64,000 nt of DNA from Ignavibacteriota bacterium (GTDB lineage: Bacteria > Bacteroidota > Ignavibacteria > UBA10030). A program made the translations under genes and the position numbers. Positions 1 to 64,000 of this stretch are shown in pieces (positions within the stretch are counted from its first letter, which is position 1; each line of letters opens with the position of its first letter). The stretch covers positions 310,366 through 374,365 of the forward strand of contig CAWHXW010000004.1 in NCBI GenBank assembly GCA_963833465.1, read 5' to 3'. The notes below the pieces were generated by a model. That model was given only the letters and a program-made list of their open reading frames with translations. It made no database searches and had not been told where the DNA came from.

Positions 1-934
1 TATGGAATCCACCAACACTATCCGTGTATGTCATCAAAACGGAGTTGTTGATTATAGTTCCTGCAACCGTTCCTGCAACGATGTAAGCTGTAATCTGGAA
101 ACCAGCTCCGCGACCAGCGGGAATTGCAAGAGTCTTGAAATACACAGAATCTGGACTCGTTGCTGTGTGAGTGACAGTTCCGCCGCTATCCGCGCTTGAA
201 GCGACCCAAGTGATATTAGATGGAAGAACATCAACGATCTTTACAGTATCGGCGTTTGAAGTTCCGGTATTCAAGAATTTAATTGAATACGTGAAATTAT
301 TGCCAACTCCTGGCTGCGCATTATTCGGTGTTGCTGTTTTTGTTGCAGTACCAAATGTTGTTCTGGAAATTAGCAATGCATTTTTTTGTGTTGCAGTAGT
401 ACTAGTGAACTGAGACGGGTCAGCAGTTAAAGTTGTAGTATCTTTTGTACCGCTAACCGTTCCGTTTGTTGTGAAAATTCGGATAATAACCCAGACACTG
501 CTATCAGCTAAAGCACTATCAGTTAGAGCAATCGTGCTGGTGATTTCTCCCGGCTGTAAAATTCCGTCTCTGTTTACATCCTTATAAATCTGGACGGATC
601 CATTGAATAGCTGAGAAACTGCGCCTACATTAAATGCATCTGTGTAGTTACCATTATTTGTAATCTGCGCAGCGTATGTTACATAACTGCTATCAGCGGC
701 AACAACTGATCGTGTTGTTGGTGTAATTGTAATACCCGGTTTTTTATCTACCGTTGTTGACGTAATATTGGAAAGTACCGTATCCATCTGGGTACCTCCG
801 GCGTTTTTATAGGCCGCCTTCGCCTGGTTGGTTATAACTGTTCCATAAGGTGTGCCGGCTGCATAAGCGCTCAGAGGAATGAGCAAAATGAGCAGGCAAA
901 CAACCCCGAACAGTAAAGCAAATGAGGTTTTCAT
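1..934 (-). CDS. Secreted DUF11 (conserved repeat domain) protein, N-terminal part; gene continues beyond the left window edge
   Basis: Minus-strand reading frame is open from start codon at 932-934 to position 1. N-terminus MKTSFALLFGVVCLLILLIPLSAYA is a signal peptide. Contains DUF11-like motifs (GNNFTYSIKFLNTGTSNADTVKIVDVLPSNITWV). Not in the ORF track because no stop lies inside the window. Confidence 0.6.
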   Translation of the reverse strand, partial: MKTSFALLFGVVCLLILLIPLSAYAAGTPYGTVITNQAKAAYKNAGGTQMDTVLSNITSTTVDKKPGITITPTTRSVVAADSSYVTYAAQITNNGNYTDAFNVGAVSQLFNGSVQIYKDVNRDGILQPGEITSTIALTDSALADSSVWVIIRIFTTNGTVSGTKDTTTLTADPSQFTSTTATQKNALLISRTTFGTATKTATPNNAQPGVGNNFTYSIKFLNTGTSNADTVKIVDVLPSNITWVASSADSGGTVTHTATSPDSVYFKTLAIPAGRGAGFQITAYIVAGTVAGTIINNSVLMTYTDSVGGFH

Positions 935-1024
935 TGTTGTACCTTTCAGATAATTGTTTTTTATTTTAAAATTTTGTTTTATACTTTTTTTTGTTTCCAT
1001 GTCCTTAACTCCTGTTTAAAAGTT

Positions 1025-1140
1025 TCAACCGTCCGGCGGCGACTTTGCAGGCTGCCGTGCTCGCACGGGTGGGGGTTTGGCAGGTTGCCTCGCCCTCGCG
1101 AGTGGAAACTTGGATGGCTCACGCGCCCTCCTTTCTTCCA
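1025..1140 (-). other. GC-rich (~65% GC) structured intergenic element between two DUF11 genes; candidate cis-regulatory RNA or small RNA
   Basis: Local GC far above the ~40% background. Several short perfect hairpins (CCGTG-CTCG-CACGG; GGCA-GGT-TGCC; palindrome CTCGCGAG). No convincing ORF. Confidence 0.2.
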
Positions 1141-1173
1141 TGATGTTAAACATAGGAACCCTTCGCGGGACTA

Positions 1174-2325
1174 TTATCGAATAACTACTTTGTATCGCAC
1201 ACATCTCTCATCTCCTGATTTTAATATTCTTTTATCGTTCCAGTTTAAACTCGTGACAACTCCTAGTGCGGGCGCTTGCGCTTCCTTTCGATTCAATGTC
1301 AGTGTCGTTCCATTGGATTCTGCACTTTCTTCAACATATTGTGCCCCTGACGGAATCTGACCAACTAATGAAATATCGGTTGCGACATCGGTACCGATGT
1401 TGTGATAATAAAGTGTATATGTTAGCGTATCGCCGGGATATGCTTTTTGTTTATCCGGCTGTGTTATTATAACTATTTCCGGTGCAGGTTTATTTGTGTT
1501 AAAGTATTTCTCCAAGCTCTTTGCTTCTTTTTCAGCATATCCACTGAAAACAATACTTGTTCCAACCACAGAAAGAGCCATTACTTCGGAACTCTTGCCT
1601 GCATCCAATGACGCTTCCTTAGATGTAATCGTAAAGGATTGTGGTTTCCCCTTCTTCAATTGTTCGACCTGAATCTGATCAACGTCTTTTACAAATACCT
1701 CAATAGCCGGATGAAGTGTTGTAAGCGGTTCAGCATTCGTTATCACAAGAGATTGTACTGTTGAACTCGCAACGCCTACTGCTATTCCAGAAAACTTTAC
1801 TTTTAGCTTCATTGGCGATTTTGGTTCAATCATAAATGCAATCATCACTTTCTTCCCGCCCGGAAGATTTTTATCTGCTTGAACAGATATCTCTCGCACC
1901 AATTTGAATTCCCCTTCCTTCACCTGACACCGGAATACAGATGTAATGGAAGTTTCTGTTGCTTTGTTTCCTTCTGCGACATTCTTCCAAGAAGCTGTTT
2001 CTTTCCCATAGTATTCGGCAAGGTTCACCTTCTTGATAACTTTGTCCGTTGCTGCATCAATGATTTCCATAATCGTGGCAGCTTCCGGCTTAGATGCATT
2101 CTCGCGGAATAGAATTCCAAATCGGCTCGTTGGATTCTTTTGAGGAACTACATCGAGTTTCCCATCAATAACTGGCACTAAAGCCGCATCGGCAGCATTT
2201 ACCAATGATGATGGAATTGTGATTGCATAACCTGTATAGTGCAGGCTGACACTGCTCGATGGTTGAGCTATAACGGATATTACTCCTGCAATTAGCAAGA
2301 ACGACATATATTGAATGTTTCGCAT
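1174..2325 (-). CDS. Secreted protein with C-terminal DUF11 repeat domain
   Basis: 383-aa ORF with N-terminal signal peptide (MRNIQYMSFLLIAGVISVIAQP). C-terminal motif GDTLTYTLYYHNIGTDVATDISLVGQIPSGAQYV is typical of DUF11. Confidence 0.6.
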   Translation of the reverse strand: MRNIQYMSFLLIAGVISVIAQPSSSVSLHYTGYAITIPSSLVNAADAALVPVIDGKLDVVPQKNPTSRFGILFRENASKPEAATIMEIIDAATDKVIKKVNLAEYYGKETASWKNVAEGNKATETSITSVFRCQVKEGEFKLVREISVQADKNLPGGKKVMIAFMIEPKSPMKLKVKFSGIAVGVASSTVQSLVITNAEPLTTLHPAIEVFVKDVDQIQVEQLKKGKPQSFTITSKEASLDAGKSSEVMALSVVGTSIVFSGYAEKEAKSLEKYFNTNKPAPEIVIITQPDKQKAYPGDTLTYTLYYHNIGTDVATDISLVGQIPSGAQYVEESAESNGTTLTLNRKEAQAPALGVVTSLNWNDKRILKSGDERCVRYKVVIR

Positions 2326-2347
2326 AATAATTTCTCCTTAGTAGTTA

Positions 2348-5300
2348 TTATTTTATAGTTACTTTAAATGTTATTGTTCCTGTTTGGCCAGGTATAATTG
2401 TTCCAACATTAATTTGTATTATACCGCCTGAATAAGTTACTTCATCGCCATCAGCTGCATCCGTTTTCGCAACGCCATTCAATGTCACTGAATTAGCGAC
2501 GTAATTTGTGTAATTCGGATTCGGATCTGTCACAGTTAGGAATGTTGCATTCGATGTTCCAATATTTTTATAGACAATCGTATATGTCAATGTATCGCCT
2601 GGTTTTGCATGCGATTTATCGACAGCTTTGGTCAGTGTCATTTGAGGTTGATTCACCGGAGTAAATGTTGCAGTAAGTTTTTGATCAACTCCATCGGCAA
2701 TAATGTGTGCCGTATTTGTTGCGGGAACACCGGTTTGAATTGATGAATCGATTCGGAGGGAATATTGCAATGACAAACTGTCGTTTACATTCAAATTAAA
2801 AACATTAAACGAGAGGACTCTTCCGTTTACCGTAGTACTGCCTGGAAGCGTGCCTGTGAGAACATCCATTCCCAATGGAATTGTATCAGTAACGGCAACA
2901 CGCGTTGACTTAACCGTTCCAGTATTCTTCACTTTAATCGTATACGCCATTGTATCTGGCGGTATTGCAGAGCCGGTATTGATACTGATATTAACGACAG
3001 ATTTTGAGGATGATGAAAATACAACAGAACCAATCTTCACCGATGCAGTAACATTAGCCGTATCACCGGTAACTGTTAGGGAATCATGATATGTTGCAAC
3101 AATTGAATCACCGGGCTGGACCGTGAAGATAGTGTCACCACTTGGTCCAGGATCTATGCCGCTGATTGTTCGAACGAGTCCAGTGAAAACTCCAGAATTA
3201 ATTCCAGTTTCCGTAAACTTTATTGTTTCCTTTTCACTGCTTGAATTCTTGAGTAATAGATAATAGACTTCTGTTTTAGTAGGATCTTTGTTCAAATCAG
3301 CATCTGTAAGCGTGAAGGTGCTAGTGTCGGTGGCAGCCATAAAAACCGGATTCGCACTAATCGTTCCATTATGCCCGCCTGTGACTGTAGTCGATAGTCT
3401 CAGCGTTGCTCCAGGGCCGCCGTTCGCCGCTAATGTGTCTACATAAGTAAGACATATTGCATCACTTGCTTGAGCTGTTAAGGTTACATTCTTTCCATTG
3501 CTGCCTTTTGTTGTACCAAATTTTGTCGGTATTGTTGCTGTGAAGATTCCTGTATTGACTCCGGTCTCTGTAAACAATACTGTATCGATTTGTCCATTCG
3601 AACTCGTGTCTCGTAAGGAGTATGTCTCTGCAACTGTTGCATTCTTGTTTAAATCCTGATCGGTTAATGTGTCTATTATAGAGGCACCGGGTATTATCGA
3701 TATCGTTCCACTCATTGTAGCAGTATGTCCACCTATGACATTTGTAGATAATCGTAACGTTGAACCAGGGCCGCCGTTCGTTGCTAATGTGTCTACATAA
3801 GTAAGACATATTGCATCACTTGCTTGAGCTGTTAAGGTTACATTCTTTCCATTGCTGCCTTTTGTTGTACCAAAGGTTGTCGGTATCGTGGCTGTGAAGA
3901 TTCCTGTATTGACTCCGGTCTCTGTAAACAATACTGTATCTATCTGTCCATTTGAACTCGTGTCTCGTAAGGAGTATGTCTCTGCAACTGTCGCATTCTT
4001 GTTTAAATCTTGATCGGTTAATGTGTCTATTATAGATGCACCTGGTAAGATCGATGCCGTCCCTTTCAGAATAGCAGTATGTCCGCCAACAACAGCCGTC
4101 TTTATGACCATTGTTGAACCCGGACCGCCGTTCGATGCTAACGTGTCTTTATATGTTAGATATATTGTATCATTAGCTTGAGTATTAAAAGTTACATTCT
4201 TTCCATTACTGCCTTTTGTTGTGCCAAAGGTAGTCGGTATTGAAGCTGTGAAGATTCCAGTGTTGACTCCGGTCTCCGTAAACAATACAGTATCTATTTG
4301 TCCATTCGAACTCGTATCTCGCAGGAAGTATGTCTCTGCAACTGTTGCATTCTTATTTAAATCTTGATCGGTTAATGTGTCTATTATAGAGGCGCCTGGT
4401 AAGATCGATGCCGTCCCTTTCAGAATAGCAGTATGTCCGCCAACAACAGCCGTCTTCAAAACAATTGTTGAACCCGGACCGCCGTTCGATGCTAACGTGT
4501 CTTTATATGTTAGATATATTGTATCATTAGCTTGAACGTTAAAAGTTACATTCTTTCCATTACTGCCTTTTGTTGTGCCAAAGGTCGTAGGTATTGTGGC
4601 TGTGAAGATTCCCGTGTTAATTCCGGTCTCTGTAAACAACACAGTATCTATTTGTCCATTCGAACTTGTGTCTCGCAGGAAGTATGTCTCTGCAACAGTT
4701 GCATTCTTGTTTAAATCTTGATCGGTTAATGTATCTATTATTGAGGCACCGGGTATGATTGATGCCGTTCCACTTAGATTTGCAGTATGCCCGCCAATAA
4801 CAGCGGTCTTTGCAATAATAGTTGCACTGCCACCATTGGCTTTTACTGAATCGAGATATGATATAACAATTGTATCATTAGCTTGAGCATTAAAAGTTAC
4901 ATTCTTTCCATTACTGCCTTTTGTCGTACCAAAGGTTGTCGGTATTGTAGCTGTGAAGATTCCTGTGTTAACTCCGGTCTCTGTAAACAATACGGTATCT
5001 ATTTGTCCATTTGAGCTTGTATCTCGTAAGAAGTACGTCTCTGCAGCGGTAGCATTCTTGTTTAAATCTTGATCGGTTAATGTATCTATTATAGATGCAC
5101 CGGGTAAGATTGATGCCGTTCCGCTTAGTGTTGCAGTATGTCCACCAACAACAGCCGTCTTCAAAACTTTTGTTGTACCCGAACCACCGTTCGATGCTAA
5201 TGTATCTTTATAAGTAAGATATAAAGTATCACCAGCTTGAGCATTAAAAGTTACATTCTTTCCATTACTGCCTTTTGTTGTGCCAAAGGTTGTCGGTATT

Positions 5301-8300
5301 GTAGCTGTGAAGATTCCTGTCTTTATTCCGGTCTCGGTAAACAACACAGTATCAATTTGTCCATTCGAACTCGTATCTCGTAGGAAATATGTCTCTATTC
5401 TGGTTGTATCTTTGTTTAAATCCTGATCAATCAGTGTATCTATTATAGAGGCGCCGGGTAAGATCGATAGCGTTCCAGTCAGTGTTGCAGTGTTTCCTCC
5501 AATAACAGGCGTCTTCAAAACTTTTGTTGTACCCGAACCACCGTTCGATGCTAATGTATCTTTATAAGTAAGATATAAAGTATCACCAGCTTGAGCATTA
5601 AAAGTTACATTCTTTCCATTACTGCCTTTTGTTGTGCCAAAGGTTGTCGGTATTGTAGCTGTGAAGATTCCTGTCTTTATTCCGGTCTCGGTAAACAACA
5701 CAGTATCAATTTGTCCATTCGAACTCGTATCTCGTAGGAAATATGTCTCTATTCTGGTTGTATCTTTGTTTAAATCCTGATCAATCAGTGTATCTATTAT
5801 AGAGGCGCCGGGTAAGATCGATGTCGTTCCACTTAGATTTGCTGTATGTCCGCCGATAACAGCCGTCTTTGCAATAATAGTTGCACTTCCGCCATTGCCT
5901 TGTAATGAATCAAGGTATGATATAACAATTGTATCATTAGCTTGAGTATTAAACGTTACATTCTTTCCATTGCTGCCTTTTGTTGTGCCAAATGTTGTCG
6001 GTATCGTGGCGGTGAAGATTCCTGTCTTTATTCCGGTCTCGGTAAACAATACAGTATCTATTTGTCCATTCGAACTAGTATCTCGCAGGAAATATGTTTC
6101 TACTCTGGTTGTATCTTTATTTAAATCCTGATCAATTAACGTATCAATCATTGATACGCCGGGCAAAATAGACGGAGTGGCAGTTAATGATGCTGTGTGT
6201 CCACCTTTAAAAGTCGTTATTGCAGTGTCCGTTAAGCCAGGTGCGCCATCATAAGTGACAGTATCGTGATAGAAAACTAATAATGTATCTCCGACTTTTG
6301 CATTTATAATTCCATCATTGTTTGTGCCGCCAGACTTCCCATATTGAGTTTGAATTGTTCCGATGAAAACACTATCATTAAAACTTCGTTCAGTGACGGT
6401 GACAGAGTCACTTTCATTTGTCGCCTTATTATAGATATAAACCTTGTAGCTCTCTTTTGAAGAAGAATTACGATTCAAGTCATAATCTGTCACAAAGATA
6501 GTATCATTGTTTCCGGGATAAATACTTACGAGTGCGGAATCTCTTCCCCAATTAGCGCCAAGAACTTTTGTTATTGCGCTCTTCCATGTTCCCGATCCCC
6601 CGTTGAGTTGCATTGTATCCTTATATCCGACCCGCAAAGTATCGTTTTGATGGACATAGATATAACCAATGTTATCTGCACCGGCAATATATCCATAGCG
6701 TGTGTTCAAGTTTCCGATGAAAACGCTATCGTCTTTACTGCGCTTGGTTACTGTGATATCTTGATATTCCTTATTTACAATATTCGAATCCCGAACTGTA
6801 TAGCTTTGTATATTGTTTGTATCACTATTTAAATCATTGTCAGTAAGAGTTACTTGAACCGTATTCAATGGATAAATCTGCGAAGTCGCAGAGATCGAAG
6901 CAGTTGATCCGTATCGAACGAACGTCTTCGCATAGATCCATCCGCCATTCATCCCTGAACTGTTTACAGTATCCAAATATTTAATAATGATTGAATCACC
7001 TGCCTGAGCATTAAAGGTTACATTCTTTCCATTGCTGCCTTTTGTTGTGCCAAAGGTCGTCGGGTACTGTAGCAGTGAAGATTCCTGTGTTGATTCCGGT
7101 CTCTGTGAACAATACTGTATCTATTTGTCCATTTGAACTCGTGTCTCGCAAGAAATATGTCTCTATTGCCGCCGGATTGTAATTCAAATCTACATCTGTT
7201 AGAGTGTCGGAAATTGTGCCTCCGGGTTTAATAGATCGTGTAGCAGTAAGTGTTGCCGTATGTCCGCCGGTAACAATTGTCATCCAGGTTTTAAGCCGAT
7301 TCACACCTGCTCCGGTTGAATCGTTTACATCTGTATAAGAAATGCGAAGGGTATCGTTTGGTTTTACATTAAAGATATTATCGTTGTTTAACCCAGCGCT
7401 TGCGCCATAGATTGTTGCAATTTTACCAGTAAAAATTCCGGTGTTGACACCTGTTTCCGTTAATGTGATATTTTCATGTTCCTTCGTGACTATATTCGAG
7501 TCGGTTAATGTGACGGTCTGCTTGGTAGTTGTAACTGTATTGAGATCTTCATCAACCAATGTATAATAGACAGTATCACTTGGTATAATCGTGCTCGTGC
7601 CGTAGAGATGACCTGTTGCGTACTGATAAACAGTTAACGAAACAGATCCCGAACCTTTATATCTTTGAGCATTCGTATCTCGTGCTGTATTAGTAATGGT
7701 AGTACCATATGGAGTACTAATTTTGATCTTTGCTTTGAAGTTTAAAGTATCGATGGCTCCTGGTGCTAATGTTCCAACACTCCAGGTAATATATTGCGTG
7801 GTTGTTCCTGTCAATGTACCGGTACCTACTAATGCCACCGAAGTCGTATCGTAGGATGGAAGAGTGTCGCAAACCCATGTTAATGTAGATGCGCTATATG
7901 GAGAAATATTTTTAACGATAAGGTGATATTGCACTGTATCGCCCGCTTTTGACATTCCCGGGTCAAAATATTTCGTAATCGTTACAATGGGCGGAGGGAT
8001 TGCCGTATCTTTTACAGATTGGTTAACACCCGGTGCACTGACATTCGCTCTATTGATAAAAAGTGTATCTGTTGTGAATCTGGAACCGGGAATAACCCAG
8101 TATCGCACTGAATCGCTGACTCCCTGGATAAGTGATGTAAAGACATTCGTCCAAGTAAGTATAAATCCAACCGAGGAATCTCGGGTCGCGGTTGGTGCCG
8201 TACCTGGAGCGCCTGTTACATATTGAAATCCTTTTGGAAGTGAGTCAACGACTGTAATAGGATTCGCATGAGCAACTGATACATCCCAGTTGCCAGAATT

Positions 8301-9743
8301 TTTCACGCGGATTGTATAATGCAGCGTATCAGGAATAGGAGTATTGTATTTCGGGTAACCCTTATAATCTAAAAACGTTTTTGTTGTCTGCAAAAATACA
8401 GGTGTTACAACTTTAATGGATTTTGTTGCTGTATTATTATATAGGCGTCTATCGAACTGTTGGCTGGAATCAGATGCACTGTTCCGTAGTGTTGGATAAC
8501 TTGCAGGATCGTAATAGACATATACTGTTATATCAATAGTTGGAATTGTTACGTTGGGATAATTAATTCCGGGATATGTGAATCTTAGAATTGGGTTCCT
8601 AGAAGAATCTACGGTCCAACCTGATGCTGAGACTGAAACAAGTTTTGCACCCGGCTGAAGTGTGTCAATAACCCATATAGCTCCAGTTGGATCGGGACCA
8701 TTATTCGACGCCGTTAAATAATAATGCATCTGGTTGGCGACAATAATGCTGTCGCCTTTAGAGTCAAGAGAACATGTGTCGGTGATAGCGATATCGGAAT
8801 TTGAAGTGTCGGAGACAGATATAATTTCAGCATTCAGCACAACGTTATCTGCACCTGACGAGTAAACTGTAGTAGCAGTTGTATCACCCGGTGTAAGTAA
8901 GCTGGTAACAGGATACGTGTCGATATCCGTACCGTATGTAAATAAATAACCTTTGATCGGGACGAGAGTATTACTTACGGAATTGAATTGATTGCCAATA
9001 GGATTGTAGAAATCCGACAAACTCTGCCCATTAAATGCAAGGTCTTCAGAATAACCATTGGCTGGATCAGAATTTGCTAAATCACCCTCCCATGTTATGT
9101 CGGTAATCTTTCCGTCAACAGTGCCAAATGGTACATAGAAATTATTCGGTTTAAGAGTAATTTCATCTCCTTTAAACGTCTGCAATCCATCATAAATATT
9201 TATGGTATGTCTTATTTCAGGCGAACCTCCGTAGATAACGACTACCGCCCACCCTGCCACTACTGACGCAGTATTAACATAAATTGCAGTTGTATTATCT
9301 ACTCTTAAGCCGGTAAATATATAGCTGCCACTTTTATACTGTTTGACAATCGAAGTGACATCCGCAAATCCGCTAAAATAATATCGATTGCTTGTGTTAT
9401 AACTCGATACAGTATCCATTGGCAATGAACCGATAACGGTAGTTCCATGCAATGATACTGTGTCATCTGGAGTTGAACCGGATCCACACCAATAGAGATA
9501 TGCTGCAGTAACGGTGTCTCCACTTGGAATTGTGAGGCCACATGTATCTGAAGTTTTTAAAGCAGCAATAGAATCTGTTCTTAATGATCCGCCCATCATT
9601 ACATAGCTCATATTGCCGGAAAAGCTAGTGCGCCAGTTAATGGGCGTCTGAGCGTAAATTCTGCTGCCTATCGACAGAATTATTATTGCTAAGAATAATA
9701 TTCGAAAAGGAATCAGTGTGATATTTTTTTGTTGTGAGTACAA
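2348..9743 (-). CDS. Giant secreted adhesin-like protein (~2460 aa) with DUF11 domains and >=10 tandem 118-aa repeats; split into two ORFs (7011..9743 and 2348..6976) by a 1-nt frameshift near 7061-7067
   Basis: The upstream ORF's C-terminus (…TETGINTGIFTATVP) reads directly into the repeat consensus (…TTFGTTKGSNGKNVTFNAQA) once one base is removed from gtaCCCgac at 7061-7067. Signal peptide after a TTG start at 9743. DUF11 motifs occur at both ends (e.g. GDTLTYTIVYKNIGTSNATFLTVTDPNPNYTNYV). Confidence 0.7.
3390..7320. repeat. Tandem array of 354-bp coding repeats (118-aa unit, at least 10-11 copies), some adjacent copies >300 bp identical
   Basis: Copies at 5161-5514 and 5515-5868 are identical over ~310 nt; copies at 3411 and 3771 are also near-identical. 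Unit: ILPGASIIDTLxDQDLNKxxTxxETYFLRDTSSNGQIDTVLFTETGxNTGIFTATIPTTFGTTKGSNGKNVTF…. Confidence 0.85.
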
Positions 9744-9804
9744 TTTCCTTTGTCCGTTAATTAGATTCTTTTTAGTATAAATTAATCAGACGGTAATTTT
9801 TTTA

Positions 9805-10149
9805 TCATTTGTTTAAAGTATTTTTGAGTTCATAGAAATAATCTTTCAATACAAACTTTTCAGCGCCAATAGATTTTGCCTCTTTCTGAATTTCAGGATC
9901 AGACATTTGTGTCATTATGACAACGTGAGCTTCTGGAAATTTGGCTTTCAATTTTTTTGTCGCCGTCAATCCGTCTATTTTCTTCATCTCGACATCCATT
10001 ATGACCAAGTCTGGTTTGTACTTTTTGTATGCCGCCATGACATCTTTCCCGTCTGTACACTCATAGATTTCATCGTAGTACCCCTTGAGCATACTGATCA
10101 TCATTCGCCGAAATTGTTTGCTGTCTTCAACAATTAGCAATCGTTTCAT
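9805..10149 (-). CDS. Stand-alone response-regulator receiver (CheY-like REC) protein
   Basis: 114 aa; N-terminus LLIVEDS; contains DLVIMDVEMKKIDGL and a conserved Lys region. No output domain. Confidence 0.75.
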   Translation of the reverse strand: MKRLLIVEDSKQFRRMMISMLKGYYDEIYECTDGKDVMAAYKKYKPDLVIMDVEMKKIDGLTATKKLKAKFPEAHVVIMTQMSDPEIQKEAKSIGAEKFVLKDYFYELKNTLNK

Positions 10150-10368
10150 AAATCACCTCTTAAAAAGTATAGTCTAATGCCAATAAAAGGTCTCGAAATT
10201 CGCAAAGAAACTAAATAGTGACTTGCACACAGATGAAGAATTGTACACACCTATTTTTATAGGTGTTTCCACTTATTTATGAAAATTTATTTTTTAGGTA
10301 GTGCTTAGATGGGCAAAAGTGGTTTTTGCGTTTGTATCAAACAAATGCAAATAAAATACTGTATTTAA

Positions 10369-11037
10369 TTACAACGAAGATCTGTTTTCAATCGCAAACT
10401 TAAGAAGGGCATGGCTCCCATGAATTTCGAGTTTTTCACAAATATTGGACCGATGATTTTCTACAGTGCGAAAGCTAATCTTTAACACGTCTCCAATTTC
10501 TTTGCTCGTTTTATTTTCCGAAATCATGCGCAGAACTTTACGTTCTGTTTTTGTAAGATTTTCTAACTGTGGTTTCTTTTTCAAAAGCAATCTTGCACGG
10601 TCGCTTCTGTTCACCAGATGTTCAGAGATTGAAGGGCTGAGAAAATAACGCCCTTCAGATACAGTTTTGATACTGTTCACAACATCGGTCACTGCACTTT
10701 CTTTTAACACGTATCCTTTCACACCAAGATCCATCACTTCATTGAACATATCTTCTTCTTTGTACATCGTGAGAAAAACAATATCAACTGGAAGATGACG
10801 TTTGATAATTTCTTCGGCTACCTGAAGGCCGTTCATGCCGGGCATTTCGATATCCAAAACGATGATGTCCGGTTTTAATTCTTCAGCCAATTGGAGAGCT
10901 TGATTTCCATCTGCAGCTTCACCGGCTATTTCGATGGAACCTTCATTGCCAATTGCCTGAATGAGACCTTTCCGAAATATTGGATGATCATCCGCGATGA
11001 GAACTCGTAGTTTCGTCAGTGCTATCTGTTTTTTCAT
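10369..11037 (-). CDS. NarL/FixJ-family response regulator (REC + LuxR-type HTH)
   Basis: Contains RVLIADDHPIFRKGL…DIIVLDIEMPGMNGL, plus a C-terminal LTKTERKVLRMISENKTSKEIGDVLKISFRTVENHRSNICEKL helix-turn-helix. Confidence 0.85.
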   Translation of the reverse strand: MKKQIALTKLRVLIADDHPIFRKGLIQAIGNEGSIEIAGEAADGNQALQLAEELKPDIIVLDIEMPGMNGLQVAEEIIKRHLPVDIVFLTMYKEEDMFNEVMDLGVKGYVLKESAVTDVVNSIKTVSEGRYFLSPSISEHLVNRSDRARLLLKKKPQLENLTKTERKVLRMISENKTSKEIGDVLKISFRTVENHRSNICEKLEIHGSHALLKFAIENRSSL

Positions 11038-14000
11038 GAGTTTTTATTGTTATAAGAATTCGTGTTCCATGACCGGGAACAGATTCGATCTGTACAATTC
11101 CTCCGAGCACACGTGCTCGTTCTTTTAAACCTTGCAATCCTAATCCTTGAGTATCTTCAATTTTTATTGATGAACCTTCGAATCCTGTTCCATTATCTTC
11201 AATAGTAATATTGAATCGGTCATGCCATTCCTTGATTAAGACGCGTGCTGTTGTCGCATTTGCATGTTTAAGAATGTTATTAATGCACTCTTGGACAATT
11301 CTGTACACATGAATTTCCATTTCTTTCGCAAGTACATTATCGATCATACCAATATCCGCAGTAAACTTAATCGAAGAAGTACTCGATGCTCGATTAATAA
11401 TAGATTCTATGGCTCGGCGCAAACCGAGCCGATCAATTTGATACGGACGAAGATTGTACGCAATTTCTCGAGTTTCTTGAATTGCTTGCGATGCAGTACT
11501 GGATATTTCATCCAGTTGCTCGCGAATATTTTTCTTGTTCTTAAGATCACTCAATGCGAGCAATGCTCGATTTTTAATAATCAGGAGTTCTTGTCCAATA
11601 CTGTCATGCAATTCCGCGGCGATTCTTTTCCGATCAGCTTCAGCCAAATCGAGCAATCGATGCGTGAATGAATGCTGCTCATCAAGCAATCGTCTGCGCC
11701 GGCGCTCCTGTTGATAATAAACGGCATAAGCGATAAGGATAATACAACTAATTACTGCGATGCGAAAGTCACCATGTCTCCCACATCGCCGGATGCACAA
11801 TAAGCTTGACTGATGCACCTTGCATATTCCATATTCCGTCATTGTTGGCGGCAATAACATGGAAAATATATTCTCCTGATGACAAATTTGTAAAGTAAGC
11901 CACTCGGCGCTGTCGTACATCTACCCACTCTCCGTGCAAGCCTTCAAGCCAAAATTTAAATTGTGTGTGTCGTGGATTTGTAAAATTCAATGCAGAGTAA
12001 TGAATTTCTATCTGTTGTCTCCGGCCATAAGGAATTTCAATAGGTGATGTCAGCGGATACTCGGTTTGATTAACGAGAACATGTTCGATATGAACGGGCG
12101 GAACACCTGTGTTGATTTTCATTTTTTCAGGATCGATAATCGCCAATCCTTTGATGGTTGGAAAAAGTAATTTGCCATCTCTCGTTTTCCATGCTGCAGG
12201 TTGAAATCCGCCATTGGTTTCATCGGTAGGCATTCCACTCTCGGTGCCATAGGCAATACTTGTAATCGAAGGAATCTTTCCGTCAGCAAATTCATTGAGC
12301 TGTTTTCGGCTGACACGATAGATTCCCCTGTTGCAGCTCATCCATAAATTTTGTTTTTCATCTTCAAGGATAGCTGAGACAACATTATCATAGAGTCCTT
12401 CTTGCATTGAGTACCGTGTAAATGTTCCATCTTTCAATCGATTGAGGCCGCCGCCATATGTTCCAATCCAGAGGACACTATCTGCATCTTCATAAATCGA
12501 ACGAACATAATTATGGGAAAGTCCGTTGGAAGTTGTATAAACGGTTATTTTTCCGTTTTCGTATTTATTCAATCCATCGAGTGTGCCAATCCACATTGCG
12601 CCTGAATGATCCTGAAGAAATGTTCTTACACTCGAATTTGACAAGCCATCCTTAACAGTGATCGAGTGAAACGCACCATCCTTATAGAAGGTCACGCCGC
12701 CGCGATCGGTTCCCATCCATACGACACCGTCGCGATCACAATATAATGACAGTACAGTATTATCCGCCAGCCCATCGTCCGTTGAATAATTTTTCATTAT
12801 CCCATTTTTATAACGCCAAACACCGCCGCCATAACTTCCTGCCCAGAGAGCACCAGTCGCATCTTCTGTGATCGACCAAATACTTTCTGGCCGAAACCCA
12901 TCTTTCTCTGTAAACTGATAGAGTGATTTGCCAGACATCCGGTACAATCCGCCATCATTGGTTCCGATCCAGATATTATTTTTCGAATCTTGATAGACCG
13001 CCTCAACAATCTGATGATGGAGACCTTCTTTGGTGCCGACAACATCAATAAGTTTATCTTTTATTCGGATAAGGCCTTCGCCGTCTGTTCCGATCCAGCG
13101 ATTTCCTTCACAGTCAATAAAACAAGTTTGGATTTTTGATGCCTTCATTCCATCTGGAAGATGCAGGCGAGAGAATTTCTTCGCAGGTTTCAATTTTCCA
13201 AAACTCACTCCGCCTATCAACCCTCCTACCCAATATGTGCTATCAAGGTCTCTTGTCATTGTAGTTACAAAGTAATCTGAAAGACCGTTGGCTCCGGTAA
13301 CCGATTCTTTTTTCCCACTAGATTCATGAAGCAACCCAAATGAATTACGGAACCATTCAGTGCCATCCGTGTCTTCAAATAAGAATGCAGGAACCCGGTG
13401 CAATTTTCGATCGATATTTAAGATGGTGTCAATTTTTCCGTTCATTACTCGATAGGCGGCACTATCAGCATTCAACCAAAGGGCGCCGCTTTTTGTTCGG
13501 TGAATAGATCGAAGAGGTCCTCTAATAACATTCTCAATATTTTGCAGCGGATAAAATTTTCCATTTTTGAAACATTGAACGCCGGCTCGAGTCCCAATCC
13601 ATAGAGCGGTATCAGAATCCTCATAAATTGTTAACACAAATTCATCTTTCAGTCCCTCGTGAATTCCATAATTGACAAATGATCCATTAGTATACTTTGC
13701 AAACCCTCCCCCTTCAGTGCCAATCCATATTCCTCCATCAAACGATTCGCAGAGAGAGAGAATACGATCCGATCGAAGTCCTTTGGATATACCTCCAAGC
13801 TGTGTAAATGTGATCCCATCAAATCGCACTAACCCGCCATAAGTGCCAATCCAAAGATATCCATCGTGAGTTTGTATAATAGCATTCGCTGAATTCTGCG
13901 GAAGTCCTTCTGATGTCGTCCAAACATTGATCACATATTGACTATGAAGTGAAACTGGAAATATCACAAGTGCAAGAATAACGAATAAGGATACAATATT

Positions 14001-14042
14001 AAATTTAAAATGAATAATACTCTCCTTATATATCGGTCGCAA
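10988..14042 (-). CDS. Sensor histidine kinase with periplasmic two-component-regulator beta-propeller repeats + Y_Y_Y domain, TM helix, HisKA_3 and HATPase_c; interrupted by a frameshift near 11768-11785 (ORFs 11769..14042 and 10988..11920)
   Basis: The 757-aa ORF has repeated GLPQN/WIGT beta-propeller motifs and ends …HPAMWETW. The TM helix (FRIAVISCIILIAYAVYY) and kinase core (ELHDSIGQ…, HATPase GxGxG) follow in the +1 frame. This architecture is normally one polypeptide. Start codon is TTG. Confidence 0.7.
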
Positions 14043-14382
14043 TCAGGTAAATAACTTGTAATTTTACAAAATATAGTACGAGAAAAACAGAGCAGTGTCA
14101 AGAAACAGCGTGTGAAGACTCCTCAGCACTTCAGTACGTATCAGTATCCGCGCCGATGCCTAATTTCAATTTCGATCTCATTTCAAAACAACATTTTTCA
14201 TTTCTTGTTCATCTATATATATGAAATTTGTCTGTAGTAATTATTTTTCTGTTCAATACTTAAGGGCTTTTGCAATGAAAAGACCATTCACAATCTCTGG
14301 ATTAGTTCTAATCATAGTCATTATTGTTGTCTATTTCCTTTTTGCAAGAAATCACAACGATGTTTATATATTTAAATTTGAT

Positions 14383-14490
14383 AAAATGTCGCAAGGCGAT
14401 ATGCAAGGGAAACCACTTTACAAAATAATGGTTCTTTTAGGTCACTCCCAGATAAGCACCACTCAAAAATATCTTCAACTTTTACCATAA
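14383..14490 (+). pseudogene. C-terminal remnant of a tyrosine recombinase/integrase (…LLGHSQISTTQKYLQLLP)
   Basis: The last ~30 codons of ORF 14221..14490 match the tyrosine-recombinase C-terminal signature LGHSsisTTqiYthl, including the catalytic Tyr. The rest of the ORF is unrelated. It lies 75 nt from the tRNA-Lys 3' end. Confidence 0.5.
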
Positions 14491-14518
14491 ATCGTAGCCA
14501 GATCATAGCCAGATAAAA

Positions 14519-14549
14519 CTAAAAAGGACTTACAAATCGTTGTAAGTCC
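14519..14549 (-). terminator. Rho-independent terminator downstream of tRNA-Lys
   Basis: Hairpin GGACTTACAA-CGAT-TTGTAAGTCC followed by TTTTT on the minus strand. Confidence 0.6.
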
Positions 14550-14564
14550 TTTATTTATAATATG

Positions 14565-14637
14565 TGCACCCACCAGGACTCGAACCTGGAACCCACTGAT
14601 TAAGAGTCAGTTGCTCTACCAATTGAGCCATGGGTGC
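14565..14637 (-). tRNA. tRNA-Lys (anticodon CTT)
   Basis: Minus-strand sequence GCACCCATGGCTCAATTGGTAGAGCAACTGACTCTTAATCAGTGGGTTCCAGGTTCGAGTCCTGGTGGGTGCA. Cloverleaf with anticodon loop CTCTTAA and T-loop GTTCGAGTC. CCA is not encoded. Confidence 0.9.
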
Positions 14638-14643
14638 AAATGA

Positions 14644-14976
14644 CTATTTGCTACCCGGTATAGGTGTCGATGGTGCTTGCTGTGTCGGTGGTAACGCTGT
14701 CGGAGGAGGACCAGATTGAATAACGCTTTCTTTCTTCATCTCACCACGTGGTAATAACCATAAGTTAATGATCAAAGCAAGAACCATGAAAATTCCTGCC
14801 ATCCATTGTGTTAACTTAGTAAGAAAATCTGAAGTGCGACGAACTCCAAAGACAGTACCAATATTAGAGCCGCCAAATCCTCCTGCCAATCCACCACCTT
14901 TGCTCGACTGCATCAGAATCGCAAGCATCAATAATATTCCAATAGTGACTTCAATAATGACCGCAACTGTGTACAT
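14644..14976 (-). CDS. secG: Preprotein translocase subunit SecG
   Basis: 110 aa with two TM helices, the KGGGLAGGFGG glycine motif, and a Pro/Thr-rich tail. Confidence 0.8.
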   Translation of the reverse strand: MYTVAVIIEVTIGILLMLAILMQSSKGGGLAGGFGGSNIGTVFGVRRTSDFLTKLTQWMAGIFMVLALIINLWLLPRGEMKKESVIQSGPPPTALPPTQQAPSTPIPGSK

Positions 14977-15080
14977 TGACGTAGTTCCTCAAGCGAAAAA
15001 AATCCCCACCAACAGTGGGGCTATAGATTACATTATAAAGAAATTTGGATCGAAATGCAAGAACGAAAGTTGTTTCGCCA

Positions 15081-15689
15081 TTATTTCTTATGTGAAATCC
15101 CTCTTACTTCAAATAAACGTTCTATATATTTACCAAGAACATCAAATTCAAGGTTGACAGTCATTCCCGGCTTGAGCAATTTAAAAGTCGTCACTTCCAT
15201 CGTATGAGGAATAATAGAGACAGCGAAAGAATTGTTCTTCACTTTTGCCATTGTCAAACTTACACCATTGACAGCGATGGAACCGACAGGCACAAGGTAA
15301 TGTGCGAATTTCTTCGGTACTCGAATCCAGAAAATCCAACTGCTTTCACGGAATTCCAGCCCTGTTACTTTACCAAGCCAATCTACATGACCCAGAACGA
15401 AATGCCCGCCCAGACGGTCTGACGGCAATAACGGCATTTCTAAGTTCACGAGATTGCCTGCCCGTAATCTGCCAAGTGTTGTCTTTTTCAATGTCTCTTC
15501 CACCGCTTGCACGTCAAATATTTTTGAAGTCCTTTTAATTACCGTTAAACAGACTCCTTCTACTGCAATACTTTGATCAACACGTAAAGTCTTGATTGTC
15601 TTTCTTCCTTGAATAGTGAAGATAACACTTCCACTTTTTTGTTTGATTGATTTGACAATTCCAGTTTCTTCAACTAAGCCAGTGAACAT
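15081..15689 (-). CDS. ribE: Riboflavin synthase alpha subunit
   Basis: MFTGLVEETG… N-terminus with duplicated lumazine-binding repeats (GVCLTV…, NGVSLTM…). Start chosen at the internal Met, which abuts the ribD stop. Confidence 0.85.
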   Translation of the reverse strand: MFTGLVEETGIVKSIKQKSGSVIFTIQGRKTIKTLRVDQSIAVEGVCLTVIKRTSKIFDVQAVEETLKKTTLGRLRAGNLVNLEMPLLPSDRLGGHFVLGHVDWLGKVTGLEFRESSWIFWIRVPKKFAHYLVPVGSIAVNGVSLTMAKVKNNSFAVSIIPHTMEVTTFKLLKPGMTVNLEFDVLGKYIERLFEVRGISHKK

Positions 15690-15699
15690 ATTTTTTCTT

Positions 15700-16806
15700 T
15701 CATTTATAAATAAACTTCGCTTCAACGAGAACATCTCCTCCAACATGCGAGATTTTAGTCAACTTCAAATTTATCGGTCTATGAAGCAATCTCGGGGTTT
15801 CAAAACAAAAACTATTCAATCCGCCTCCAAAAATCTTGGGTGCGGTAAACAGATGAATCTTATCGGCAAGAGACTGACTGACGAACCCATCCACAGTGCT
15901 AGTACCTCCTTCTATTAAAACAGAAGAAATACCTTCAGATGCAAGTGTTCGTAGTATTGATTTTGTATTTATATTATAAGCTGATGAAATTGGAAACACT
16001 CGTACACCAAGTGAAATAAGCTTATGTACTTTTTGAATATTTGCTTTCACAGCTTTTACAGATGTCAGCAGCCATGTTGATGCAAAAGTTGTATTGAATA
16101 TTGAACGAGATGTCGGAAGCGAAAGATGTCCATCAACTACAACACGCACAGGATTTCTTCCCTTAACAAGCCGAACAGTCAACTCTGGATTATCATGAAG
16201 AACAGTTTTCGCCCCGACTAAAATCGAATCATATTCACTGCGCAAGCGATGAACTTCTTTGCGAGCAGTTTTGGATGTAATCCATTTTGATTTTCCAGCA
16301 ATATCGGCAATTCTGCCATCGAGTGTTTGTGCAAGTTTGATACCGACAAAAGGCATACCTGTTTTCATGAACTTGAAGAATTTTTCATTCAGCAATTCTG
16401 CTTCTTTCTGAAGCAACCCGATATTAACATGAATACCTGCCTTGCGCAATAGCTTTACACCTTTTCCACTCACAAGAGGATTCGGATCCATTGATGCGAC
16501 TAACACGCGAGAAATTCCGGCTTGAATGATTGCATCTGCACAAGGCGGCGTCTTCCCAAAATGCACACATGGCTCTAAAGTGACATACAATATCGCACCA
16601 TTAGTTTTTTTTCCAGCATGTTTCAGGGCATGAATTTCAGCATGCGGTCCGCCAAATGCTTTATGGTATCCTTCTCCCACAATTTTGCCGTCTCGTACTA
16701 TTATGCAGCCTACCATCGGATTAGGATTGACCTTACCTTCACCCTTTCTTGCCAGTTTAAGACAGCGCTGCATAAATATTTTATCACCGAATGTTTTCAC
16801 CGCCAA
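15700..16806 (-). CDS. ribD: Bifunctional riboflavin biosynthesis deaminase/reductase RibD
   Basis: CMP/dCMP deaminase zinc motif (HAEIHAL…PCVHFGKTPPC) followed by a RibD reductase C-domain. Confidence 0.85.
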   Translation of the reverse strand: MAVKTFGDKIFMQRCLKLARKGEGKVNPNPMVGCIIVRDGKIVGEGYHKAFGGPHAEIHALKHAGKKTNGAILYVTLEPCVHFGKTPPCADAIIQAGISRVLVASMDPNPLVSGKGVKLLRKAGIHVNIGLLQKEAELLNEKFFKFMKTGMPFVGIKLAQTLDGRIADIAGKSKWITSKTARKEVHRLRSEYDSILVGAKTVLHDNPELTVRLVKGRNPVRVVVDGHLSLPTSRSIFNTTFASTWLLTSVKAVKANIQKVHKLISLGVRVFPISSAYNINTKSILRTLASEGISSVLIEGGTSTVDGFVSQSLADKIHLFTAPKIFGGGLNSFCFETPRLLHRPINLKLTKISHVGGDVLVEAKFIYK

Positions 16807-17639
16807 TATACCTTCACATTTGAATCTAATGATGCTCTCAGAAGACGTCCAGCACTATTTTTTTTTGCTGAAATTTCAACAAGACCGCTGCTGCCTACAA
16901 TTCGACATGGAGTATTTTCTGGAGCTTCATCATAAAAACGAATCCACTTGCTTACCATATTACTGCCTATCGATACCGCTTGAATCTCCTTCATGCTTTT
17001 TTCTACTTCAAAAGATCGAAGGTTAGTAATGATGTTGCCATAAGTATCAATATGCAGGACACACACCGACACTACGTCCCTCCGAGAGCTTATAAAAGGA
17101 GAAATAATTTCAGGAAGCTTATAAGGTGTACCAAATTGTCTGAATGGTAAATTGATCGATATATATGCAGCGAGCGGTGCAATCAGATCGCGTCCATGAA
17201 ATGTCGATGATATATTTCCTAATGCAAATTTTTGAAGAGATAATTGTGTCACCTCAACCGCTGTACCTACTTTTTCTTGATGTTGAACAAAATTCATCAA
17301 TCCGTTATCGGGAGCAATAAATATATATTTCTTCGTTTTCATCACGATAATCCGTCTTTTGCTGCCGACACCAGGATCAACTACATTTACAAAAATTGTA
17401 TCTTCTGGAAAATAATTATACACAGACCAAAGTATATACGCAGCTTGACGAACCCTAAAAGGTTGAATTCCGTGAGTAATATCTATAATTTTTATCGATG
17501 AATTGATAGACAACATCACTCCTTTCATCGACGCTGTGTATTGATCTTGTAACCCAAAATCAGTCAGGAGTGCGATTATTCTTGGGGATTCTTTACCTTT
17601 TGGATAATGTTGTGCAGCTTGATTTTTCGATATAGCCAT
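16797..17639 (-). CDS. S-adenosyl-L-methionine hydroxide adenosyltransferase family protein (DUF62; fluorinase/chlorinase-like fold)
   Basis: N-terminal IALLTDFGLQDQYTASMKGVM signature. Length ~280 aa, typical of the SAM hydrolase family. Confidence 0.6.
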   Translation of the reverse strand: MAISKNQAAQHYPKGKESPRIIALLTDFGLQDQYTASMKGVMLSINSSIKIIDITHGIQPFRVRQAAYILWSVYNYFPEDTIFVNVVDPGVGSKRRIIVMKTKKYIFIAPDNGLMNFVQHQEKVGTAVEVTQLSLQKFALGNISSTFHGRDLIAPLAAYISINLPFRQFGTPYKLPEIISPFISSRRDVVSVCVLHIDTYGNIITNLRSFEVEKSMKEIQAVSIGSNMVSKWIRFYDEAPENTPCRIVGSSGLVEISAKKNSAGRLLRASLDSNVKVYWR

Positions 17640-17657
17640 CTATGTACTTACAAAACA

Positions 17658-18665
17658 TTACTTTATTGTAACAGCTTTGCCGCGCTTGGCAGATTTGTAA
17701 ATTAAATCTAAAATTTTCATTCTTTGCACAGCTTCATCGCCATTAGAAATAATCGAATGCAGTCCGCGCAATGCTCCAACCCAATGCTTGAGTTCATTCT
17801 CGTATGATTTACGATACAGGCTTTGCGGCGTCTCAATCGATGCAGGTGCAACATTGATTAGATTATCATGCATACGTTTAATTATGCGAAAGGGATTTAG
17901 CGAACCGCTTCCATCCGTACCAAAACAATCGCAGTAAAAAAAGTCTGATGTTGATTCAAATGACCAGCTGGCTTCAATTGTTAATATAGAGCCGTTCTTC
18001 ATTTTGAGGTATGCTATCGAAGAATCCTCTACATCTTTTGTATGGTGCGAATAATTTGTTGCAGACACCTCTTGCACCTCAGGAAATCCCATCATCCAGA
18101 AAGCGAGATCGAGCATAACGATACCAAGGTCTAATACAACACCGCCCCCGGATTGAGTTTTTTTGGTCGACCATGCGCTCTCTGCATTCAATTTTTTGAA
18201 CCATCCTGCCTTAGCATAAAAAAGTTTGCCAAGCGCTTTATCTTCAATAAAACTTTTAAGAATCATTGCATCCGGGCGGAATCTATTGTTCATGCCCACC
18301 ATTAGTATCTTATGATATTTTTTTGCTGCCGTAGTAATCTCTTCTGCTTCCGCCGATGTTCGTGCTAAAGGTTTTTCTACGAGAATATTATTCTTCTCTT
18401 CTAGTGCTGCAATAGCCATGTCTTTGTGCAATATTGTCGGAGTACAGATATCAATTCCATCAAGATCTTGTTCGATCGTTAGCATTTTTTCAAAACTGTT
18501 ATAGTAACGCCGCACTTTAAATTTATCTGCTACAAATTGCGCTTTTGCCCTATCCACATCACAAACCGCTACAATTTCGGCATCCGTGAATTTACTGAGG
18601 ATCGGAAGATGAAATGTCTGAGTTATGGAGCCAAGTCCAACTATACCTATACGTGCTTTTTCCAT
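17658..18665 (-). CDS. Gfo/Idh/MocA-family NAD(P)-dependent oxidoreductase
   Basis: N-terminal Rossmann motif IGIVGLGSITQTFHLP, an EKPLA motif, and a C-terminal alpha/beta domain. Confidence 0.75.
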   Translation of the reverse strand: MEKARIGIVGLGSITQTFHLPILSKFTDAEIVAVCDVDRAKAQFVADKFKVRRYYNSFEKMLTIEQDLDGIDICTPTILHKDMAIAALEEKNNILVEKPLARTSAEAEEITTAAKKYHKILMVGMNNRFRPDAMILKSFIEDKALGKLFYAKAGWFKKLNAESAWSTKKTQSGGGVVLDLGIVMLDLAFWMMGFPEVQEVSATNYSHHTKDVEDSSIAYLKMKNGSILTIEASWSFESTSDFFYCDCFGTDGSGSLNPFRIIKRMHDNLINVAPASIETPQSLYRKSYENELKHWVGALRGLHSIISNGDEAVQRMKILDLIYKSAKRGKAVTIK

Positions 18666-18684
18666 ACAATATCCAGAATGATAA

Positions 18685-20619
18685 TTAAATATTTTGTAAC
18701 GCGGAACTTCCGCGGGTGATTGTTAAATAATTTTTCGCTACTTCTGAAATTCCATCGGCATCAAGCTTGACGATCCGGCTTAGCTCTTCAGAAGAACCAT
18801 GTTCGATGAATTCATCCGGCAACCCATGCACTTTGACAGAGACATCGGAAATGCCCAAATGACCGAGTGCTTCCAAAACTGCAGTTCCGAAACCGCCATG
18901 AATAACATTATCTTCAATAGTAATAAATATTTTAATTCGCCGGGCTAATGAATCTAACAATTCTTCATCAATCGGTTTTGCAAATCTCATATTCACAACT
19001 TCTGCTTCAATGCCTTCATTGCTCAACAAGTCTGCAGCTTTGAGCGCATTCACTACTGTTTTACCTATTGCGAGCAGAGCAATATCTTTGCCTGTACGTA
19101 ATGTTTCAGCTTTGCCTATTTCCAACTTCTGAAATCCATCCCTGACAGGTACACCAAGCGTATAATCCCTAGGATAACGTAAAGCTATAGGACCTTTCTT
19201 AAATTCAACTGCAGTATAAAGCATATCGCGTAATTCCTGTTCATCCTTCGGAGCCATTATAACGATACCAGGAATACATCGCAGAAAAGAAAAATCTAAT
19301 GCACCATGATGTGTAGGTCCATCAGCTCCGACTAATCCTCCGCGATCCATCGCTAAAACGATATGTAATTTTTGAATCGCACTGTCGTGCACCACCTGAT
19401 CGAAAGCACGCTGCATAAATGTAGAATAAATTGCAACGACCGGAATATAACCTTCCGTTGCCATACCTGCCGCAAAAGTAACTGCATGCGGTTCGGCAAT
19501 ACCGACATCATAAAAACGTTCAGGCATTTCTTCGTGAAGCTGAATTAAGCCGGTTCCATCTGACATTGCAGCGGTAATACCGACAACTTTTGTGTTCTGT
19601 TTGCAAATTTCTACTAGAGCTTTGCCAAAGACATCCGTGTAAGCCGGTTGTCGGCTGTTCTCATTTGCAGAGATGCCCGTAATTTTATCGAATGGTGTCA
19701 CTCCATGCAAACGTGTCACTTCTCGCTCTGCAGGCGCGTATCCTTTTCCTTTTTGAGTAATTACATGAATGAGAATAGGACCGTTTAAATCTTTGACTTG
19801 CCTGAATATCTCGACTAATTTTACGACATTATGCCCATTGATCGGGCCAAAGTACCGAAAACCAAGCGCTTCAAAAAGCATGCCCGGTGTAACTACTGCC
19901 TTAATTCCTTTTTCCATTTGCTGGGCAACCGTTCTAAGCCGATCGCCAAATGAATCTAATTTTCCAGTTAGGTCCCACACATTTGCTTTAAATTTGTTAT
20001 AAGCGGGATGCGTAAGTATCTTTGTAAAATAATTGTGGATTGACCAAACACTCGGCTGGCGTGATGAGAGAGAACCCATTTGATTATCATTTAGAATAAC
20101 AACAATATTTTTTTTCAACATACCAGCATGGTTCATCGCTTCGTAAGCCATACCGCCTGTCATAGATCCATCACCGACAATCGCTACAACCTTAAAATTT
20201 TTCTTTTCTAAATCTCGAGCTGCCGCGATACCAAGTGCCGCCGAAATTGCGGTGCTCGCGTGCCCTGCGCCGAATGTATCGAATTCGCTTTCCGAACGTT
20301 TTAGAAATCCGCTTAATCCGCCTAACTTGCGGATTGTTTCCATTCTGTTTTTTCGTCCGGTTAGAATTTTATGAGGATATGCTTGATGTCCAACATCCCA
20401 AACAAGTTTATCTTCAGGCGTATTAAAAACATAATGAAGCGCCACAGTAAGTTCTACAGCCCCGAGTCCTGCTCCAAAATGACCGCCTGTTTTCGAAACA
20501 CAATCGATCAAATATTCTCGCACTTCAGCACAGATTGCACGGAGATCATGAATATTTATCTTTCGCAAATCTTTTGGAAAATCAATTGAATTAAGAAATT
20601 GAAAATTTATATCGCTCAT
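18685..20619 (-). CDS. dxs: 1-deoxy-D-xylulose-5-phosphate synthase
   Basis: 644 aa. Contains GGHFGAGLGAVELTVALHYVF…DVGHQAYPHKILTGR and a thiamine-diphosphate binding region. Confidence 0.9.
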   Translation of the reverse strand: MSDINFQFLNSIDFPKDLRKINIHDLRAICAEVREYLIDCVSKTGGHFGAGLGAVELTVALHYVFNTPEDKLVWDVGHQAYPHKILTGRKNRMETIRKLGGLSGFLKRSESEFDTFGAGHASTAISAALGIAAARDLEKKNFKVVAIVGDGSMTGGMAYEAMNHAGMLKKNIVVILNDNQMGSLSSRQPSVWSIHNYFTKILTHPAYNKFKANVWDLTGKLDSFGDRLRTVAQQMEKGIKAVVTPGMLFEALGFRYFGPINGHNVVKLVEIFRQVKDLNGPILIHVITQKGKGYAPAEREVTRLHGVTPFDKITGISANENSRQPAYTDVFGKALVEICKQNTKVVGITAAMSDGTGLIQLHEEMPERFYDVGIAEPHAVTFAAGMATEGYIPVVAIYSTFMQRAFDQVVHDSAIQKLHIVLAMDRGGLVGADGPTHHGALDFSFLRCIPGIVIMAPKDEQELRDMLYTAVEFKKGPIALRYPRDYTLGVPVRDGFQKLEIGKAETLRTGKDIALLAIGKTVVNALKAADLLSNEGIEAEVVNMRFAKPIDEELLDSLARRIKIFITIEDNVIHGGFGTAVLEALGHLGISDVSVKVHGLPDEFIEHGSSEELSRIVKLDADGISEVAKNYLTITRGSSALQNI

Positions 20620-20855
20620 TCTTCCTCAGACTCGTTCAATGAAAATTGTCTGTCAATCTCTTTAGATAATTTTTTTATTTTAAATTCGGCAGTTTTCAAT
20701 TTTTCGGCGCATTGTTTTGAAATCTGAACGCCTTCTTCATATAAATTTACAGCATCATCTAATGATGCATCGCCATGCTCCAATGTTTCTACAATTTCTT
20801 CAAGCCGCTTGAGAGAATTTTCTAGTGAATTCTTACTTGTTTTTTTAACCATCAT
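20616..20855 (-). CDS. xseB: Exodeoxyribonuclease VII small subunit
   Basis: 79-aa coiled-coil protein (LENSLKRLEEIVETLE…). It lies immediately downstream of xseA and overlaps dxs by 4 nt. Confidence 0.8.
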   Translation of the reverse strand: MMVKKTSKNSLENSLKRLEEIVETLEHGDASLDDAVNLYEEGVQISKQCAEKLKTAEFKIKKLSKEIDRQFSLNESEEE

Positions 20856-20857
20856 AA

Positions 20858-22054
20858 TTAATTTCCTTTTTCCACTTTCACGCTAATAGTGCCGTCTTGA
20901 AATTGAATATCGGCATTGTCATTGCAAACAAGCAAATTCGCACTCGTGACAACCTGTCCTTTTTTCCTCACAATTGCATATCCGCGTTTAAGTACACTGC
21001 CGGGATTCAATGCCTGCAATTGCCGCAGAAGCGAATTATATTTTTGATGCACTATCTGAGCAGTATGAGAAAAAGAAATTCCAAGACTGCGATCAAGTTC
21101 ATCAATACGCTGAGAAAACTCATGAATTAAATCTTTGGGACGATTAAAAGAATAACTTGTCACCAAATTAGCAGTCCGTTCACGAAGTCCGGACACTTGA
21201 TTATCAAGAGCATCGCGCATATTATAACACAAGTTACTAATATCTTCAAGAAGTTCTGTGCGATTACGCACAACTAATTCTGCAGCTGCTGAAGGCGTAG
21301 GAGCGCGCATATCGGCTACAAAATCCGCAATACTGAAATCAATTTCATGCCCGACAGCGCTAATAATTGGAATTTTTGATGCATAAATAGCACGAGCTAC
21401 AACTTCTTCATTGAAAGACCACAAATCTTCTAACGAACCCCCGCCGCGTCCTACAATCAGAACATCTATTCCTCCGATTTCATTCAAGTATTTAATCGCA
21501 TCGGCAATTTCTTCCGCAGCGCCTGCACCCTGTACGCGCACCGGAGCAAGAACTGCTTCAACAGACGGCTGCCGCCGCGAAAGCACGCTTCGAATATCCT
21601 GAAGTGCTGCTCCTGTTTCCGATGTGACAATACCTATGCATTCTGGAAATTCTGGAATAGGTTTCTTATGGTCAGCATCGAACAATCCTTCTGCATCTAA
21701 CTTTATCTTCAGACGCTCAAACGCGAGCTGAAGTTCTCCAAGACCAAGCGGTTGAATTTGATCTACATCAAGCTGGTAATTACCGCGCGGCGGATAAACA
21801 GTGATTGAACCGCGGGCAATTACTTTCATTCCATCATCAGGTTGAAATGTGAGATATGCAACACGGCTCCGCCACATAAGGGCGGAAAGCTGTGCACCTT
21901 CATCTTTCAAAGTAAAATATAAATGTCCGGAAGTATGCTGCTTGAAATTGGAAATCTCTCCTTCAACCCATATTCTCGAGAAATTCGTTTCCAGTGAGAA
22001 CTTAATTTTCCTTGTCAGTTCGGTAATGGTGATTACATTTTTTTCGATTGCCAT
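20858..22054 (-). CDS. xseA: Exodeoxyribonuclease VII large subunit
   Basis: 398 aa with an N-terminal OB-fold (ITELTRKIKFSLE…VEGEISNFKQHTSGHLYFTLKD) and a central catalytic domain. Confidence 0.85.
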   Translation of the reverse strand: MAIEKNVITITELTRKIKFSLETNFSRIWVEGEISNFKQHTSGHLYFTLKDEGAQLSALMWRSRVAYLTFQPDDGMKVIARGSITVYPPRGNYQLDVDQIQPLGLGELQLAFERLKIKLDAEGLFDADHKKPIPEFPECIGIVTSETGAALQDIRSVLSRRQPSVEAVLAPVRVQGAGAAEEIADAIKYLNEIGGIDVLIVGRGGGSLEDLWSFNEEVVARAIYASKIPIISAVGHEIDFSIADFVADMRAPTPSAAAELVVRNRTELLEDISNLCYNMRDALDNQVSGLRERTANLVTSYSFNRPKDLIHEFSQRIDELDRSLGISFSHTAQIVHQKYNSLLRQLQALNPGSVLKRGYAIVRKKGQVVTSANLLVCNDNADIQFQDGTISVKVEKGN

Positions 22055-22192
22055 GCAGTAACTCCAATCTTAAATTACCGAATGTTGACGCCACATTCAA
22101 CCATTTACAATGGGAATTCATTTTTTCATTTATCATCCCTCCATTTTTCATTTTTCTTGTTTATATTTCATCAACACATTATAGGAACATTT

Positions 22193-22921
22193 ATGAACGT
22201 TGACGTATTAGCAATTGGCGCACATCCTGATGACATCGAACTCGCTTGCGGCGGAACTATCGCTAAATTTGTTCAACAGGGATATAAAGTTGGACTCTGC
22301 GATCTAACACAGGGCGAGCTTGGCACACGCGGCACCAAGGAGATTAGAAAAGAAGAAGCGCAGCGGGCAGCAAGTATTCTTGGTGTTGTCACACGAAGGA
22401 ATCTGCAAATCCCAGATGGAAACATCGAAGTAAGCAGAAAAAATATTATTAATATTATCACACTGATTCGCGAGCTTCGTCCTGCAATCCTCATAATCCC
22501 GTACGCTATCGAACGGCATCCGGATCATGTGCACGCAAGTGAACTTTGCCGCGAAGCATGGTATTACAGTGGATTAGAAAAAATGAAAACAAAACTAAAC
22601 GGCAAAGCTCAGGAACGCCACCGCCCGCATCATTACTTTGAATTTATGCAATGGATGGAATTCGATCCGTCATTTATTGTTGACATTAGCAGCTCGTTTG
22701 ATTTGAAGATGAGATCTGTACGCGCACATGCTTCGCAATTTTTCAATCCAAAAAGCAAAGAAAGCGAGACAAGATTGAGTGGACCTGACTTTTTAGAAGT
22801 AATCGAAACCAGATGCCGATATTTTGGTTCAAAGATAGGCGTAAAATACGGTGAGCCGTTTATTTCAAAATGGTCGCTCGGAATTGATAATCCATTTAGT
22901 TTTATTGTTAGCAGAGGTTAA
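22193..22921 (+). CDS. PIG-L/LmbE-family N-acetylglucosaminyl deacetylase (BshB1-like)
   Basis: VLAIGAHPDDIELACGGT…HPDH motifs. True start is the internal ATG at 22193; the upstream part of the track ORF is low complexity. Confidence 0.75.
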   Translation: MNVDVLAIGAHPDDIELACGGTIAKFVQQGYKVGLCDLTQGELGTRGTKEIRKEEAQRAASILGVVTRRNLQIPDGNIEVSRKNIINIITLIRELRPAILIIPYAIERHPDHVHASELCREAWYYSGLEKMKTKLNGKAQERHRPHHYFEFMQWMEFDPSFIVDISSSFDLKMRSVRAHASQFFNPKSKESETRLSGPDFLEVIETRCRYFGSKIGVKYGEPFISKWSLGIDNPFSFIVSRG

Positions 22922-22950
22922 ACGTAAAAACAGAAAGGCATTAGAAATAC

Positions 22951-24184
22951 ATGAATTTCTTTGATGATAAAATAGCAGAACGATTAGGAGGAATAAATTT
23001 TGGCAAGTCGACAGAAATTTACAAATTCGAATCAATCAAAAGGGCAAAAGCAGCAGCTAAAAAAGAACATCCCGAATTATCTTTAATAGACATGGGTGTT
23101 GGAGAACCTGATTGGCCTGCCGATCCGATTGTTGTTCAAACGCTTTCACAAGAAGCAGGAAAGCTGGAAAATCGGTGGTATGCAGATAACGGTATTCCTG
23201 AATTTCAAGAAGCGGCTGCAAATTATCTCAATCAAGTTTATAACATTAAGAATATAAATTCAACCCAGCAAATAATCCACGGAATCGGTTCAAAACCTAT
23301 TCTTGCGATGCTGCCGATTTGCTTAATTAATCCAGGAGACATACTTCTCACCACCATTCCCGGATATCCGGTCGCTGCAACATATACAAAATATTTAGGA
23401 GGAGAAATATTTAATCTTCCGCTGTTGGAATCAAATTCATTTTTGCCGGACTTAACATCAATTCCGCAATCAATTTTAAAAAAAGCAAAAGTACCTATAT
23501 CTGAATTATCCAAACAATCCAACCGGTGCAACTGCAACGCCAGAATTCTTTAAGCAAGTCGTGAACTTTGCACATCGCAATGGAATTGCAATCATTCACG
23601 ATGCCGCATACAGCGCTTTAACATACGATGGATACGAACCTCTCAGCTTTTTATCTGTTGATGGGGCGATGGATGTTGGAATTGAAGTCCATTCTTTGTC
23701 TAAAGCATTCAATATGACGGGCTGGAGAATAGGTTTTGTTTGCGGTAATCCCAATCTTGTTAAAGCCTACGCAACGGTAAAAGATAATTCAGATTCGGGG
23801 CAGTTTAGAGCAATTCAAAAAGCAGCGATTACTGCACTTACAAATATAGACATCACTAAAAAAACTGTTGAGAAATATTCTAGAAAATTTGAATTACTCG
23901 TTAAGGCATTATGCGAGGTTGGCTTTAATGCAAAAAAGCCGAAGGGATCTTTTTATTGTTATGTAAAAGCACCAAAGGGAACTGAGAATGGAGAGGAATT
24001 TAATACAGCTTCAAAATTTTCAGATTTTTTAATTCGAAAATCTTTAATCTCAACGGTACCATGGGATGATGCCGGTAATTACATTCGCTTCTCAGTTACA
24101 TTCGAATCTGATTCTATCCAAAAGGAAATCGAAGTAATTGAGGAAATGAAGAATAGGATGAAAAGATTAAAACTAAAATTCTAA
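22951..24184 (+). CDS. dapL: LL-diaminopimelate aminotransferase-like class I aminotransferase; two ORFs (22951..23553, 23561..24184) joined by removing one C at 23491-23496 (GTACC)
   Basis: The +1 frame after KAKV reads LYLNYPNNPTGATATPEFFKQVVNFAHRNGIAIIHDAAYS, and the PLP-lysine motif SLSKAFNMTGWRIG follows. Combined length ~407 aa matches DapL. Confidence 0.65.
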
Positions 24185-24195
24185 ATAAACTGCCT

Positions 24196-25233
24196 ATGAA
24201 AATCATCAGCATTGTTCTCTTCATAGCTGGAATTTTAATGGGATGCAAGAAAGAGGAGACGACCCAAACGATTACGGAACAGGTCATCTCAACTTCTTTT
24301 TCATGCTCCGATACTTTAGGATATTACAACAGTTCCTTTTTTACAGGAACTCCATTCTATCTAACATTCCAAATGACAAATAGGACAGGAAAAGATCAGC
24401 CCTTTATGTATTCAGGCCCCATGTCCAATATTTATATAAGCCGAAACGACACTATCATTTCCATGCAATATGACGGACCTTTTTTGCCTGAAGCGATCAT
24501 CCCGGGTGTATTGAAGAAGGATTCTGCTTTAACTAATCACTGGCTTGCACCATTGAGCTTAAAACATCCCATGCCTGCACTAATACCTGGAATTTATAAA
24601 GCAGATGTATATATTAATGTCCACTTTGACGATGTGGCGATCCAAAATCCGCAGTGCATTCAAATAAATATTATCGATACAATCGAAGTTAGAGTCATGA
24701 AGCCCAATATTTATTTATATCCTAAAATAAATAGTAACCTCTCTATCGCTTTGGAATTTCCCTTAGGAGGCTCTGTAATTCAATCAGCGCCATTATATTC
24801 CAATGGCTGGAATGTCAGCGTTGATACTTCTGGAAAAATCGATAATTTGTATGACTACCTTTTTTATGAAAGTGAAAATCCGGATGTATTCCAACACAAG
24901 GAGAGTTGGATAGTCAAAAGAGATACGCTTTCATCATTTTTTTCGAATAATCTCCTTCAAATAGGTTTTAGTGAGCGCGAGAAAAACGATTTCATCGAGT
25001 ATTGGATTCCCCGGCTAACAGATTATCCATACTATATTATTTATCCACAGTTTGCAAATGACATCAATAAAGTGATTCGTTTGAAATTTTCCAAATCGCC
25101 AGACAATATACTTCGCCTATTTTATCTCATCAAGGGAATAAAGAATGCAAATCAAACAATTCTTGTTCCAATAATTCCACCGTTCAAACGAACAGGTTTT
25201 GTTGTTACAGAATGGGGAGTAATTCTCAAGTAG
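24196..25233 (+). CDS. Hypothetical lipoprotein
   Basis: Signal peptide with lipobox (IAGILMGC). No recognisable domain. Confidence 0.5.
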   Translation: MKIISIVLFIAGILMGCKKEETTQTITEQVISTSFSCSDTLGYYNSSFFTGTPFYLTFQMTNRTGKDQPFMYSGPMSNIYISRNDTIISMQYDGPFLPEAIIPGVLKKDSALTNHWLAPLSLKHPMPALIPGIYKADVYINVHFDDVAIQNPQCIQINIIDTIEVRVMKPNIYLYPKINSNLSIALEFPLGGSVIQSAPLYSNGWNVSVDTSGKIDNLYDYLFYESENPDVFQHKESWIVKRDTLSSFFSNNLLQIGFSEREKNDFIEYWIPRLTDYPYYIIYPQFANDINKVIRLKFSKSPDNILRLFYLIKGIKNANQTILVPIIPPFKRTGFVVTEWGVILK

Positions 25234-25287
25234 GTAAAGAAATATTTATAATAATTTTACTATATAAGAAAAATATTTTTGCTCTTC

Positions 25288-25669
25288 TTATTTCATCGCG
25301 CCGGTTTTCCCTTCGTACTTTGACGGGCATTTGGTCAGAACTTCTGTTGCGTGAAATTGATCGTTCATATATTTTCCTTTGACGACTACACTTGTTGCAA
25401 GATCAAAATTATTTGGCTTGGCACCATCTAAGACAACCTTGAGGATTTCGCCGCTGTCGTCTTTCAAGTAAAAAGTGTATTGAATTTTGTCGGCATCAAA
25501 ATAACTCTCGCGGTCTTTCACCCACTCGCCCTTCACCTGTATTTTTTTCTGTGTTTTCTTTGCAAGGGCAAAGTCGCCGTATTCGACATTTGAATCGAAG
25601 AAATTTACTGCTCCCAGGTACTATACCAAAAGAAATAATCAAACCGCTAATTACGACTTTTAGATTCAT
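25288..25669 (-). CDS. ccmE: Cytochrome c-type biogenesis heme chaperone CcmE (CxxxY variant); frameshifted near 25617-25621
   Basis: ATG at 25669 gives MNLKVVISGLIISFGIV (TM helix). The +1 frame continues with GAVNFFDSNVEYGDFALAKK…KGEWVKD… (OB-fold). C-terminal LTKCPSKYEG has Cys in place of the canonical heme-binding His. Removing one G from cccaGGTACta restores a single ORF. Confidence 0.6.
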
Positions 25670-25673
25670 CTCG

Positions 25674-25811
25674 TTAATCTTTCTTCAATTTCCTTTCGAT
25701 CCGTTCAATTTTTTTATCTATCCTTGCCAGATACCAGACGATTCCAAACCAGATTATCAGGGTTACTGTAAGTACAATGTACATTTGGTTTTGATTCAGA
25801 AACTCGTACAT
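25674..25811 (-). CDS. ccmD: Heme exporter protein CcmD (small single-TM protein)
   Basis: 45-aa ORF MYEFLNQNQMYIVLTVTLIIWFGIVWYLARIDKKIERIERKLKKD between ccmC and ccmE. Below the ORF-track size cutoff. Confidence 0.5.
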   Translation of the reverse strand: MYEFLNQNQMYIVLTVTLIIWFGIVWYLARIDKKIERIERKLKKD

Positions 25812-25818
25812 ATATTCC

Positions 25819-26523
25819 TCAATTCTCTTTTTTTGAAATTTGATATTCTATCCGTGCACTGCGAATACGTAAATTCAGAAGCCACACAAAAAAAAGACTG
25901 AATCCGATTATTCCAACAAAGAAAATAAAACGCATATTAGACGGCATACGAAGCTGTGCTATAGGTGCAGAACCTGCAGCATCACCTTTTGCACCGGGAT
26001 GCAATCCGCTTGCAATACGCGGCATTATAAAAATAAAAAATGGTGCGGTTAAACCCGCAAGAATGGAATAAACTGCCGAGAGCCGCGCACGAATTTCATC
26101 TGATCCGATTGCTGAACGAAGCGCAAAATATGCTCCATATATTAAAAGAAGAATAAAAATGGAAGTCTCGCGCGGATCCCAATTCCAAAATGAACCCCAA
26201 TTAAACTTAGCCCATATCGATCCTGTAACAGTTGCAAGTACGCAGAACATCATTCCAAGTCCTGCTGATGAAACAGATTTGATATCGTAATCAAGATCTT
26301 TCGTCCGCAAATATTTATATCCATAATATAAGGCAAATAAAAATCCAAGCACCGATATCCAGGCAATCGGTACGTGAAAGAAAATATTTCGTGCTTTATC
26401 TTCGAGCCCAGGAATAATCGGAAATTCTAGCCAGCTTTGCGGCTGCTGTACTATCGGTATCGCAATACCAGCAATAATCACAAACGTGATGATTACAATT
26501 GATGAGTATTTTACAAACCTCAT
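25819..26523 (-). CDS. ccmC: Heme exporter protein CcmC
   Basis: WWD-domain signature WGSFWNWDPRE. Multi-pass membrane protein. Start at the Met abutting the ccmB stop. Confidence 0.8.
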   Translation of the reverse strand: MRFVKYSSIVIITFVIIAGIAIPIVQQPQSWLEFPIIPGLEDKARNIFFHVPIAWISVLGFLFALYYGYKYLRTKDLDYDIKSVSSAGLGMMFCVLATVTGSIWAKFNWGSFWNWDPRETSIFILLLIYGAYFALRSAIGSDEIRARLSAVYSILAGLTAPFFIFIMPRIASGLHPGAKGDAAGSAPIAQLRMPSNMRFIFFVGIIGFSLFFVWLLNLRIRSARIEYQISKKEN

Positions 26524-26525
26524 GC

Positions 26526-27197
26526 CTATTCCTTCCATACATAATCGAATAAGAGATACGAACCGGCAACAATAATCATCAAATATGAAATAAAAATCTG
26601 GAACTCGCCCAACGCTTCTATGAACATCTCGCCGTCTAAAGAACGGGCGGTTGATTTCATCACTGTCATTAGCAATGGAATCAGAATTGGAAACGACAGC
26701 ACAGGATACAAAGTTCCTTTAGTATTCGCTTTGGCAATAATAGCGGCAATTATAGTCGCGGCAGCGGCGAATCCAAGACTTCCAAGAAAAATCGTCAAAA
26801 CAAAGATTGCTAATGACTTTATAATGAACGCCGGGAATACTATTAAGTATAGAATAGTTACTACCGATGACAGTGCAAGTGTCAAACCGCAGTTGAATAT
26901 CAGCTTTCCAAAATAAACTACGGTAGGTGAAGCAACAAGCTGAAGTGCCATCGTTGTTCCGCGTTCCTCTTCGCTGACAAATATTCGGGAGAGTCCGGAC
27001 ATTGCAGTAAAAAAAATTACAACCCAGAACATTCCGGAATAAACTTCCGAGCTAACTTCATTTTCTTGAAGAGCAAACATAATTGTTGCAACCGATGTAA
27101 CTACAAACATTAGAAGCGCATTTAATGCATAGCGCATTCTCAGTTCCGACCGAACGTCTTTAGAGACAACTGCTAATATGCTTTTAATGAAATTCAA
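26526..27197 (-). CDS. ccmB: Heme exporter permease CcmB
   Basis: 223-aa, 6-TM ABC-type permease positioned between ccmA and ccmC. Confidence 0.7.
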   Translation of the reverse strand: MNFIKSILAVVSKDVRSELRMRYALNALLMFVVTSVATIMFALQENEVSSEVYSGMFWVVIFFTAMSGLSRIFVSEEERGTTMALQLVASPTVVYFGKLIFNCGLTLALSSVVTILYLIVFPAFIIKSLAIFVLTIFLGSLGFAAAATIIAAIIAKANTKGTLYPVLSFPILIPLLMTVMKSTARSLDGEMFIEALGEFQIFISYLMIIVAGSYLLFDYVWKE

Positions 27198-27285
27198 ATT
27201 TCTTCCAAGGTTTTTTTGAATTGACTATTTTTGAATCGCACCTAATTGGATTTGTTGTGTGCACCAATTTGCCTCTTCTTTGTTA

Positions 27286-27861
27286 TTAGCTGCTATAATT
27301 AAAATATTCGATTTCTTTTGTTCCAGTACCGATTTGTTTTATTAATTCGATTCCTTCAGCATCTAAGTTGCTGATTGGCTCATCAAGAATCAGTACTTCC
27401 GGATTATGCAAAAGAGCAAATGCATATTTCAGACGCTGCTTCATTCCCGAAGAAAATGTGCCGATTATATCATCCCGGCGATTCCATAATCCGACAAGTG
27501 TGAGCAGTTCTTCAATTCGTTTTCCGTTCTGCCGAGTTGTTGTACGAATGCGTGAAAGTAATTGAAGATTTTCCTTTGCAGTGAATTCGTCATATAAATT
27601 TAAATATGGTGAAACAAATCCGATATGATTTTTGAAATCCTCAATTCCAATTTGTTTCCGATCCTTAGAATAAGCAATAGAACCATTTGTCAAACTTAAT
27701 AAACCTGCAAGAATTTTTAAAAGTGTTGATTTCCCTGAACCGTTTTTTCCTGTTATCGACAGCGATTCAGGCGAGGATAAAGAAAACGAAATATCTTCAA
27801 AGATTGATCTTCGATTGAAATCTTTCGATATTCCGTTCGCTGTAATGGAAATTAAACTCAT
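27286..27861 (-). CDS. ccmA: Heme ABC exporter ATP-binding protein CcmA
   Basis: Walker A GKNGSGKST, ABC signature FSSGMKQRL, Walker B ILILDEP. Confidence 0.8.
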   Translation of the reverse strand: MSLISITANGISKDFNRRSIFEDISFSLSSPESLSITGKNGSGKSTLLKILAGLLSLTNGSIAYSKDRKQIGIEDFKNHIGFVSPYLNLYDEFTAKENLQLLSRIRTTTRQNGKRIEELLTLVGLWNRRDDIIGTFSSGMKQRLKYAFALLHNPEVLILDEPISNLDAEGIELIKQIGTGTKEIEYFNYSS

Positions 27862-29540
27862 CGAATAACTGCTACCTTCCATTTGTAATTGCTGTTAATG
27901 GTTTTTGCGAGAATGAAATAAATTCCGGAAGAGAGCTTTGATTTTATTGCCGATGCCGGTACTTTAATGGCTCGTGTACTTGCATTTTCATCATTATAAA
28001 CTGGCAATTGTCCGGAAAATGCTAACTTAAATACTGAATTGTATATATATACATCCGCCCATTGCGCGTTATCCTTATTAATTGGAAGTAATAAATTCTG
28101 ATCTTTTGCAAGAATGAAAGGATTTGGTGCGGCGGTCAATTGCAAGCGAGGAATCTGTGTTGAATCAATAGAAATTAATATCCAAAAAGATGGATTATCA
28201 ACAGAAATTTTAATTGGCGATCCATAGGAAAGTGTAACATCAATATTCTGCAGTGTCGTATTTTTGTTTATTGCATCATTTGTATCGATATTTGCAATAA
28301 TTGCAGTAATTGTATCGTTAGAGGCATCAAATTCGTACATTGATGATGAAAGCGGCTCTACACCACCGCTTACTGTTGAAGTTGCATTGTAAAATGCCGT
28401 TTGCTGGAGCGGCTGGAATCGCGGATAATGATTTCCTTCAGGATAATAATGTATCGTGTCAGCGCGATCGGCGGTAAAATAATTCCACTTTGTGAACTTC
28501 TCAAACGTTTCTGGCAAATTAGAGCCGTGGTTCATAAATGCGGCATTGGCACTTTCAAGAAATGGTTGCGTGCGCATACTCGTCCATATTTCCCTCATAA
28601 TATCAACACCGTATATTTTTGCTATGCAATGCGCAAAGAAGCAGCGCTCGTACCCGTTTGTGAAATCAGAGTTGAAAGATAATCCTTGCCAAAATCCTTC
28701 ATCACGATTCGCATCACCAAAATAATCTTTGCAATATTGATAATAGTCATTCACATCAGTATAGACAACATCCTCCATCCATACAGAAGTGAGTTCATGC
28801 GCAAAAATATCATCTTCCCAATAGCCATAGGATCCGATTTGAATAACATGGTGAAATTCATGCGCTGCCGTTACTTCTAATGCATTAATACCATGTGTAT
28901 AAAACAAAGTCCCTTGAAAATCATTATCGACACTGACGTAACTACGATATCTTGGCGGAATACCAGTTCCGTTTAACTGCGGCTCGACCGGCGTAGTTCC
29001 TCCATAATTACCATTGCCAAGATCCTCAACATAGACATCATATAGTGAATCGCTATCAAGCGGAGGCGCTGCATATTTTAATGACTCTATTTCAACATCC
29101 CAGACATGATTAAATATTTGAGCAACAAAATTAATATAAGCTTTTGCTGTACCGGGAATCCGCTGATTATTATTATCCAGTAATGCCGGTTCATTGCTTC
29201 CAGTAGTATCATAGAAAATATGAAAATGACCTGCAATTGTATCCGTTTGCAGCACATCGGCTTTCATAAGCTCGGATAATTCGTCACGCTGCGCTTGTGT
29301 AAATTCTTTCCAGCGATTAATCACCTGTGCCTGAATTCCAAATCCGCATTTTATACTGTAGAATGATTCGTTAGATGCTGCTGGTTGAAGAGACGGGTGT
29401 TTGATTGAACGCATGGAAGTAATAAGTTGTTCAGTTGTGAGCCGCTTTGAAGTCTTTCCATCCTTTGCAACAGCCCAAGCTGATATTATTGAAAAGAGTA
29501 AGACAATTAGCGATAAATATTTTAACACGCGGACAACCAT
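27858..29540 (-). CDS. Secreted zinc metalloprotease (HEXXH) with T9SS-type C-terminal sorting domain
   Basis: Signal peptide; motif TAAHEFHHVIQIGSYGYWEDD; C-terminus SGIYFILAKTINSNYKWKVAVIR resembles Por/T9SS C-terminal domains. Its stop overlaps the ccmA start. Confidence 0.55.
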   Translation of the reverse strand: MVVRVLKYLSLIVLLFSIISAWAVAKDGKTSKRLTTEQLITSMRSIKHPSLQPAASNESFYSIKCGFGIQAQVINRWKEFTQAQRDELSELMKADVLQTDTIAGHFHIFYDTTGSNEPALLDNNNQRIPGTAKAYINFVAQIFNHVWDVEIESLKYAAPPLDSDSLYDVYVEDLGNGNYGGTTPVEPQLNGTGIPPRYRSYVSVDNDFQGTLFYTHGINALEVTAAHEFHHVIQIGSYGYWEDDIFAHELTSVWMEDVVYTDVNDYYQYCKDYFGDANRDEGFWQGLSFNSDFTNGYERCFFAHCIAKIYGVDIMREIWTSMRTQPFLESANAAFMNHGSNLPETFEKFTKWNYFTADRADTIHYYPEGNHYPRFQPLQQTAFYNATSTVSGGVEPLSSSMYEFDASNDTITAIIANIDTNDAINKNTTLQNIDVTLSYGSPIKISVDNPSFWILISIDSTQIPRLQLTAAPNPFILAKDQNLLLPINKDNAQWADVYIYNSVFKLAFSGQLPVYNDENASTRAIKVPASAIKSKLSSGIYFILAKTINSNYKWKVAVIR

Positions 29541-29638
29541 ATTTGTATAAATATTTTTTTAATTGATATCAAACAATTAATAGTGTAGTCTGCCTCATTA
29601 TAAAAATCGGCTGCTGCATATTTCCATAAAATATTTTA

Positions 29639-31714
29639 TCACTTGTTCACTTCCGATCGAAAAGGGAATCGTTTGCCATTGATAATTTTTAAAACACCTT
29701 TTTTCCTAAATGTCATAATTAAATCTTTAATACCATCAGCATCAACATCGGCAACGGCGTAATGGCTCAAATCTTGTTGAGTTGTCAATGTTTGACCAGC
29801 GCTGAAATTACAGTCGCCGCGATTTTTAAACCACATAACACGTCCAAGCTTCTGTGAGCCAATAACAATATCTGGAAAACCATCGCCATCTACATCAACA
29901 ATTTGCAGGTTGGAGCGTTCTTCAATCGGCAAACCGCTTGTAATAATCTTAGGGTCGAAAAAAAGGCCGTTCCCATTCCCCCTTGCAGCCATCAGGTAGT
30001 CAATAGGGTCTCCTACCTGCATCAGAAAATCAAGAACACCATTATTATCGAAATCGGCCAGCCAAATAAAAACTTGCTTAACATTGGGAAGCGCAAATTC
30101 CCGCGAGACAATACGATGTTTCATTGAATATACGGAATCACCATACGCCACTCCAAGTTCAACAATCGATGTATCGCCAGTACGGTACACATAGATGATA
30201 CCGGGGAAACCGTCATGATTCAAATCTGCAATCGTTGCTCCCAATAAATAATCCGGCGGAGATAAGTGAAAAGTACGTTCGATAAATGTTGTTGAGCCAA
30301 GTTGTTCATAAAAACTTAAAGAATTTCCATCCTGTAAAGTGGTATTCAATGTAACAAATTCTGATTGACGGCTTTTACTTATAGAAGCAGAGATGGGTTG
30401 TACATCTCCTTCGCATCCTATGAAAGCATTGGAGACCGAATTATTTGCAGTATCAAGTGTGAAGTATGAAATTTGGTGCGTTTGCGGAAATGTAAGCACA
30501 AATTTTAACGTCGTATCCGTTGATGAATGAAACGCGAGATGGCTTGGCTCACCGGTTAATGAATACGAAATCGGTCCAAAAGGAGCAATTCCTTTTTGAC
30601 CCCAATAGAGTGATATAGATTGACTTTTTGTATTGAGCAATGCAATGTCCACTGCTCCATCTCGGTTAAAATCATTCGCAATTATTTCAGTTGGAGAAAC
30701 GCCTGTTGCAAGCTGAATCGAATCTGCCATTGAACTTGTTTTTATGGCATTCTTGTAGATAATAAACTGGTTAAGGCTTTTATCAAAGACAATACAATTT
30801 CCCTGAGACGTAACAACAACATTTTGCGGGTCTTCACCAGAAGCGTACTCAATACGATCGGTAAATGCGTCCACATCGTTGTTAAAAATAACTTGGAGAG
30901 ATGCTGGATTAGTTGACATAACAACGTCATTTAAACCGTCATTATTCACATCGACAAAATGAAAGTCTGTTATATGTTCTTTAAAAGGAAGGTGATTTTT
31001 TAATTGGAAATCTCCAAAGTTATTGCCTTCCCAGAGTTGAAACTCTGATGGATTAGTCATCTTCAACATTAAATCAATTACATGATCACGAATCATTGAA
31101 ACCGCAGTAAGAGATTCTACTTCGCCTTGCACAGGAAATGTACTCTGATCTATAAATCTTCCCTTTCCTGCTCCATAAAGTACATGGATTTCATTCCTTA
31201 CCCAATCCCACAAGACGATATCTATTAGATTATCATTGTTTATTTGAGCAAAGTCAGCGGCACCTACTGCATTATCTTGTGCTATAACTTTTCCCATTTT
31301 AAATTTGCCCTTCCCATTTCCGATGAAAGGAAGAATTCCGGGGATTTTGTGCGCATATACAAGGACATCGAGATTCCTATCATTATTGTAATCACCTATC
31401 ATCACTTGTTCTGGTTCAAAAGGAATTTTAATCGTGCTCGTCGCTTGAAGAGAATCTGACTGCAAATTTAAAACAAACGAAATCAAATTATCATGTTTAT
31501 TCACAAGCATAAAATCCGGCAAACCATCTCCATTAAAATCCGCAACATACAGATTATCAAATTCAATCTTCGTGTGTTTCAAATTGTATGAAATTGAAGA
31601 CAATGCCGAGTCAAACGTAGCTAAAAGAATTTCACCTCTATGTCCAGACCAGGCTGCAAGTGTCGTAACTCCATTCTGATTTGATGAAACCAGCGTAGTC
31701 TTTTCAAATTTCAA
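29639..31714 (-). CDS. FG-GAP/VCBS repeat protein (integrin-alpha-like beta-propeller); N-terminus probably extends upstream using a non-ATG start
   Basis: At least 8 repeats of the form DFNGDGLPDFMLV / DVNNDGLNDVVMS / DVDGDGFPDIVIG. The in-frame upstream stretch encodes a signal-peptide-like HLLSSTSIILWFAIRTVSAQT with no ATG. Confidence 0.65.
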   Translation of the reverse strand: MKFEKTTLVSSNQNGVTTLAAWSGHRGEILLATFDSALSSISYNLKHTKIEFDNLYVADFNGDGLPDFMLVNKHDNLISFVLNLQSDSLQATSTIKIPFEPEQVMIGDYNNDRNLDVLVYAHKIPGILPFIGNGKGKFKMGKVIAQDNAVGAADFAQINNDNLIDIVLWDWVRNEIHVLYGAGKGRFIDQSTFPVQGEVESLTAVSMIRDHVIDLMLKMTNPSEFQLWEGNNFGDFQLKNHLPFKEHITDFHFVDVNNDGLNDVVMSTNPASLQVIFNNDVDAFTDRIEYASGEDPQNVVVTSQGNCIVFDKSLNQFIIYKNAIKTSSMADSIQLATGVSPTEIIANDFNRDGAVDIALLNTKSQSISLYWGQKGIAPFGPISYSLTGEPSHLAFHSSTDTTLKFVLTFPQTHQISYFTLDTANNSVSNAFIGCEGDVQPISASISKSRQSEFVTLNTTLQDGNSLSFYEQLGSTTFIERTFHLSPPDYLLGATIADLNHDGFPGIIYVYRTGDTSIVELGVAYGDSVYSMKHRIVSREFALPNVKQVFIWLADFDNNGVLDFLMQVGDPIDYLMAARGNGNGLFFDPKIITSGLPIEERSNLQIVDVDGDGFPDIVIGSQKLGRVMWFKNRGDCNFSAGQTLTTQQDLSHYAVADVDADGIKDLIMTFRKKGVLKIINGKRFPFRSEVNK

Positions 31715-31884
31715 AGGAAGCGAAAAAATACGTAATTCCCCAAAAGCAGTTTCATGAGTTTGCGCTGAAACTGTACGAATAGCAAACCATAAAATAATTG
31801 ACGTAGAACTGAGCAGGTGTGCAATGCGATAGTGCCTTGAAGGGGCGCTGTGGCCGGATTTTTTATTTTCCCCCAGAATGATAA

Positions 31885-32364
31885 TTAACCTTTCTGATGA
31901 TGCAATAATCGCAACTTCCTGCGTTGGCCGGCTTCCCTGTAACGTCTTTTTTCAATACTATTCATCGGCTTTACAGGATTTGCCGGTACGGGCTGACCAC
32001 TATCATTGATTGCAACGAACATCAAATACGCACTATTTGCATGCTGCTGTTCGCCCGTAAGAAGATTTTCTTTTGTAACACGCACTCCAACTTCGAGTGA
32101 TGTTCGGAAAACCCGGTTCACTGATGCTTGCAAAATCACAACTTCGCCCTGTTTGACCGGATGATGAAAATGCAGTTCATCTAACGAGGCAGTGACACAA
32201 ACCCTATTGGTATGTCGAGATGCGGCAATTGCAGCGGCAATATCAATCCAATGCATTAATCGCCCTCCAAGAAGATTTCCAAGTCGGTTCGTATCATTTG
32301 GAATAACTAACTCGGTTGTCTCCACTTGTGAAGCTGAGACCGGCTTAGCCTTCAGTCGCTGCAT
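31885..32364 (-). CDS. Acyl-CoA thioester hydrolase, hotdog fold (YciA-like)
   Basis: Contains TELVIPNDTNRLGNLLGGRLMHWIDIAAAIAASRH. Confidence 0.75.
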   Translation of the reverse strand: MQRLKAKPVSASQVETTELVIPNDTNRLGNLLGGRLMHWIDIAAAIAASRHTNRVCVTASLDELHFHHPVKQGEVVILQASVNRVFRTSLEVGVRVTKENLLTGEQQHANSAYLMFVAINDSGQPVPANPVKPMNSIEKRRYREAGQRRKLRLLHHQKG

Positions 32365-32365
32365 A

Positions 32366-33226
32366 TTAATTTCTCGATTGAGGCGCCTGTTTGCTTGTGT
32401 CTTTTATTGGCTCTAGCGCTTTTTGTTTATTTGTTTTTTCGTCGAGGAGTCCTGCTTCTATGTCAGAATTCAATTTTTCTGCATTCGATTTTAAAGTGCT
32501 TGAAGGATATTTTTCGAGGAATTTACTCACTGCTTCTTTCGCATCAGCGTACTTCTTTCGGTTTATTAATGCTTCGGCTTTCTTCAGCAATGCCGGCTCA
32601 GCATATTGTGTGTCATGATATTTATCCAGCACAAGATCAAAATAATAAGCTGCAGCTTTGTAATACTCCATGTGCATATATGTAATGCCATTCTCGTAAT
32701 CTTTCCGCGCCAGCTTTGTATTTAGTTCATTAATTCTTTGTTCAGCTAAAGATACCAGCGTGTCGTTAGGATGATATTCCAGAAATGCCTGATATTCATC
32801 AATCGCTTTCCTTGTATAGTCTTGATCTAAAATGGATTTCGGCGATAACTTATAGAAACACGTAGCGCGTCTAAAACGGGCGCGGGATATAAAGATGCTG
32901 GAAGACATTGTGCGAATTAAAATATCGTATTCAAATGCAGCAAGAATATATTCCTCTCGGAGATATCGGCATTCGCCCATGTAAAACTGAGCGGAATCGG
33001 CAACTTTGCTGCCTTGGAATTGCAACGACACGACTTTGAATTCTTCGATCGCCGCTAAATAATCTTCATCCTTAAATGCTTTCATGCCCAGATTATACCG
33101 CTCCTCAGCACTAAGCTGTTTCGTTGCTTCCTCCGAACCGCACCCGATAATTAATGTTAAAAACACAATAAATAAAAAATGAAAGAATGTGCTATTGAGA
33201 TTTTTTTTCAGCAGATGGTTTAACAA
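32366..33226 (-). CDS. TPR-repeat outer-membrane lipoprotein, BamD/YfiO-like
   Basis: Lipoprotein signal (LTLIIGCGS) followed by multiple TPR-like helical repeats. ~280 aa. Confidence 0.5.
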   Translation of the reverse strand: MLNHLLKKNLNSTFFHFLFIVFLTLIIGCGSEEATKQLSAEERYNLGMKAFKDEDYLAAIEEFKVVSLQFQGSKVADSAQFYMGECRYLREEYILAAFEYDILIRTMSSSIFISRARFRRATCFYKLSPKSILDQDYTRKAIDEYQAFLEYHPNDTLVSLAEQRINELNTKLARKDYENGITYMHMEYYKAAAYYFDLVLDKYHDTQYAEPALLKKAEALINRKKYADAKEAVSKFLEKYPSSTLKSNAEKLNSDIEAGLLDEKTNKQKALEPIKDTSKQAPQSRN

Positions 33227-34247
33227 AGTAACCTCGCTCTGTGTGTGTAATAGAAACTGTTGATAACATTTGAATCCGGTTCATCAACTCCTGTGATTCA
33301 TCCTTATTCAAATCGGCGCTTGGCTGATATCCCGGATGAAATGGAATCAATTCTATAGACGATATATTTTTTTTTGCGTTCCACTTTTCAAATTTCAAGA
33401 GTGCTGCAAATGATCGCTGTGTCCAGAACCGCTGCGGTTGATTGAATACTGCATTTCCGAGAGAATGAAATATCCAGCAGCCGCAATAAATCTCGATGCC
33501 ATTCGGCACATGCGGATGATGCCCGAAAACAACATCAGCGCCAAACTCTGCAAGAAGTTTCATTTCTCGTTCTGCAGATTCTCCAGGAGTATCTTTGTAC
33601 TCCCCGCCGCCGTGATAACTCGCAATCACAAAATCCGATTGTTGTTTTAGATTTTTAATTTCATTGTACGCTCTTATGGAATCAAAAACGGAAATCAATC
33701 CTTTCCATTTTCCTTGAATGTTGACGGTTTGTGTGTAAGCCAAGATACCAAATTTTATTCCATTACGTTCAATAATGACCGGCGAAAATTCCTTCCCGGT
33801 ATCCATCACCGTTCCCGTGAACCGAACACTTTCCTGATTCAAAAACTTGATTGTTTCACGAATTCCTTTCATTCCATAATCAAATGCATGATTGTTTGCC
33901 GTTGAAACAACCGTTATACCGGCACGCCGCAAAGTTGCCGCAGCACCAGGAGGCGCACAAAAAATTACATTTGACTTCGGACTTTGAGTCTCGCCGTTCT
34001 GATCCGTAACCGGGCATTCGAGATTTGCAAATACAATTTCAGCGCGGGCAAGCACACTGTCAAACTTCTCAAACGGAAAATCCGTATTACCTTTTAGAAT
34101 TTCCTGCCCAACAGTACGTCCAAGATTAATATCACCTAACGCAAGAAGCGATACACTCAGCACTGAATCGGAATTCCGCGCGAACGCTTTCGATGTCGGT
34201 TGAACAAGCAATGCAATTACGATAAACAGCGTATATTTGTTTCTCAA
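33192..34247 (-). CDS. CapA/PGA_cap family metallophosphatase-like protein
   Basis: Signal peptide. Motifs FANLECPVT, VVSTANNHAFDYG, ASYHGGGEY, FGHHPH, which are calcineurin-like metallophosphoesterase signatures. Confidence 0.7.
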   Translation of the reverse strand: MRNKYTLFIVIALLVQPTSKAFARNSDSVLSVSLLALGDINLGRTVGQEILKGNTDFPFEKFDSVLARAEIVFANLECPVTDQNGETQSPKSNVIFCAPPGAAATLRRAGITVVSTANNHAFDYGMKGIRETIKFLNQESVRFTGTVMDTGKEFSPVIIERNGIKFGILAYTQTVNIQGKWKGLISVFDSIRAYNEIKNLKQQSDFVIASYHGGGEYKDTPGESAEREMKLLAEFGADVVFGHHPHVPNGIEIYCGCWIFHSLGNAVFNQPQRFWTQRSFAALLKFEKWNAKKNISSIELIPFHPGYQPSADLNKDESQELMNRIQMLSTVSITHTERGYFVKPSAEKKSQ

Positions 34248-34885
34248 CTTCTCACCGTAAAGAATAAATATACAATTGCTATCGCGCCGCCAATTACAAT
34301 GAAGGGCGTCAACATCCGTTGAAGAATTCCACTTTCTTCATCTTTCTTAACTAATGGCAACAATCCTTCCGCAAAAATCTGAGCCGTATCTTTTGTTTCC
34401 TTACAAAATGTGCCGAGGATATGTGCTTCGCGTTCAGTGCCTTTTATCATTCTCGCTTCCAGAGTGGTTCGGATAATTCGCTCGGATAACTTTGCATTTA
34501 ACTCCCGCACTTTTATTTCAGAGTTGAGAATAAATACGTTGAGTATTTGATTTACCGATACAGTATCCATGACTATTGATGTAAAATTTCGCTTCTGAAA
34601 TGCCTCTATGAAAGCGTTCTCCGCCAATGTCCGCTGCCCTTCACCTTCAACAAAAACTGCAACACGACCTTTAACGTCGAACTTTGCCGAATCGACAACT
34701 TCATTGGCAATATTTTGCAACTGTAACCGAATAATGGATGTGCTGCTAGCTCCAACGGAATCATTTGCACAAGACATTACATCTGATCCCGCAAGAAGAA
34801 TCATCAGTACAACATACCAAAATGATCGAGTGCAAAATATCAAGCGAATGCCTTTAGCGAATACCGCCCATTGCAATCTGCTCAA
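34244..34885 (-). CDS. Hypothetical membrane-anchored protein
   Basis: 213-aa ORF with an N-terminal hydrophobic segment and a C-terminal TM helix ([15 protein letters not shown]). No known domain recognised. Confidence 0.4.
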
Positions 34886-35717
34886 GCCGGGCGATGCGTT
34901 CTTCAGTCGGCGGATGCGTAGAAAACAATTTAGTTATCCCGCTGCCGGATAATGGATTGACTATAAACATATGCGCAGTTGCAGTGCCTGCATTTTCCAT
35001 CGGAATTTGTTCGGCGCCTTTCTCTAATTTGCGCAGCGCGTTGGCAAGACTCAACGGCCGTTGACAAATTTGCGCGCCTCCTTCATCGGCGGCAAATTCC
35101 CGTGAACGCGATACGGCAAATTGAATAAGCATTGCCGCAATAGGCGCAAGAATAATAAGAAAAATCTGGCCGACGGGATTCGAGTTTTCCCGATCCCTGC
35201 TTCCGCCTCCGAAGATGGAAGCATACATTGCCATCCTTGCTACAAATGTAATCGTTCCAGCCATCGCTGCCACAAGTGTCGCAATTAGAATATCCCGATG
35301 CTTAACATGCGCTAACTCATGCGAAATCACGCCTTCCAATTCATCATCCGAAAGTATGCGTAGAATTCCTTCGGTTGCCGCTACTGCAGCGTGCTCAGGA
35401 TTGCGTCCGGTTGCAAATGCATTTGGTGAATCGCCGGGAATAATATAAACCTTCGGCATTGGCAATTGTGCCTGTGCAGCAAGACGGCGCACAATACCGG
35501 TTAAGCGCGGAGCTTCAGCTTCTGTTACTTCTCTTGCGCCGTAAGTCATAAGTACGATTTTACTTGAGAACCAATACATTCCAAAATTCATCAGCAATGA
35601 AAACATAAACGCCATTACCAAACCTTGCTCGCCGCCAAGCCAATCTCCAATAAACAGCAGCAAGCCGATCATTAATGCCATTAGTAAAACCGTTTTCAGT
35701 GAATTTGTCATTTTCAA
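34854..35717 (-). CDS. htpX: Zinc metalloprotease HtpX (peptidase M48)
   Basis: [10 protein letters not shown] motif and 4 TM segments; ~287 aa. Confidence 0.85.
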
Positions 35718-36512
35718 TATCCTTTCAAAACATTTTCAAAGTGAACCAATAGAAAGTTACGAAAAAGTGTGCGGAGTTTCAATATAAGAGCAATTTGATA
35801 TGTTTTCAAAATTCAAGTCGGGAAGTAGATTTTATTCCTGCCTGATCGCAGTAATTGTCTTATCTTGTTCCCAAGTTCTGTTTGAAAACGCATTGTATGA
35901 CAAATATAATGAAGCGAAGCTTCGGAGAAAAGCTGTGGTTGTCCAAAAATTAATCTTGTCACATTGAACTTGTTTCAGGTCTGCAAAATTGGTAAAGAAA
36001 TAAATATAGATTCCAAATTAAATTCGGAATGACGCTATCTTTTGGAACTTTTAAACAGCCATAGCAAGAAGTTAATACTTGCGCAAAAATAGCTGCAAGT
36101 TGCTTGTTAAAATACGACAGATGAGTGAAAAATAAATCTTTAGATTATATTATTTTGTAATCATTTTTTTTAATTCCTACCTCGTTTTCAAACCCTGTTT
36201 AAGAATAATTACTATGAAGAAACCTATTTTATAACGTTCTTATTTTTATCATCACTCTATCTTTTTGTAAAGCACAAAGCAATTTTAGTAAAACAATGAC
36301 TATTAGTATGAACAATCATCCATATTATGTACATGATTTTATCTCTGAAACATTGAACGACAAGTTCCTTTATCCGAGCAAATAGTTCCACTCTCCCAAT
36401 TATTAGTTCAATAATCTATATTATAAATTGCAATAACGTTATAAGTCAATTCTAAAAAATTAGGTGTGATGAAGTGTATAAAGGTTTTCTGAAGATGGAA
36501 ACGAAAAAATAT

Positions 36513-37361
36513 TTATTTTCTTTTTAGCAGGCGGCGAAGTGTTTCAAGAACTAATTCCGGGCGCTCATCAAGGAAGTGGCGTGAGAAACGTCTTGCGCGC
36601 TGCACTTCGTTAGAATCAAGTTCGGCATAAATCAGGCATTCTTCCTGTAACTTCGCCGTAGAAATCAACTCTCCACCGGGCGATGTGACGTTAGAACCGC
36701 CCCAGAAGTTCACACCGTCTTCAAATCCCACTCTGTTGCTGAAAAGTACATAAATGTTGAGCAGCCGTGCAAATGTGCGATGGTGTTCGTAATTCACTAC
36801 TTGATTATCAAATTGTGTTCCTTCACCCGAAAGCCGTGTGGGGCTTGCAGTTAAGCAGAGAATGGCTTCCGCTCCATCAAGTGCCAGCAAGTACGGCAGC
36901 GATACATGCCAAAGGTCTTCACAGATAAGCATTCCCATGCGGCCAATTTTTGAATCGAACGCTGCAACACTTTTTCCGATGCCGAAGTATCTGCCTTCTT
37001 CAAACATTCCATAAGTCGGCGGATATATCTTGCGATGAATGTGTTTGATTTCACCATCTTCCAAAAACATAGCGCTGTTATAAATGCCGTAATGCGCACC
37101 GCTTTCGACAAATCCGACAGCAATGGATATTTTATGACTTTTTTCAAGCAATGAAGCAATAAATTTATTTTGAAAAGGATTAATTGCAACGTCCCATGCT
37201 AAATCCCGCAGTGTATAACCAGTAAGACTTAGTTCCGGGAAAAGAACAAGTTTCGCTCCATCCGCAATGGCGCGGTCAATAAATTCGAGATGGTGTTTGA
37301 GGTTCTGTTCAAACGCTCCGACACGGCAGTCAATTTGCGCTATGGCAGTTTTACACTTCAT
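36513..37361 (-). CDS. Carbon-nitrogen hydrolase family amidohydrolase (nitrilase superfamily)
   Basis: Catalytic triad context: FPELSLTGY (Glu), a conserved Lys, and MLICEDLWH (Cys). Confidence 0.75.
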   Translation of the reverse strand: MKCKTAIAQIDCRVGAFEQNLKHHLEFIDRAIADGAKLVLFPELSLTGYTLRDLAWDVAINPFQNKFIASLLEKSHKISIAVGFVESGAHYGIYNSAMFLEDGEIKHIHRKIYPPTYGMFEEGRYFGIGKSVAAFDSKIGRMGMLICEDLWHVSLPYLLALDGAEAILCLTASPTRLSGEGTQFDNQVVNYEHHRTFARLLNIYVLFSNRVGFEDGVNFWGGSNVTSPGGELISTAKLQEECLIYAELDSNEVQRARRFSRHFLDERPELVLETLRRLLKRK

Positions 37362-37397
37362 TGTTATAAAATATAAAAAAGATAGAATTCCGAAAAT

Positions 37398-37853
37398 CTA
37401 CTGTACATGCACATCATTAGGCAGTTCATTTGCATCGTCAGATTTCCCGGGAAAGTATTTTGAAAGTTCCTTGCCAACAGATTTGACTCCGTGAATAATG
37501 CCGATCCGGAAATTTTTCTGCGAGAAATGGCCGGACATTTCGTTCGCTATTTTATTCCACGTGCCATCTTCCACCTTAGTATGGATTCCATCATCAGCAA
37601 GAATAAAGAATTTTTTATCTTCCAGCAATAGAAAGATCAGGATTCCAGTGCGATGCTTTGTCTTTGTCATTCCCAGCAAATGAAATTCCTGCCGTGCCAT
37701 TTCCTCGATGGTTAATTTCCTCTCCCGCCACTTCCGTTTCTGGCGAATGCTTACTCGAATTTCTCCTGCAGTCGTTTTTTCAGCTTCACCTATCGCTGAG
37801 GCAATTGAGGCAAGGTCTTCTTTTGTGAACATTTTTTTTACAAGGTTTTTCAT
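37398..37853 (-). CDS. TPM-domain protein (TLP18.3/Psb32/MOLO-1 family phosphatase-like)
   Basis: 151 aa with motif GILIFLLLEDKKFFILADDGI. Confidence 0.55.
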   Translation of the reverse strand: MKNLVKKMFTKEDLASIASAIGEAEKTTAGEIRVSIRQKRKWRERKLTIEEMARQEFHLLGMTKTKHRTGILIFLLLEDKKFFILADDGIHTKVEDGTWNKIANEMSGHFSQKNFRIGIIHGVKSVGKELSKYFPGKSDDANELPNDVHVQ

Positions 37854-37867
37854 GCGGTGCTTCTCCG

Positions 37868-38542
37868 CTACGATAAGTCTATCATCTTAATATCTCTAAT
37901 GTACTTCACTGTTTTGTCTTCTTTTAAATTCCGAAGTTTTTCCAGTTTCAACTGCATTCGTTCCACATTATCTTTAATCAGTTTCAGATACTTCAAAGCT
38001 TTTTCAGGAAGCGTTTTTTTCTCAAGCTCACTTACAATTTTGTCCATATCTTCAAGCGGCTCACTGATTTTATTGGAGATTTCTACAACGACTTCCTGCA
38101 TTATTTCTAATCGCTTCCGTTTTATTTCCAACTTATCTTGTTCATGTTTCAGATGCCCCTTTTCTACAACTCTGAGAAGTGTTTGCGGAAAAACGTGTGT
38201 AAAAACGTCTTCATTAAATAAACAGTCCTTCACGCCCATCCGCATAACCTCAACTGCAAGATTCACATCTTTGCTTGTCGTCAGAAAAACAATTGGAATG
38301 TCGTATTTCAAGTCCTTCAATTTGTGCGTAAATTCAATACCGCTCATTCCTTTAAGAACATCTTCTGTTACAATGATATCTACAGTATTTTTCTGCTCAA
38401 GAAATGTTATTGCATTTTCAGCACTTTGCTGCCATATAATTTCAAATCGTGCATCATCAAATTTTGAAAGACTCATATTTAGAGATTGAATATCTAATTC
38501 AGTCTCATTCACATAGAGCACTTTTATAATTTCGTTACTCAA
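37868..38542 (-). CDS. Response-regulator receiver protein with C-terminal coiled-coil
   Basis: REC fold (DIIVTEDVLKGMSGIEF…PIVFLT) followed by a heptad-rich C-terminal ~90 aa. Confidence 0.6.
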   Translation of the reverse strand: MSNEIIKVLYVNETELDIQSLNMSLSKFDDARFEIIWQQSAENAITFLEQKNTVDIIVTEDVLKGMSGIEFTHKLKDLKYDIPIVFLTTSKDVNLAVEVMRMGVKDCLFNEDVFTHVFPQTLLRVVEKGHLKHEQDKLEIKRKRLEIMQEVVVEISNKISEPLEDMDKIVSELEKKTLPEKALKYLKLIKDNVERMQLKLEKLRNLKEDKTVKYIRDIKMIDLS

Positions 38543-38562
38543 AGATCACTCGCTTTTTCTCA

Positions 38563-39333
38563 TTACCAACTGCCGGAAGCGCCGCCGCCGCCGGACATGC
38601 CTCCGCCGCCGCCAAATCCACCCACACCAAACCCGCCGCTGGACATGCCACCGCCGCCGCCAAATCCACCCACACCAAACCCGCCGCCATAACCCCAACC
38701 GGAATAATAGCTGTGACCGCCTGAACCGATAATCGAACGTCGTCGTGAAGTCATCATAGGCATAAGAACAAAGAATATGAAGACGATTATTATAGACACA
38801 AGTCCCGCTGAAACTTCAGGCGCTCTATTGCCTTTATTAGCTACATGGTACTCACCGGCTGTTGCGCGCATAATTGCATCAACACCGGTTACAATGCCTC
38901 CGAAATAGTTATCGGCTTTGAAGTACGGAGTAATTTCCTGACGAATGATTTGCGATGTGACAGCATCTGTCAGCGTACCTTCCAATCCGTATCCGACTTC
39001 TATTCTCATTGCATGATCCTGTTTGGCAATCACAAGTAGTACGCCATTATCTTTTTTCGATTGGCCAATTTTGTTTTCCGAAAAAGTTTTATTGGCAAAT
39101 TCTTCTATGCTTTCTCCGTCAAGGGAATTAATAATGAGAACAACGACCTGAGTGGAAGTGGTGTCTTCAAAGCTCTTAAGTAAATGATCCAGCTGCTGCC
39201 ATTCCTGAAAACTCAATGTGTTTGTGAAATCCGAAACACGCTGTTCAAGTTTCGGGATTTTCGCTTCTGCTGCAGCGTGTGTACTGCAAATTACAATAAT
39301 AAGTATAAAAACAATCCAGCAAAAATTTTTCAT
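38563..39333 (-). CDS. TPM-domain (methanol dehydrogenase beta-like / DUF477) membrane protein with Gly-rich C-terminal tail
   Basis: Signal peptide, TPM domain, TM helix, and a duplicated GGFGVGGFGGGGGMS tail (48-bp direct repeat in DNA at ~38575-38700). Confidence 0.6.
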   Translation of the reverse strand: MKNFCWIVFILIIVICSTHAAAEAKIPKLEQRVSDFTNTLSFQEWQQLDHLLKSFEDTTSTQVVVLIINSLDGESIEEFANKTFSENKIGQSKKDNGVLLVIAKQDHAMRIEVGYGLEGTLTDAVTSQIIRQEITPYFKADNYFGGIVTGVDAIMRATAGEYHVANKGNRAPEVSAGLVSIIIVFIFFVLMPMMTSRRRSIIGSGGHSYYSGWGYGGGFGVGGFGGGGGMSSGGFGVGGFGGGGGMSGGGGASGSW

Positions 39334-39341
39334 AGGGACAC

Positions 39342-39962
39342 TCAGAATTTTACTTGCGGCGCCTTTTCAGACCCTGCAATTGATTTAAAATATTGTGCTT
39401 CATGGAATCCGCCAAAGCCGGCTATCATGGATGCAGGAAACCGGCGAATCATGACATTGAATTCCTGCACAGTTTCGTTAAAACGGCGGCGTTCTACAGC
39501 GATACGATTTTCAGTGCCTTCCAATTGCGACTGGAGTTCAAGGAAATTTTGATTGGACTTTAGATCCGGATATTTTTCCACAATAACCATCAAACGCGAT
39601 AATGCCGAACCTAATCCGTCTTGTGCCTGTTGAAAATTCTGAAATGCCTGCGGGTCGCGCAAAACTTCAGGCGTTACTTTCATTTGGCCGACACTGGCAC
39701 GCGCTTCAGTTACACCGATGAGCACATCTTTTTCCTGCTTTGCATAACCTTTAACAGTTTCGACAAGATTCGGTATCAGATCGTAACGGCGCTGATATTG
39801 GTTTTCAACCTGGCTCCATGCATTTTTCACGCCTTCATCTGCACTGACAATTTTGTTGTACACGCCGACACCCCATCCAATTGTCAATACAACAACTAAC
39901 AGCAAACCGCCAATGATTGATAATGTGATAATTAATCCCTTACTCATATTTGTATTCCTCAA
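39342..39962 (-). CDS. lemA: LemA family protein
   Basis: N-terminal TM followed by the LemA core NAWSQVENQYQRRYDLIPNLVETVKGYA. Confidence 0.8.
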   Translation of the reverse strand: MRNTNMSKGLIITLSIIGGLLLVVVLTIGWGVGVYNKIVSADEGVKNAWSQVENQYQRRYDLIPNLVETVKGYAKQEKDVLIGVTEARASVGQMKVTPEVLRDPQAFQNFQQAQDGLGSALSRLMVIVEKYPDLKSNQNFLELQSQLEGTENRIAVERRRFNETVQEFNVMIRRFPASMIAGFGGFHEAQYFKSIAGSEKAPQVKF

Positions 39963-40100
39963 TTTATTCCGACTAAATCTTATGCTATTGTACCAAATCT
40001 TCGTGCCAAAAACAACAAATGTGAACTATGAACCGGTTACTTTTGCATATCCACCAACTTGTGAGTACTTTAATGTAAATAATAAGGCGGGAATATAATT

Positions 40101-40478
40101 ATGCGGATTTATCTTCGTTCAAAAATTCATAAAGCCACAATAACAACTGCAAATCTTCATTACATCGGATCTATTACAATTGATGAACGATTAATGGAGC
40201 TTGCCGATTTGGATGAATATGAAAAAGTTCTTGTTGTTGATAATACCAATGGCCAGCGGCTGGAGACATACGTCATTAAGGGAAAAAAGAACTCGGGAAT
40301 AATCGGAATAAATGGCGCAGCCGCCCATCTTGTACACCAAGGCGATGAAGTTATTATTATGTCGTTTCAGATTTCTAATCGCCCAAAGAAACCTGTTATT
40401 ATACTCGTCGATAGCAAAAATCAATTCGTAAAATATCTCAAGGAAAAATCCGAGATGCTAAATGAAGATGAATGTTAA
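40101..40478 (+). CDS. panD: Aspartate 1-decarboxylase
   Basis: [28 protein letters not shown]…, with a pyruvoyl-forming Gly-Ser site. Confidence 0.9.
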
Positions 40479-40643
40479 ATTGATAGTTTAATGTTTTGAA
40501 GAGAGAAAATATAAATAGACAAAAAATATTTTATCAAATTTAAACAGGAACACACTATTCTTTTACATCACTCTGTCAAGAACGACAATCTCTAAAAAAT
40601 AAACAAGTTACGATTTTCTATTGAATATCGTGGCTCGATTGAT

Positions 40644-41897
40644 TCAGCTGTTCATCACTTTTAGAAACTCTTTGTTTGTTTTAGTGCCTCTCATTTTATC
40701 AAGCAATAGTTCCATCGCTTCGTTTGGTTCTAAATCACTCAAGAACTTGCGAAGTATCCAGACGCGATTCAAATCATCAGTTTCGAAAAGCATTTCTTCT
40801 TTGCGTGTGCCAGACCGATTCACATTAATCGCAGGGAAAATACGTTTATCACTTAAACCGCGATCAAGAACAATTTCCATATTGCCCGTGCCTTTGAATT
40901 CTTCAAAGATCACTTCGTCCATGCGACTGCCGGTTTCCACAAGTGCAGTTGCAATTATTGTAAGACTCCCGCCTTCTTCAATATTTCGCGCAGCTCCAAA
41001 GAATCGTTTAGGCCGATGCAATGCGTTGGCATCAACGCCTCCGGAAAGAATTTTTCCACTATGGGGAACAACAGTGTTATGTGCGCGAGCAAGGCGAGTG
41101 ATACTATCGAGAAGAATGACGACATCTTTTTTCGCTTCAACTAACCGCTTGGCTTTATCTAATACCATATCCGCGACCTGAACATGCCGCTCTGGCGGTT
41201 CATCAAACGTGGAACTGACGACTTCTGCGCTGACCGAGCGCTCCATATCCGTAACTTCTTCCGGCCGCTCGTCAATCAGTAGAACAATTAACTTAACTTC
41301 CGGATGATTGCGTGTGATGCTGTTTGCCATCTTCTGAAGCAGGATAGTTTTACCGGCTTTTGGAGGGGATACAATCATACCACGCTGGCCTTTTCCCACC
41401 GGTGCAAGTAAATCGAGAATACGCATCGCATATTCACCAGGAATAGTTTCCAACTTTATTCTTTGTGCCGGATACATCGGGGTAAGATTTTCAAACAAAA
41501 CACGTTCGCGAATCAAATCTGGATTATCATCATTTACCGCTTCAACACGAAGCAGTGCAAAGAACCGCTCGCCTTCCTTCGGCGGACGAACTTGGCCATT
41601 GACTGTATCGCCAGTACGCAATCCAAATTTCTTAATTTGAGATGGCGATACATAAATATCGTCAGGCGACGGCAGATAATTATAATCGCCTGATCGGAGA
41701 AACCCGTATCCGTCCGGCAGCACTTCGAGCACGCCTTTACTAAATCCTAATCCATCTTTTTGCGTCTGAGCTTCTAGGATTTTAAAAATTAGGTCTTGCT
41801 TACGAAGATCGCTATAGCCAGTGATATTGAGCTCTTTGGCAATCGTGTTCAACTCGGCAATCTTTTTTGTTTTTAATTCACTGATGTCCATCGGCAT
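40644..41897 (-). CDS. rho: Transcription termination factor Rho
   Basis: N-terminal domain, RNA-binding OB-fold ([10 protein letters not shown]), Walker A GKTILLQ, and the RecA-like core. 417 aa. Confidence 0.9.
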
Positions 41898-42085
41898 GGA
41901 AAATATACCTCGAAGTTATTTAGATGATTAGAAAAATAATTTTTTAATTAGCTATAATATTATAAAATGTGAGTATAATATTTTATTTAAAAAAATTAGA
42001 TCGGAACAAAATTTTTTGAAGTAACCTGGTTGGATAAAAAGGAAACGAAAATTTCTCTACCAACTTGCATTTTTAAAATACTCGA

Positions 42086-43387
42086 TTATTGGTTTATTGT
42101 CAAGTATTTTTTCTTGTTTAGGAAAGAGATTGCCTCGCCGACCACGAAGTGAGAGCCTGTTATGAGTATTGGTGCATTGCCGGTCTGACTAAGCGCCGAT
42201 GAAATACCATCGGCAACATTACGGAATTCTTTCACGTTAATTCCGGCTTGCCGGACTTCTTGTGCTAACTCAGCGGTATTTCGAGATCTCTCTGTTTGCG
42301 CTTTCACGGCAAAAACATTTTTTGTAATATGCCGAAACGCCGAAATAATAGCCGGATAATTTTTATCCTGCATCAGACCGAAAACAATATGAAATTTTCC
42401 GAGATGTAAATTCTTAAGCGATGCACACATAGCCCGCATTGCTTCCGGATTATGCGCAACATCAACAAGAACAAGAGGGTTTCTTCGAATAATCGATAAT
42501 CGTGCTTGAATTCCTGAAAACTGCTGGACATGCGATAATCCTTTTCGAATCGCTTTTTCGTCCACCTTAAAATTTCTTCGCCGCACCGCAATTTTAACTG
42601 CATAAATGGCAAGAAGTGCGTTCAGCCCTTGATGCTCACCTGCCAGCGAAACCCTCACATTTCTGATTCCTTTTTCCAACACATAAAAATCTGCTGAAAG
42701 CCCATCGAGCGATGATTTACGAATAAGAACTTGATTCGGATGAACTCGAATCAATTGAGATTTCTTTTTTGTGCAAATATTATTTAATACTCGAGCCGCA
42801 TCCTGCGATTTCACTCCTGTAATGCAAGGGACTCCCTTCTTTATTATTCCTCCTTTTTCAAAGGCAATCTTTTCCAGACTTTCGCCAAGAATTTGCGTGT
42901 GTTCCAATCCAATAGTCGTAATGATAGAAATTAACGGTTTAAGAATATTTGTAGCATCCAATCTGCCGCCCAGACCGGTTTCTACGATAGCGATATCCAC
43001 ATTAGATTCGGCAAAGTATTTGAACGCTATTGCAGTCACTGCTTCAAAAAACGTGCATTTGTTTTTTTTTACTTGGGAACAAATTGCTGTAGCAAGCCGC
43101 GCAACTGTTTGTGAAGAAATTGCTTCGCCATTGATTCGGATTCGTTCATTAAAATTAACGAGATGCGGTGAAGTGTAAAGTCCAGTTTTATAACCAGCCG
43201 CAGTAAAAATAGCGGCTATCATTGAAGCGGTTGAACCTTTGCCGTTTGTACCAGCAACATGGATAGAGGGAAATTGTTTTTCCGGATTATCAAGGGAAAC
43301 AAGCAATGTTCGAATTCCATGCAATCCAAATTTCATTCCGAACTTTTGGAGACCATAAAGGAATTTGATAGATTCAGCGTACGTCAA
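42086..43387 (-). CDS. folC: Folylpolyglutamate synthase / dihydrofolate synthase
   Basis: Mur-ligase P-loop HVAGTNGKGSTASM and a C-terminal domain. Confidence 0.85.
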   Translation of the reverse strand: MTYAESIKFLYGLQKFGMKFGLHGIRTLLVSLDNPEKQFPSIHVAGTNGKGSTASMIAAIFTAAGYKTGLYTSPHLVNFNERIRINGEAISSQTVARLATAICSQVKKNKCTFFEAVTAIAFKYFAESNVDIAIVETGLGGRLDATNILKPLISIITTIGLEHTQILGESLEKIAFEKGGIIKKGVPCITGVKSQDAARVLNNICTKKKSQLIRVHPNQVLIRKSSLDGLSADFYVLEKGIRNVRVSLAGEHQGLNALLAIYAVKIAVRRRNFKVDEKAIRKGLSHVQQFSGIQARLSIIRRNPLVLVDVAHNPEAMRAMCASLKNLHLGKFHIVFGLMQDKNYPAIISAFRHITKNVFAVKAQTERSRNTAELAQEVRQAGINVKEFRNVADGISSALSQTGNAPILITGSHFVVGEAISFLNKKKYLTINQ

Positions 43388-43429
43388 TGTATTATTTTGC
43401 AGAAAAAAGTAATGAGATTTCCTAAAAAA

Positions 43430-44399
43430 TCACAACCACGATTGAAGAATCGAAAACCTTACATCTGCATCGAGTGCTCCAATTAGCGAGCTAATATCTT
43501 CGATTCCATTTTCGCGGCAAAATTTTTCTAAGCCATCTACAATTTTTATGGAAATTGCCGGATCAATAAAATTCATTGTACCAATTTGCACAGCAGCCGC
43601 CCCGACGAGCAAGAATTCTATTACATCTTCTGTACCTGGCAATTCCGCCGATACCAAAAATCGGAATTTTCACTGCCTTGGCGACTTCATAAACCTTCGC
43701 AAGTGCAACAGGTTTAATAGCCGGTCCGGATAAGCCGCCTGTTACTGTAGAAAGTTTCGGTTTGCGTGTCTTTATATCCACTGCCATTCCGACAAGCGTA
43801 TTAATAACAGAAACTGCATCTGCGCCTGCTGACTCTGCAGCGCGGGCAAATTCCGAAATGTGTGTTACGTTCGGTGTCAGTTTAATGATGAGCGGTTTGT
43901 TTGTCAATTTACGAAGACGCGAAGTAATTTTCGCAGTCATTTTACAATCAGTTCCAAAACTCATTCCGCCTTCTTTTACATTCGGACACGAAACATTGAT
44001 TTCGTATCCGGAAATTCCATCTTCCTCTTCTAACAGACTAAGAACATCGCAGAATTCTTTAAGCGAACCTGCAGCAATGTTCACAATAATTCGTGTGTTG
44101 AGTGTGCGTAAGTATGGAAGTTTTTCCTCAATAAATGCATGAACACCGATGTTAGCAAGTCCGATTGAGTTAAGCATACCGCTTGCTGTTTCAACAATGC
44201 GTTGAGGCGGATTGCCGGCACGTGGTTTCCAAGAAAGCGATTTTGTAAAAATTCCACCTATCCGATTCATATCGACAAAACCACGAACCTCATCACCATA
44301 TCCAAAAGTACCGGAAGCAACAAAGACACGGTTCTTGAATTCCACACCGCTAATTGTGAATGATGTTTTTATTCCACTCGCCTTTAATGACGTTGTCAT
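43430..44399 (-). CDS. pyrD: Dihydroorotate dehydrogenase (class 1B) catalytic subunit; two ORFs (43563..44399, 43430..43657) joined by removing one base at GTACC 43632-43636
   Basis: Contains NVSCPN and KIPIFGIGGIA. The +1 frame continues EDVIEFLLVGAAAVQIGTMNF, which is the canonical PyrD C-terminus. Confidence 0.75.
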
Positions 44400-45223
44400 A
44401 AAATCACTTCCGTTGAAAGAAATGTTGGTCCATCTTTACAAACAAGCGCGTATTTTGCAGTGCTTTCTGTACGTTCTACTGCACATCCCTGACAAATGCC
44501 AAAGCCGCATGCCATTTGTTCTTCCAAAGACATTTCGCAGCAAATGTTCTTGCGTATTGCAAGTTCTGCAAGTGCTTTTAACATTACTGTCGGACCGCAA
44601 GCAAATATTTTTAATTTACCAAAATCGTTTTGATCAAGGTATGATTCAAGAAGTTGGACAACATTTCCATGAAATCCTACACTTCCGTCATCCGTTGATA
44701 TATGGACATTTTGCAGATGATTATTAAAAACCTGCCCCATATTTCTATATCCTATAAATGTCTCAATATGCTTGCATCGTTTTAATATATGATCTGTTAG
44801 TAAAGGAAATGGAGCAGCACCAATTCCGCCGGCAACAAGAAGCGCATTGTCATAATCAGCATTTACGTGAAATGGCTGGCCAAGCGGACCAATAACATCT
44901 ATCAAATCTCCATACTGCCTGCGAGAAAGTAGATTTGTTCCAATTCCGACAACGTGAAAAATCAATTCGACGATGTTTTCCTCGATGCGGGAAATGCTAA
45001 ACGGCCTTCGCAGAAGGGGCCCTACACCATTTTCAGTTGTGATTACATTGACAAATTGTCCAGGTTGTGCTGAAGCAGCAATTTCTGGCGAAATGAACCG
45101 TAGCAGAAAAGTCTTTTTAGCAACTTCATGACAAGACTGTACTTGACATAATTGTTGGATATTACAACTCATCGAAGTTTTTCCTTGTCCATTCTCTATT
45201 TTGTCCCACGAAGGATCCGGCAT
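44396..45223 (-). CDS. pyrK: Dihydroorotate dehydrogenase electron-transfer subunit
   Basis: FAD/NAD-binding fold (RPFSIS, LLVAGGIGAAPF) plus a C-terminal 2Fe-2S Cys cluster (CGFGICQGC). Confidence 0.8.
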   Translation of the reverse strand: MPDPSWDKIENGQGKTSMSCNIQQLCQVQSCHEVAKKTFLLRFISPEIAASAQPGQFVNVITTENGVGPLLRRPFSISRIEENIVELIFHVVGIGTNLLSRRQYGDLIDVIGPLGQPFHVNADYDNALLVAGGIGAAPFPLLTDHILKRCKHIETFIGYRNMGQVFNNHLQNVHISTDDGSVGFHGNVVQLLESYLDQNDFGKLKIFACGPTVMLKALAELAIRKNICCEMSLEEQMACGFGICQGCAVERTESTAKYALVCKDGPTFLSTEVIL

Positions 45224-47551
45224 TTATTTTATCGTATCGTTCTTCGATCCGTTTAAATTTCTTTGAAGACTGTCCGGATTAGACCACCTTTGGATTGGCG
45301 GATTATTTTTCGCTTTTGTTGTGTCTTTCTCCAATCCTTTTAAATTTTTTTGAATGCTGTCTGGACCAAGCGGCTTTTGGATTTGCAGATTATTTTTTGT
45401 TTTCGCTGTATCTTTTTCATATCCCTTTAAATTTTTTAGAACATTTTCTGGACTTAACGACTTTTGGATTTGTAGATTGTTTTTAATCTTTGATGTATCC
45501 GCCTTTGCTATGTTGATCTTTATCGTATCAATTTTTGCCGTATCAGATTGTGGGACTTCTGTATATCGTTTCGATGCAGCAAGCGCATACATTGTGCCTT
45601 CATAATTTTTTTTAACCCGCTTGTATTGCACTATAGCGCTATCCGTTTGGTTAAGACAATTTTCCATGATCCATCCGATTGCGTATTCACTTTTAGCCGC
45701 AAAGATTGATTTGGGAAATGACCAAACAATAGATCGGAGCGTTCCAATTGCTTTTTCGTATTGTTTGGAATCAATTTGTTTTTCGGATTGTAAATAGTAT
45801 TCAAACGCAGTGTCTGTTTTCGCAGCAGGGTTTGTTTTTCTAAGGAATCTCCGTGCCTCCTCTGCATAAATCGATTCTGGAAAATCATGATCAAGTCGCA
45901 AATGGTATTCTTCCGGAACTGGAAATTTTTTTTCTGGATTAGTTCTAGAAAGTTCTGCTAGTATATAAAGAACTCGCGGGCTATATTTGTGATCATAACT
46001 CCAAGAGAGAGATTTATTGTACCAAAAGAACGCCGAATCCGGTACTATAATTTCCGAATAAAAAATATCACCTAATTCCTGAGCAGCAATAGACTTGAGT
46101 ACACGAAGTGAATCCGCACTCGGTAGCACCGGCTTAACTGCAGCCTGCAGAGGATTTCGCTGTGCAGTTTCAGAAACGAAGTTTTTGGTTTTAAGAGAAT
46201 CAACATCGGAAATTGCAGATGACGATTTAAACTGCCCTCTAATAGATTTTCGCACGTGCATAGAGTCAGCAGTCGAAAGCATTGGCTTGAAAGCAGCTTG
46301 CGAAGGATTTCGCTTAGTAGTATCAGAAACGAAATTCCTGGCTTTAATGGAATCTATATTGGAAACAATAGTTAGCGACTTATCATGTGCAGCTTTTTGA
46401 CGTGCTAAAGAATCGGTGAATAGAATATTAAGCGTGTCATGAGTCATTTTATGCGTTGTATCGCTGAGAACCAACAACAGACTATCAGCCGTATTTAGTC
46501 GATGCCGTGCATCAAAATAGCGAGTGAGAGCAGCAAATTTTCGGCGTCCTTCCGGAACAACGCTTGATCCTGATGCAGCATTCACTTCCGTATAATATTT
46601 CAGCGCCTTAGTGTAAAGACCAAGCTCCTTTTCGAAGATCAATCCGAGTTTATACGCAGAGCGCACAGCATATTCGGAGTGAGCATACGAAGTGTCAACA
46701 CGAATATAGTCGATAATTGCATCGTCTAGTTTTCCGCTTGCAGCATAATTGTTAGCGCGTTCAAAAAATATCGCCGGCAAATATTCTTTGTTGCGAAAAT
46801 CGTCAATCATTGCATTAATCAATGTTAGTTCTTTTCTCTGTTCTCCAATTATACGATAAGCTATCGATGCTTGCAATTTGCTGTAATAGTTTGAATAAAT
46901 ATCGGAAGTGTAATACTCAGTTCGGAGATATACGTCTGCCGCCTTTTTATACTGACCATCCGCAAAATAAATATCTCCAAGACATATTTGTGCTTCACTT
47001 TTGGCAGCATCATCGCTTGAGATAGATATTACTTTTTCGTATTCAGCAATTGATGTATCCGTTTGATTCATTCTTCGGTATGCCTTGCCAAGTAATTGGT
47101 GCGCTTGAGTTTCTATTTCATTATTATGTTTTGTTTGAGCTGTTAAAACTACAGCATTCCCCAAACGGACGCAGTCATCAATTTTCCCTAATTTCTCTTC
47201 TGTGCGTGCGTACCAAAGCTCTGCCTCCAACGCCAGCGAACTATTTGGAAATTGCGCTAATAATTCAGCAAATTTTCGTTCTGCTTTAAGATATTCTGTC
47301 TGATAAAAGAAGGATTTTCCGATAAGCAGAAGTGCATTATCCACTAAATTGCTTGAAGAATGAAATGCAAGAATATTGGAACACTTATCAATGACCTGTC
47401 CGAACTTTTGTTTTGTCGCATCAGGAATCTGGTTAGATTGCCCGGGAGTAATTTCTTTTCCTCTTGTTAAAATCGCTACCGTTTTAATTTCATCTTCCGC
47501 ATCATAAAAAAGCCTTCTTGCATTATAGTACCCATTAAAGTACGTAATCAT
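45224..47551 (-). CDS. Large TPR-repeat protein with internal tandem sequence repeats
   Basis: 775 aa of TPR-like helical repeats. Near-tandem repeats at the nucleotide level at 46100-46400 (2 x ~135 bp) and 45240-45530 (3 x ~63 bp; KNNLQIQKxLxPxxxxKNLKGxEKDT). Confidence 0.6.
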   Translation of the reverse strand: MITYFNGYYNARRLFYDAEDEIKTVAILTRGKEITPGQSNQIPDATKQKFGQVIDKCSNILAFHSSSNLVDNALLLIGKSFFYQTEYLKAERKFAELLAQFPNSSLALEAELWYARTEEKLGKIDDCVRLGNAVVLTAQTKHNNEIETQAHQLLGKAYRRMNQTDTSIAEYEKVISISSDDAAKSEAQICLGDIYFADGQYKKAADVYLRTEYYTSDIYSNYYSKLQASIAYRIIGEQRKELTLINAMIDDFRNKEYLPAIFFERANNYAASGKLDDAIIDYIRVDTSYAHSEYAVRSAYKLGLIFEKELGLYTKALKYYTEVNAASGSSVVPEGRRKFAALTRYFDARHRLNTADSLLLVLSDTTHKMTHDTLNILFTDSLARQKAAHDKSLTIVSNIDSIKARNFVSDTTKRNPSQAAFKPMLSTADSMHVRKSIRGQFKSSSAISDVDSLKTKNFVSETAQRNPLQAAVKPVLPSADSLRVLKSIAAQELGDIFYSEIIVPDSAFFWYNKSLSWSYDHKYSPRVLYILAELSRTNPEKKFPVPEEYHLRLDHDFPESIYAEEARRFLRKTNPAAKTDTAFEYYLQSEKQIDSKQYEKAIGTLRSIVWSFPKSIFAAKSEYAIGWIMENCLNQTDSAIVQYKRVKKNYEGTMYALAASKRYTEVPQSDTAKIDTIKINIAKADTSKIKNNLQIQKSLSPENVLKNLKGYEKDTAKTKNNLQIQKPLGPDSIQKNLKGLEKDTTKAKNNPPIQRWSNPDSLQRNLNGSKNDTIK

Positions 47552-47676
47552 GTTTCGTACTCCTGCGATACTGAATTACCCACAGATGAGAAAACAGAAC
47601 AGCCGGTGAAGAAGAACGCGATGAAAAGGAAACAGCCGGCAAGGCATAGTCGGACAAAGTGGATGTATTTCTTCAT
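47548..47676 (-). CDS. Small putative lipoprotein (42 aa), translationally coupled (ATGA overlap) to the TPR gene
   Basis: MKKYIHFVRLCLAGCFLFIAFFFTGCSV…. Below the ORF-track cutoff. Weak evidence. Confidence 0.25.
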   Translation of the reverse strand: MKKYIHFVRLCLAGCFLFIAFFFTGCSVFSSVGNSVSQEYET

Positions 47677-47834
47677 TGCTACCAATATATTAAATGGTGA
47701 TCTGTGTATCAAGATGCAGAGCGACTTGTATTACGAAATTAAGTAAAAGTTACTTATTATACGATATTAAAATCATTTAACAATTTTACTTATGTCGATC
47801 TGCAAAGTAGCAAGAAGAAATAATTTTCCCTCTG

Positions 47835-48413
47835 TTAATTTAATGTTTTACTGCTTATGAGTGTGAGAAATTCACTGCGTGTTTTTACATCGTTGCGGAA
47901 TGCGCCGAGCATTGCGCTTGTAGTCGCAATGGAGTTGAGCTTCTCAACGCCGCGCATTATCATACATAAATGCTGTGCTTCCATCACTACAGCCACACCT
48001 AACGGTTTTAAATATTGATACAACGTATCGGCAATCTGCTGAGTTAAACGCTCTTGAACTTGCAGACGTCTTGCAAAAACTTCTACAATTCGTGGCATCT
48101 TACTTAAACCTACAATGCTGCCATTCGGAATGTATGCGATATGGCATTTACCAAAGAATGGGATTAAGTGATGCTCGCACATTGAGAAAAAATCGATGTC
48201 TTTTACAATTACCATCTCACTATATTTTTCCTCAAAAATAGCGCCATTCATCACCTCGCCAATTTCTTGCTTATAACCTTTCGTCAGAAATTCGTACATC
48301 TTCGCTACTCGAACCGGAGTTCTAGACAGTCCTTCACGTTTCGGATCCTCGCCGAGTTCGGCAAGAAAATCTTTGATGAGTGTTTCTTTGCGACCGCTGT
48401 ATTCAGTCGTCAT
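47835..48413 (-). CDS. folE: GTP cyclohydrolase I
   Basis: Contains [19 protein letters not shown] and the QVQERLT motif. Confidence 0.9.
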
Positions 48414-48826
48414 TCTTCACCTCGATATTCTACAATATTATTTTCCGTTTCATGCAAACGGATAGAATAAAGCTTCGCCTCGCTGCTCTTCAGTTCCAAC
48501 ACATGCCAAAATGCGCGTACGATATTCTCCGCAGTCGGTATTATATTCTTTAAAAAATCTACGTCGTAATTTAAATGTTTGTGATCGACCTTTTCAATAA
48601 TCTCTGTTTTTATAAGGTGTTTGAGTTTTTTGAAATCAATTGTAAATCCGCTCTCTCCTTTCACATCTCCGGTAACAGTCACTTCAAGAATGAAGTTATG
48701 TCCATGACCATTCGGATTTGCGCACTTGTCGTACAATTTAAAATTCTGATCATCAGATAATTCCGGATTCCAAAGGCGATGTGATGCACTAAAGATTTCT
48801 CTTCGAGTAAGGTACATCTTTGCCAT
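48410..48826 (-). CDS. queD: 6-pyruvoyl-tetrahydropterin synthase / 6-carboxytetrahydropterin synthase
   Basis: Zn-binding His ([11 protein letters not shown]) and a PTPS fold. Overlaps the folE start by 4 nt. Confidence 0.8.
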
Positions 48827-48842
48827 AGATTATCGCACTTTT

Positions 48843-49295
48843 CTAAAGTATTGCAAGCACTTCATCGATGTGACCATCAACTTTCACCTTATTGAATATC
48901 TGCCTTATAATTCCTTTTTCATCAATTACTACGGTTGTGCGCTCAATTCCAAAATATTTTTTTCCGTACATAGATTTTTCTTTCCACACGCCGTATAATT
49001 TGATTGCTTCTTTTTTCTCATCGCTGAGCAATGGAAAGTTTAATCCGTATTTCTTTGCAAATTTTATATGCGAATTAACGCTATCCGCGCTCACACCTAT
49101 GATTACTGCTCTTTTCTTCTTGATTGCTTTAAGGTTGCTTTCGAATGAACATGCTTCCTTTGTGCAGCCGGAAGTATTATCTTTTGGATAGAAGTAAAGA
49201 ACAATCTTTCTACCTGCAAAATCTTTCAGGTTAAGAAACTTTCCTTCGCCGGACATAAGTTTGAAATCAGGCACCTTTTGACCAATCTTGAGCAT
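48843..49295 (-). CDS. bcp: Thiol peroxidase Bcp (peroxiredoxin)
   Basis: Contains VLYFYPKDNTSGCTKEAC. Confidence 0.85.
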   Translation of the reverse strand: MLKIGQKVPDFKLMSGEGKFLNLKDFAGRKIVLYFYPKDNTSGCTKEACSFESNLKAIKKKRAVIIGVSADSVNSHIKFAKKYGLNFPLLSDEKKEAIKLYGVWKEKSMYGKKYFGIERTTVVIDEKGIIRQIFNKVKVDGHIDEVLAIL

Positions 49296-49355
49296 AACTT
49301 CTCCTAAAGTAAATATAGAATAGCAATAATCTAATTGAAATTCAAAAAAGATTTT

Positions 49356-49838
49356 TCACTTTAGAGCTTGAGTGATTGCATCATAATCAGGTTCCACACC
49401 GGGATTTTCTGAAATCCAAGCATATTTCACGTTGCCGTGAGAATCAACAATAAATATTGCACGTTTCGATGCACTATATCCTTGAAGCCCGGCAAAATCT
49501 TCGTGAATGCCGCAGTACAGTTTGCAAACTTCGCGAGTGTAATCGCTTAATAATGGAAATTGCAGATTGTTTTGGACTGCGAATGCTTTATTTACAAAAG
49601 GCGAATCAACGCTGATGCCAATTACATGCAAATTAAGATTATTAAGTTTGAACATCGTATCACGTAACGTACAAAATTCCTTTGTGCAGACTCCTGTAAA
49701 TGCACCGGGATAAAATGCAAGCACAACATCCTTGCCGATAAATTCAGAGAGTGAGCGCGGTTTTTTATCTGTATCAAATAGTGTAAATTCCGGCGCTTTG
49801 TTTCCAACTGTGATTGTCATTTTTATATTCTCCATCAT
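49356..49838 (-). CDS. Redoxin/AhpC-TSA family peroxiredoxin
   Basis: Contains VVLAFYPGAFTGVCTKEFC. Confidence 0.75.
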   Translation of the reverse strand: MMENIKMTITVGNKAPEFTLFDTDKKPRSLSEFIGKDVVLAFYPGAFTGVCTKEFCTLRDTMFKLNNLNLHVIGISVDSPFVNKAFAVQNNLQFPLLSDYTREVCKLYCGIHEDFAGLQGYSASKRAIFIVDSHGNVKYAWISENPGVEPDYDAITQALK

Positions 49839-49949
49839 TCGTTGTCATTGAGTTCAGATATAAGAACATCAGATTGAATCAGAAGGTTTCATCATCGTAT
49901 TTGAATACTCTGACCTTTTTTGTATATTTAAACTTAAGATACCAAACTT

Positions 49950-50036
49950 GGAGAGGTGCGAGAGTGGTTGAATCGACCGGTCTCGAAAACCGGAATAGCC
50001 GTAAGGCTATCGAGGGTTCGAATCCCTCCCTCTCCG
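49950..50036 (+). tRNA. tRNA-Ser (anticodon CGA)
   Basis: Sequence GGAGAGGTGCGAGAGTGGTTGAATCG…, anticodon loop CTCGAAA, long variable arm, T-arm GAGGGTTCGAATCCCTC. Confidence 0.85.
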
Positions 50037-50091
50037 CTTTTCCATGCATTTATTTGGAAATGATATAATAGATTAGGATATTTAATTAACT

Positions 50092-50178
50092 GGAGAGATG
50101 CAAGAGCGGTTGAATTGGCTACCCTGGAAAGGTAGTGTATCCGTAAGGGTACCGTGGGTTCGAATCCCACTCTCTCCG
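50092..50178 (+). tRNA. tRNA-Ser (anticodon GGA)
   Basis: Sequence GGAGAGATGCAAGAGCGGTTGAATTGG…, anticodon loop CTGGAAA, long variable arm containing GGGTACC, T-arm GTGGGTTCGAATCCCAC. Confidence 0.85.
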
Positions 50179-50207
50179 CAATACTTCTTGATACGAATAA
50201 AATAATA

Positions 50208-50381
50208 TGAAACATAAAAAACTAATTGGATTATTGCTTCTTTTTATCGGATTGATGGTAATTTTAGGAATGCTCTTTGCAAACGGCAATCATATTTACT
50301 GGTTTATAGTTGACGTAGCTAATGTTGTAATCTGTTGCGGCAGCGGTATATATTTCTTTTTTTGGAAAAAACAAGTCTAAC
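50208..50381 (+). CDS. Small hypothetical membrane protein (57 aa)
   Basis: ORF MKHKKLIGLLLLFIGLMVILGMLFANGNHIYWFIVDVANVVICCGSGIYFFFWKKQV, two predicted TM helices. Weak evidence. Confidence 0.25.
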
Positions 50382-50400
50382 GAACATAAATTCCGAATGG

Positions 50401-51702
50401 ATGAATATTAAATTGCTCCACCGTTTATTTATACTTTTAATTTTCATTTCTATATTTCCAATTGCTATCTTTTCACAGCAAGTTATTTTGTTGAAAATCG
50501 ATGGTGCAATCAATCCTGCATCAGCATCATTTATTGAGCATGGAATTGAAAATGCTACGGAAAAAAACGCCGAATGCCTTATTATCCAATTGAATACACC
50601 TGGTGGATTGCTGCAATCAACTAGAAATATTGTAAGTTCAATACTTGAATCTAAAATTCCAATAATAGTTTATGTCGCTCCAGGCGGCGCACACGCTGGT
50701 TCAGCAGGTGTTTTCATCACGATGGCAGCACATATTGCTGCAATGGCACCGGGAACAAATATTGGGGCTGCTCATCCTGTAGATATGCAGGAAAAAATGG
50801 ATACGGTAATGAGTGAAAAAGTTACGAATGATGCAGCTGCTTTTATCCGCACGATTGCTGAAAAAAGGAAGCGCAACCTGACATGGGCTGAAGAAGCCGT
50901 CCGCAAAAGCCAAGCAATTACTGAAACTGAAGCAGTCTCAAAAAACGTCATAGACTTAATAGCAAAGAACATCGATGACTTACTTGCTCAAATTGACGGA
51001 AAACAAATTGAAACTGTAAATGGTTTGGTAACTCTGCACACAAAAGGCGCTCGCATCGAACAGATTGAAATGGGATGGGCAGAGAAAATGCTTGATACTC
51101 TCAGTGATCCAAACATCGCGTACATTTTATTTTTACTTGGTACTTATGGATTGATGTTCGAATTGTACAATCCGGGTTCTATTTTCCCAGGTATTGTCGG
51201 TGTTATTAGTTTAGTACTTGCGTTTTATACTATGCATACATTGCCAATCAACTATGCCGGGTTAGCGCTTATAATTTTCGGCATCGTACTCTTGCTTTTA
51301 GAAATAAAAATTGTAAGCCACGGTATGCTTGCAATAGGCGGTGCCGTTTCACTTTTCTTAGGGTCTATTATGCTCATTCGAACATCCAGCGTCCTTGAGT
51401 TTGTAGAAATCTCGTGGATTGTCATTATTGTTAGTGTTCTTGTTACAACATTCTTTTTTGTTTTCCTGCTTGGTTTAGGATTGAAAGTACAGCGGAAAAA
51501 ACCGACGACCGGAATAGAAGGATTAATTGGTGAAATCGGTGAAGCGTTTTCTCCGCTGAACCCGGAAGGAACTATCCGGGTGCACGGCGAATTCTGGCAA
51601 GCAGAATCCATAAGTGGAAAGATTTCAAAAGGCGAACACGTTCGTGTTGAAGAAATTCAAAACCTGAAACTCAGAGTTAAACAAGTCAAGTCATCAACAT
51701 AA
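50401..51702 (+). CDS. nfeD: NfeD-family membrane-bound ClpP-class serine protease
   Basis: Signal/TM, ClpP-like domain (IIVYVAPGGAHAGSAGVFI), multi-TM region, and a C-terminal OB-fold. Start at the internal ATG 50401. Confidence 0.8.
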   Translation: MNIKLLHRLFILLIFISIFPIAIFSQQVILLKIDGAINPASASFIEHGIENATEKNAECLIIQLNTPGGLLQSTRNIVSSILESKIPIIVYVAPGGAHAGSAGVFITMAAHIAAMAPGTNIGAAHPVDMQEKMDTVMSEKVTNDAAAFIRTIAEKRKRNLTWAEEAVRKSQAITETEAVSKNVIDLIAKNIDDLLAQIDGKQIETVNGLVTLHTKGARIEQIEMGWAEKMLDTLSDPNIAYILFLLGTYGLMFELYNPGSIFPGIVGVISLVLAFYTMHTLPINYAGLALIIFGIVLLLLEIKIVSHGMLAIGGAVSLFLGSIMLIRTSSVLEFVEISWIVIIVSVLVTTFFFVFLLGLGLKVQRKKPTTGIEGLIGEIGEAFSPLNPEGTIRVHGEFWQAESISGKISKGEHVRVEEIQNLKLRVKQVKSST

Positions 51703-51711
51703 GGAGCATTT

Positions 51712-52476
51712 ATGGAACAGACTGGTGTTTTATTATTTGTTCTAATTTTTTTTGCAGTAATTGTCATTGCAAATTCAGTTAAGATCCTTCGCGAGTACGA
51801 GCGTGGCGTCGTCTTCCGGCTTGGACGAATGGTCGGCGTACGCGGACCCGGCATTATCTGGCTATGGCCATTCATCGAAAGAATGGTAAAGGTAAGTTTG
51901 CGAACAGTGGTTATGGATGTTCCACCTCAGGATATTATAACTCAGGATAACGTTTCTTTGAAGGTGAATGCTGTGGTTTATTTCCGCGTAATACAACCTG
52001 AAAAGGCAATTGTCGAAGTTGAAAACTATTTATTCGCAACCTCACAGCTTTCGCAAACTACTTTGCGAAGTGTGTTAGGGCAATCAGAATTAGATGATCT
52101 TCTTTCACAACGCGATAAGATCAATCAAAAACTCCAGCAAATTATTGATAGTCATACAGAACCATGGGGTGTAAAAGTTTCCAATGTAGAAGTAAAACAG
52201 ATTGACTTACCGCAAGAAATGCAGCGTGCGATGGCTAAACAAGCAGAAGCAGAACGTGAACGCCGCTCAAAAGTTATCGCAGCAGAAGGAGAATTCCAAG
52301 CGTCACAGCGTTTATCCGATGCGGCTAAAGTTCTAAGCGAACAGCCCAGCGCTCTTACATTGCGTTATCTCCAAACGCTTCGTGAAATTGCCACGGAAAA
52401 TAATTCCACAACTATTTTCCCCGTTCCTATAGATTTATTAAAGCCGTTTTTAGAAGTAGCAAAGCTTAAGAAATAA
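51712..52476 (+). CDS. SPFH/band-7 (stomatin-like) protein
   Basis: N-terminal TM, then [15 protein letters not shown]… and a C-terminal coiled coil ([11 protein letters not shown]). It is the classic partner of nfeD. Confidence 0.85.
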
Positions 52477-52479
52477 TGA

Positions 52480-54831
52480 ATGGACAAACTGCTCTATGGA
52501 TATAATACCGAGGAGCGCATCGTCGCTGTACAACAGCTGAACGATCAGACAATCAGATTATTCAAACGAGTTGAAGGGAAGATTTTACATCAAGATGTAG
52601 AATTCTTCCCTTTCTTTTTTCTTTCCGATGAAACACTTATCAAAGACTTTCCTAAAAAGTTTTGGCTTAAGAAGCTTGCAGGAAATAATTTTTATCGCTA
52701 CATCGCCGCCTTTACACGATGGAGCGAGATGTGGGAGGCAGTACATTTTATTCTGCGTCAATATAATAAAAACCATCTGCCACACATTTCTTCTTATCAA
52801 GAATTTAAAGAAATTCTTGTGCGGGCAGACGCTGTACGCCAGTTTCTTCTTCAATCCGGCATTACATTATTCAAAGGAATGAAGTTTGAGGAAATTCTGC
52901 GGCTTCATGTGGATGTGCAATTCGTGCCGGCGATCAAAAAAAAACGAAATGGAAGAAATTCAGAGGAACAAATTCTTGTTATCTCGCTCGCTGATAGCGA
53001 AGGCAAGGAATATTCATTTAGTACTAATAAGCATAATGAGCAAACGGTTTTAAAGCGATGCATCAAGTGTATCAATGCAATAGATCCTGATATTATAGAA
53101 GGTTATGATTTATTTGGAACTATTTTACCGGCACTCAGCCGTGCCTGCGAGCGTTCACAAATTCAGTTTGCGATAGGCAGAGACGGCAGCGACATGCGAA
53201 CACCGACCGGATATGGTGCTGCTAACCCCGGAGAAAGTGAATGGTTTTCTTTTGATGTTTTCGGCAGACATCTCGTCGACCTGTTAGCATTGGGAGAAGC
53301 GGAAGTTGACGCTAAGAAAATTGAACAACCATTCACACTTATTTCATTAGCAAAGCATTTTGGAATTTTAATTGGAACGGAGAATCATATTAATGTACAA
53401 CGGATATTTGAGGAATGGAATCATCAACCGGATCATATCATTAATATATCTCTGCGTAATGTCCGTATTGCGCGTGATCTTTTCAACCATTTATCGCCGC
53501 CGTTATTTTATCTCGCACAAATGTGCCCATTCAACTATCGAATGTTGACACAACTTAGTGCAGTTTCGCGAATCGAATCTTTAATGTTGAGGGAATACGT
53601 CCGCCAAAGATATTCAATCCCCAGAGCAAATGATAATTCACGTTCAATGGCAATCCCATCGGAAATATTTAATATCGGCGTTTTTTCTGATGTCATGTTC
53701 GTTGAATTAGAAGGAGTCCATTCTTTCATTTTATTTCATCAGAACATTAAGCCAAAGACAGATGAATTAGATGTTTTTCTTTTACTACTTACCCACATTT
53801 CTGCAATGCAACGAGAGACTTCCGGTTCGATGGACAGTGAGACGCAACTATCACAAGATTCTGAATACAAATCGAAAGCATTTAAACGTCTTATTGATTC
53901 ATTTCATCTTTATCTCGGTTCAGCACGCGGATTGTTCAATGATCCTGAACAGGCCGGAGTTGTTCTAACCGAAAGCTTGAAAATTCTGAAAGAAATTAAA
54001 ACCCAGATTGAACTTTTCAATGCATCAATTATCCAATCTACCGGTGAGGGATTTTTTCTTATTCCTCCTAATAATATTGTCGGTAAGTCAAATCAGAAAT
54101 ATTTTATAGAACGTCTATCAAGCACATTGCCGGAAGAAATGAGGATTGTTTTAACAAATAGTTACAAACAAATGTTCAGCTACAGAAAAAATAATTACGC
54201 ATTACTGGATCAAAACAACAATGTCCTCATCAAAGGAAACAATCTTATCTCCCGCGGAATAGAACGTTTCCTTAGAGTATTTATTCAACGAATGATAGAG
54301 TGTATGATGACAAATGATTTCAAACGGATGCACCATGCATATGCTACAGCGCACACACAGGTTGTTCAGCATAAGTGGACTCCGGCGGATTTCTGTCGTA
54401 CTGATATTGTACGTATGGATACAGAAACTTACCAAAAGGAAATACTTTCCGGTCAACTAACATCATCGCCGGTAATGGAAGCTGTATTACGTTCAAGTCT
54501 CTTTGTCAAAGCGAATTCAAAGATCTCATATTATTTTACCGGTGATGATATAGGCACCGCGCTAATTCATTCTTCTCGTATAATTGATGAATGGGACCCG
54601 CTTCAGCCAGATGAAAATACGACTTATTACCTTGCGCGTTTACAGGAAGCTGTTGGCAAATTCAAGGAATTTTTTGATCCGGCATCATTTGAGCGAATTG
54701 TCACCTTAGATGAGATGTTTGCTTTTACCGACGAAGGAATCCATACCTTAAATCGAAAAATTGTGCCAGAAACAATAGATACAAAGCTTGAAACCGAGGA
54801 CTATGGCATCTGGCTGGCAGACAATGAGTAG
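52480..54831 (+). CDS. Family-B DNA polymerase (E. coli Pol II-like) homologue with degenerate catalytic motifs, predicted inactive
   Basis: 783 aa. Exo I LVISLADSEG vs LVSIDIETT. Exo II region DPDIIEGYDLFGTILPALSRACERSQIQFAIGRDGSDM vs [38 protein letters not shown]. Motif B-like KRLIDSFHLYLG. Motif A (…SDVMFVELEGVHSF, SLYPS lost) and motif C (IIQSTGEGFF in place of IYGDTDSTFV) lack the catalytic aspartates. Confidence 0.55.
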   Translation: MDKLLYGYNTEERIVAVQQLNDQTIRLFKRVEGKILHQDVEFFPFFFLSDETLIKDFPKKFWLKKLAGNNFYRYIAAFTRWSEMWEAVHFILRQYNKNHLPHISSYQEFKEILVRADAVRQFLLQSGITLFKGMKFEEILRLHVDVQFVPAIKKKRNGRNSEEQILVISLADSEGKEYSFSTNKHNEQTVLKRCIKCINAIDPDIIEGYDLFGTILPALSRACERSQIQFAIGRDGSDMRTPTGYGAANPGESEWFSFDVFGRHLVDLLALGEAEVDAKKIEQPFTLISLAKHFGILIGTENHINVQRIFEEWNHQPDHIINISLRNVRIARDLFNHLSPPLFYLAQMCPFNYRMLTQLSAVSRIESLMLREYVRQRYSIPRANDNSRSMAIPSEIFNIGVFSDVMFVELEGVHSFILFHQNIKPKTDELDVFLLLLTHISAMQRETSGSMDSETQLSQDSEYKSKAFKRLIDSFHLYLGSARGLFNDPEQAGVVLTESLKILKEIKTQIELFNASIIQSTGEGFFLIPPNNIVGKSNQKYFIERLSSTLPEEMRIVLTNSYKQMFSYRKNNYALLDQNNNVLIKGNNLISRGIERFLRVFIQRMIECMMTNDFKRMHHAYATAHTQVVQHKWTPADFCRTDIVRMDTETYQKEILSGQLTSSPVMEAVLRSSLFVKANSKISYYFTGDDIGTALIHSSRIIDEWDPLQPDENTTYYLARLQEAVGKFKEFFDPASFERIVTLDEMFAFTDEGIHTLNRKIVPETIDTKLETEDYGIWLADNE

Positions 54832-55086
54832 TCGGATAAAGTAAAAGACCACTTGCTAACACTTGCATTTTAATACACGAAATTGTAATATTTGTTTGTA
54901 GTTCACTGCACCGGTTTTGTCTTATCGTTATTTGTTTTAGCTGTCGCGTCGTACCATTATTAATTTGATTCTTTGGATCCGATGCATATAAGCTGAGCAA
55001 GATAGATGTAAGATGTTGAGTGCACTTCTTTCAATGAAAGACAAAATTGCGGTGTTATGTTAAATGCATCAAGGGGATGAACCCGT

Positions 55087-55290
55087 ATGGAACATGGTAC
55101 AGTAAAATGGTTCAATAATACAAAAGGATATGGCTTCATCAAACGGGAAAGTGGTGAAGACGTGTTTGTGCATTACAAGTCGATCAACGGAGACGGCTAC
55201 AAAACGCTTAATGAGGGCGACAAAGTAGAATTCGAAGTTGAACAAGGCCCCAAAGGATTGCAGGCGGTAAAAGTTTTAAAACCTGCTTAA
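55087..55290 (+). CDS. cspA: Cold-shock protein (CspA family)
   Basis: [18 protein letters not shown]…, with RNP1/RNP2 motifs. 67 aa. Confidence 0.95.
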
Positions 55291-55308
55291 GAAAGTTTCA
55301 AAAATTGC

Positions 55309-55341
55309 AAAACCCGTTGAGTTTTTCTAGACGGGTTTTTT
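55309..55341 (+). terminator. Rho-independent terminator of cspA
   Basis: AACCCGT…ACGGGTT hairpin followed by a T6 run. Confidence 0.7.
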
Positions 55342-55388
55342 ATTGTACTGAATCAAACCTTTTACGTCCAATATTTAGATTTTGCGAC

Positions 55389-55982
55389 TCACTTTGCGGA
55401 AAAAGCTTCCAGCTCGGCTGAAAATTTTTGCAAAGTTTCATAAAACCGTGCTAGCGGGAATCCGACAACATTATAAAAACATCCATTAACTCGTTCTACG
55501 AAGACAGCTCCATAGTCATCCTGAATTCCATAAGAACCTGCTTTATCCATTGGAGAACCGCTATCAACATATTCAGCAATCTCTTTCTCTGCCAATTTAC
55601 GAAAACGAACTTTCGTTTCTTCCACTCCTGACATATACTTTCCAGTTTCGACATCTTTCAATGCAAAGCCAGTAAAAACCGAATGTTCTCGCCCGCTTAA
55701 TAATCTCAACATCTGTTTGGCGTCATCCTTCGATTTCGGTTTTCCAAGCACATGATGATCGAGGACGACAATTGTGTCCGCTCCGATGACAATTCCTTTT
55801 CGCATGCGGGAGGCAACATCTGTTGCTTTTTCCAAAGCAATACGCTGAGCATTTTCTCCCGGACTTTGGTTAGGAGTAATTACTTCCGCTATTTGACTTG
55901 GAACAATACGGAACTTGATACCAATCTGCTTTAATAAATTTTTCCTACGCGGCGATTGAGATGCAAGAATTAAATTTTTCAT
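55389..55982 (-). CDS. maf: Maf-like nucleoside triphosphate pyrophosphatase
   Basis: N-terminus LILASQSPRRKNLL plus a conserved Maf core. Confidence 0.85.
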   Translation of the reverse strand: MKNLILASQSPRRKNLLKQIGIKFRIVPSQIAEVITPNQSPGENAQRIALEKATDVASRMRKGIVIGADTIVVLDHHVLGKPKSKDDAKQMLRLLSGREHSVFTGFALKDVETGKYMSGVEETKVRFRKLAEKEIAEYVDSGSPMDKAGSYGIQDDYGAVFVERVNGCFYNVVGFPLARFYETLQKFSAELEAFSAK

Positions 55983-56055
55983 ATTGCTGTCTAAAAACAA
56001 AAAAAGCGATGCATAACGATCGCTTGATAAAAGATTTTTATTTGATATTAGAAAT

Positions 56056-56463
56056 TCAGCGAAACATCGCTTTAATACTGCCCCAAGTACGTTTTGCAGC
56101 CGAACTTGTACTGCTATAGATGATACTTCTACTGCTGCTTGTCAGCGAATAGCCTGCACCTACCGCTTTTACTTTATAATAAAACAATTTATCTACCGTT
56201 TTAAATAAATCAGTTTTATCAACAAAATATAAAGTACCTTTTGGCGTATTACCGATATCGCTGAAAGTTCCATTGATATCGGTACTTCTATATATTTCAT
56301 AATGATCAACACTGTTGTCCTCGTCAAACGTCCAATTAATCAAAACGCCATCACTTTGTACAACAAGTCGAGTAATCTGTGGAGCGGATGTTTGAGCAAA
56401 CACCAAGCCGTTAGAAATTAATAGAAGAATAATGAAAAGTATATATCTTTGGCCTGCTTTCAT
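56056..56463 (-). CDS. Hypothetical secreted protein with Fn3-like fold
   Basis: Signal peptide; YEIYRS…GTFSDIG resembles a fibronectin type III strand pattern. Confidence 0.4.
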   Translation of the reverse strand: MKAGQRYILFIILLLISNGLVFAQTSAPQITRLVVQSDGVLINWTFDEDNSVDHYEIYRSTDINGTFSDIGNTPKGTLYFVDKTDLFKTVDKLFYYKVKAVGAGYSLTSSSRSIIYSSTSSAAKRTWGSIKAMFR

Positions 56464-56605
56464 GTGACTGCAATGTACTTTTTGGTTATGACTTTCGCAA
56501 GTACAGAATAATTAAATTTATTATCAAACCATTTTTTAGGTAAATTGACGCAGGTCACTAAATCCTTTTTTAACTGGTTAAAGAGTTAATTTTAATGCAA
56601 TTGTT

Positions 56606-57487
56606 TTAATTTGTACAAAAAATAACATCGGACAACTCTGATACTATCAAACCAGAAAGAATCAGCAATCCTCCAATTAATCCAATCATTCTTATTTGCT
56701 CACCAATGATAAAAAAAGCAAAAATTGCAGCGAATGGAGGTTCCATTGAATAGATAATGGCGCTTCGTGTAGGTGTTGTGTATTTCTGATATTTTGCCAT
56801 CACATATAACGCAATTACAGTCGGCATTATTGCTAAATATGAAAGATTCAACAGAAAGCCAGATGTAAGATTGAGGCGTGCAGTTTCTAAAAAAGGAATA
56901 GCTATTGCAGCAAGAATCGCTGTCAAAGCGAACTGTACAAAAGTCAGATGCGCCGGGTCATGGTTTCTACCATAGATTCCGAGATAAACCGTATATATGC
57001 TGAACAAAACAGCACATACAAGGGTCAGCGCATCGCCAATATTAAACTCTGATCCTTTAGGAGATGTTAATAGAAACAAGCCGATTGCGACCAGCACAAC
57101 ACCGATAATATTTCCCATCTTTGGCGGCCTGCGCTCGATAATGAGTTGAAAAATTGGAGTGAAAACAACCATAAGTCCATTGATGAATGCAGATTTTGAT
57201 GCAGTTGTAAATTTCAGTCCGATTGTTTGTAATGTAAAACCGAAAAAGAGCAGCAAACCAAGTACCAGACCATTAGCGATTCCGTCCTTCGAGATTGTCC
57301 GCAATCTTTGGAAAAAAAATACGGTATGCAGAAGCGATGCTACAAAAAAACGGATAGCAACATAGACGAAAGGAGAAGCATCAACTAGAATGAATTTAGT
57401 CAGAACAAACGTGCTGCCCCAAATAATCGTTAACGAAAGCAGATACGATTCTGCGCGTGTGCGAGATATCAGATGCACTCCATTCAC
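56606..57487 (-). CDS. EamA/DMT-superfamily transporter
   Basis: 10 TM segments in two EamA repeats. Confidence 0.7.
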   Translation of the reverse strand: MNGVHLISRTRAESYLLSLTIIWGSTFVLTKFILVDASPFVYVAIRFFVASLLHTVFFFQRLRTISKDGIANGLVLGLLLFFGFTLQTIGLKFTTASKSAFINGLMVVFTPIFQLIIERRPPKMGNIIGVVLVAIGLFLLTSPKGSEFNIGDALTLVCAVLFSIYTVYLGIYGRNHDPAHLTFVQFALTAILAAIAIPFLETARLNLTSGFLLNLSYLAIMPTVIALYVMAKYQKYTTPTRSAIIYSMEPPFAAIFAFFIIGEQIRMIGLIGGLLILSGLIVSELSDVIFCTN

Positions 57488-57493
57488 AGATTA

Positions 57494-58636
57494 TTATCCG
57501 ATTGGCGGGTATGAAGCGAAGAGTTGTCCCCATTGAGATTGTTTTAACCATTTCTTATATACAGGTTTATCAATCAACATCCATCTATAATAATCATGAT
57601 AGATTTCTGAACCAAGGATGAATAGATGGACGACAGGGGTTCGAAAAAAGAAGCTTTGTACTCGCTTTAAAGGGCCGTACCAAAAAATTGCTGCTGCGAC
57701 TTTTACAACATTCGTACCGACCGAAAAATTCCAATTCAAATCAGAAATATTATCTCCAACGACCTTTATTTCACGCGGATCACCGCAGCCCAATCCGCAT
57801 TGATGCGCAAGATTTATATATTTGATAGAAAGTGGATCAAATCCCATCATTTTTGCTGAGACGGAATCGATCGCCACTTGATCGGCGCTGGCAAGTATTA
57901 CATTTTTTTCTACAGGAATCATTGTGCGTGGTCCTGGTCCATTGCCGGCAGTTGTGCCATCCATGACAGCAAATACACCAGAGTGAATCTCCTTTTGTAT
58001 CGCCAACAAATCAACAAGTGTTTCATGAATCCACGAATGTGTGTAATGACGGTGTGTATTAAGCAATCCTCCAAATGCGTTTTTCATCGCTCCTGTAGTA
58101 GTTGCATGAATATGACATTTTACAGTAGGCAGGTGAAGAATGTTTTTGCCAAAGAAGTAATCCGGAATCCGAATGCCTTCCGGGAATATTTGATCGAGAA
58201 CTAGCATTGGCGACTTTGGCTTATACTCAATCCACTTCATATCACTATCTTTAAAATTAAGAAGAACCGGAATTTTATATTTTTTAACCAGCGGCTTGTA
58301 TTTATTCAGGTCTTCACCTTTGAAAGTATCCGTTACTACTGTTTTATTCTGCACGCACACTATATCGTTAAAACCGTTATTTTTCAAACTAAGAATGGAT
58401 CCTTCCAGTTGCCATGGTGTTGTATTTGCGCCGGGGAAAGGGAAATGCCATGAGAGGTTGTCTTTCAGAATTGTTGGTACACCAAGTTTCAACGTGTTCT
58501 TTATTTCAGCAAGTTCGACTGCGCGCTGAATATCTTCCAGAACTGTTTGCGGGGTGGTTTTCACAACAGCAACTTTTGGTATACTAGTCCGAAGATTATA
58601 GATTCTTTGCGGGCGTCTCGGTTCGGGCAATTTCAT
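57494..58636 (-). CDS. DUF362-domain protein
   Basis: 380 aa. Assigned from memory of the DUF362 family pattern, not from a defined motif. Moderate confidence. Confidence 0.4.
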   Translation of the reverse strand: MKLPEPRRPQRIYNLRTSIPKVAVVKTTPQTVLEDIQRAVELAEIKNTLKLGVPTILKDNLSWHFPFPGANTTPWQLEGSILSLKNNGFNDIVCVQNKTVVTDTFKGEDLNKYKPLVKKYKIPVLLNFKDSDMKWIEYKPKSPMLVLDQIFPEGIRIPDYFFGKNILHLPTVKCHIHATTTGAMKNAFGGLLNTHRHYTHSWIHETLVDLLAIQKEIHSGVFAVMDGTTAGNGPGPRTMIPVEKNVILASADQVAIDSVSAKMMGFDPLSIKYINLAHQCGLGCGDPREIKVVGDNISDLNWNFSVGTNVVKVAAAIFWYGPLKRVQSFFFRTPVVHLFILGSEIYHDYYRWMLIDKPVYKKWLKQSQWGQLFASYPPIG

Positions 58637-58657
58637 TTTAGAACATCCATTTAAAGT

Positions 58658-59542
58658 TTAGTGATAATAAATAATAAATACGCAAACAAGAAACCAAAGC
58701 AGAATGTTTATAACCAAAGGCATGTCGCTCAACAATAAGTGCATCGGATTATCGTCTATTTTCCTTCCTCGCATTAGATAGATATATCGAAAAATACCAA
58801 ACAATACAAACACTGTAGTGAAAATAAGATTTTCCGTCCCATAAATAGTCACCGTCCGTTCAGCGACTGTATAGAGTGCGTACGAAATTGCCATTCCAGA
58901 TGCCGCTACAGTCATAATTTGATCCAAGAACGCCACATCATACTGTTTCAATACCGGGCGCGAAGCGTAGGAATCTGTCACAGCACTAAGCATCAATTCG
59001 CCGCGTCTTTTAGAGACTGCAAGAAACACTGAAACGAAAAGTGTACATAATACTAACCAAGAAGAAATCACAACTTCTATGGCAAAAACACCAGCAAGAA
59101 CGCGAAGCATAAATCCTGCCGCAATGATAAACACATCCACTAAAACAACTTGCTTCAGCCGATAAGAATATGCTATGTTTAGTAACCCATACAAAGCTAT
59201 CACAAAGCAGAAATGCAAATTAAGAAATGGAATCAGGCTGACTATTAGTACAAACAAGATCAAAATAATTACAATAGCATCAAATGTACTTAAAGAGCCG
59301 GATGCGAGAGGACGATGTTTTTTTTGGGGATGAAGTCTATCTGCATCACGATCTGCAATATCGTTGATGATATACACAATACTGGAGACAATACAGAAAC
59401 CGGAGAAAGCAATCATTTCCTTCCAAAAGTACATCGCTTCGAATAGATGTTTCGAAAAAATAAGCGGTGCAAAGAGAAAAACATTTTTAAGCCATTGAGA
59501 AGGGCGCAACAATTCAGTTACGCCCTCAATTTTCTTTTTCAT
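58658..59542 (-). CDS. UbiA-family prenyltransferase, decaprenyl-phosphate phosphoribosyltransferase-like
   Basis: NDIADRDADRLHPQKKHRPLASG motif and 8-9 TM helices. Confidence 0.7.
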   Translation of the reverse strand: MKKKIEGVTELLRPSQWLKNVFLFAPLIFSKHLFEAMYFWKEMIAFSGFCIVSSIVYIINDIADRDADRLHPQKKHRPLASGSLSTFDAIVIILILFVLIVSLIPFLNLHFCFVIALYGLLNIAYSYRLKQVVLVDVFIIAAGFMLRVLAGVFAIEVVISSWLVLCTLFVSVFLAVSKRRGELMLSAVTDSYASRPVLKQYDVAFLDQIMTVAASGMAISYALYTVAERTVTIYGTENLIFTTVFVLFGIFRYIYLMRGRKIDDNPMHLLLSDMPLVINILLWFLVCVFIIYYH

Positions 59543-59602
59543 TGCACCTCTCTCCTTTATTTATTGAAAGGTGATGCACATTCATCGAGAAGACTATGCT
59601 TA

Positions 59603-61471
59603 TTATGTCCTCCCAAACCTTTTATCAAGTTCTTCTAGCGGAATTTTAACAATCACCGGCCTGCCATGTGGACAAACATACGGCACTTTAGTAAGAAATA
59701 AATGTTCGATCAGCACAACCATCTCTGTTGTATTCAATCTATCGCCCGATTTGATCGCTGCTTTGCACGCAAAAGATTTCGCCAGATTGTCTCGTACATC
59801 TTTCACGCCCATGTGCTCGTTGTTTTTGAATTCATCTAACACTTCCAGCAATATTTTTTTTTCTTTTCCAATGCGGACATCCGCCGGAATACCATCTATC
59901 ACAACCGTGTTTTTACCGAATAAACGCATGTCGAAGCCAAGCCGGACAAGGTCTGGCAATAATTCTTTTGCTAAGGAATAATCGCTTGCACCAAGGTCAA
60001 TGGTTTCCGGGAACAAAAGCTGCTGCGAAGACGGTAAAGTGTTCTCAAAATTCGCCATCACGCGTTCATAGAGAATTCGTTCATGCGCAGCGTGTTGATC
60101 AATAATCATCAATCCATTATGAATCTGTGAAATAATATATTTGTTATGTGCCTGCCAAATCGGTCTGCTTTCCGGTATCTGCGATTGATCTAACGCCGAT
60201 CTCTGCCCAAGTATATGATTGAGTGAAGACAAAGAAGAAGACCCGTCAAATGGCAACGGAGATTCAGAATTTGAAACAGAAGATTTTATATCATCAAGGC
60301 CAATAATATTAGATATTGTTTGTACTGATTGTTCGCCAAATCGAACGTTAGGGTGAAACGGAAACACTGGAGCGCCAGATTGATCAATAATTCCTTGTTT
60401 CCATGTTTGTTCGCTAAATTGAAACTTAGCGTCAAGCGGTGAAATTGCGTTTCCTTCACGAAACGACATGGATGGAATCAAATCGTTTGCCGCGAGCGCT
60501 TTCCGCACAACAGACAGAATAATGCGATAGACATTCGATTCATTTTCAAATTTCACCTCCATCTTTGATGGATGGACATTGACATCAATTTTCTTTGGAT
60601 CAATTGTAAGATTTAGAATAAAGAACGGAAACGATCCTTTCTCCAATAAATGTTCATACGCTTGAAAAACAGCATGGTTAATCATTCGGCTAAAAATAAA
60701 TCGTCTATTCAGAAAAACAAATTGTTCCACGCGGCTTTTGCGTGAAAAATTTGGTTTACCGAGGAATCCATTCACAGACATTAATTCATTGACGTCATCA
60801 AATTTGAACATAAAACTATATTGAGATTTACCAAATACTTCCGCTACGCGTCTTTCGATGTCTTGCGATTTCAGATCGAGCATAACTTCGTCGTCACTTG
60901 CATAAAACCATTCAATTTCAGGATATGCAAGTGCCATCCTGACAATTACATCGGTTATATTTTTTAGCTCCGTGTATTTTGTTTTTAGAAAATTTCGCCG
61001 CGCAGGAGTATTGTAAAATAAATTACGAACTGTAATGTTTGTCCCGCATTCCAGTGCCGACTTGGATTTCTGTTTTATCTCGCTGCCTTCGATCCTGATG
61101 TATGTTGCAAGATCATCAGAATCTGTTCGAGTTTTTAATTCCACTTGCGCAACTGCTGCTATAGAAGCAAGCGCTTCACCGCGAAATCCAAGCGTCCGGA
61201 TTTCTTCCAGATCGCTTGCAGAATGAATCTTGCTCGTAGCATGCCTTCGGAATGCGAGCGATGCATCTTGTTCCGACATTCCTTCACCATCATCCACTAC
61301 TTGGATTGATGCTTTACCAGCATCTCTGATTATTACGCTGATGCGCCTCGCATTGGCATCAAGTGAATTCTCAATTAATTCTTTGACAACAGCAGCAGGA
61401 CGCTGCACAACCTCACCAGCGGCAATTTTGTTGGATAATTCAGGCGATAATATGTGAATCTTATAAGACAC
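59603..61471 (-). CDS. mutL: DNA mismatch repair protein MutL
   Basis: N-terminal GHKL ATPase (IAAGEVVQRPAAVVKELIENSLDA), a DNA-binding region, and a C-terminal dimerisation domain. 622 aa. Confidence 0.9.
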   Translation of the reverse strand: MSYKIHILSPELSNKIAAGEVVQRPAAVVKELIENSLDANARRISVIIRDAGKASIQVVDDGEGMSEQDASLAFRRHATSKIHSASDLEEIRTLGFRGEALASIAAVAQVELKTRTDSDDLATYIRIEGSEIKQKSKSALECGTNITVRNLFYNTPARRNFLKTKYTELKNITDVIVRMALAYPEIEWFYASDDEVMLDLKSQDIERRVAEVFGKSQYSFMFKFDDVNELMSVNGFLGKPNFSRKSRVEQFVFLNRRFIFSRMINHAVFQAYEHLLEKGSFPFFILNLTIDPKKIDVNVHPSKMEVKFENESNVYRIILSVVRKALAANDLIPSMSFREGNAISPLDAKFQFSEQTWKQGIIDQSGAPVFPFHPNVRFGEQSVQTISNIIGLDDIKSSVSNSESPLPFDGSSSLSSLNHILGQRSALDQSQIPESRPIWQAHNKYIISQIHNGLMIIDQHAAHERILYERVMANFENTLPSSQQLLFPETIDLGASDYSLAKELLPDLVRLGFDMRLFGKNTVVIDGIPADVRIGKEKKILLEVLDEFKNNEHMGVKDVRDNLAKSFACKAAIKSGDRLNTTEMVVLIEHLFLTKVPYVCPHGRPVIVKIPLEELDKRFGRT

Positions 61472-61539
61472 TTATAATAATAAATGAAAATTTAAAATTG
61501 AAAACACAATTTCGATTTAAACTTAATTTCTTTCACTTC

Positions 61540-62494
61540 CTATTTTTCAATTTCATTCCCTTCAAACAAAGCATTTACAAATGTACGACGATCAAATATT
61601 TGAAGATCGTCTATTCTTTCGCCAACACCAATAAATTTTACAGGCATCTTCATCTCGTTGCTGATTGCAAATACGATTCCACCCTTCGCAGTACCATCAA
61701 GTTTTGTAATTACAAGTCCGGTCAGGTCAACGGCATTTGCAAAATGTCTCACTTGCTGCAAGCCATTTTGTCCAGTCGTGGCATCGAGAACTAACAACAC
61801 TTCATGCGGAGCGCCAGGCAGACACTTTGCCATCACTCGTTTGATTTTTTTTAACTCTTCCATCAAATTTGTTTTTGTATGCAGGCGCCCAGCCGTATCG
61901 ATTATAACTACATCGGCTTGCTTCGACAAGGCAGAATTGATTGTATCAAATGCTACCGATGCAGGATCCGCGCCATGTGATTGCTGTACAATATCCACAC
62001 CAGCACGTTCCGCCCAAATTTTCAGTTGCTCGTTCGCAGCAGCACGAAAAGTATCCGCCGCTCCGATTACAACTTTATGCCCTGCTTGACGAAACTTATA
62101 AGCCATCTTGCCGATAGTCGTTGTTTTGCCTACTCCATTTACTCCAACGACCATCACGACAAACGGCCTACACGATAAAGGTAATGGTGTCAAGGATGAC
62201 TCTTTTTCATTTTCGCTATGCAAGACCGTTTCCATTACTTCTTTTAATAAAGAAATAAGCCGAGATGTAGATTCGTACTTTTTCATCTTTTACACGGTGT
62301 TTTAAGCGAGACAAGATATTATCTGCTGTCTGGACTCCAACATCGCTTGCAATTAAAATATCTTCCAATTGATTTAACATTTCGTCGTCAATTGCACTCT
62401 TGGCTGCGGCAAGCTGTTGAACTTTACCAACAAATGAATCCCGCGTCTTTGAAAGTCCAGATTTGAGTTTGGAAAGTGTGTCTAAAATTCCCAT
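61540..62494 (-). CDS. ftsY: Signal-recognition-particle receptor FtsY; two ORFs (62216..62494 N-domain, 61540..62286 G-domain) separated by a 1-nt frameshift at 62271-62283
   Basis: N-domain helical bundle (…ILSRLKHRVKDEK) continues in the +1 frame as ESTSRLISLLKEVMETVL, then the G-domain (VGVNGVGKTTTIGKMA, DTAGR, TKLDG). Confidence 0.75.
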
Positions 62495-62496
62495 CG

Positions 62497-63048
62497 TTAC
62501 TTTACTGTCTCAATATTCCTGCCGATAAACAACCTTTGTGTGTAGCTCACAATCGACCACAACATAATCAAAACGCTCATCCAAATTAAATAAGAAAATA
62601 AATGATGTAAGGCATTAAGTTGAATAGTACCTAAGAAAAGAACCATAGCTACAAATGTAACAGCAATTTTACCGGGCCAATTTGATTGAGGCACTATTTT
62701 TTTCTTAAATTGAATGTAAAGTCCGCCGCTAAATATCAAAAAATCTCTTAAAAGAATAAAAGCTACAAACCAGACTGGTACATCTCCAGTCCAAGCTATC
62801 AGCACCGCGTAAATGCCGATGCCAATTTTATCTGCAAGAGGATCTATAATTTTACCGAAGTCTGTTACCTGATGTAATTTTCTCGCAAGGAATCCGTCAA
62901 GAAAATCTGTCGCGACTGCAATTATGATAATTCCTGCTGTCCACAAACGATGATACGGGAAATCCAAAACGAGACAATATCCCATTGGTATTACTAAAAA
63001 AATGCGGCTTGCGCTGAGAAAGTTAGAAATTGTAAAATAGCGATGCAT
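62497..63048 (-). CDS. CDP-alcohol phosphatidyltransferase family protein (PgsA-like)
   Basis: Contains DFLDGFLARKLHQVTDFGKIIDPLADK. Confidence 0.8.
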   Translation of the reverse strand: MHRYFTISNFLSASRIFLVIPMGYCLVLDFPYHRLWTAGIIIIAVATDFLDGFLARKLHQVTDFGKIIDPLADKIGIGIYAVLIAWTGDVPVWFVAFILLRDFLIFSGGLYIQFKKKIVPQSNWPGKIAVTFVAMVLFLGTIQLNALHHLFSYLIWMSVLIMLWSIVSYTQRLFIGRNIETVK

Positions 63049-64000
63049 TACTGATCGTTTTCGTTCTTTGCCGCTTCCGGATCTATTGGCACCGGATAGT
63101 CGCCGCTAAAACAGGCAGTGCAATAATGTTTGCCTTCTTCTGTTGGAGCCGATGCTAAAAGTTTATCCATTGGCAAATAGGAAAGACTGTCAACTCCTAA
63201 TTCCAACCGGATTGCTTCAATATCGCCGTTCAATCTGTTAGCAATCAATTCTCCGCGGCTTGGGAAATCCATACCATAATGACATGGAAATTTTATTGGA
63301 GGACTTGAAATACGAAAATGCACTTCTTTTGGTTCAGCTTCACGGATCATCTTCACTAATAATTTTGATGTAGTCCCTCGAACAATTGAATCATCAACAA
63401 TAATAACTATCTTATCTTTTAACACGCCCTTCACCGTATTGAATTTCACCTTCACTTTCAACTCACGATGATTTTGCTGCGGTTGGATAAACGTGCGCCC
63501 AACATAGTGATTGCGGATAAGTCCAAGCTCTAATTTTACTTTCGAACCGTGCTTGTTGCTTTCGGTAACATAGCCAAGAGTGCAGGTGTTGCTGGAATCA
63601 GGAACGCTTATAACAATTACTTTATCCACGGATGATTCAGGTGCAATCGGATTTTCGCCGGCAAGAAGTTTTCCTAACTTGCGGCGTACTTTATCAACAT
63701 TGACACCAAAGACTTTGCTATCCGGACGCGCAAAATATATATACTCAAAAATGCAATGATGAGGTTGTGAAGATTTCTTGGACACCCAGTAGGATTTAAT
63801 CTTATCGGTTACGACTGCATCTTTGTCGATCACAACAATTTCACCAGGCGCAATATCGCGTATATATACTGCACCATTTATATCGAACGCACAGGTTTCT
63901 GATGCTACAACATAAGCTCCATCCACTTTACCAAGTGCAAGAGGACGGAATCCATGCGGATCACGCGCTGCGATCAAACTATCATCCGTCAAAATAACTA
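63048..64000 (-). CDS. purF: Amidophosphoribosyltransferase, C-terminal part (gene continues beyond the right window edge)
   Basis: PRTase domain (IVIIVDDSIVRGTTS) and a C-terminal Cys-rich 4Fe-4S ligand region (CTACFSGDYP). The ORF is open to the window end. Confidence 0.8.
   Translation of the reverse strand, partial: VILTDDSLIAARDPHGFRPLALGKVDGAYVVASETCAFDINGAVYIRDIAPGEIVVIDKDAVVTDKIKSYWVSKKSSQPHHCIFEYIYFARPDSKVFGVNVDKVRRKLGKLLAGENPIAPESSVDKVIVISVPDSSNTCTLGYVTESNKHGSKVKLELGLIRNHYVGRTFIQPQQNHRELKVKVKFNTVKGVLKDKIVIIVDDSIVRGTTSKLLVKMIREAEPKEVHFRISSPPIKFPCHYGMDFPSRGELIANRLNGDIEAIRLELGVDSLSYLPMDKLLASAPTEEGKHYCTACFSGDYPVPIDPEAAKNENDQ

Follow-up and report, generated by a model that had tools for sequence, protein, structure and literature searches.

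Single-base frameshifts at GTAC in an Ignavibacteriota genome are most likely consensus errors

A 64,000-nt stretch of DNA (hereafter, the window) contains six genes that are each split by a frameshift. The source is a 1,258,017-bp contig of an uncultured Ignavibacteriota metagenome-assembled genome. Are the genes broken in the bacterium or in the assembly? On re-reading the window, the coordinates and strings that the first-pass annotation had given for six 1-nt frameshifts were as stated, and deletion of a single base mends each gene. All six lesions are +1 insertions, one per gene. Five, localised to 1–10 nt, fall on an intact GTAC. The remaining lesion, in a sensor-kinase gene, lies at GTCACC. 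The lesions are listed below; L003 is a contig of a second assembly.

7061..7067, minus strand: adhesin frameshift; window CGGGTAC (minus strand GTACCCG), true sequence GTACCG, spurious base in the G-run 7062-7064.
11768..11773, minus strand: sensor-kinase frameshift; window GTCACC (minus strand GGTGAC), L003 GGGAC, probable true sequence GGTAC.
23491..23496, plus strand: dapL frameshift; window GTACCT, true sequence GTACT, spurious C among 23494-23495.
25617..25621, minus strand: ccmE frameshift; window GGTAC (minus strand GTACCTG), true sequence GTACTG, spurious G among 25617-25618.
43632..43636, minus strand: pyrD frameshift; window GTACC (minus strand AGGTACA), extra base within minus-strand GCCAGGTACA.
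62275..62283, minus strand: ftsY frameshift; window GTACTTTTT (minus strand AAAAAGTAC), extra base in 62278-62283.

Four of the spurious bases can be written GTAC[C], or [G]GTAC on the opposite strand. A fifth falls in an A/T run next to GTAC, and the sixth is within the motif, GT[C]AC. Five of the six extend a run, with G/C runs growing from 1 to 2 or 2 to 3 and an A/T run from 4 to 5. Pfam and NCBIfam searches of the window's ~60 ORFs, and inspection of ORF-free gaps, identified no further truncated genes. GTAC had been described as rare in this DNA. This is not the case; the window has 177 sites (~1 per 362 nt), compared with 159 expected from a Markov model and 228 from mononucleotide composition. 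Even so, the association proposed between GTAC and the frameshifts is well beyond chance; the probability that at least five of six frameshifts fall within 5 nt of GTAC in the window is P = 4.7e-7.

The affected genes include ftsY, dapL, pyrD and ccmE. All four are expected to be indispensable, and ftsY, dapL and pyrD are core genes. Removing one base restores a single full-length equivalog match, above cutoff, for DapL, PyrD and FtsY. The dapL ORF halves (22951-23553 and 23561-24184, plus strand) match NCBIfam positions 3-182 and 206-410 of 410, respectively. The corrected protein matches positions 3-410 of NF004937 with 666 bits. The pyrD ORF (43563-44399, minus strand) covers positions 5-249 of 304, and corrected PyrD covers 5-302 of 304 in NF005574 (407 bits). 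The pyrD lesion was narrowed to a 10-nt stretch with GTAC inside and, most simply, the extra base is one G of the GG. Corrected PyrD aligns without gaps to L. lactis PyrDB (PDB 1EP1) through GIGGIASTEDVIEF. For ftsY, the ORF halves are 62216-62494 and 61540-62286 (minus strand), matching positions 2-44 and 41-279 of 279. The extra base is in the T5/A5 run or is the first base of GTAC, positions 62278-62283 being an A5G run abutting TAC. Fifteen aligned FtsY homologues read VK(D/E)EK-YES gap-free, with the Tyr nearly invariant, and corrected FtsY matches TIGR00064 over positions 2-279 of 279 (370 bits).

Homologues also place the ccmE lesion. The 82-aa ORF spans Pfam positions 32-98 of 99, and 120 CcmE homologues, up to 91% identical, read FGIVLGAVNFF. 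V17 is in the upstream frame and L18-G19 are in the downstream frame. An earlier shift is ruled out because the downstream frame carries TAG. The extra base is one C of GTAC[C]TG, since the 120 homologues read G-I-V-L-G. Conserved columns are retained in both FtsY and CcmE.

We compared the window with four short Logan contigs (L001-L004) of run ERR11594402, covering 10,574 nt. This run may be the window's own read set, so that the second assembly does not amount to data from an independent technology. The sequences are 99.88-100% identical over the 10,574 nt, with eight differences. Seven are within 1 nt of GTAC, at which 31 sites were compared, one is at the kinase lesion and none is elsewhere (P = 4e-12). 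Two are A/G, one is A/C, one is of T/G type and four are indels. Outside GTAC-type sites there are no differences in ~10.4 kb, and long homopolymers elsewhere in the compared 10.6 kb agree perfectly. At roughly one in four of the GTAC sites compared, the two assemblies disagree. No flanking-sequence rule separating affected from other GTAC sites emerged among the 31.

The Logan contigs span three frameshift sites (adhesin, kinase and dapL); none of the three has the extra base there, and each gene is unbroken at its site. For dapL, L001 has GTACT and its gene codes for a complete 410-aa aminotransferase. The adhesin ORF halves are 7011-9743 and 2348-6976 (minus strand); deletion of one base gives a single 2,464-aa ORF. 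The extra base, absent from L004, is one C of GTAC[C]CG according to L004 and five paralogous repeats within the adhesin, which read TAT(I/V)PTTFGTTKG. The adhesin start had been suggested as a seventh case (ATTGTACT). We found no support for this; L004 is identical at this position, and TTG can serve as the start codon, with a plausible signal peptide after it.

The kinase shift had been set apart as an exception. Its ORF halves are 11769-14042 and 10988-11920 (minus strand), and the L003 frame runs unbroken through the site for at least 586 aa. The residue that L003 reads as Asp is W in 82/89 homologues, Y in 5/89 and D in 0/89. The two closest homologues read WETWYFRI at the lesion, so the codon would be TAC (Tyr) and the DNA GGTACT. 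Judging by the 89 homologues and these two nearest sequences, the kinase site is most likely a garbled, and so masked, GTAC. L004 shows, at 7703, the same change from GTAC to GGAC as inferred for L003 at the kinase site.

The remaining discrepancies are as follows.

22718..22722, plus strand: substitution discrepancy beside GTAC; window GTACG, L001 GTACA; Arg or His in a PIG-L family gene.
11456..11460, minus strand: substitution discrepancy beside GTAC; window GTACG (Ala), L003 GTACA (Val).
7702..7718, minus strand: two substitution discrepancies, with GTACs at 7702 and 7714; L004 has GGAC (plus-strand view) at the first, and at the second GTACG against GTACT in the window.
7822..7826, minus strand: indel discrepancy in the opposite direction; window GTACCT, with a 910-aa frame kept, L004 GTACT.

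The second assembly is also wrong at some of these sites. Gene calls in L004 break at 7822, hence the Logan contig is in error there. At 11456..11460 the protein column is Ala in 61/89 homologues and Val in 0/89, so that the window reading is probably correct. The Logan contigs thus carry GTAC-linked errors of their own: the deletion that breaks the frame at 7822, and the Val and Asp read against the homologues. They also end on or close to the pyrD, ccmE and adhesin sites. Of their eight ends, three are no more than 40 nt from a frameshift lesion (P = 2e-5); L001 stops 14 nt before the ccmE site and L002 terminates exactly at 43632, on the pyrD GTAC. Errors at GTAC in the second assembly, together with contig ends there, point to reads that disagree among themselves. 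At the level of the assemblies, the calls disagree solely at GTAC-type sites, and each assembly is wrong at some.

These data bear on whether the lesions are genuine. A hypermutable GTAC in this lineage, or a population heterogeneous at GTAC, would make them true pseudogenes or minority alleles. A real site-specific mutational process could indeed produce assemblies that differ only at GTAC. However, such a process would inactivate 6 of ~60 genes, with ftsY, dapL, pyrD and ccmE among them. Beyond its one 1-nt lesion, no gene shows any decay, and once corrected the proteins score above equivalog cutoffs across their whole length. Furthermore, the extra base is missing from the second assembly, which may share the read set, at 3/3 sites, and the second assembly has implausible GTAC variants of its own; namely, the broken adhesin frame and the Asp and Val seen in no homologue. 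Nor is a mechanism known by which a 4-nt palindrome would acquire ±1 indels together with substitutions beside it. The hypermutable motif, offered as the alternative by the first-pass annotation, is thus very unlikely. Highly improbable is a version in which a GTAC-directed nicking or modifying enzyme, with faulty repair, creates ±1 indels and flanking substitutions in some genome copies, so that assemblers pick different true alleles.

Two further explanations can be considered here. A consensus collapsed from co-occurring strains, with indels at strain differences, might be expected in a sample as complex as this metagenome, whose run has contig numbers in the millions. Strain differences should be scattered and mostly synonymous, whereas here all eight differences are at GTAC-type sites. 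We consider this explanation extremely improbable. Programmed ribosomal frameshifting, or other recoding at a GTAC-containing signal, has the recurrence of the motif in its favour and nothing further. The FtsY, CcmE, PyrD and kinase homologues, and the adhesin's own repeats, are colinear without a shift, in the second assembly the genes lie in a single frame, and the sites have no slippery heptamer in common. Recoding can practically be dismissed.

The best interpretation is that the six frameshifts are GTAC-linked consensus errors of the assembly, most likely nanopore miscalls at modified GTAC, and not mutations. The first-pass annotation had proposed a systematic artefact of the platform at GTAC. 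This is borne out by the second assembly, which is without the extra base at 3/3 sites and differs only at GTAC-type sites, while homologues or paralogues fix the true sequence at the remaining sites. This type of artefact is known, and is usually due to DNA modification, hence the bacterium itself almost certainly has all six genes intact. The practical value is in genome quality control, and in the hint of a GTAC-specific modification.

Of the platforms put forward, modification-linked nanopore miscalling fits best. We suggest Oxford Nanopore sequencing with a single Medaka-type polish. Close relatives are Ignavibacteriota metagenome-assembled genomes, several of which were produced by a Nanopore-only project that polished once with Medaka. 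The window's DNA pattern has no match among GTDB representative genomes, and the protein collection has no other full-length FtsY from the same species, the best other match being 84% identical. A base modification at GTAC (e.g. GTm6AC or methylated C), unhandled by the basecaller model, would distort the signal of the motif and its immediate neighbours. Reads would hence conflict at these positions, and consensus procedures would differ in which wrong answer they settle on. No DNA methyltransferase or restriction genes are among the ~60 ORFs of the window.

The other platform candidate was a 454 pyrosequencing artefact arising from the TACG flow order. Changes in the length of 1–5-nt runs, as in 5/6 lesions, are a typical 454 error. 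However, the affected runs mostly go from 1 to 2 or 2 to 3 nt, a range in which 454 is accurate. Substitutions are half of the discrepancies, one indel is inside GTAC and the kinase lesion is not a homopolymer-length error. A metagenome contig of 1.26 Mb is far above 454 metagenome yield, and the run accession and related genomes suggest recent long-read projects. This candidate does not fit, and is hardly credible.

Sequence context could also act without modification, if the basecaller or polisher mis-sizes a short G/C run beside GTAC. Consistent with this, GTACT and GTACCT are swapped in both directions between the assemblies, most GTAC sites are unaffected, and the window's ~60 ORFs include no methyltransferase. 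However, the discrepancies also comprise substitutions within and beside the motif. A generic weakness at GTAC would affect every nanopore genome and be widely reported; we found no such report. Moreover, published motif-restricted errors are strain-specific and gone after amplification (PMC10687267, PMC11610573). Context alone is therefore unlikely. Quite unlikely, too, is a partially occupied, non-canonical GTAC modification (phosphorothioate GpsTAC or a hypermodified base) in place of ordinary methylation; it would leave about a quarter of sites miscalled and make indels dominant.

Several known systems can be compared. GpsTAC is a minor Dnd phosphorothioate motif (PMC9521924). The tetranucleotide is the same, and fractional site occupancy resembles the fraction of error-prone sites here. 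The parallel is purely speculative; canonical GAAC/GTTC sites in the compared sequence have no discrepancies and the window has no dnd genes. As in homopolymer indels of nanopore or 454 data, 5/6 lesions lengthen a run. Unlike those indels, the runs are very short and the errors follow GTAC, not run length.

RsaI-type enzymes belong to GTAC-specific Type IIP restriction-modification. These systems recognise the same 4-nt palindrome, and a methyltransferase of this kind would provide the modification needed here. The 64 kb of genome covered by the window has no such gene, and GTAC is not depleted there (177 sites observed, 159 expected), which gives no hint of restriction avoidance. Methylation of GTAC is known from the H. 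pylori system HpyAXII, in which M.Hpy99XII makes GTm6AC (PMC3936762).

The closest parallel is with motif-specific nanopore consensus errors caused by modification, which are documented (PMC10687267, PMC11610573, PMC11610603). Examples are errors at GCAGC and GCTGG in Listeria (PMC10687267), 'ambiguous positions' at RACG/CGTY in Klebsiella (PMC11610573) and strand-specific mismatches in Oxford Nanopore bacterial assemblies (PMC11610603). We found no literature linking GTAC specifically to nanopore errors, and both the platform and the modification are inferred here. The published cases are mainly A/G and C/T substitutions, whereas gene-splitting +1 insertions are prominent here, alongside A/G, A/C and T/G differences. 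As in those cases, one short, lineage-specific motif is involved and only part of its sites is wrong in the consensus. Calls at the loci are likewise inconsistent, with different pipelines giving different answers, and the errors have survived ordinary polishing and created false allelic differences.

Six genes in the window are each split between two reading frames. The first-pass annotation had reported these breaks; our ORF map and family searches agree, and every string and coordinate it quoted is correct. The split genes are as follows.

7011–9743 and 2348–6976, minus strand: adhesin or S-layer-like gene
11769–14042 and 10988–11920, minus strand: sensor histidine kinase with propeller/Y_Y_Y domain
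22951–23553 and 23561–24184: dapL, matching positions 3–182 and 206–410 of the 410-position equivalog model
ccmE: an 82-aa ORF spanning just positions 32–98 of 99
pyrD: positions 5–249 of 304 matched
ftsY: positions 2–44 and 41–279 of 279 matched

Pfam or NCBIfam scans of approximately 60 further ORFs found no other truncated gene; domains were matched end to end. The ORF-poor stretches contained tRNAs, an intact 67-aa cold-shock-like ORF, a gene crossing the window edge and one unrecognisable stretch of approximately 800 nt. Hence, the six genes are a complete census and not a selection. The unrecognisable stretch (35717–36513) lies between M48 peptidase and nitrilase-family genes. It lacks ORFs of at least 60 aa, tRNAs and Rfam matches at gathering score. 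Elsewhere, a 93-aa ORF (49934–50215, minus strand) lies over two tandem tRNA-Ser genes (49950–50037 and 50092–50179) and is almost certainly spurious.

The breaks had been linked to GTAC, which was described as rare in this DNA. The motif is neither rare nor avoided. The window (39.7% G+C) has 177 GTAC sites, approximately one per 362 nt, compared with 159 expected from a second-order Markov model and 228 from base composition. Other 4-nt palindromes fall below Markov expectation: CTAG (28 vs 67.5), GGCC (41 vs 97.6), GATC (202 vs 292) and CATG (161 vs 221). This depletion may reflect restriction avoidance for motifs other than GTAC.

All six lesions are +1 insertions; removing one base restores the gene in every case. 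In the adhesin, the extra base (square brackets) is in the C-run of GTAC[C]CG on the minus strand, where five paralogous repeats from within this protein have the sequence TAT(I/V)PTTFGTTKG. Homologues of CcmE (n = 120, identity up to 91%) read F-G-I-V-L-G-A-V-N-F-F. The upstream frame encodes the Val, and the downstream frame the Leu-Gly. Hence, the insertion is one C of GTAC[C]TG; an earlier shift is excluded by a downstream-frame TAG. Homologues of FtsY align without gaps at ...VK(D/E)EK-YES..., with a nearly invariant Tyr. This places the extra base within the six bases AAAAAG abutting TAC (62278–62283). Corrected PyrD aligns gap-free to L. lactis PyrDB (PDB 1EP1) through GIGGIASTEDVIEF, so the lesion is confined to 10 nt containing GTAC. 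Corrected DapL, PyrD and FtsY give single full-length matches over curated cutoffs (666, 407 and 370 bits, respectively). The genes might instead be read through by programmed frameshifting, an interpretation contradicted by the colinear homologues.

For six random positions, at least five would fall no more than 5 nt from a GTAC with a probability of 4.7e-7. We also looked for hidden substitution errors in the window. FtsY and CcmE have five and zero departures, respectively, from columns at least 90% conserved; none is within 20 nt of GTAC.

Once corrected by 1 nt, the two adhesin ORFs form one gene of 2,464 aa (2348–9743, minus strand). The protein carries seven or eight tandem modules, nearly identical and approximately 118 aa long, with the motif LFTETG(I/V)NTGIFTAT(I/V)PTTFGTTKGSNGKNVTF. 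It also contains DUF11 repeats and weakly matches the anammox Kustd1514 S-layer family. Neighbouring genes encode DUF11 proteins too. The most upstream start, in the stretch 9738–9745, is a TTG at 9743 that directly adjoins a GTAC; a plausible signal peptide, KNITLIPFRILFLAIIILSIGSRIYAQ, comes after it. On Logan contig L004 (L004:775), the gene is called from 49 codons further on, which would drop the signal peptide. A spurious T converting ATG to TTG had been suggested here as a seventh case; L004 provides no support for it.

For comparison, we used a second assembly of the same organism. Contigs L001–L004, from the Logan project assembly of run ERR11594402, were retrieved by exact-protein look-ups. 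They are 99.88–100% identical to the window across 10,574 nt. The differences are listed below.

7063: GTACCCG in the window, GTACCG in Logan; adhesin site
7703: GTAC in the window, GGAC in Logan; substitution within GTAC
7718: GTACT in the window, GTACG in Logan; substitution adjoining GTAC
7822: GTACCT in the window, GTACT in Logan; here L004 is out of frame
11460: GTACG in the window, GTACA in Logan; substitution adjoining GTAC
11771: GGTGAC in the window, GGGAC in Logan; L003 keeps the kinase frame unbroken for at least 586 aa
22722: GTACG in the window, GTACA in Logan; substitution adjoining GTAC
23495: GTACCT in the window, GTACT in Logan; dapL intact (410 aa) in L001

Seven of the eight differences are at most 1 nt from a GTAC (31 sites compared), one is at the kinase site and none is elsewhere; the chance of this is 4e-12. 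Their distribution contradicts a mixture of strains. At all three frameshift sites spanned by the contigs (adhesin, kinase and dapL) the extra base is missing.

The Logan contigs have errors of their own. The adhesin frame of L004 is broken at 7822, so Logan is wrong there. It is probably also wrong at 11460, judging from homologues: Logan encodes Val, which none of 89 homologues has, whereas 61 have Ala. The kinase junction is probably a further Logan error. Judged by reading frame, homologues and paralogues, at least six sites are wrong in the window and at least three in the Logan contigs.

The kinase site had been set apart as the one exception, with GTCACC (GGTGAC on the minus strand) in place of GTAC. 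At this junction, L003 reads Trp-Asp-Phe. The Asp position is occupied by Trp in 82 and Tyr in five of 89 homologues, and by Asp in none; the two closest relatives read WETWYFRI. Since Tyr is encoded by TAC, the true DNA would be GGTACT. Hence, GGT[G]AC in the window and GG[G]AC in L003 are very probably two distinct miscalls of one GTAC. The identical GTAC to GGAC miscall is present in L004 at 7703. The supposed exception is thus probably a masked GTAC and, if so, all six frameshifts are at GTAC. The two Logan GTAC to GGAC miscalls are on opposite strands: plus at 7703 (L004:2640–2699) and minus at the kinase site (L003:961–1319). This suggests the motif's second base (T, or A on the opposite strand) as a focus of signal disturbance.

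All six corrected frameshift sites contain GTACT/AGTAC on one strand, as does roughly every second GTAC site (P about 0.02). We found no rule in the flanking sequence that sets affected GTAC sites apart; identical contexts occur among unaffected sites. An error due purely to sequence context, with no modification involved, is unlikely.

Three of eight Logan contig ends are within 40 nt of a frameshift site (chance about 2e-5). L002 ends exactly at the pyrD GTAC, L001 fails to reach the ccmE lesion by 14 nt and L004 ends 38 nt past the adhesin site. Breaks in a k-mer assembly at these spots suggest that the ERR11594402 reads are in conflict there. Other ends lie at 22306 and 42082, and at 10370–10372, where L003 and L004 both stop just past the stop codon of a response regulator and more than 120 nt from any GTAC. 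Most simply, ERR11594402 consists of data of the type behind the source assembly, possibly the identical reads, and two consensus procedures settled ambiguous GTAC signals differently.

Exact-protein look-ups for genes next to the ccmE, pyrD and ftsY sites, and for two unrelated genes, found no match; they covered ccmC (two starts), pyrK (two starts), CDP-alcohol phosphatidyltransferase, mutL, rho and a GFO/IDH/MocA-family oxidoreductase. Hence, direct contig comparison did not extend to these three sites. Altogether, eight of 12 look-ups were unmatched, even with the source contig in the collection searched, probably through differing start-codon choices. This confined the comparison to 10.6 kb.

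Could the insertions be real, as pseudogenes or products of genuine hypermutability? This is very improbable. Six of approximately 60 genes, several of them core, would need to have been killed by single clean 1-nt insertions without further decay. In addition, the second assembly would need to lack the insertions yet carry its own implausible GTAC variants. The Logan differences at GTAC-type sites, and the frame and homologue readings, instead support a systematic platform artefact at GTAC, as first proposed. We conclude that the GTAC frameshifts are not a biological feature of this genome. FtsY, DapL, PyrD, CcmE, the sensor kinase and the giant adhesin are almost certainly intact, and the six "pseudogenes" should be disregarded.

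Truncated window proteins are in the public record (FtsY, 231 aa; kinase, 276 aa), from one contig of 1,258,017 bp (NCBI, ENA). Their presence there led us to reject the idea that the frameshifts had been planted in the window. A search with corrected FtsY found no intact same-species protein; the sole 100% match was the source's own truncated piece, followed by a match at 84% identity. An exact 30-mer scan of GTDB representative genomes gave no match. A protein-based scan, used for taxonomy, recovered other species alone (at most 88% identity). The closest relatives are genomes of Ignavibacteriota assembled from metagenomes of fen, peat and soil. Several were produced by the Microflora Danica long-read project, which assembled Nanopore data alone and polished with a single round of Medaka (PMC12313526). 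One related bin, MFD01476.bin.2.68, has two DXS loci on separate contigs (L007 and L050), each 87% identical to the window DXS; this could be duplication or a mixed bin. Our literature search matched ERR11594402 to no paper. Hence, we infer the platform, most likely nanopore. The 454 chemistry proposed earlier is, in practice, ruled out by a megabase contig from a complex metagenome.

Because truncated fragments are already public, motif-linked errors spread to protein databases and to the figures for completeness and pseudogenes of long-read metagenome genomes. If the rate in this one 64-kb window applied throughout, false frameshifts of the order of 100 would be expected in a Mb-scale genome, as well as missense errors next to GTAC. 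Our data warn about the quality of this assembly and of the proteins it has contributed to databases. They also point indirectly to a GTAC-specific DNA modification in one uncultured Ignavibacteriota bacterium. The error pattern could serve motif-aware repolishing or methylation-based binning.

Nanopore consensus errors recurring at a short lineage-specific motif are documented, survive polishing and are caused by untrained base modifications distorting the signal (PMC10687267, PMC11610573, PMC11610603). Methylation of GTAC is known, for example as GTm6AC by M.Hpy99XII (PMC3936762). A putative modification at GTAC would similarly distort the nanopore signal and lead to consensus miscalls. No methyltransferase gene is within the 64-kb window, and our literature search found no paper tying GTAC to nanopore errors. 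The organism probably modifies GTAC, with the error pattern as the indicator. Unlike typical nanopore modification errors, +1 indels are more prominent in the window than purine or pyrimidine substitutions. The pattern in our data fits the documented class: the errors are confined to GTAC itself and its immediately flanking bases, just a fraction of GTAC sites is wrong per consensus, and GTACT and GTACCT are swapped in both directions.

Follow-up and report, generated by a model that had tools for sequence, protein, structure and literature searches.

The closest described relatives of the protein considered here are the bacterial G3 family-B DNA polymerases (PolBs), which are about 780 aa long and comprise N-terminal, exonuclease, palm, fingers and thumb domains (PMC7544198; 2026 survey, PMC12926913). 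In G3 enzymes, the exonuclease and polymerase sites are conserved and a clamp motif is present, and all Chlorobi are reported to have a member of the group (PMC12926913). Kazlauskas et al. 2020 (PMC7544198) name the Glu of the E-x-DTDG motif C as a synapomorphy uniting the G3/Pol-epsilon-N clade. A second point of comparison is provided by archaeal PolB2 and bacterial G2, whose exonuclease motifs are disrupted and whose motif C departs from the canonical form; they were long annotated as inactive. Rogozin and colleagues reportedly spoke of 'inactivated' PolBs for these groups in 2008. E. coli DNA polymerase II (G1) has the family-B fold and a similar length; its catalytic residues are intact, its C-terminus reads QLGLF, and it is under SOS control. 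Non-catalytic scaffold polymerases, such as the Pol-epsilon C-terminal module and ImuB (a Y-family polymerase that is inactive and carries a clamp motif), keep their fold and partner motifs under selection after catalytic loss; they may serve as an analogy but not as a membership, as they belong to other families and have other partners (CMG/Dpb2 and ImuA/DnaE2, respectively). Finally, known NfeD-stomatin operons, such as PH1510/PH1511 of P. horikoshii, consist of two genes, a long nfeD encoding Ser-Lys protease, membrane and OB domains followed by an SPFH gene.

Layout of the locus

In the window (the whole 64,000-nucleotide stretch of Ignavibacteriota DNA analysed here), an operon of the latter type carries a third gene, polB, whose product is referred to below as iPolB (Table 1). 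The Ignavibacteriota are the sister lineage of the Chlorobi. The ORF coordinates agree with those of the initial annotation, and the junction between the SPFH gene and polB bears out its description of polB as the third, tightly coupled and co-directional gene. The nfeD product contains ClpP-like membrane protease, membrane and C-terminal OB partner-binding domains as judged by Pfam; its protease region matches the 1510-N protease of PH1510 (E=5e-37), and the alignment includes the Ser as well as the Lys of the catalytic dyad. Because the relatives of this protein are 429-430 aa long, ATG 50401 was preferred as its start, and TTG 50335 was rejected. The sequence AAGGAG overlaps the nfeD TAA stop, 5 nt before the SPFH ATG, and the SPFH gene is 70-96% identical among all linked loci.

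Table 1. Coordinates of the genes and motifs of the nfeD-SPFH-polB locus, numbered from the first letter of the window
Feature	Position	Strand	Basis
nfeD, NfeD1b type	50401..51702	+	Pfam NfeD1b_N, NfeD_membrane, NfeD; PH1510 match; length of relatives
SPFH/stomatin-family (Band_7) gene	51712..52476	+	Pfam PF01145 at 2.2e-41
SPFH stop/polB start junction, TAA-TGA-ATG	52474..52482	+	Spacer 3 nt
iPolB, a degenerate homologue of family-B DNA polymerases of the G3 type, 783 aa	52480..54831	+	Homology, fold, motif loss, dN/dS
N-terminal-domain motif DVEFFPFFFL (aa 39-48), subfamily-specific	52594..52623	+	Invariant in active and dead members
Exo I remnant HVDVQFV (from QLDIETY; E147Q)	52906..52926	+	Alignment with active relatives
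Exo II remnant GYDLFGTILPA (from GHNIFNFDLPY; N210D, N213G, D215I)	53101..53133	+	Alignment with active relatives
Exo III remnant INISLRNVR (YALDDV to ISLRNV; Tyr and Asp lost)	53440..53466	+	Alignment with active relatives
Motif A remnant FVELEGVHSFI (from ADVESLYPSI; D409E, S412G, Y414H, P415S; SLYPS lost)	53698..53730	+	Alignment
Motif B remnant KRLIDSFHLYLG (from KILINSFYGYLG; N473D, Y476H, G477L; Lys kept)	53884..53919	+	Alignment
Motif C remnant QSTGEGFF (EVDTDG to QSTGEG; E519Q, D521T, T522G, D523E)	54034..54057	+	Alignment with KOD SDTDGFF
Short linear motif DYGIWLAD (aa 774-781) within the acidic, disordered C-terminal tail	54799..54822	+	Conservation, pLDDT
cspA-like cold-shock gene, 67-aa CSD ORF	55087..55290	+	PF00313 gene at same place in relatives

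Homology, affiliation and catalytic motifs

The initial annotation took the third gene for a catalytically degenerate family-B polymerase, and its homology to this family is confirmed, with similarity far past chance. A phmmer search of the PDB matched iPolB to the KOD, Tgo and Pfu polymerases (E of 1e-14 to 1e-9) over two stretches corresponding to the exonuclease and palm/fingers regions, and the profile of its family reached 2e-59. Likewise, the structure prediction proposed earlier gave an AF2 model (pLDDT 85.7, pTM 0.81) that Foldseek matched to full-length archaeal PolB (E~1e-37, TM up to 0.74), so that the PolB fold is complete. In the Pfam check suggested in the initial annotation, PF00136 and PF03104 do not match iPolB itself at E<=1, but they do match its relatives at 35-42% identity, or at 33-42% for the active relatives.

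On the other hand, the label 'Pol II-like' had to be rejected. The alignment to Pol II quoted earlier is real for the DPDIIEG...GRDGS stretch of the exonuclease region, but weak (3k57 residues 216-257, E=0.8 with a single sequence); in the profile search Pol II gave 2.7e-20 versus 1e-59 for archaeal PolB, and the NCBIfam Pol II model scored 40 bits (1.4e-10) against a cut-off of 570. The 783-aa length shared with Pol II is coincidental, and the Pol II gene does not lie in an nfeD-SPFH operon. Since the active relatives of iPolB bear the motif C E-[VA]-DTDG and more distant ones end in QLGLF, QLRLF or QLQLF, which fits the G3 description (PMC12926913), iPolB belongs, by these signatures, to a branch of the bacterial G3 (Pol-epsilon-N-like) group that has become degenerate in Ignavibacteriota-type MAGs. 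It differs from described G3 enzymes in the degeneration of both sites, in the replacement of the motif C Glu by Gln, and in an acidic DYGIWL tail that takes the place of QLxLF; neither the nfeD-SPFH context nor exonuclease-dead and polymerase-dead sublineages are mentioned in PMC7544198 or PMC12926913.

In a single alignment with active relatives, all the catalytic motifs of iPolB were degenerate (Table 1). The losses listed in the initial annotation (motif C TGEG, motif A Glu, SLYPS, Exo II and Exo III) were all seen, and intact DxxSLYPS and DTDS motifs were absent from iPolB. The dead forms also lack the steric-gate Tyr, the Asn and Tyr of motif B, and the GGY-x-D segment (391-395), and the net charge of their fingers domain is -1.7, compared with +2.4 in active forms. 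These changes suggest that iPolB has lost activity at both the polymerase and the 3'-5' exonuclease sites. Because motif B is degenerate and the fingers lose their net positive charge, the 'nucleotide-binding module' proposed earlier is unlikely.

Such a reading of motifs calls for care, as archaeal PolB2 was once called inactive on this basis and was later shown to be active in translesion synthesis (PMC8764526, PMC11791011). With PolB2 and the primer-independent PolBs, which lack one motif C Asp, as models, iPolB might be an unconventional polymerase that is still active through non-canonical acidic residues (E409, E411 and E523; D521/D523 in relatives). Apart from the PolB2 precedent, this would agree with the conservative change to Glu at both metal-ligand positions (E409, E523), the D-G-D retained in motif C of the closest relatives, the partly retained motif B Lys and K-x-Y region, and the intact overall fold. 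However, the second motif C acid is not maintained in the dead clade, where position 523 is Asp in only 34% and elsewhere N, R, Q, G, E, H or V, and position 409, mostly changed from Asp to Glu, is K, T or D in exceptions. In addition, the lost steric gate, SLYPS, motif B and GGY-x-D residues and the lost basic charge of the fingers argue against activity, and the fingers and exonuclease domains are the least constrained. PolB2 keeps one invariant motif C Asp, whereas the window clade has none; PolB2/G2 is moreover B1-3-like rather than EpsilonN-like, and its partners PPB2 and iRadA are not encoded at the iPolB locus. An active enzyme is accordingly considered improbable.

The nfeD-SPFH-polB operon among relatives

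Active, exonuclease-dead and dead forms all occupy one genomic slot (peroxiredoxins/PTPS/FolE ... polB-csp-maf-EamA-DUF362-UbiA-MutL) and are therefore orthologous. In NJ trees with 50 bootstraps the dead forms were monophyletic at 68%, a grouping that may reflect long-branch attraction. A neighbourhood survey, as had been recommended, covered 147 non-redundant loci and found polB linked to nfeD/SPFH in 113, with 24 fully active, 49 exonuclease-dead and 40 doubly dead versions; a nested clade of 28 active enzymes has lost the linkage. Polymerase-dead genes with known context were operon-linked in every case (40/40), and no polymerase-dead copy was found outside the operon among the surveyed loci. 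Since the same operon houses active and exonuclease-only-dead orthologues, the linkage is older than inactivation, and the specificity for an inactivated polymerase implied earlier is not supported.

The median spacer between the SPFH gene and polB is 3 nt for dead, -4 nt for exonuclease-dead and 11.5 nt for active forms, with many overlaps of 4-26 nt. At L088, which falls inside the window clade with 96% bootstrap support, and at L102 and L125, the trio is retained despite differing flanks. It is worth noting that synteny within the phylum extends over the entire 10-kb block, and the preserved trio therefore counts only in part as independent evidence. Neither of two outgroup G3 genes that were checked adjoins nfeD/SPFH. 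As far as the searchable literature goes, no published description of a PolB homologue as a conserved third gene behind nfeD-SPFH was found, in line with the initial annotation.

Selection, the C-terminal tail and possible partners

With maf as the reference, the evolutionary rate of PolB rises in steps from E+P+ through E-P+ to E-P-, and the dead forms are faster than active orthologues relative to SPFH as well. Together with the missing Pfam match, this could indicate that the adjacency is accidental and that iPolB is a functionless relic, a slowly dying pseudogene. However, dN/dS in the dead clade is 0.11-0.19, which corresponds to purifying selection; full-length uninterrupted ORFs occur in more than 40 non-redundant loci and many 50%-identity clusters, with intact ORFs of about 760-800 aa persisting down to 27% identity; residues of the N-terminal domain and tail are invariant; and the fold is confidently predicted. 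Because purifying selection maintains the gene, it is not a pseudogene, and decay is effectively refuted, with a negligible probability left to it.

In fact, the constraint has shifted within the protein. Among the domains, the N-terminal one ranks highest in conservation in dead forms (0.87) but lowest in active ones (0.61), and the exonuclease and fingers domains display the reverse pattern, with constraint lowest there in dead forms. Within the N-terminal motif, D39, F42, P44, F45, F46 and L48 are invariant in A1 and A2; the motif is absent from the QLxLF-tailed G3 outgroup members. At the other end, residues 764-783 have pLDDT below 50, and I777 is invariant and W778/L779 at least 90% conserved in a tail that is variable before the motif. 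The unlinked clade also has the framework [YF]-[GS]-I-x-[FL]-D-[DE], with only the Trp differing, as would be expected of a generic motif, for instance one for clamp binding. The position of the tail, its disordered state and an approximate match to hexapeptide motifs of the QLSLPL type hint that it may bind the clamp, although the usual Gln is missing.

Based on these results, the reading that we favour, and hold to be reasonably probable, is that iPolB is a G3 orthologue that has kept the PolB fold, lost the residues that bind metal and substrate at both sites and become a non-catalytic partner-binding factor co-expressed with the NfeD/stomatin membrane-quality-control pair. The nfeD-SPFH-polB arrangement would have arisen while the enzyme was active and then been inherited, with polB transcribed as the third operon gene and probably translationally coupled. 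The subfamily polymerase would have gained the DVEFFPFF N-terminal motif and an acidic [YF]-G-I-W-L tail, on which selection would have focused once catalysis was lost. By analogy with other dead-polymerase scaffolds, the likeliest partner may be the sliding clamp, and possibly DNA. Throughout a bacterial lineage, selection has preserved this polymerase without its catalytic residues, always as the third gene after a membrane protease/stomatin pair, so that a non-enzymatic role, so far not described, is probable.

The association may also be physical. iPolB could belong to the NfeD/stomatin membrane complex or be one of its clients, in which case the NfeD OB domain or the SPFH oligomer would bind the IWL tail or the N-terminal domain, or the NfeD protease would cleave it. 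A DNA-binding protein would thereby be anchored or controlled at the membrane, in the sense of the recruitment to a membrane scaffold proposed in the initial annotation. This reading would agree with junctions that are tight or overlap at more than 100 loci, the persistence of the trio where flanks change, the restriction of catalytic death to the operon, and an IW[LI] tail in 108 of 113 linked genes and 0 of 28 unlinked ones, while outgroup G3 genes have neither tail nor operon. Moreover, the NfeD of the window is canonical with an intact dyad, and NfeD proteases act on their stomatin partner at hydrophobic segments of its C-terminus (PH1510/PH1511). However, the interaction is a conjecture from genomic context: the tail-operon association amounts to essentially one or two evolutionary events, operons often combine unrelated genes, the shared tail framework of the unlinked clade suits a generic, clamp-like motif, and the searchable literature yielded no NfeD/SPFH-polymerase link. 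We therefore regard a physical tie as unlikely, although less so than an active enzyme, and prefer the co-expressed partner-binding factor.

Downstream of polB, the cspA-like gene is a conserved neighbour that probably forms its own transcription unit; it is preceded by a promoter-like TTGCAT-N17-TAATAT sequence (54863-54891), which is conserved together with the leader.

Layout of the nfeD-SPFH-polB operon

The degenerate family-B polymerase homologue encoded in the window (iPolB) is the product of the third of three co-directional genes, following nfeD and an SPFH/Band_7 gene. Pfam assigns NfeD1b_N, membrane and OB domains to the NfeD protein. Its match to the P. horikoshii 1510-N protease (PH1510) has E=5e-37 and aligns both catalytic residues, Ser and Lys; its OB domain matches the STOPP OB domain at 1e-10. 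In all features tested, the upstream pair is a canonical NfeD-stomatin operon. The nfeD TAA overlaps an AAGGAG located 5 nt ahead of the SPFH ATG, leaving a spacer of 9 nt, and a TGA comes after the SPFH stop, directly before the ATG of iPolB (TAATGAATG). We infer that the three genes are co-transcribed. The sigma-70 promoter and terminator scan performed no better than on shuffled sequences, and Rfam returned only tRNAs over the window; spurious ORFs of 84-93 aa overlap both tandem tRNA-Ser genes on both strands.

The gap between polB and the cold-shock gene (csp) contains a conserved promoter-like element, CTTGCATTTTAAT...TTGTAATATT. In the csp leader, the conserved 5' element CACTGCACCGG-TTTTGTC is complementary to the conserved GACAAAATTGCGGTG just upstream of the csp start, and in the MFE fold of 200 nt (-50 kcal/mol) both elements pair to form a long-range helix around a variable middle. 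The structure resembles a cold-shock mRNA leader or a thermosensor; no Rfam family matches it at the gathering threshold. Since this promoter-like element and the leader, both conserved, belong to csp itself, the operon proper is nfeD-SPFH-polB. A defence system was also considered and rejected, as PADLOC yielded nothing relevant for the operon proteins: the matches were a generic CSD one and an irrelevant partial one, in which a long homing-endonuclease (HEase) model falls on the exonuclease region of PolB.

Two further proteins encoded nearby have features of their own. The C-terminal half of the TPR protein contains internal tandem repeats of two types, one of approximately 45 aa (...RNFVSDTTKRNPSQAAFKPMLSTADSMHVRKSI... 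/ ...KNFVSETAQRNPLQAAVKPVLPSADSLRVLKSI...) and one of approximately 30 aa in three copies (KNNLQIQKSLSPENVLKNLKGYEKDT...). The secreted-looking ORF beyond maf has no Pfam match and corresponds to a conserved 131-136-aa ORF between maf and the EamA transporter gene in most related loci, with equivalents in L002-L007.

Features of the operon region, in window positions
Feature	Position	Strand	Remarks
TPR protein gene	45224-47551	-	775 aa
tRNA-Ser	49950-50037	+	anticodon CGA; tandem, directly upstream of nfeD
tRNA-Ser	50092-50179	+	anticodon GGA; tandem, directly upstream of nfeD
nfeD	50401-51702	+	433 aa from ATG 50401; relatives 429-430 aa
SPFH/Band_7 gene	51712-52476	+	PF01145 at 2e-41
SPFH stop, TGA, iPolB ATG	52474-52482	+	
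iPolB ORF	52480-54831	+	783 aa
polB-csp gap	54832-55086		
Promoter-like element	54862-54892		conserved
csp leader 5' element	54904-54921		conserved
Complementary leader element	55040-55054		conserved
csp	55087-55290		67 aa; followed by maf on the opposite strand
Secreted-looking ORF	56056-56463	-	
MutL	59603-61471	-	

Homology, group assignment and motif loss of iPolB

By homology and fold, iPolB is a family-B DNA polymerase with the N-terminal, exonuclease, palm, fingers and thumb architecture. In phmmer searches of the PDB, it matches the archaeal family-B polymerases KOD, Tgo, Pfu and 9°N over two stretches at 1e-14 to 1e-9, and its family profile reaches 2e-59 against Pfu/KOD and approximately 1e-22 against Pol alpha/zeta. 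The AF2 model, based on a 30-sequence alignment, has a pLDDT of 85.7 and a pTM of 0.81, with disorder only at loops 153-160 and 243-255 and in the tail 764-783. Foldseek aligns this model with full-length archaeal PolB at approximately 1e-37 over about 790 columns, with TM values of up to 0.74 for editing-mode complexes. Sequence search, profile, model and fold comparison therefore agree with the initial annotation that iPolB is a real but degenerate PolB, and its predicted fold is that of family-B polymerases. No Pfam profile matches the 783-aa protein at E<=1, owing to divergence and not to a lack of homology. The homologues form a graded series, in which those at 53-79% identity also have no Pfam match and those at 33-42% match PF00136 and/or PF03104.

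The proposed likeness to Pol II, on the other hand, does not hold. The phmmer match to E. coli Pol II (3k57) has E=0.8, compared with 1e-14 for KOD; the family profile reaches only 2.7e-20 against Pol II; the NCBIfam equivalog model NF004421 gives 40 bits where its cut-off requires 570; and the protein ends in DYGIWLADNE rather than in QLGLF. Active relatives have E-[VA]-DTDG (EVDTDG or EADTDG) as motif C, and more distant ones, found by searching 1.8 billion cluster representatives exhaustively (986 matches at E<=1e-3), combine EVDTDG with a C-terminal QLGLF, QLRLF or QLQLF. The bacterial Pol-epsilon-N-like group (G3) is described as having both its sites, exonuclease and polymerase, intact together with a beta-clamp motif, and is reported from all Chlorobi (PMC12926913); the motif C Glu is given as a synapomorphy joining Pol-epsilon-N, archaeal B10 and bacterial G3 (Kazlauskas et al. 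2020, PMC7544198). Because the motif C of the active relatives and the QLxLF of the distant ones fit this description, we place iPolB, from sequence comparison, in G3 and not in the E. coli Pol II group (G1); QLxLF-tailed relatives also served as the outgroup of the neighbour-joining tree. In iPolB itself the synapomorphic position is Gln (E519Q in 98% of the dead clade), so that its putative G3 membership rests on orthology and phylogeny rather than on the motif. Unlike G3 as published, iPolB is degenerate at both sites and has a divergent IWL tail instead of the canonical QLxLF. All related loci belong to Ignavibacteriota or Bacteroidota MAGs. Membership in PolB2 (G2), whose hallmarks are one invariant motif C Asp, a missing ExoIII and PPB2 and iRadA neighbours, was rejected: the dead clade has no invariant motif C Asp, its neighbours are nfeD, SPFH and csp, and its nearest active relatives have the full DTD and ExoIII.

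Aligned together with active relatives, iPolB is altered in every exonuclease and polymerase motif, which bears out the initial annotation on the loss of catalytic residues. In the exonuclease region, ExoI contains E147Q (VDVQF for DxE), ExoII contains N210D, N213G and D215I (YDLFGTI for NxxxFD), and ExoIII has lost both Tyr and Asp (ISLRN for YxxxD). Similarly, motif A contains D409E and GVHSF in place of SLYPS (VELEGVHSF for DxxSLYPS), motif B contains N473D, Y476H and G477L (KRLIDSFHLYLG for KxxxNSxYG), and motif C changes from EVDTDG to QSTGEG, with no DTD (STGEG in the window); the catalytic Asp523 of motif C is Asp in just 34% of the dead clade. Positions conserved in active enzymes and lost in dead ones cluster in GGY-x-D 391-395, motifs A, B and C, ExoI and ExoII. 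Judged by its motifs, iPolB would thus lack the polymerase and exonuclease sites of a family-B enzyme. Residual, unconventional polymerase activity, suggested by analogy with PolB2, is very unlikely, and the change in net charge of the fingers from +2.4 (active) to -1.7 (dead) argues against retained dNTP binding.

Operon linkage and motif states across related loci

From 87 genome-derived and 80 metagenome-derived loci, 147 non-redundant near-full-length polB genes were obtained, whose exonuclease (E) and polymerase (P) motif states were assigned by regular expressions on MAFFT alignments; at loci where the ORF-start rule over-extended N-termini, the presence of SPFH was confirmed by tblastn. 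The related loci share a common slot, peroxiredoxins-PTPS-FolE ... [nfeD-SPFH]-polB-csp-(B12-binding)-maf-EamA-DUF362-UbiA-MutL, and the neighbourhood survey finds nfeD-SPFH linkage in 113 of the 147 genes. The linkage is not specific to the dead form, as first supposed, since fully intact and exo-dead genes are also linked; with all three states inside it, the operon is older than the inactivation. The median SPFH-polB spacer is 3 nt in dead, -4 nt in exo-dead and 11.5 nt in active forms, with many overlaps of 4-26 nt.

Motif states of 147 polB genes by linkage to nfeD-SPFH (+ intact, - degenerate)
State	Linked	Unlinked	Context unknown
E+P+ (fully intact)	24	25	4
E-P+ (exo-dead, polymerase intact)	49	3	0
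E-P- (polymerase-degenerate)	40	0	2

Three observations hint at something beyond passive synteny in the trio. At L088, a locus nested in the window clade (96% bootstrap), the trio is kept with a 0-nt spacer amid different flanks, preceded by an OMP gene and followed by aminotransferase/GNAT genes, and L102 and L125 are further such cases. In addition, nfeD/SPFH does not adjoin two canonical QLxLF-tailed G3 genes, and polymerase-motif loss among the genes of known context is seen only inside the operon. Against this, synteny across the phylum extends to the whole block, and the unlinked genes are a single clade (100% bootstrap) that lies within the linked active forms, so that the linkage associations come down to one or two events. 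A physical NfeD/stomatin-PolB module is, on balance, possible but unlikely. We give somewhat less credence to a functional three-part module in which the PolB-fold protein, an active enzyme in some lineages and a dead one in many, would use its IWL tail and/or N-terminal motif to dock on the NfeD/stomatin complex or be processed by it through them. A primary non-catalytic function would then explain why catalysis is lost only inside the operon, and a DNA- or replisome-binding protein would be tied to membrane microdomains or membrane-stress signalling. To our knowledge, the cellular roles of NfeD/SPFH are still poorly defined, and an operon of this kind with a membrane protease/stomatin pair, if functional, would offer a new handle to both the NfeD/SPFH and polymerase fields.

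In the neighbour-joining trees (50 bootstraps), the dead forms come out as monophyletic with 68% bootstrap support, a grouping that may reflect long-branch attraction. A simple progression from exo-dead to pol-dead, as in the midpoint-rooted tree, was not borne out by outgroup rooting, which puts the pol-dead clade on a separate branch with weak support; two exo-intact, pol-dead representatives then lie at its base, apart from the main exo-dead clade.

The exo-dead, pol-intact G3 orthologues of the 49 linked loci (L006, L020-L026, L029-L035, L038-L044 and others) would be predicted, from their motifs, to be low-fidelity polymerases; exo-dead or related forms are also carried by Ignavibacterium or Melioribacter. 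Together with the doubly dead clade, they contradict the published rule that G3 keeps both sites intact (PMC12926913). Two IWL-tailed proteins, P0135 (locus L172) and P0139, show the reverse state, with intact exonuclease motifs (DIE, NxxxFD) and degenerate polymerase motifs, and may be stand-alone proofreading-type proteins. They are of interest given the remark in a 2026 survey that Chlorobi-type genomes have no recognisable DnaQ proofreader for DnaE1 (PMC12926913).

Selection, conserved motifs and possible role

Pairwise NG86 dN/dS values are 0.11-0.19 in the dead clade, 0.09-0.17 in exo-dead enzymes and 0.04-0.08 in fully active unlinked enzymes, leaving out the L033/L017 pair (0.86; mis-called ORF start or frame). 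A pseudogene was rejected on the dead-clade values, and intact ORFs of approximately 760-800 aa are found at the same locus down to 27% identity. When calibrated on maf, PolB identity at 70-80% Maf identity is 0.79 for E+P+, 0.64 for E-P+ and 0.60 for E-P-, a pattern of stepwise relaxation and not of decay. A functionless relic is contradicted by this selection and is barely tenable.

The constraint has also shifted within the protein. In the dead clade, the mean majority fraction is highest in the N-terminal domain (0.87) and lowest in the exonuclease (0.71) and fingers (0.65), whereas the order is reversed in active enzymes (0.61, 0.73 and 0.70, respectively). Two subfamily-specific motifs survive inactivation. 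One is D-[VAE]-[ED]-FFPFF in the N-terminal domain, with D39, F42, P44-F46 and L48 invariant, which does not occur in the QLxLF outgroup. The other is E-D-Y-G-I-W-L-A-D in the disordered acidic tail (TEDYGIWLADNE), with I777 invariant and W778/L779 conserved at 90% or more. An IW[LI] tail is present in 108 of the 113 operon-linked genes and in none of 28 unlinked genes, which end in Y-S-I-E-F-D-D or S-I-x-L-D instead. When 50%-identity clusters with representatives of 700-860 aa are compared, degenerate polymerase motifs occur in 22/27 IWL-tailed and 10/80 other clusters. The difference is taken as suggestive, since the ranking was by similarity to a dead query and fast lineages split into more clusters. 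The IWL tail occupies the place of the QLxLF clamp motif of other G3 enzymes and loosely fits the hexapeptide class (D-Y-G-I-W-L compared with Q-L-S-L-P-L); from this position and fit, it is a putative partner-binding motif, most likely for the clamp. As context for weighing the tail as a clamp ligand, the C-terminal region of MutL contains QQLLFP, a canonical motif of the clamp type and a hint that the host beta clamp may take standard Q-x-x-L-x-P / QLxLF ligands.

The best-supported reading, which we regard as probable, is that iPolB is a G3 orthologue that would have lost both catalytic activities and been kept as a non-enzymatic partner-binding protein in an inherited nfeD-SPFH-polB operon. 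Expressed from this operon, it would bind partners and possibly DNA, with its N-terminal domain and tail under selection. By analogy, and not by family membership, it would work like the scaffold-type dead polymerase paralogues (the Pol-epsilon C-terminal module, ImuB).

Both the G3 group and inactivated homologues of polymerases were known before. In two systematic PolB surveys (PMC7544198, PMC12926913) and in full-text searches, we found no deep, widespread doubly inactivated G3 clade, no exo-dead G3 grade, no conserved nfeD-SPFH-polB operon and no swap of the clamp motif for an IWL tail; the supplements of both surveys include Ignavibacteria in the genome list only. The earlier statement that an inactivated PolB with an NfeD/stomatin pair had not been described is consistent with these searches. 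The results thus add to the uncharacterised G3 group a deep, widespread clade with both sites degenerate and a second set in which only the exonuclease appears dead. The evolutionary pattern is solid and was not expected, the gene association that comes with it is unexplained, and there is no direct bearing on a long-standing question. With active, exo-dead and pol-dead orthologues at one syntenic locus, the pattern provides a natural series in which a replicative-type polymerase would have turned non-enzymatic. In public databases, the dead proteins (P0004, P0006, P0009 and others) are annotated as 'DNA polymerase I', 'DNA polymerase, archaea type' or 'DNA polymerase elongation subunit (family B)', and NCBI names them 'hypothetical protein'; where dead genes are annotated as polymerases, censuses of Ignavibacteriota polymerases will over-count active ones.
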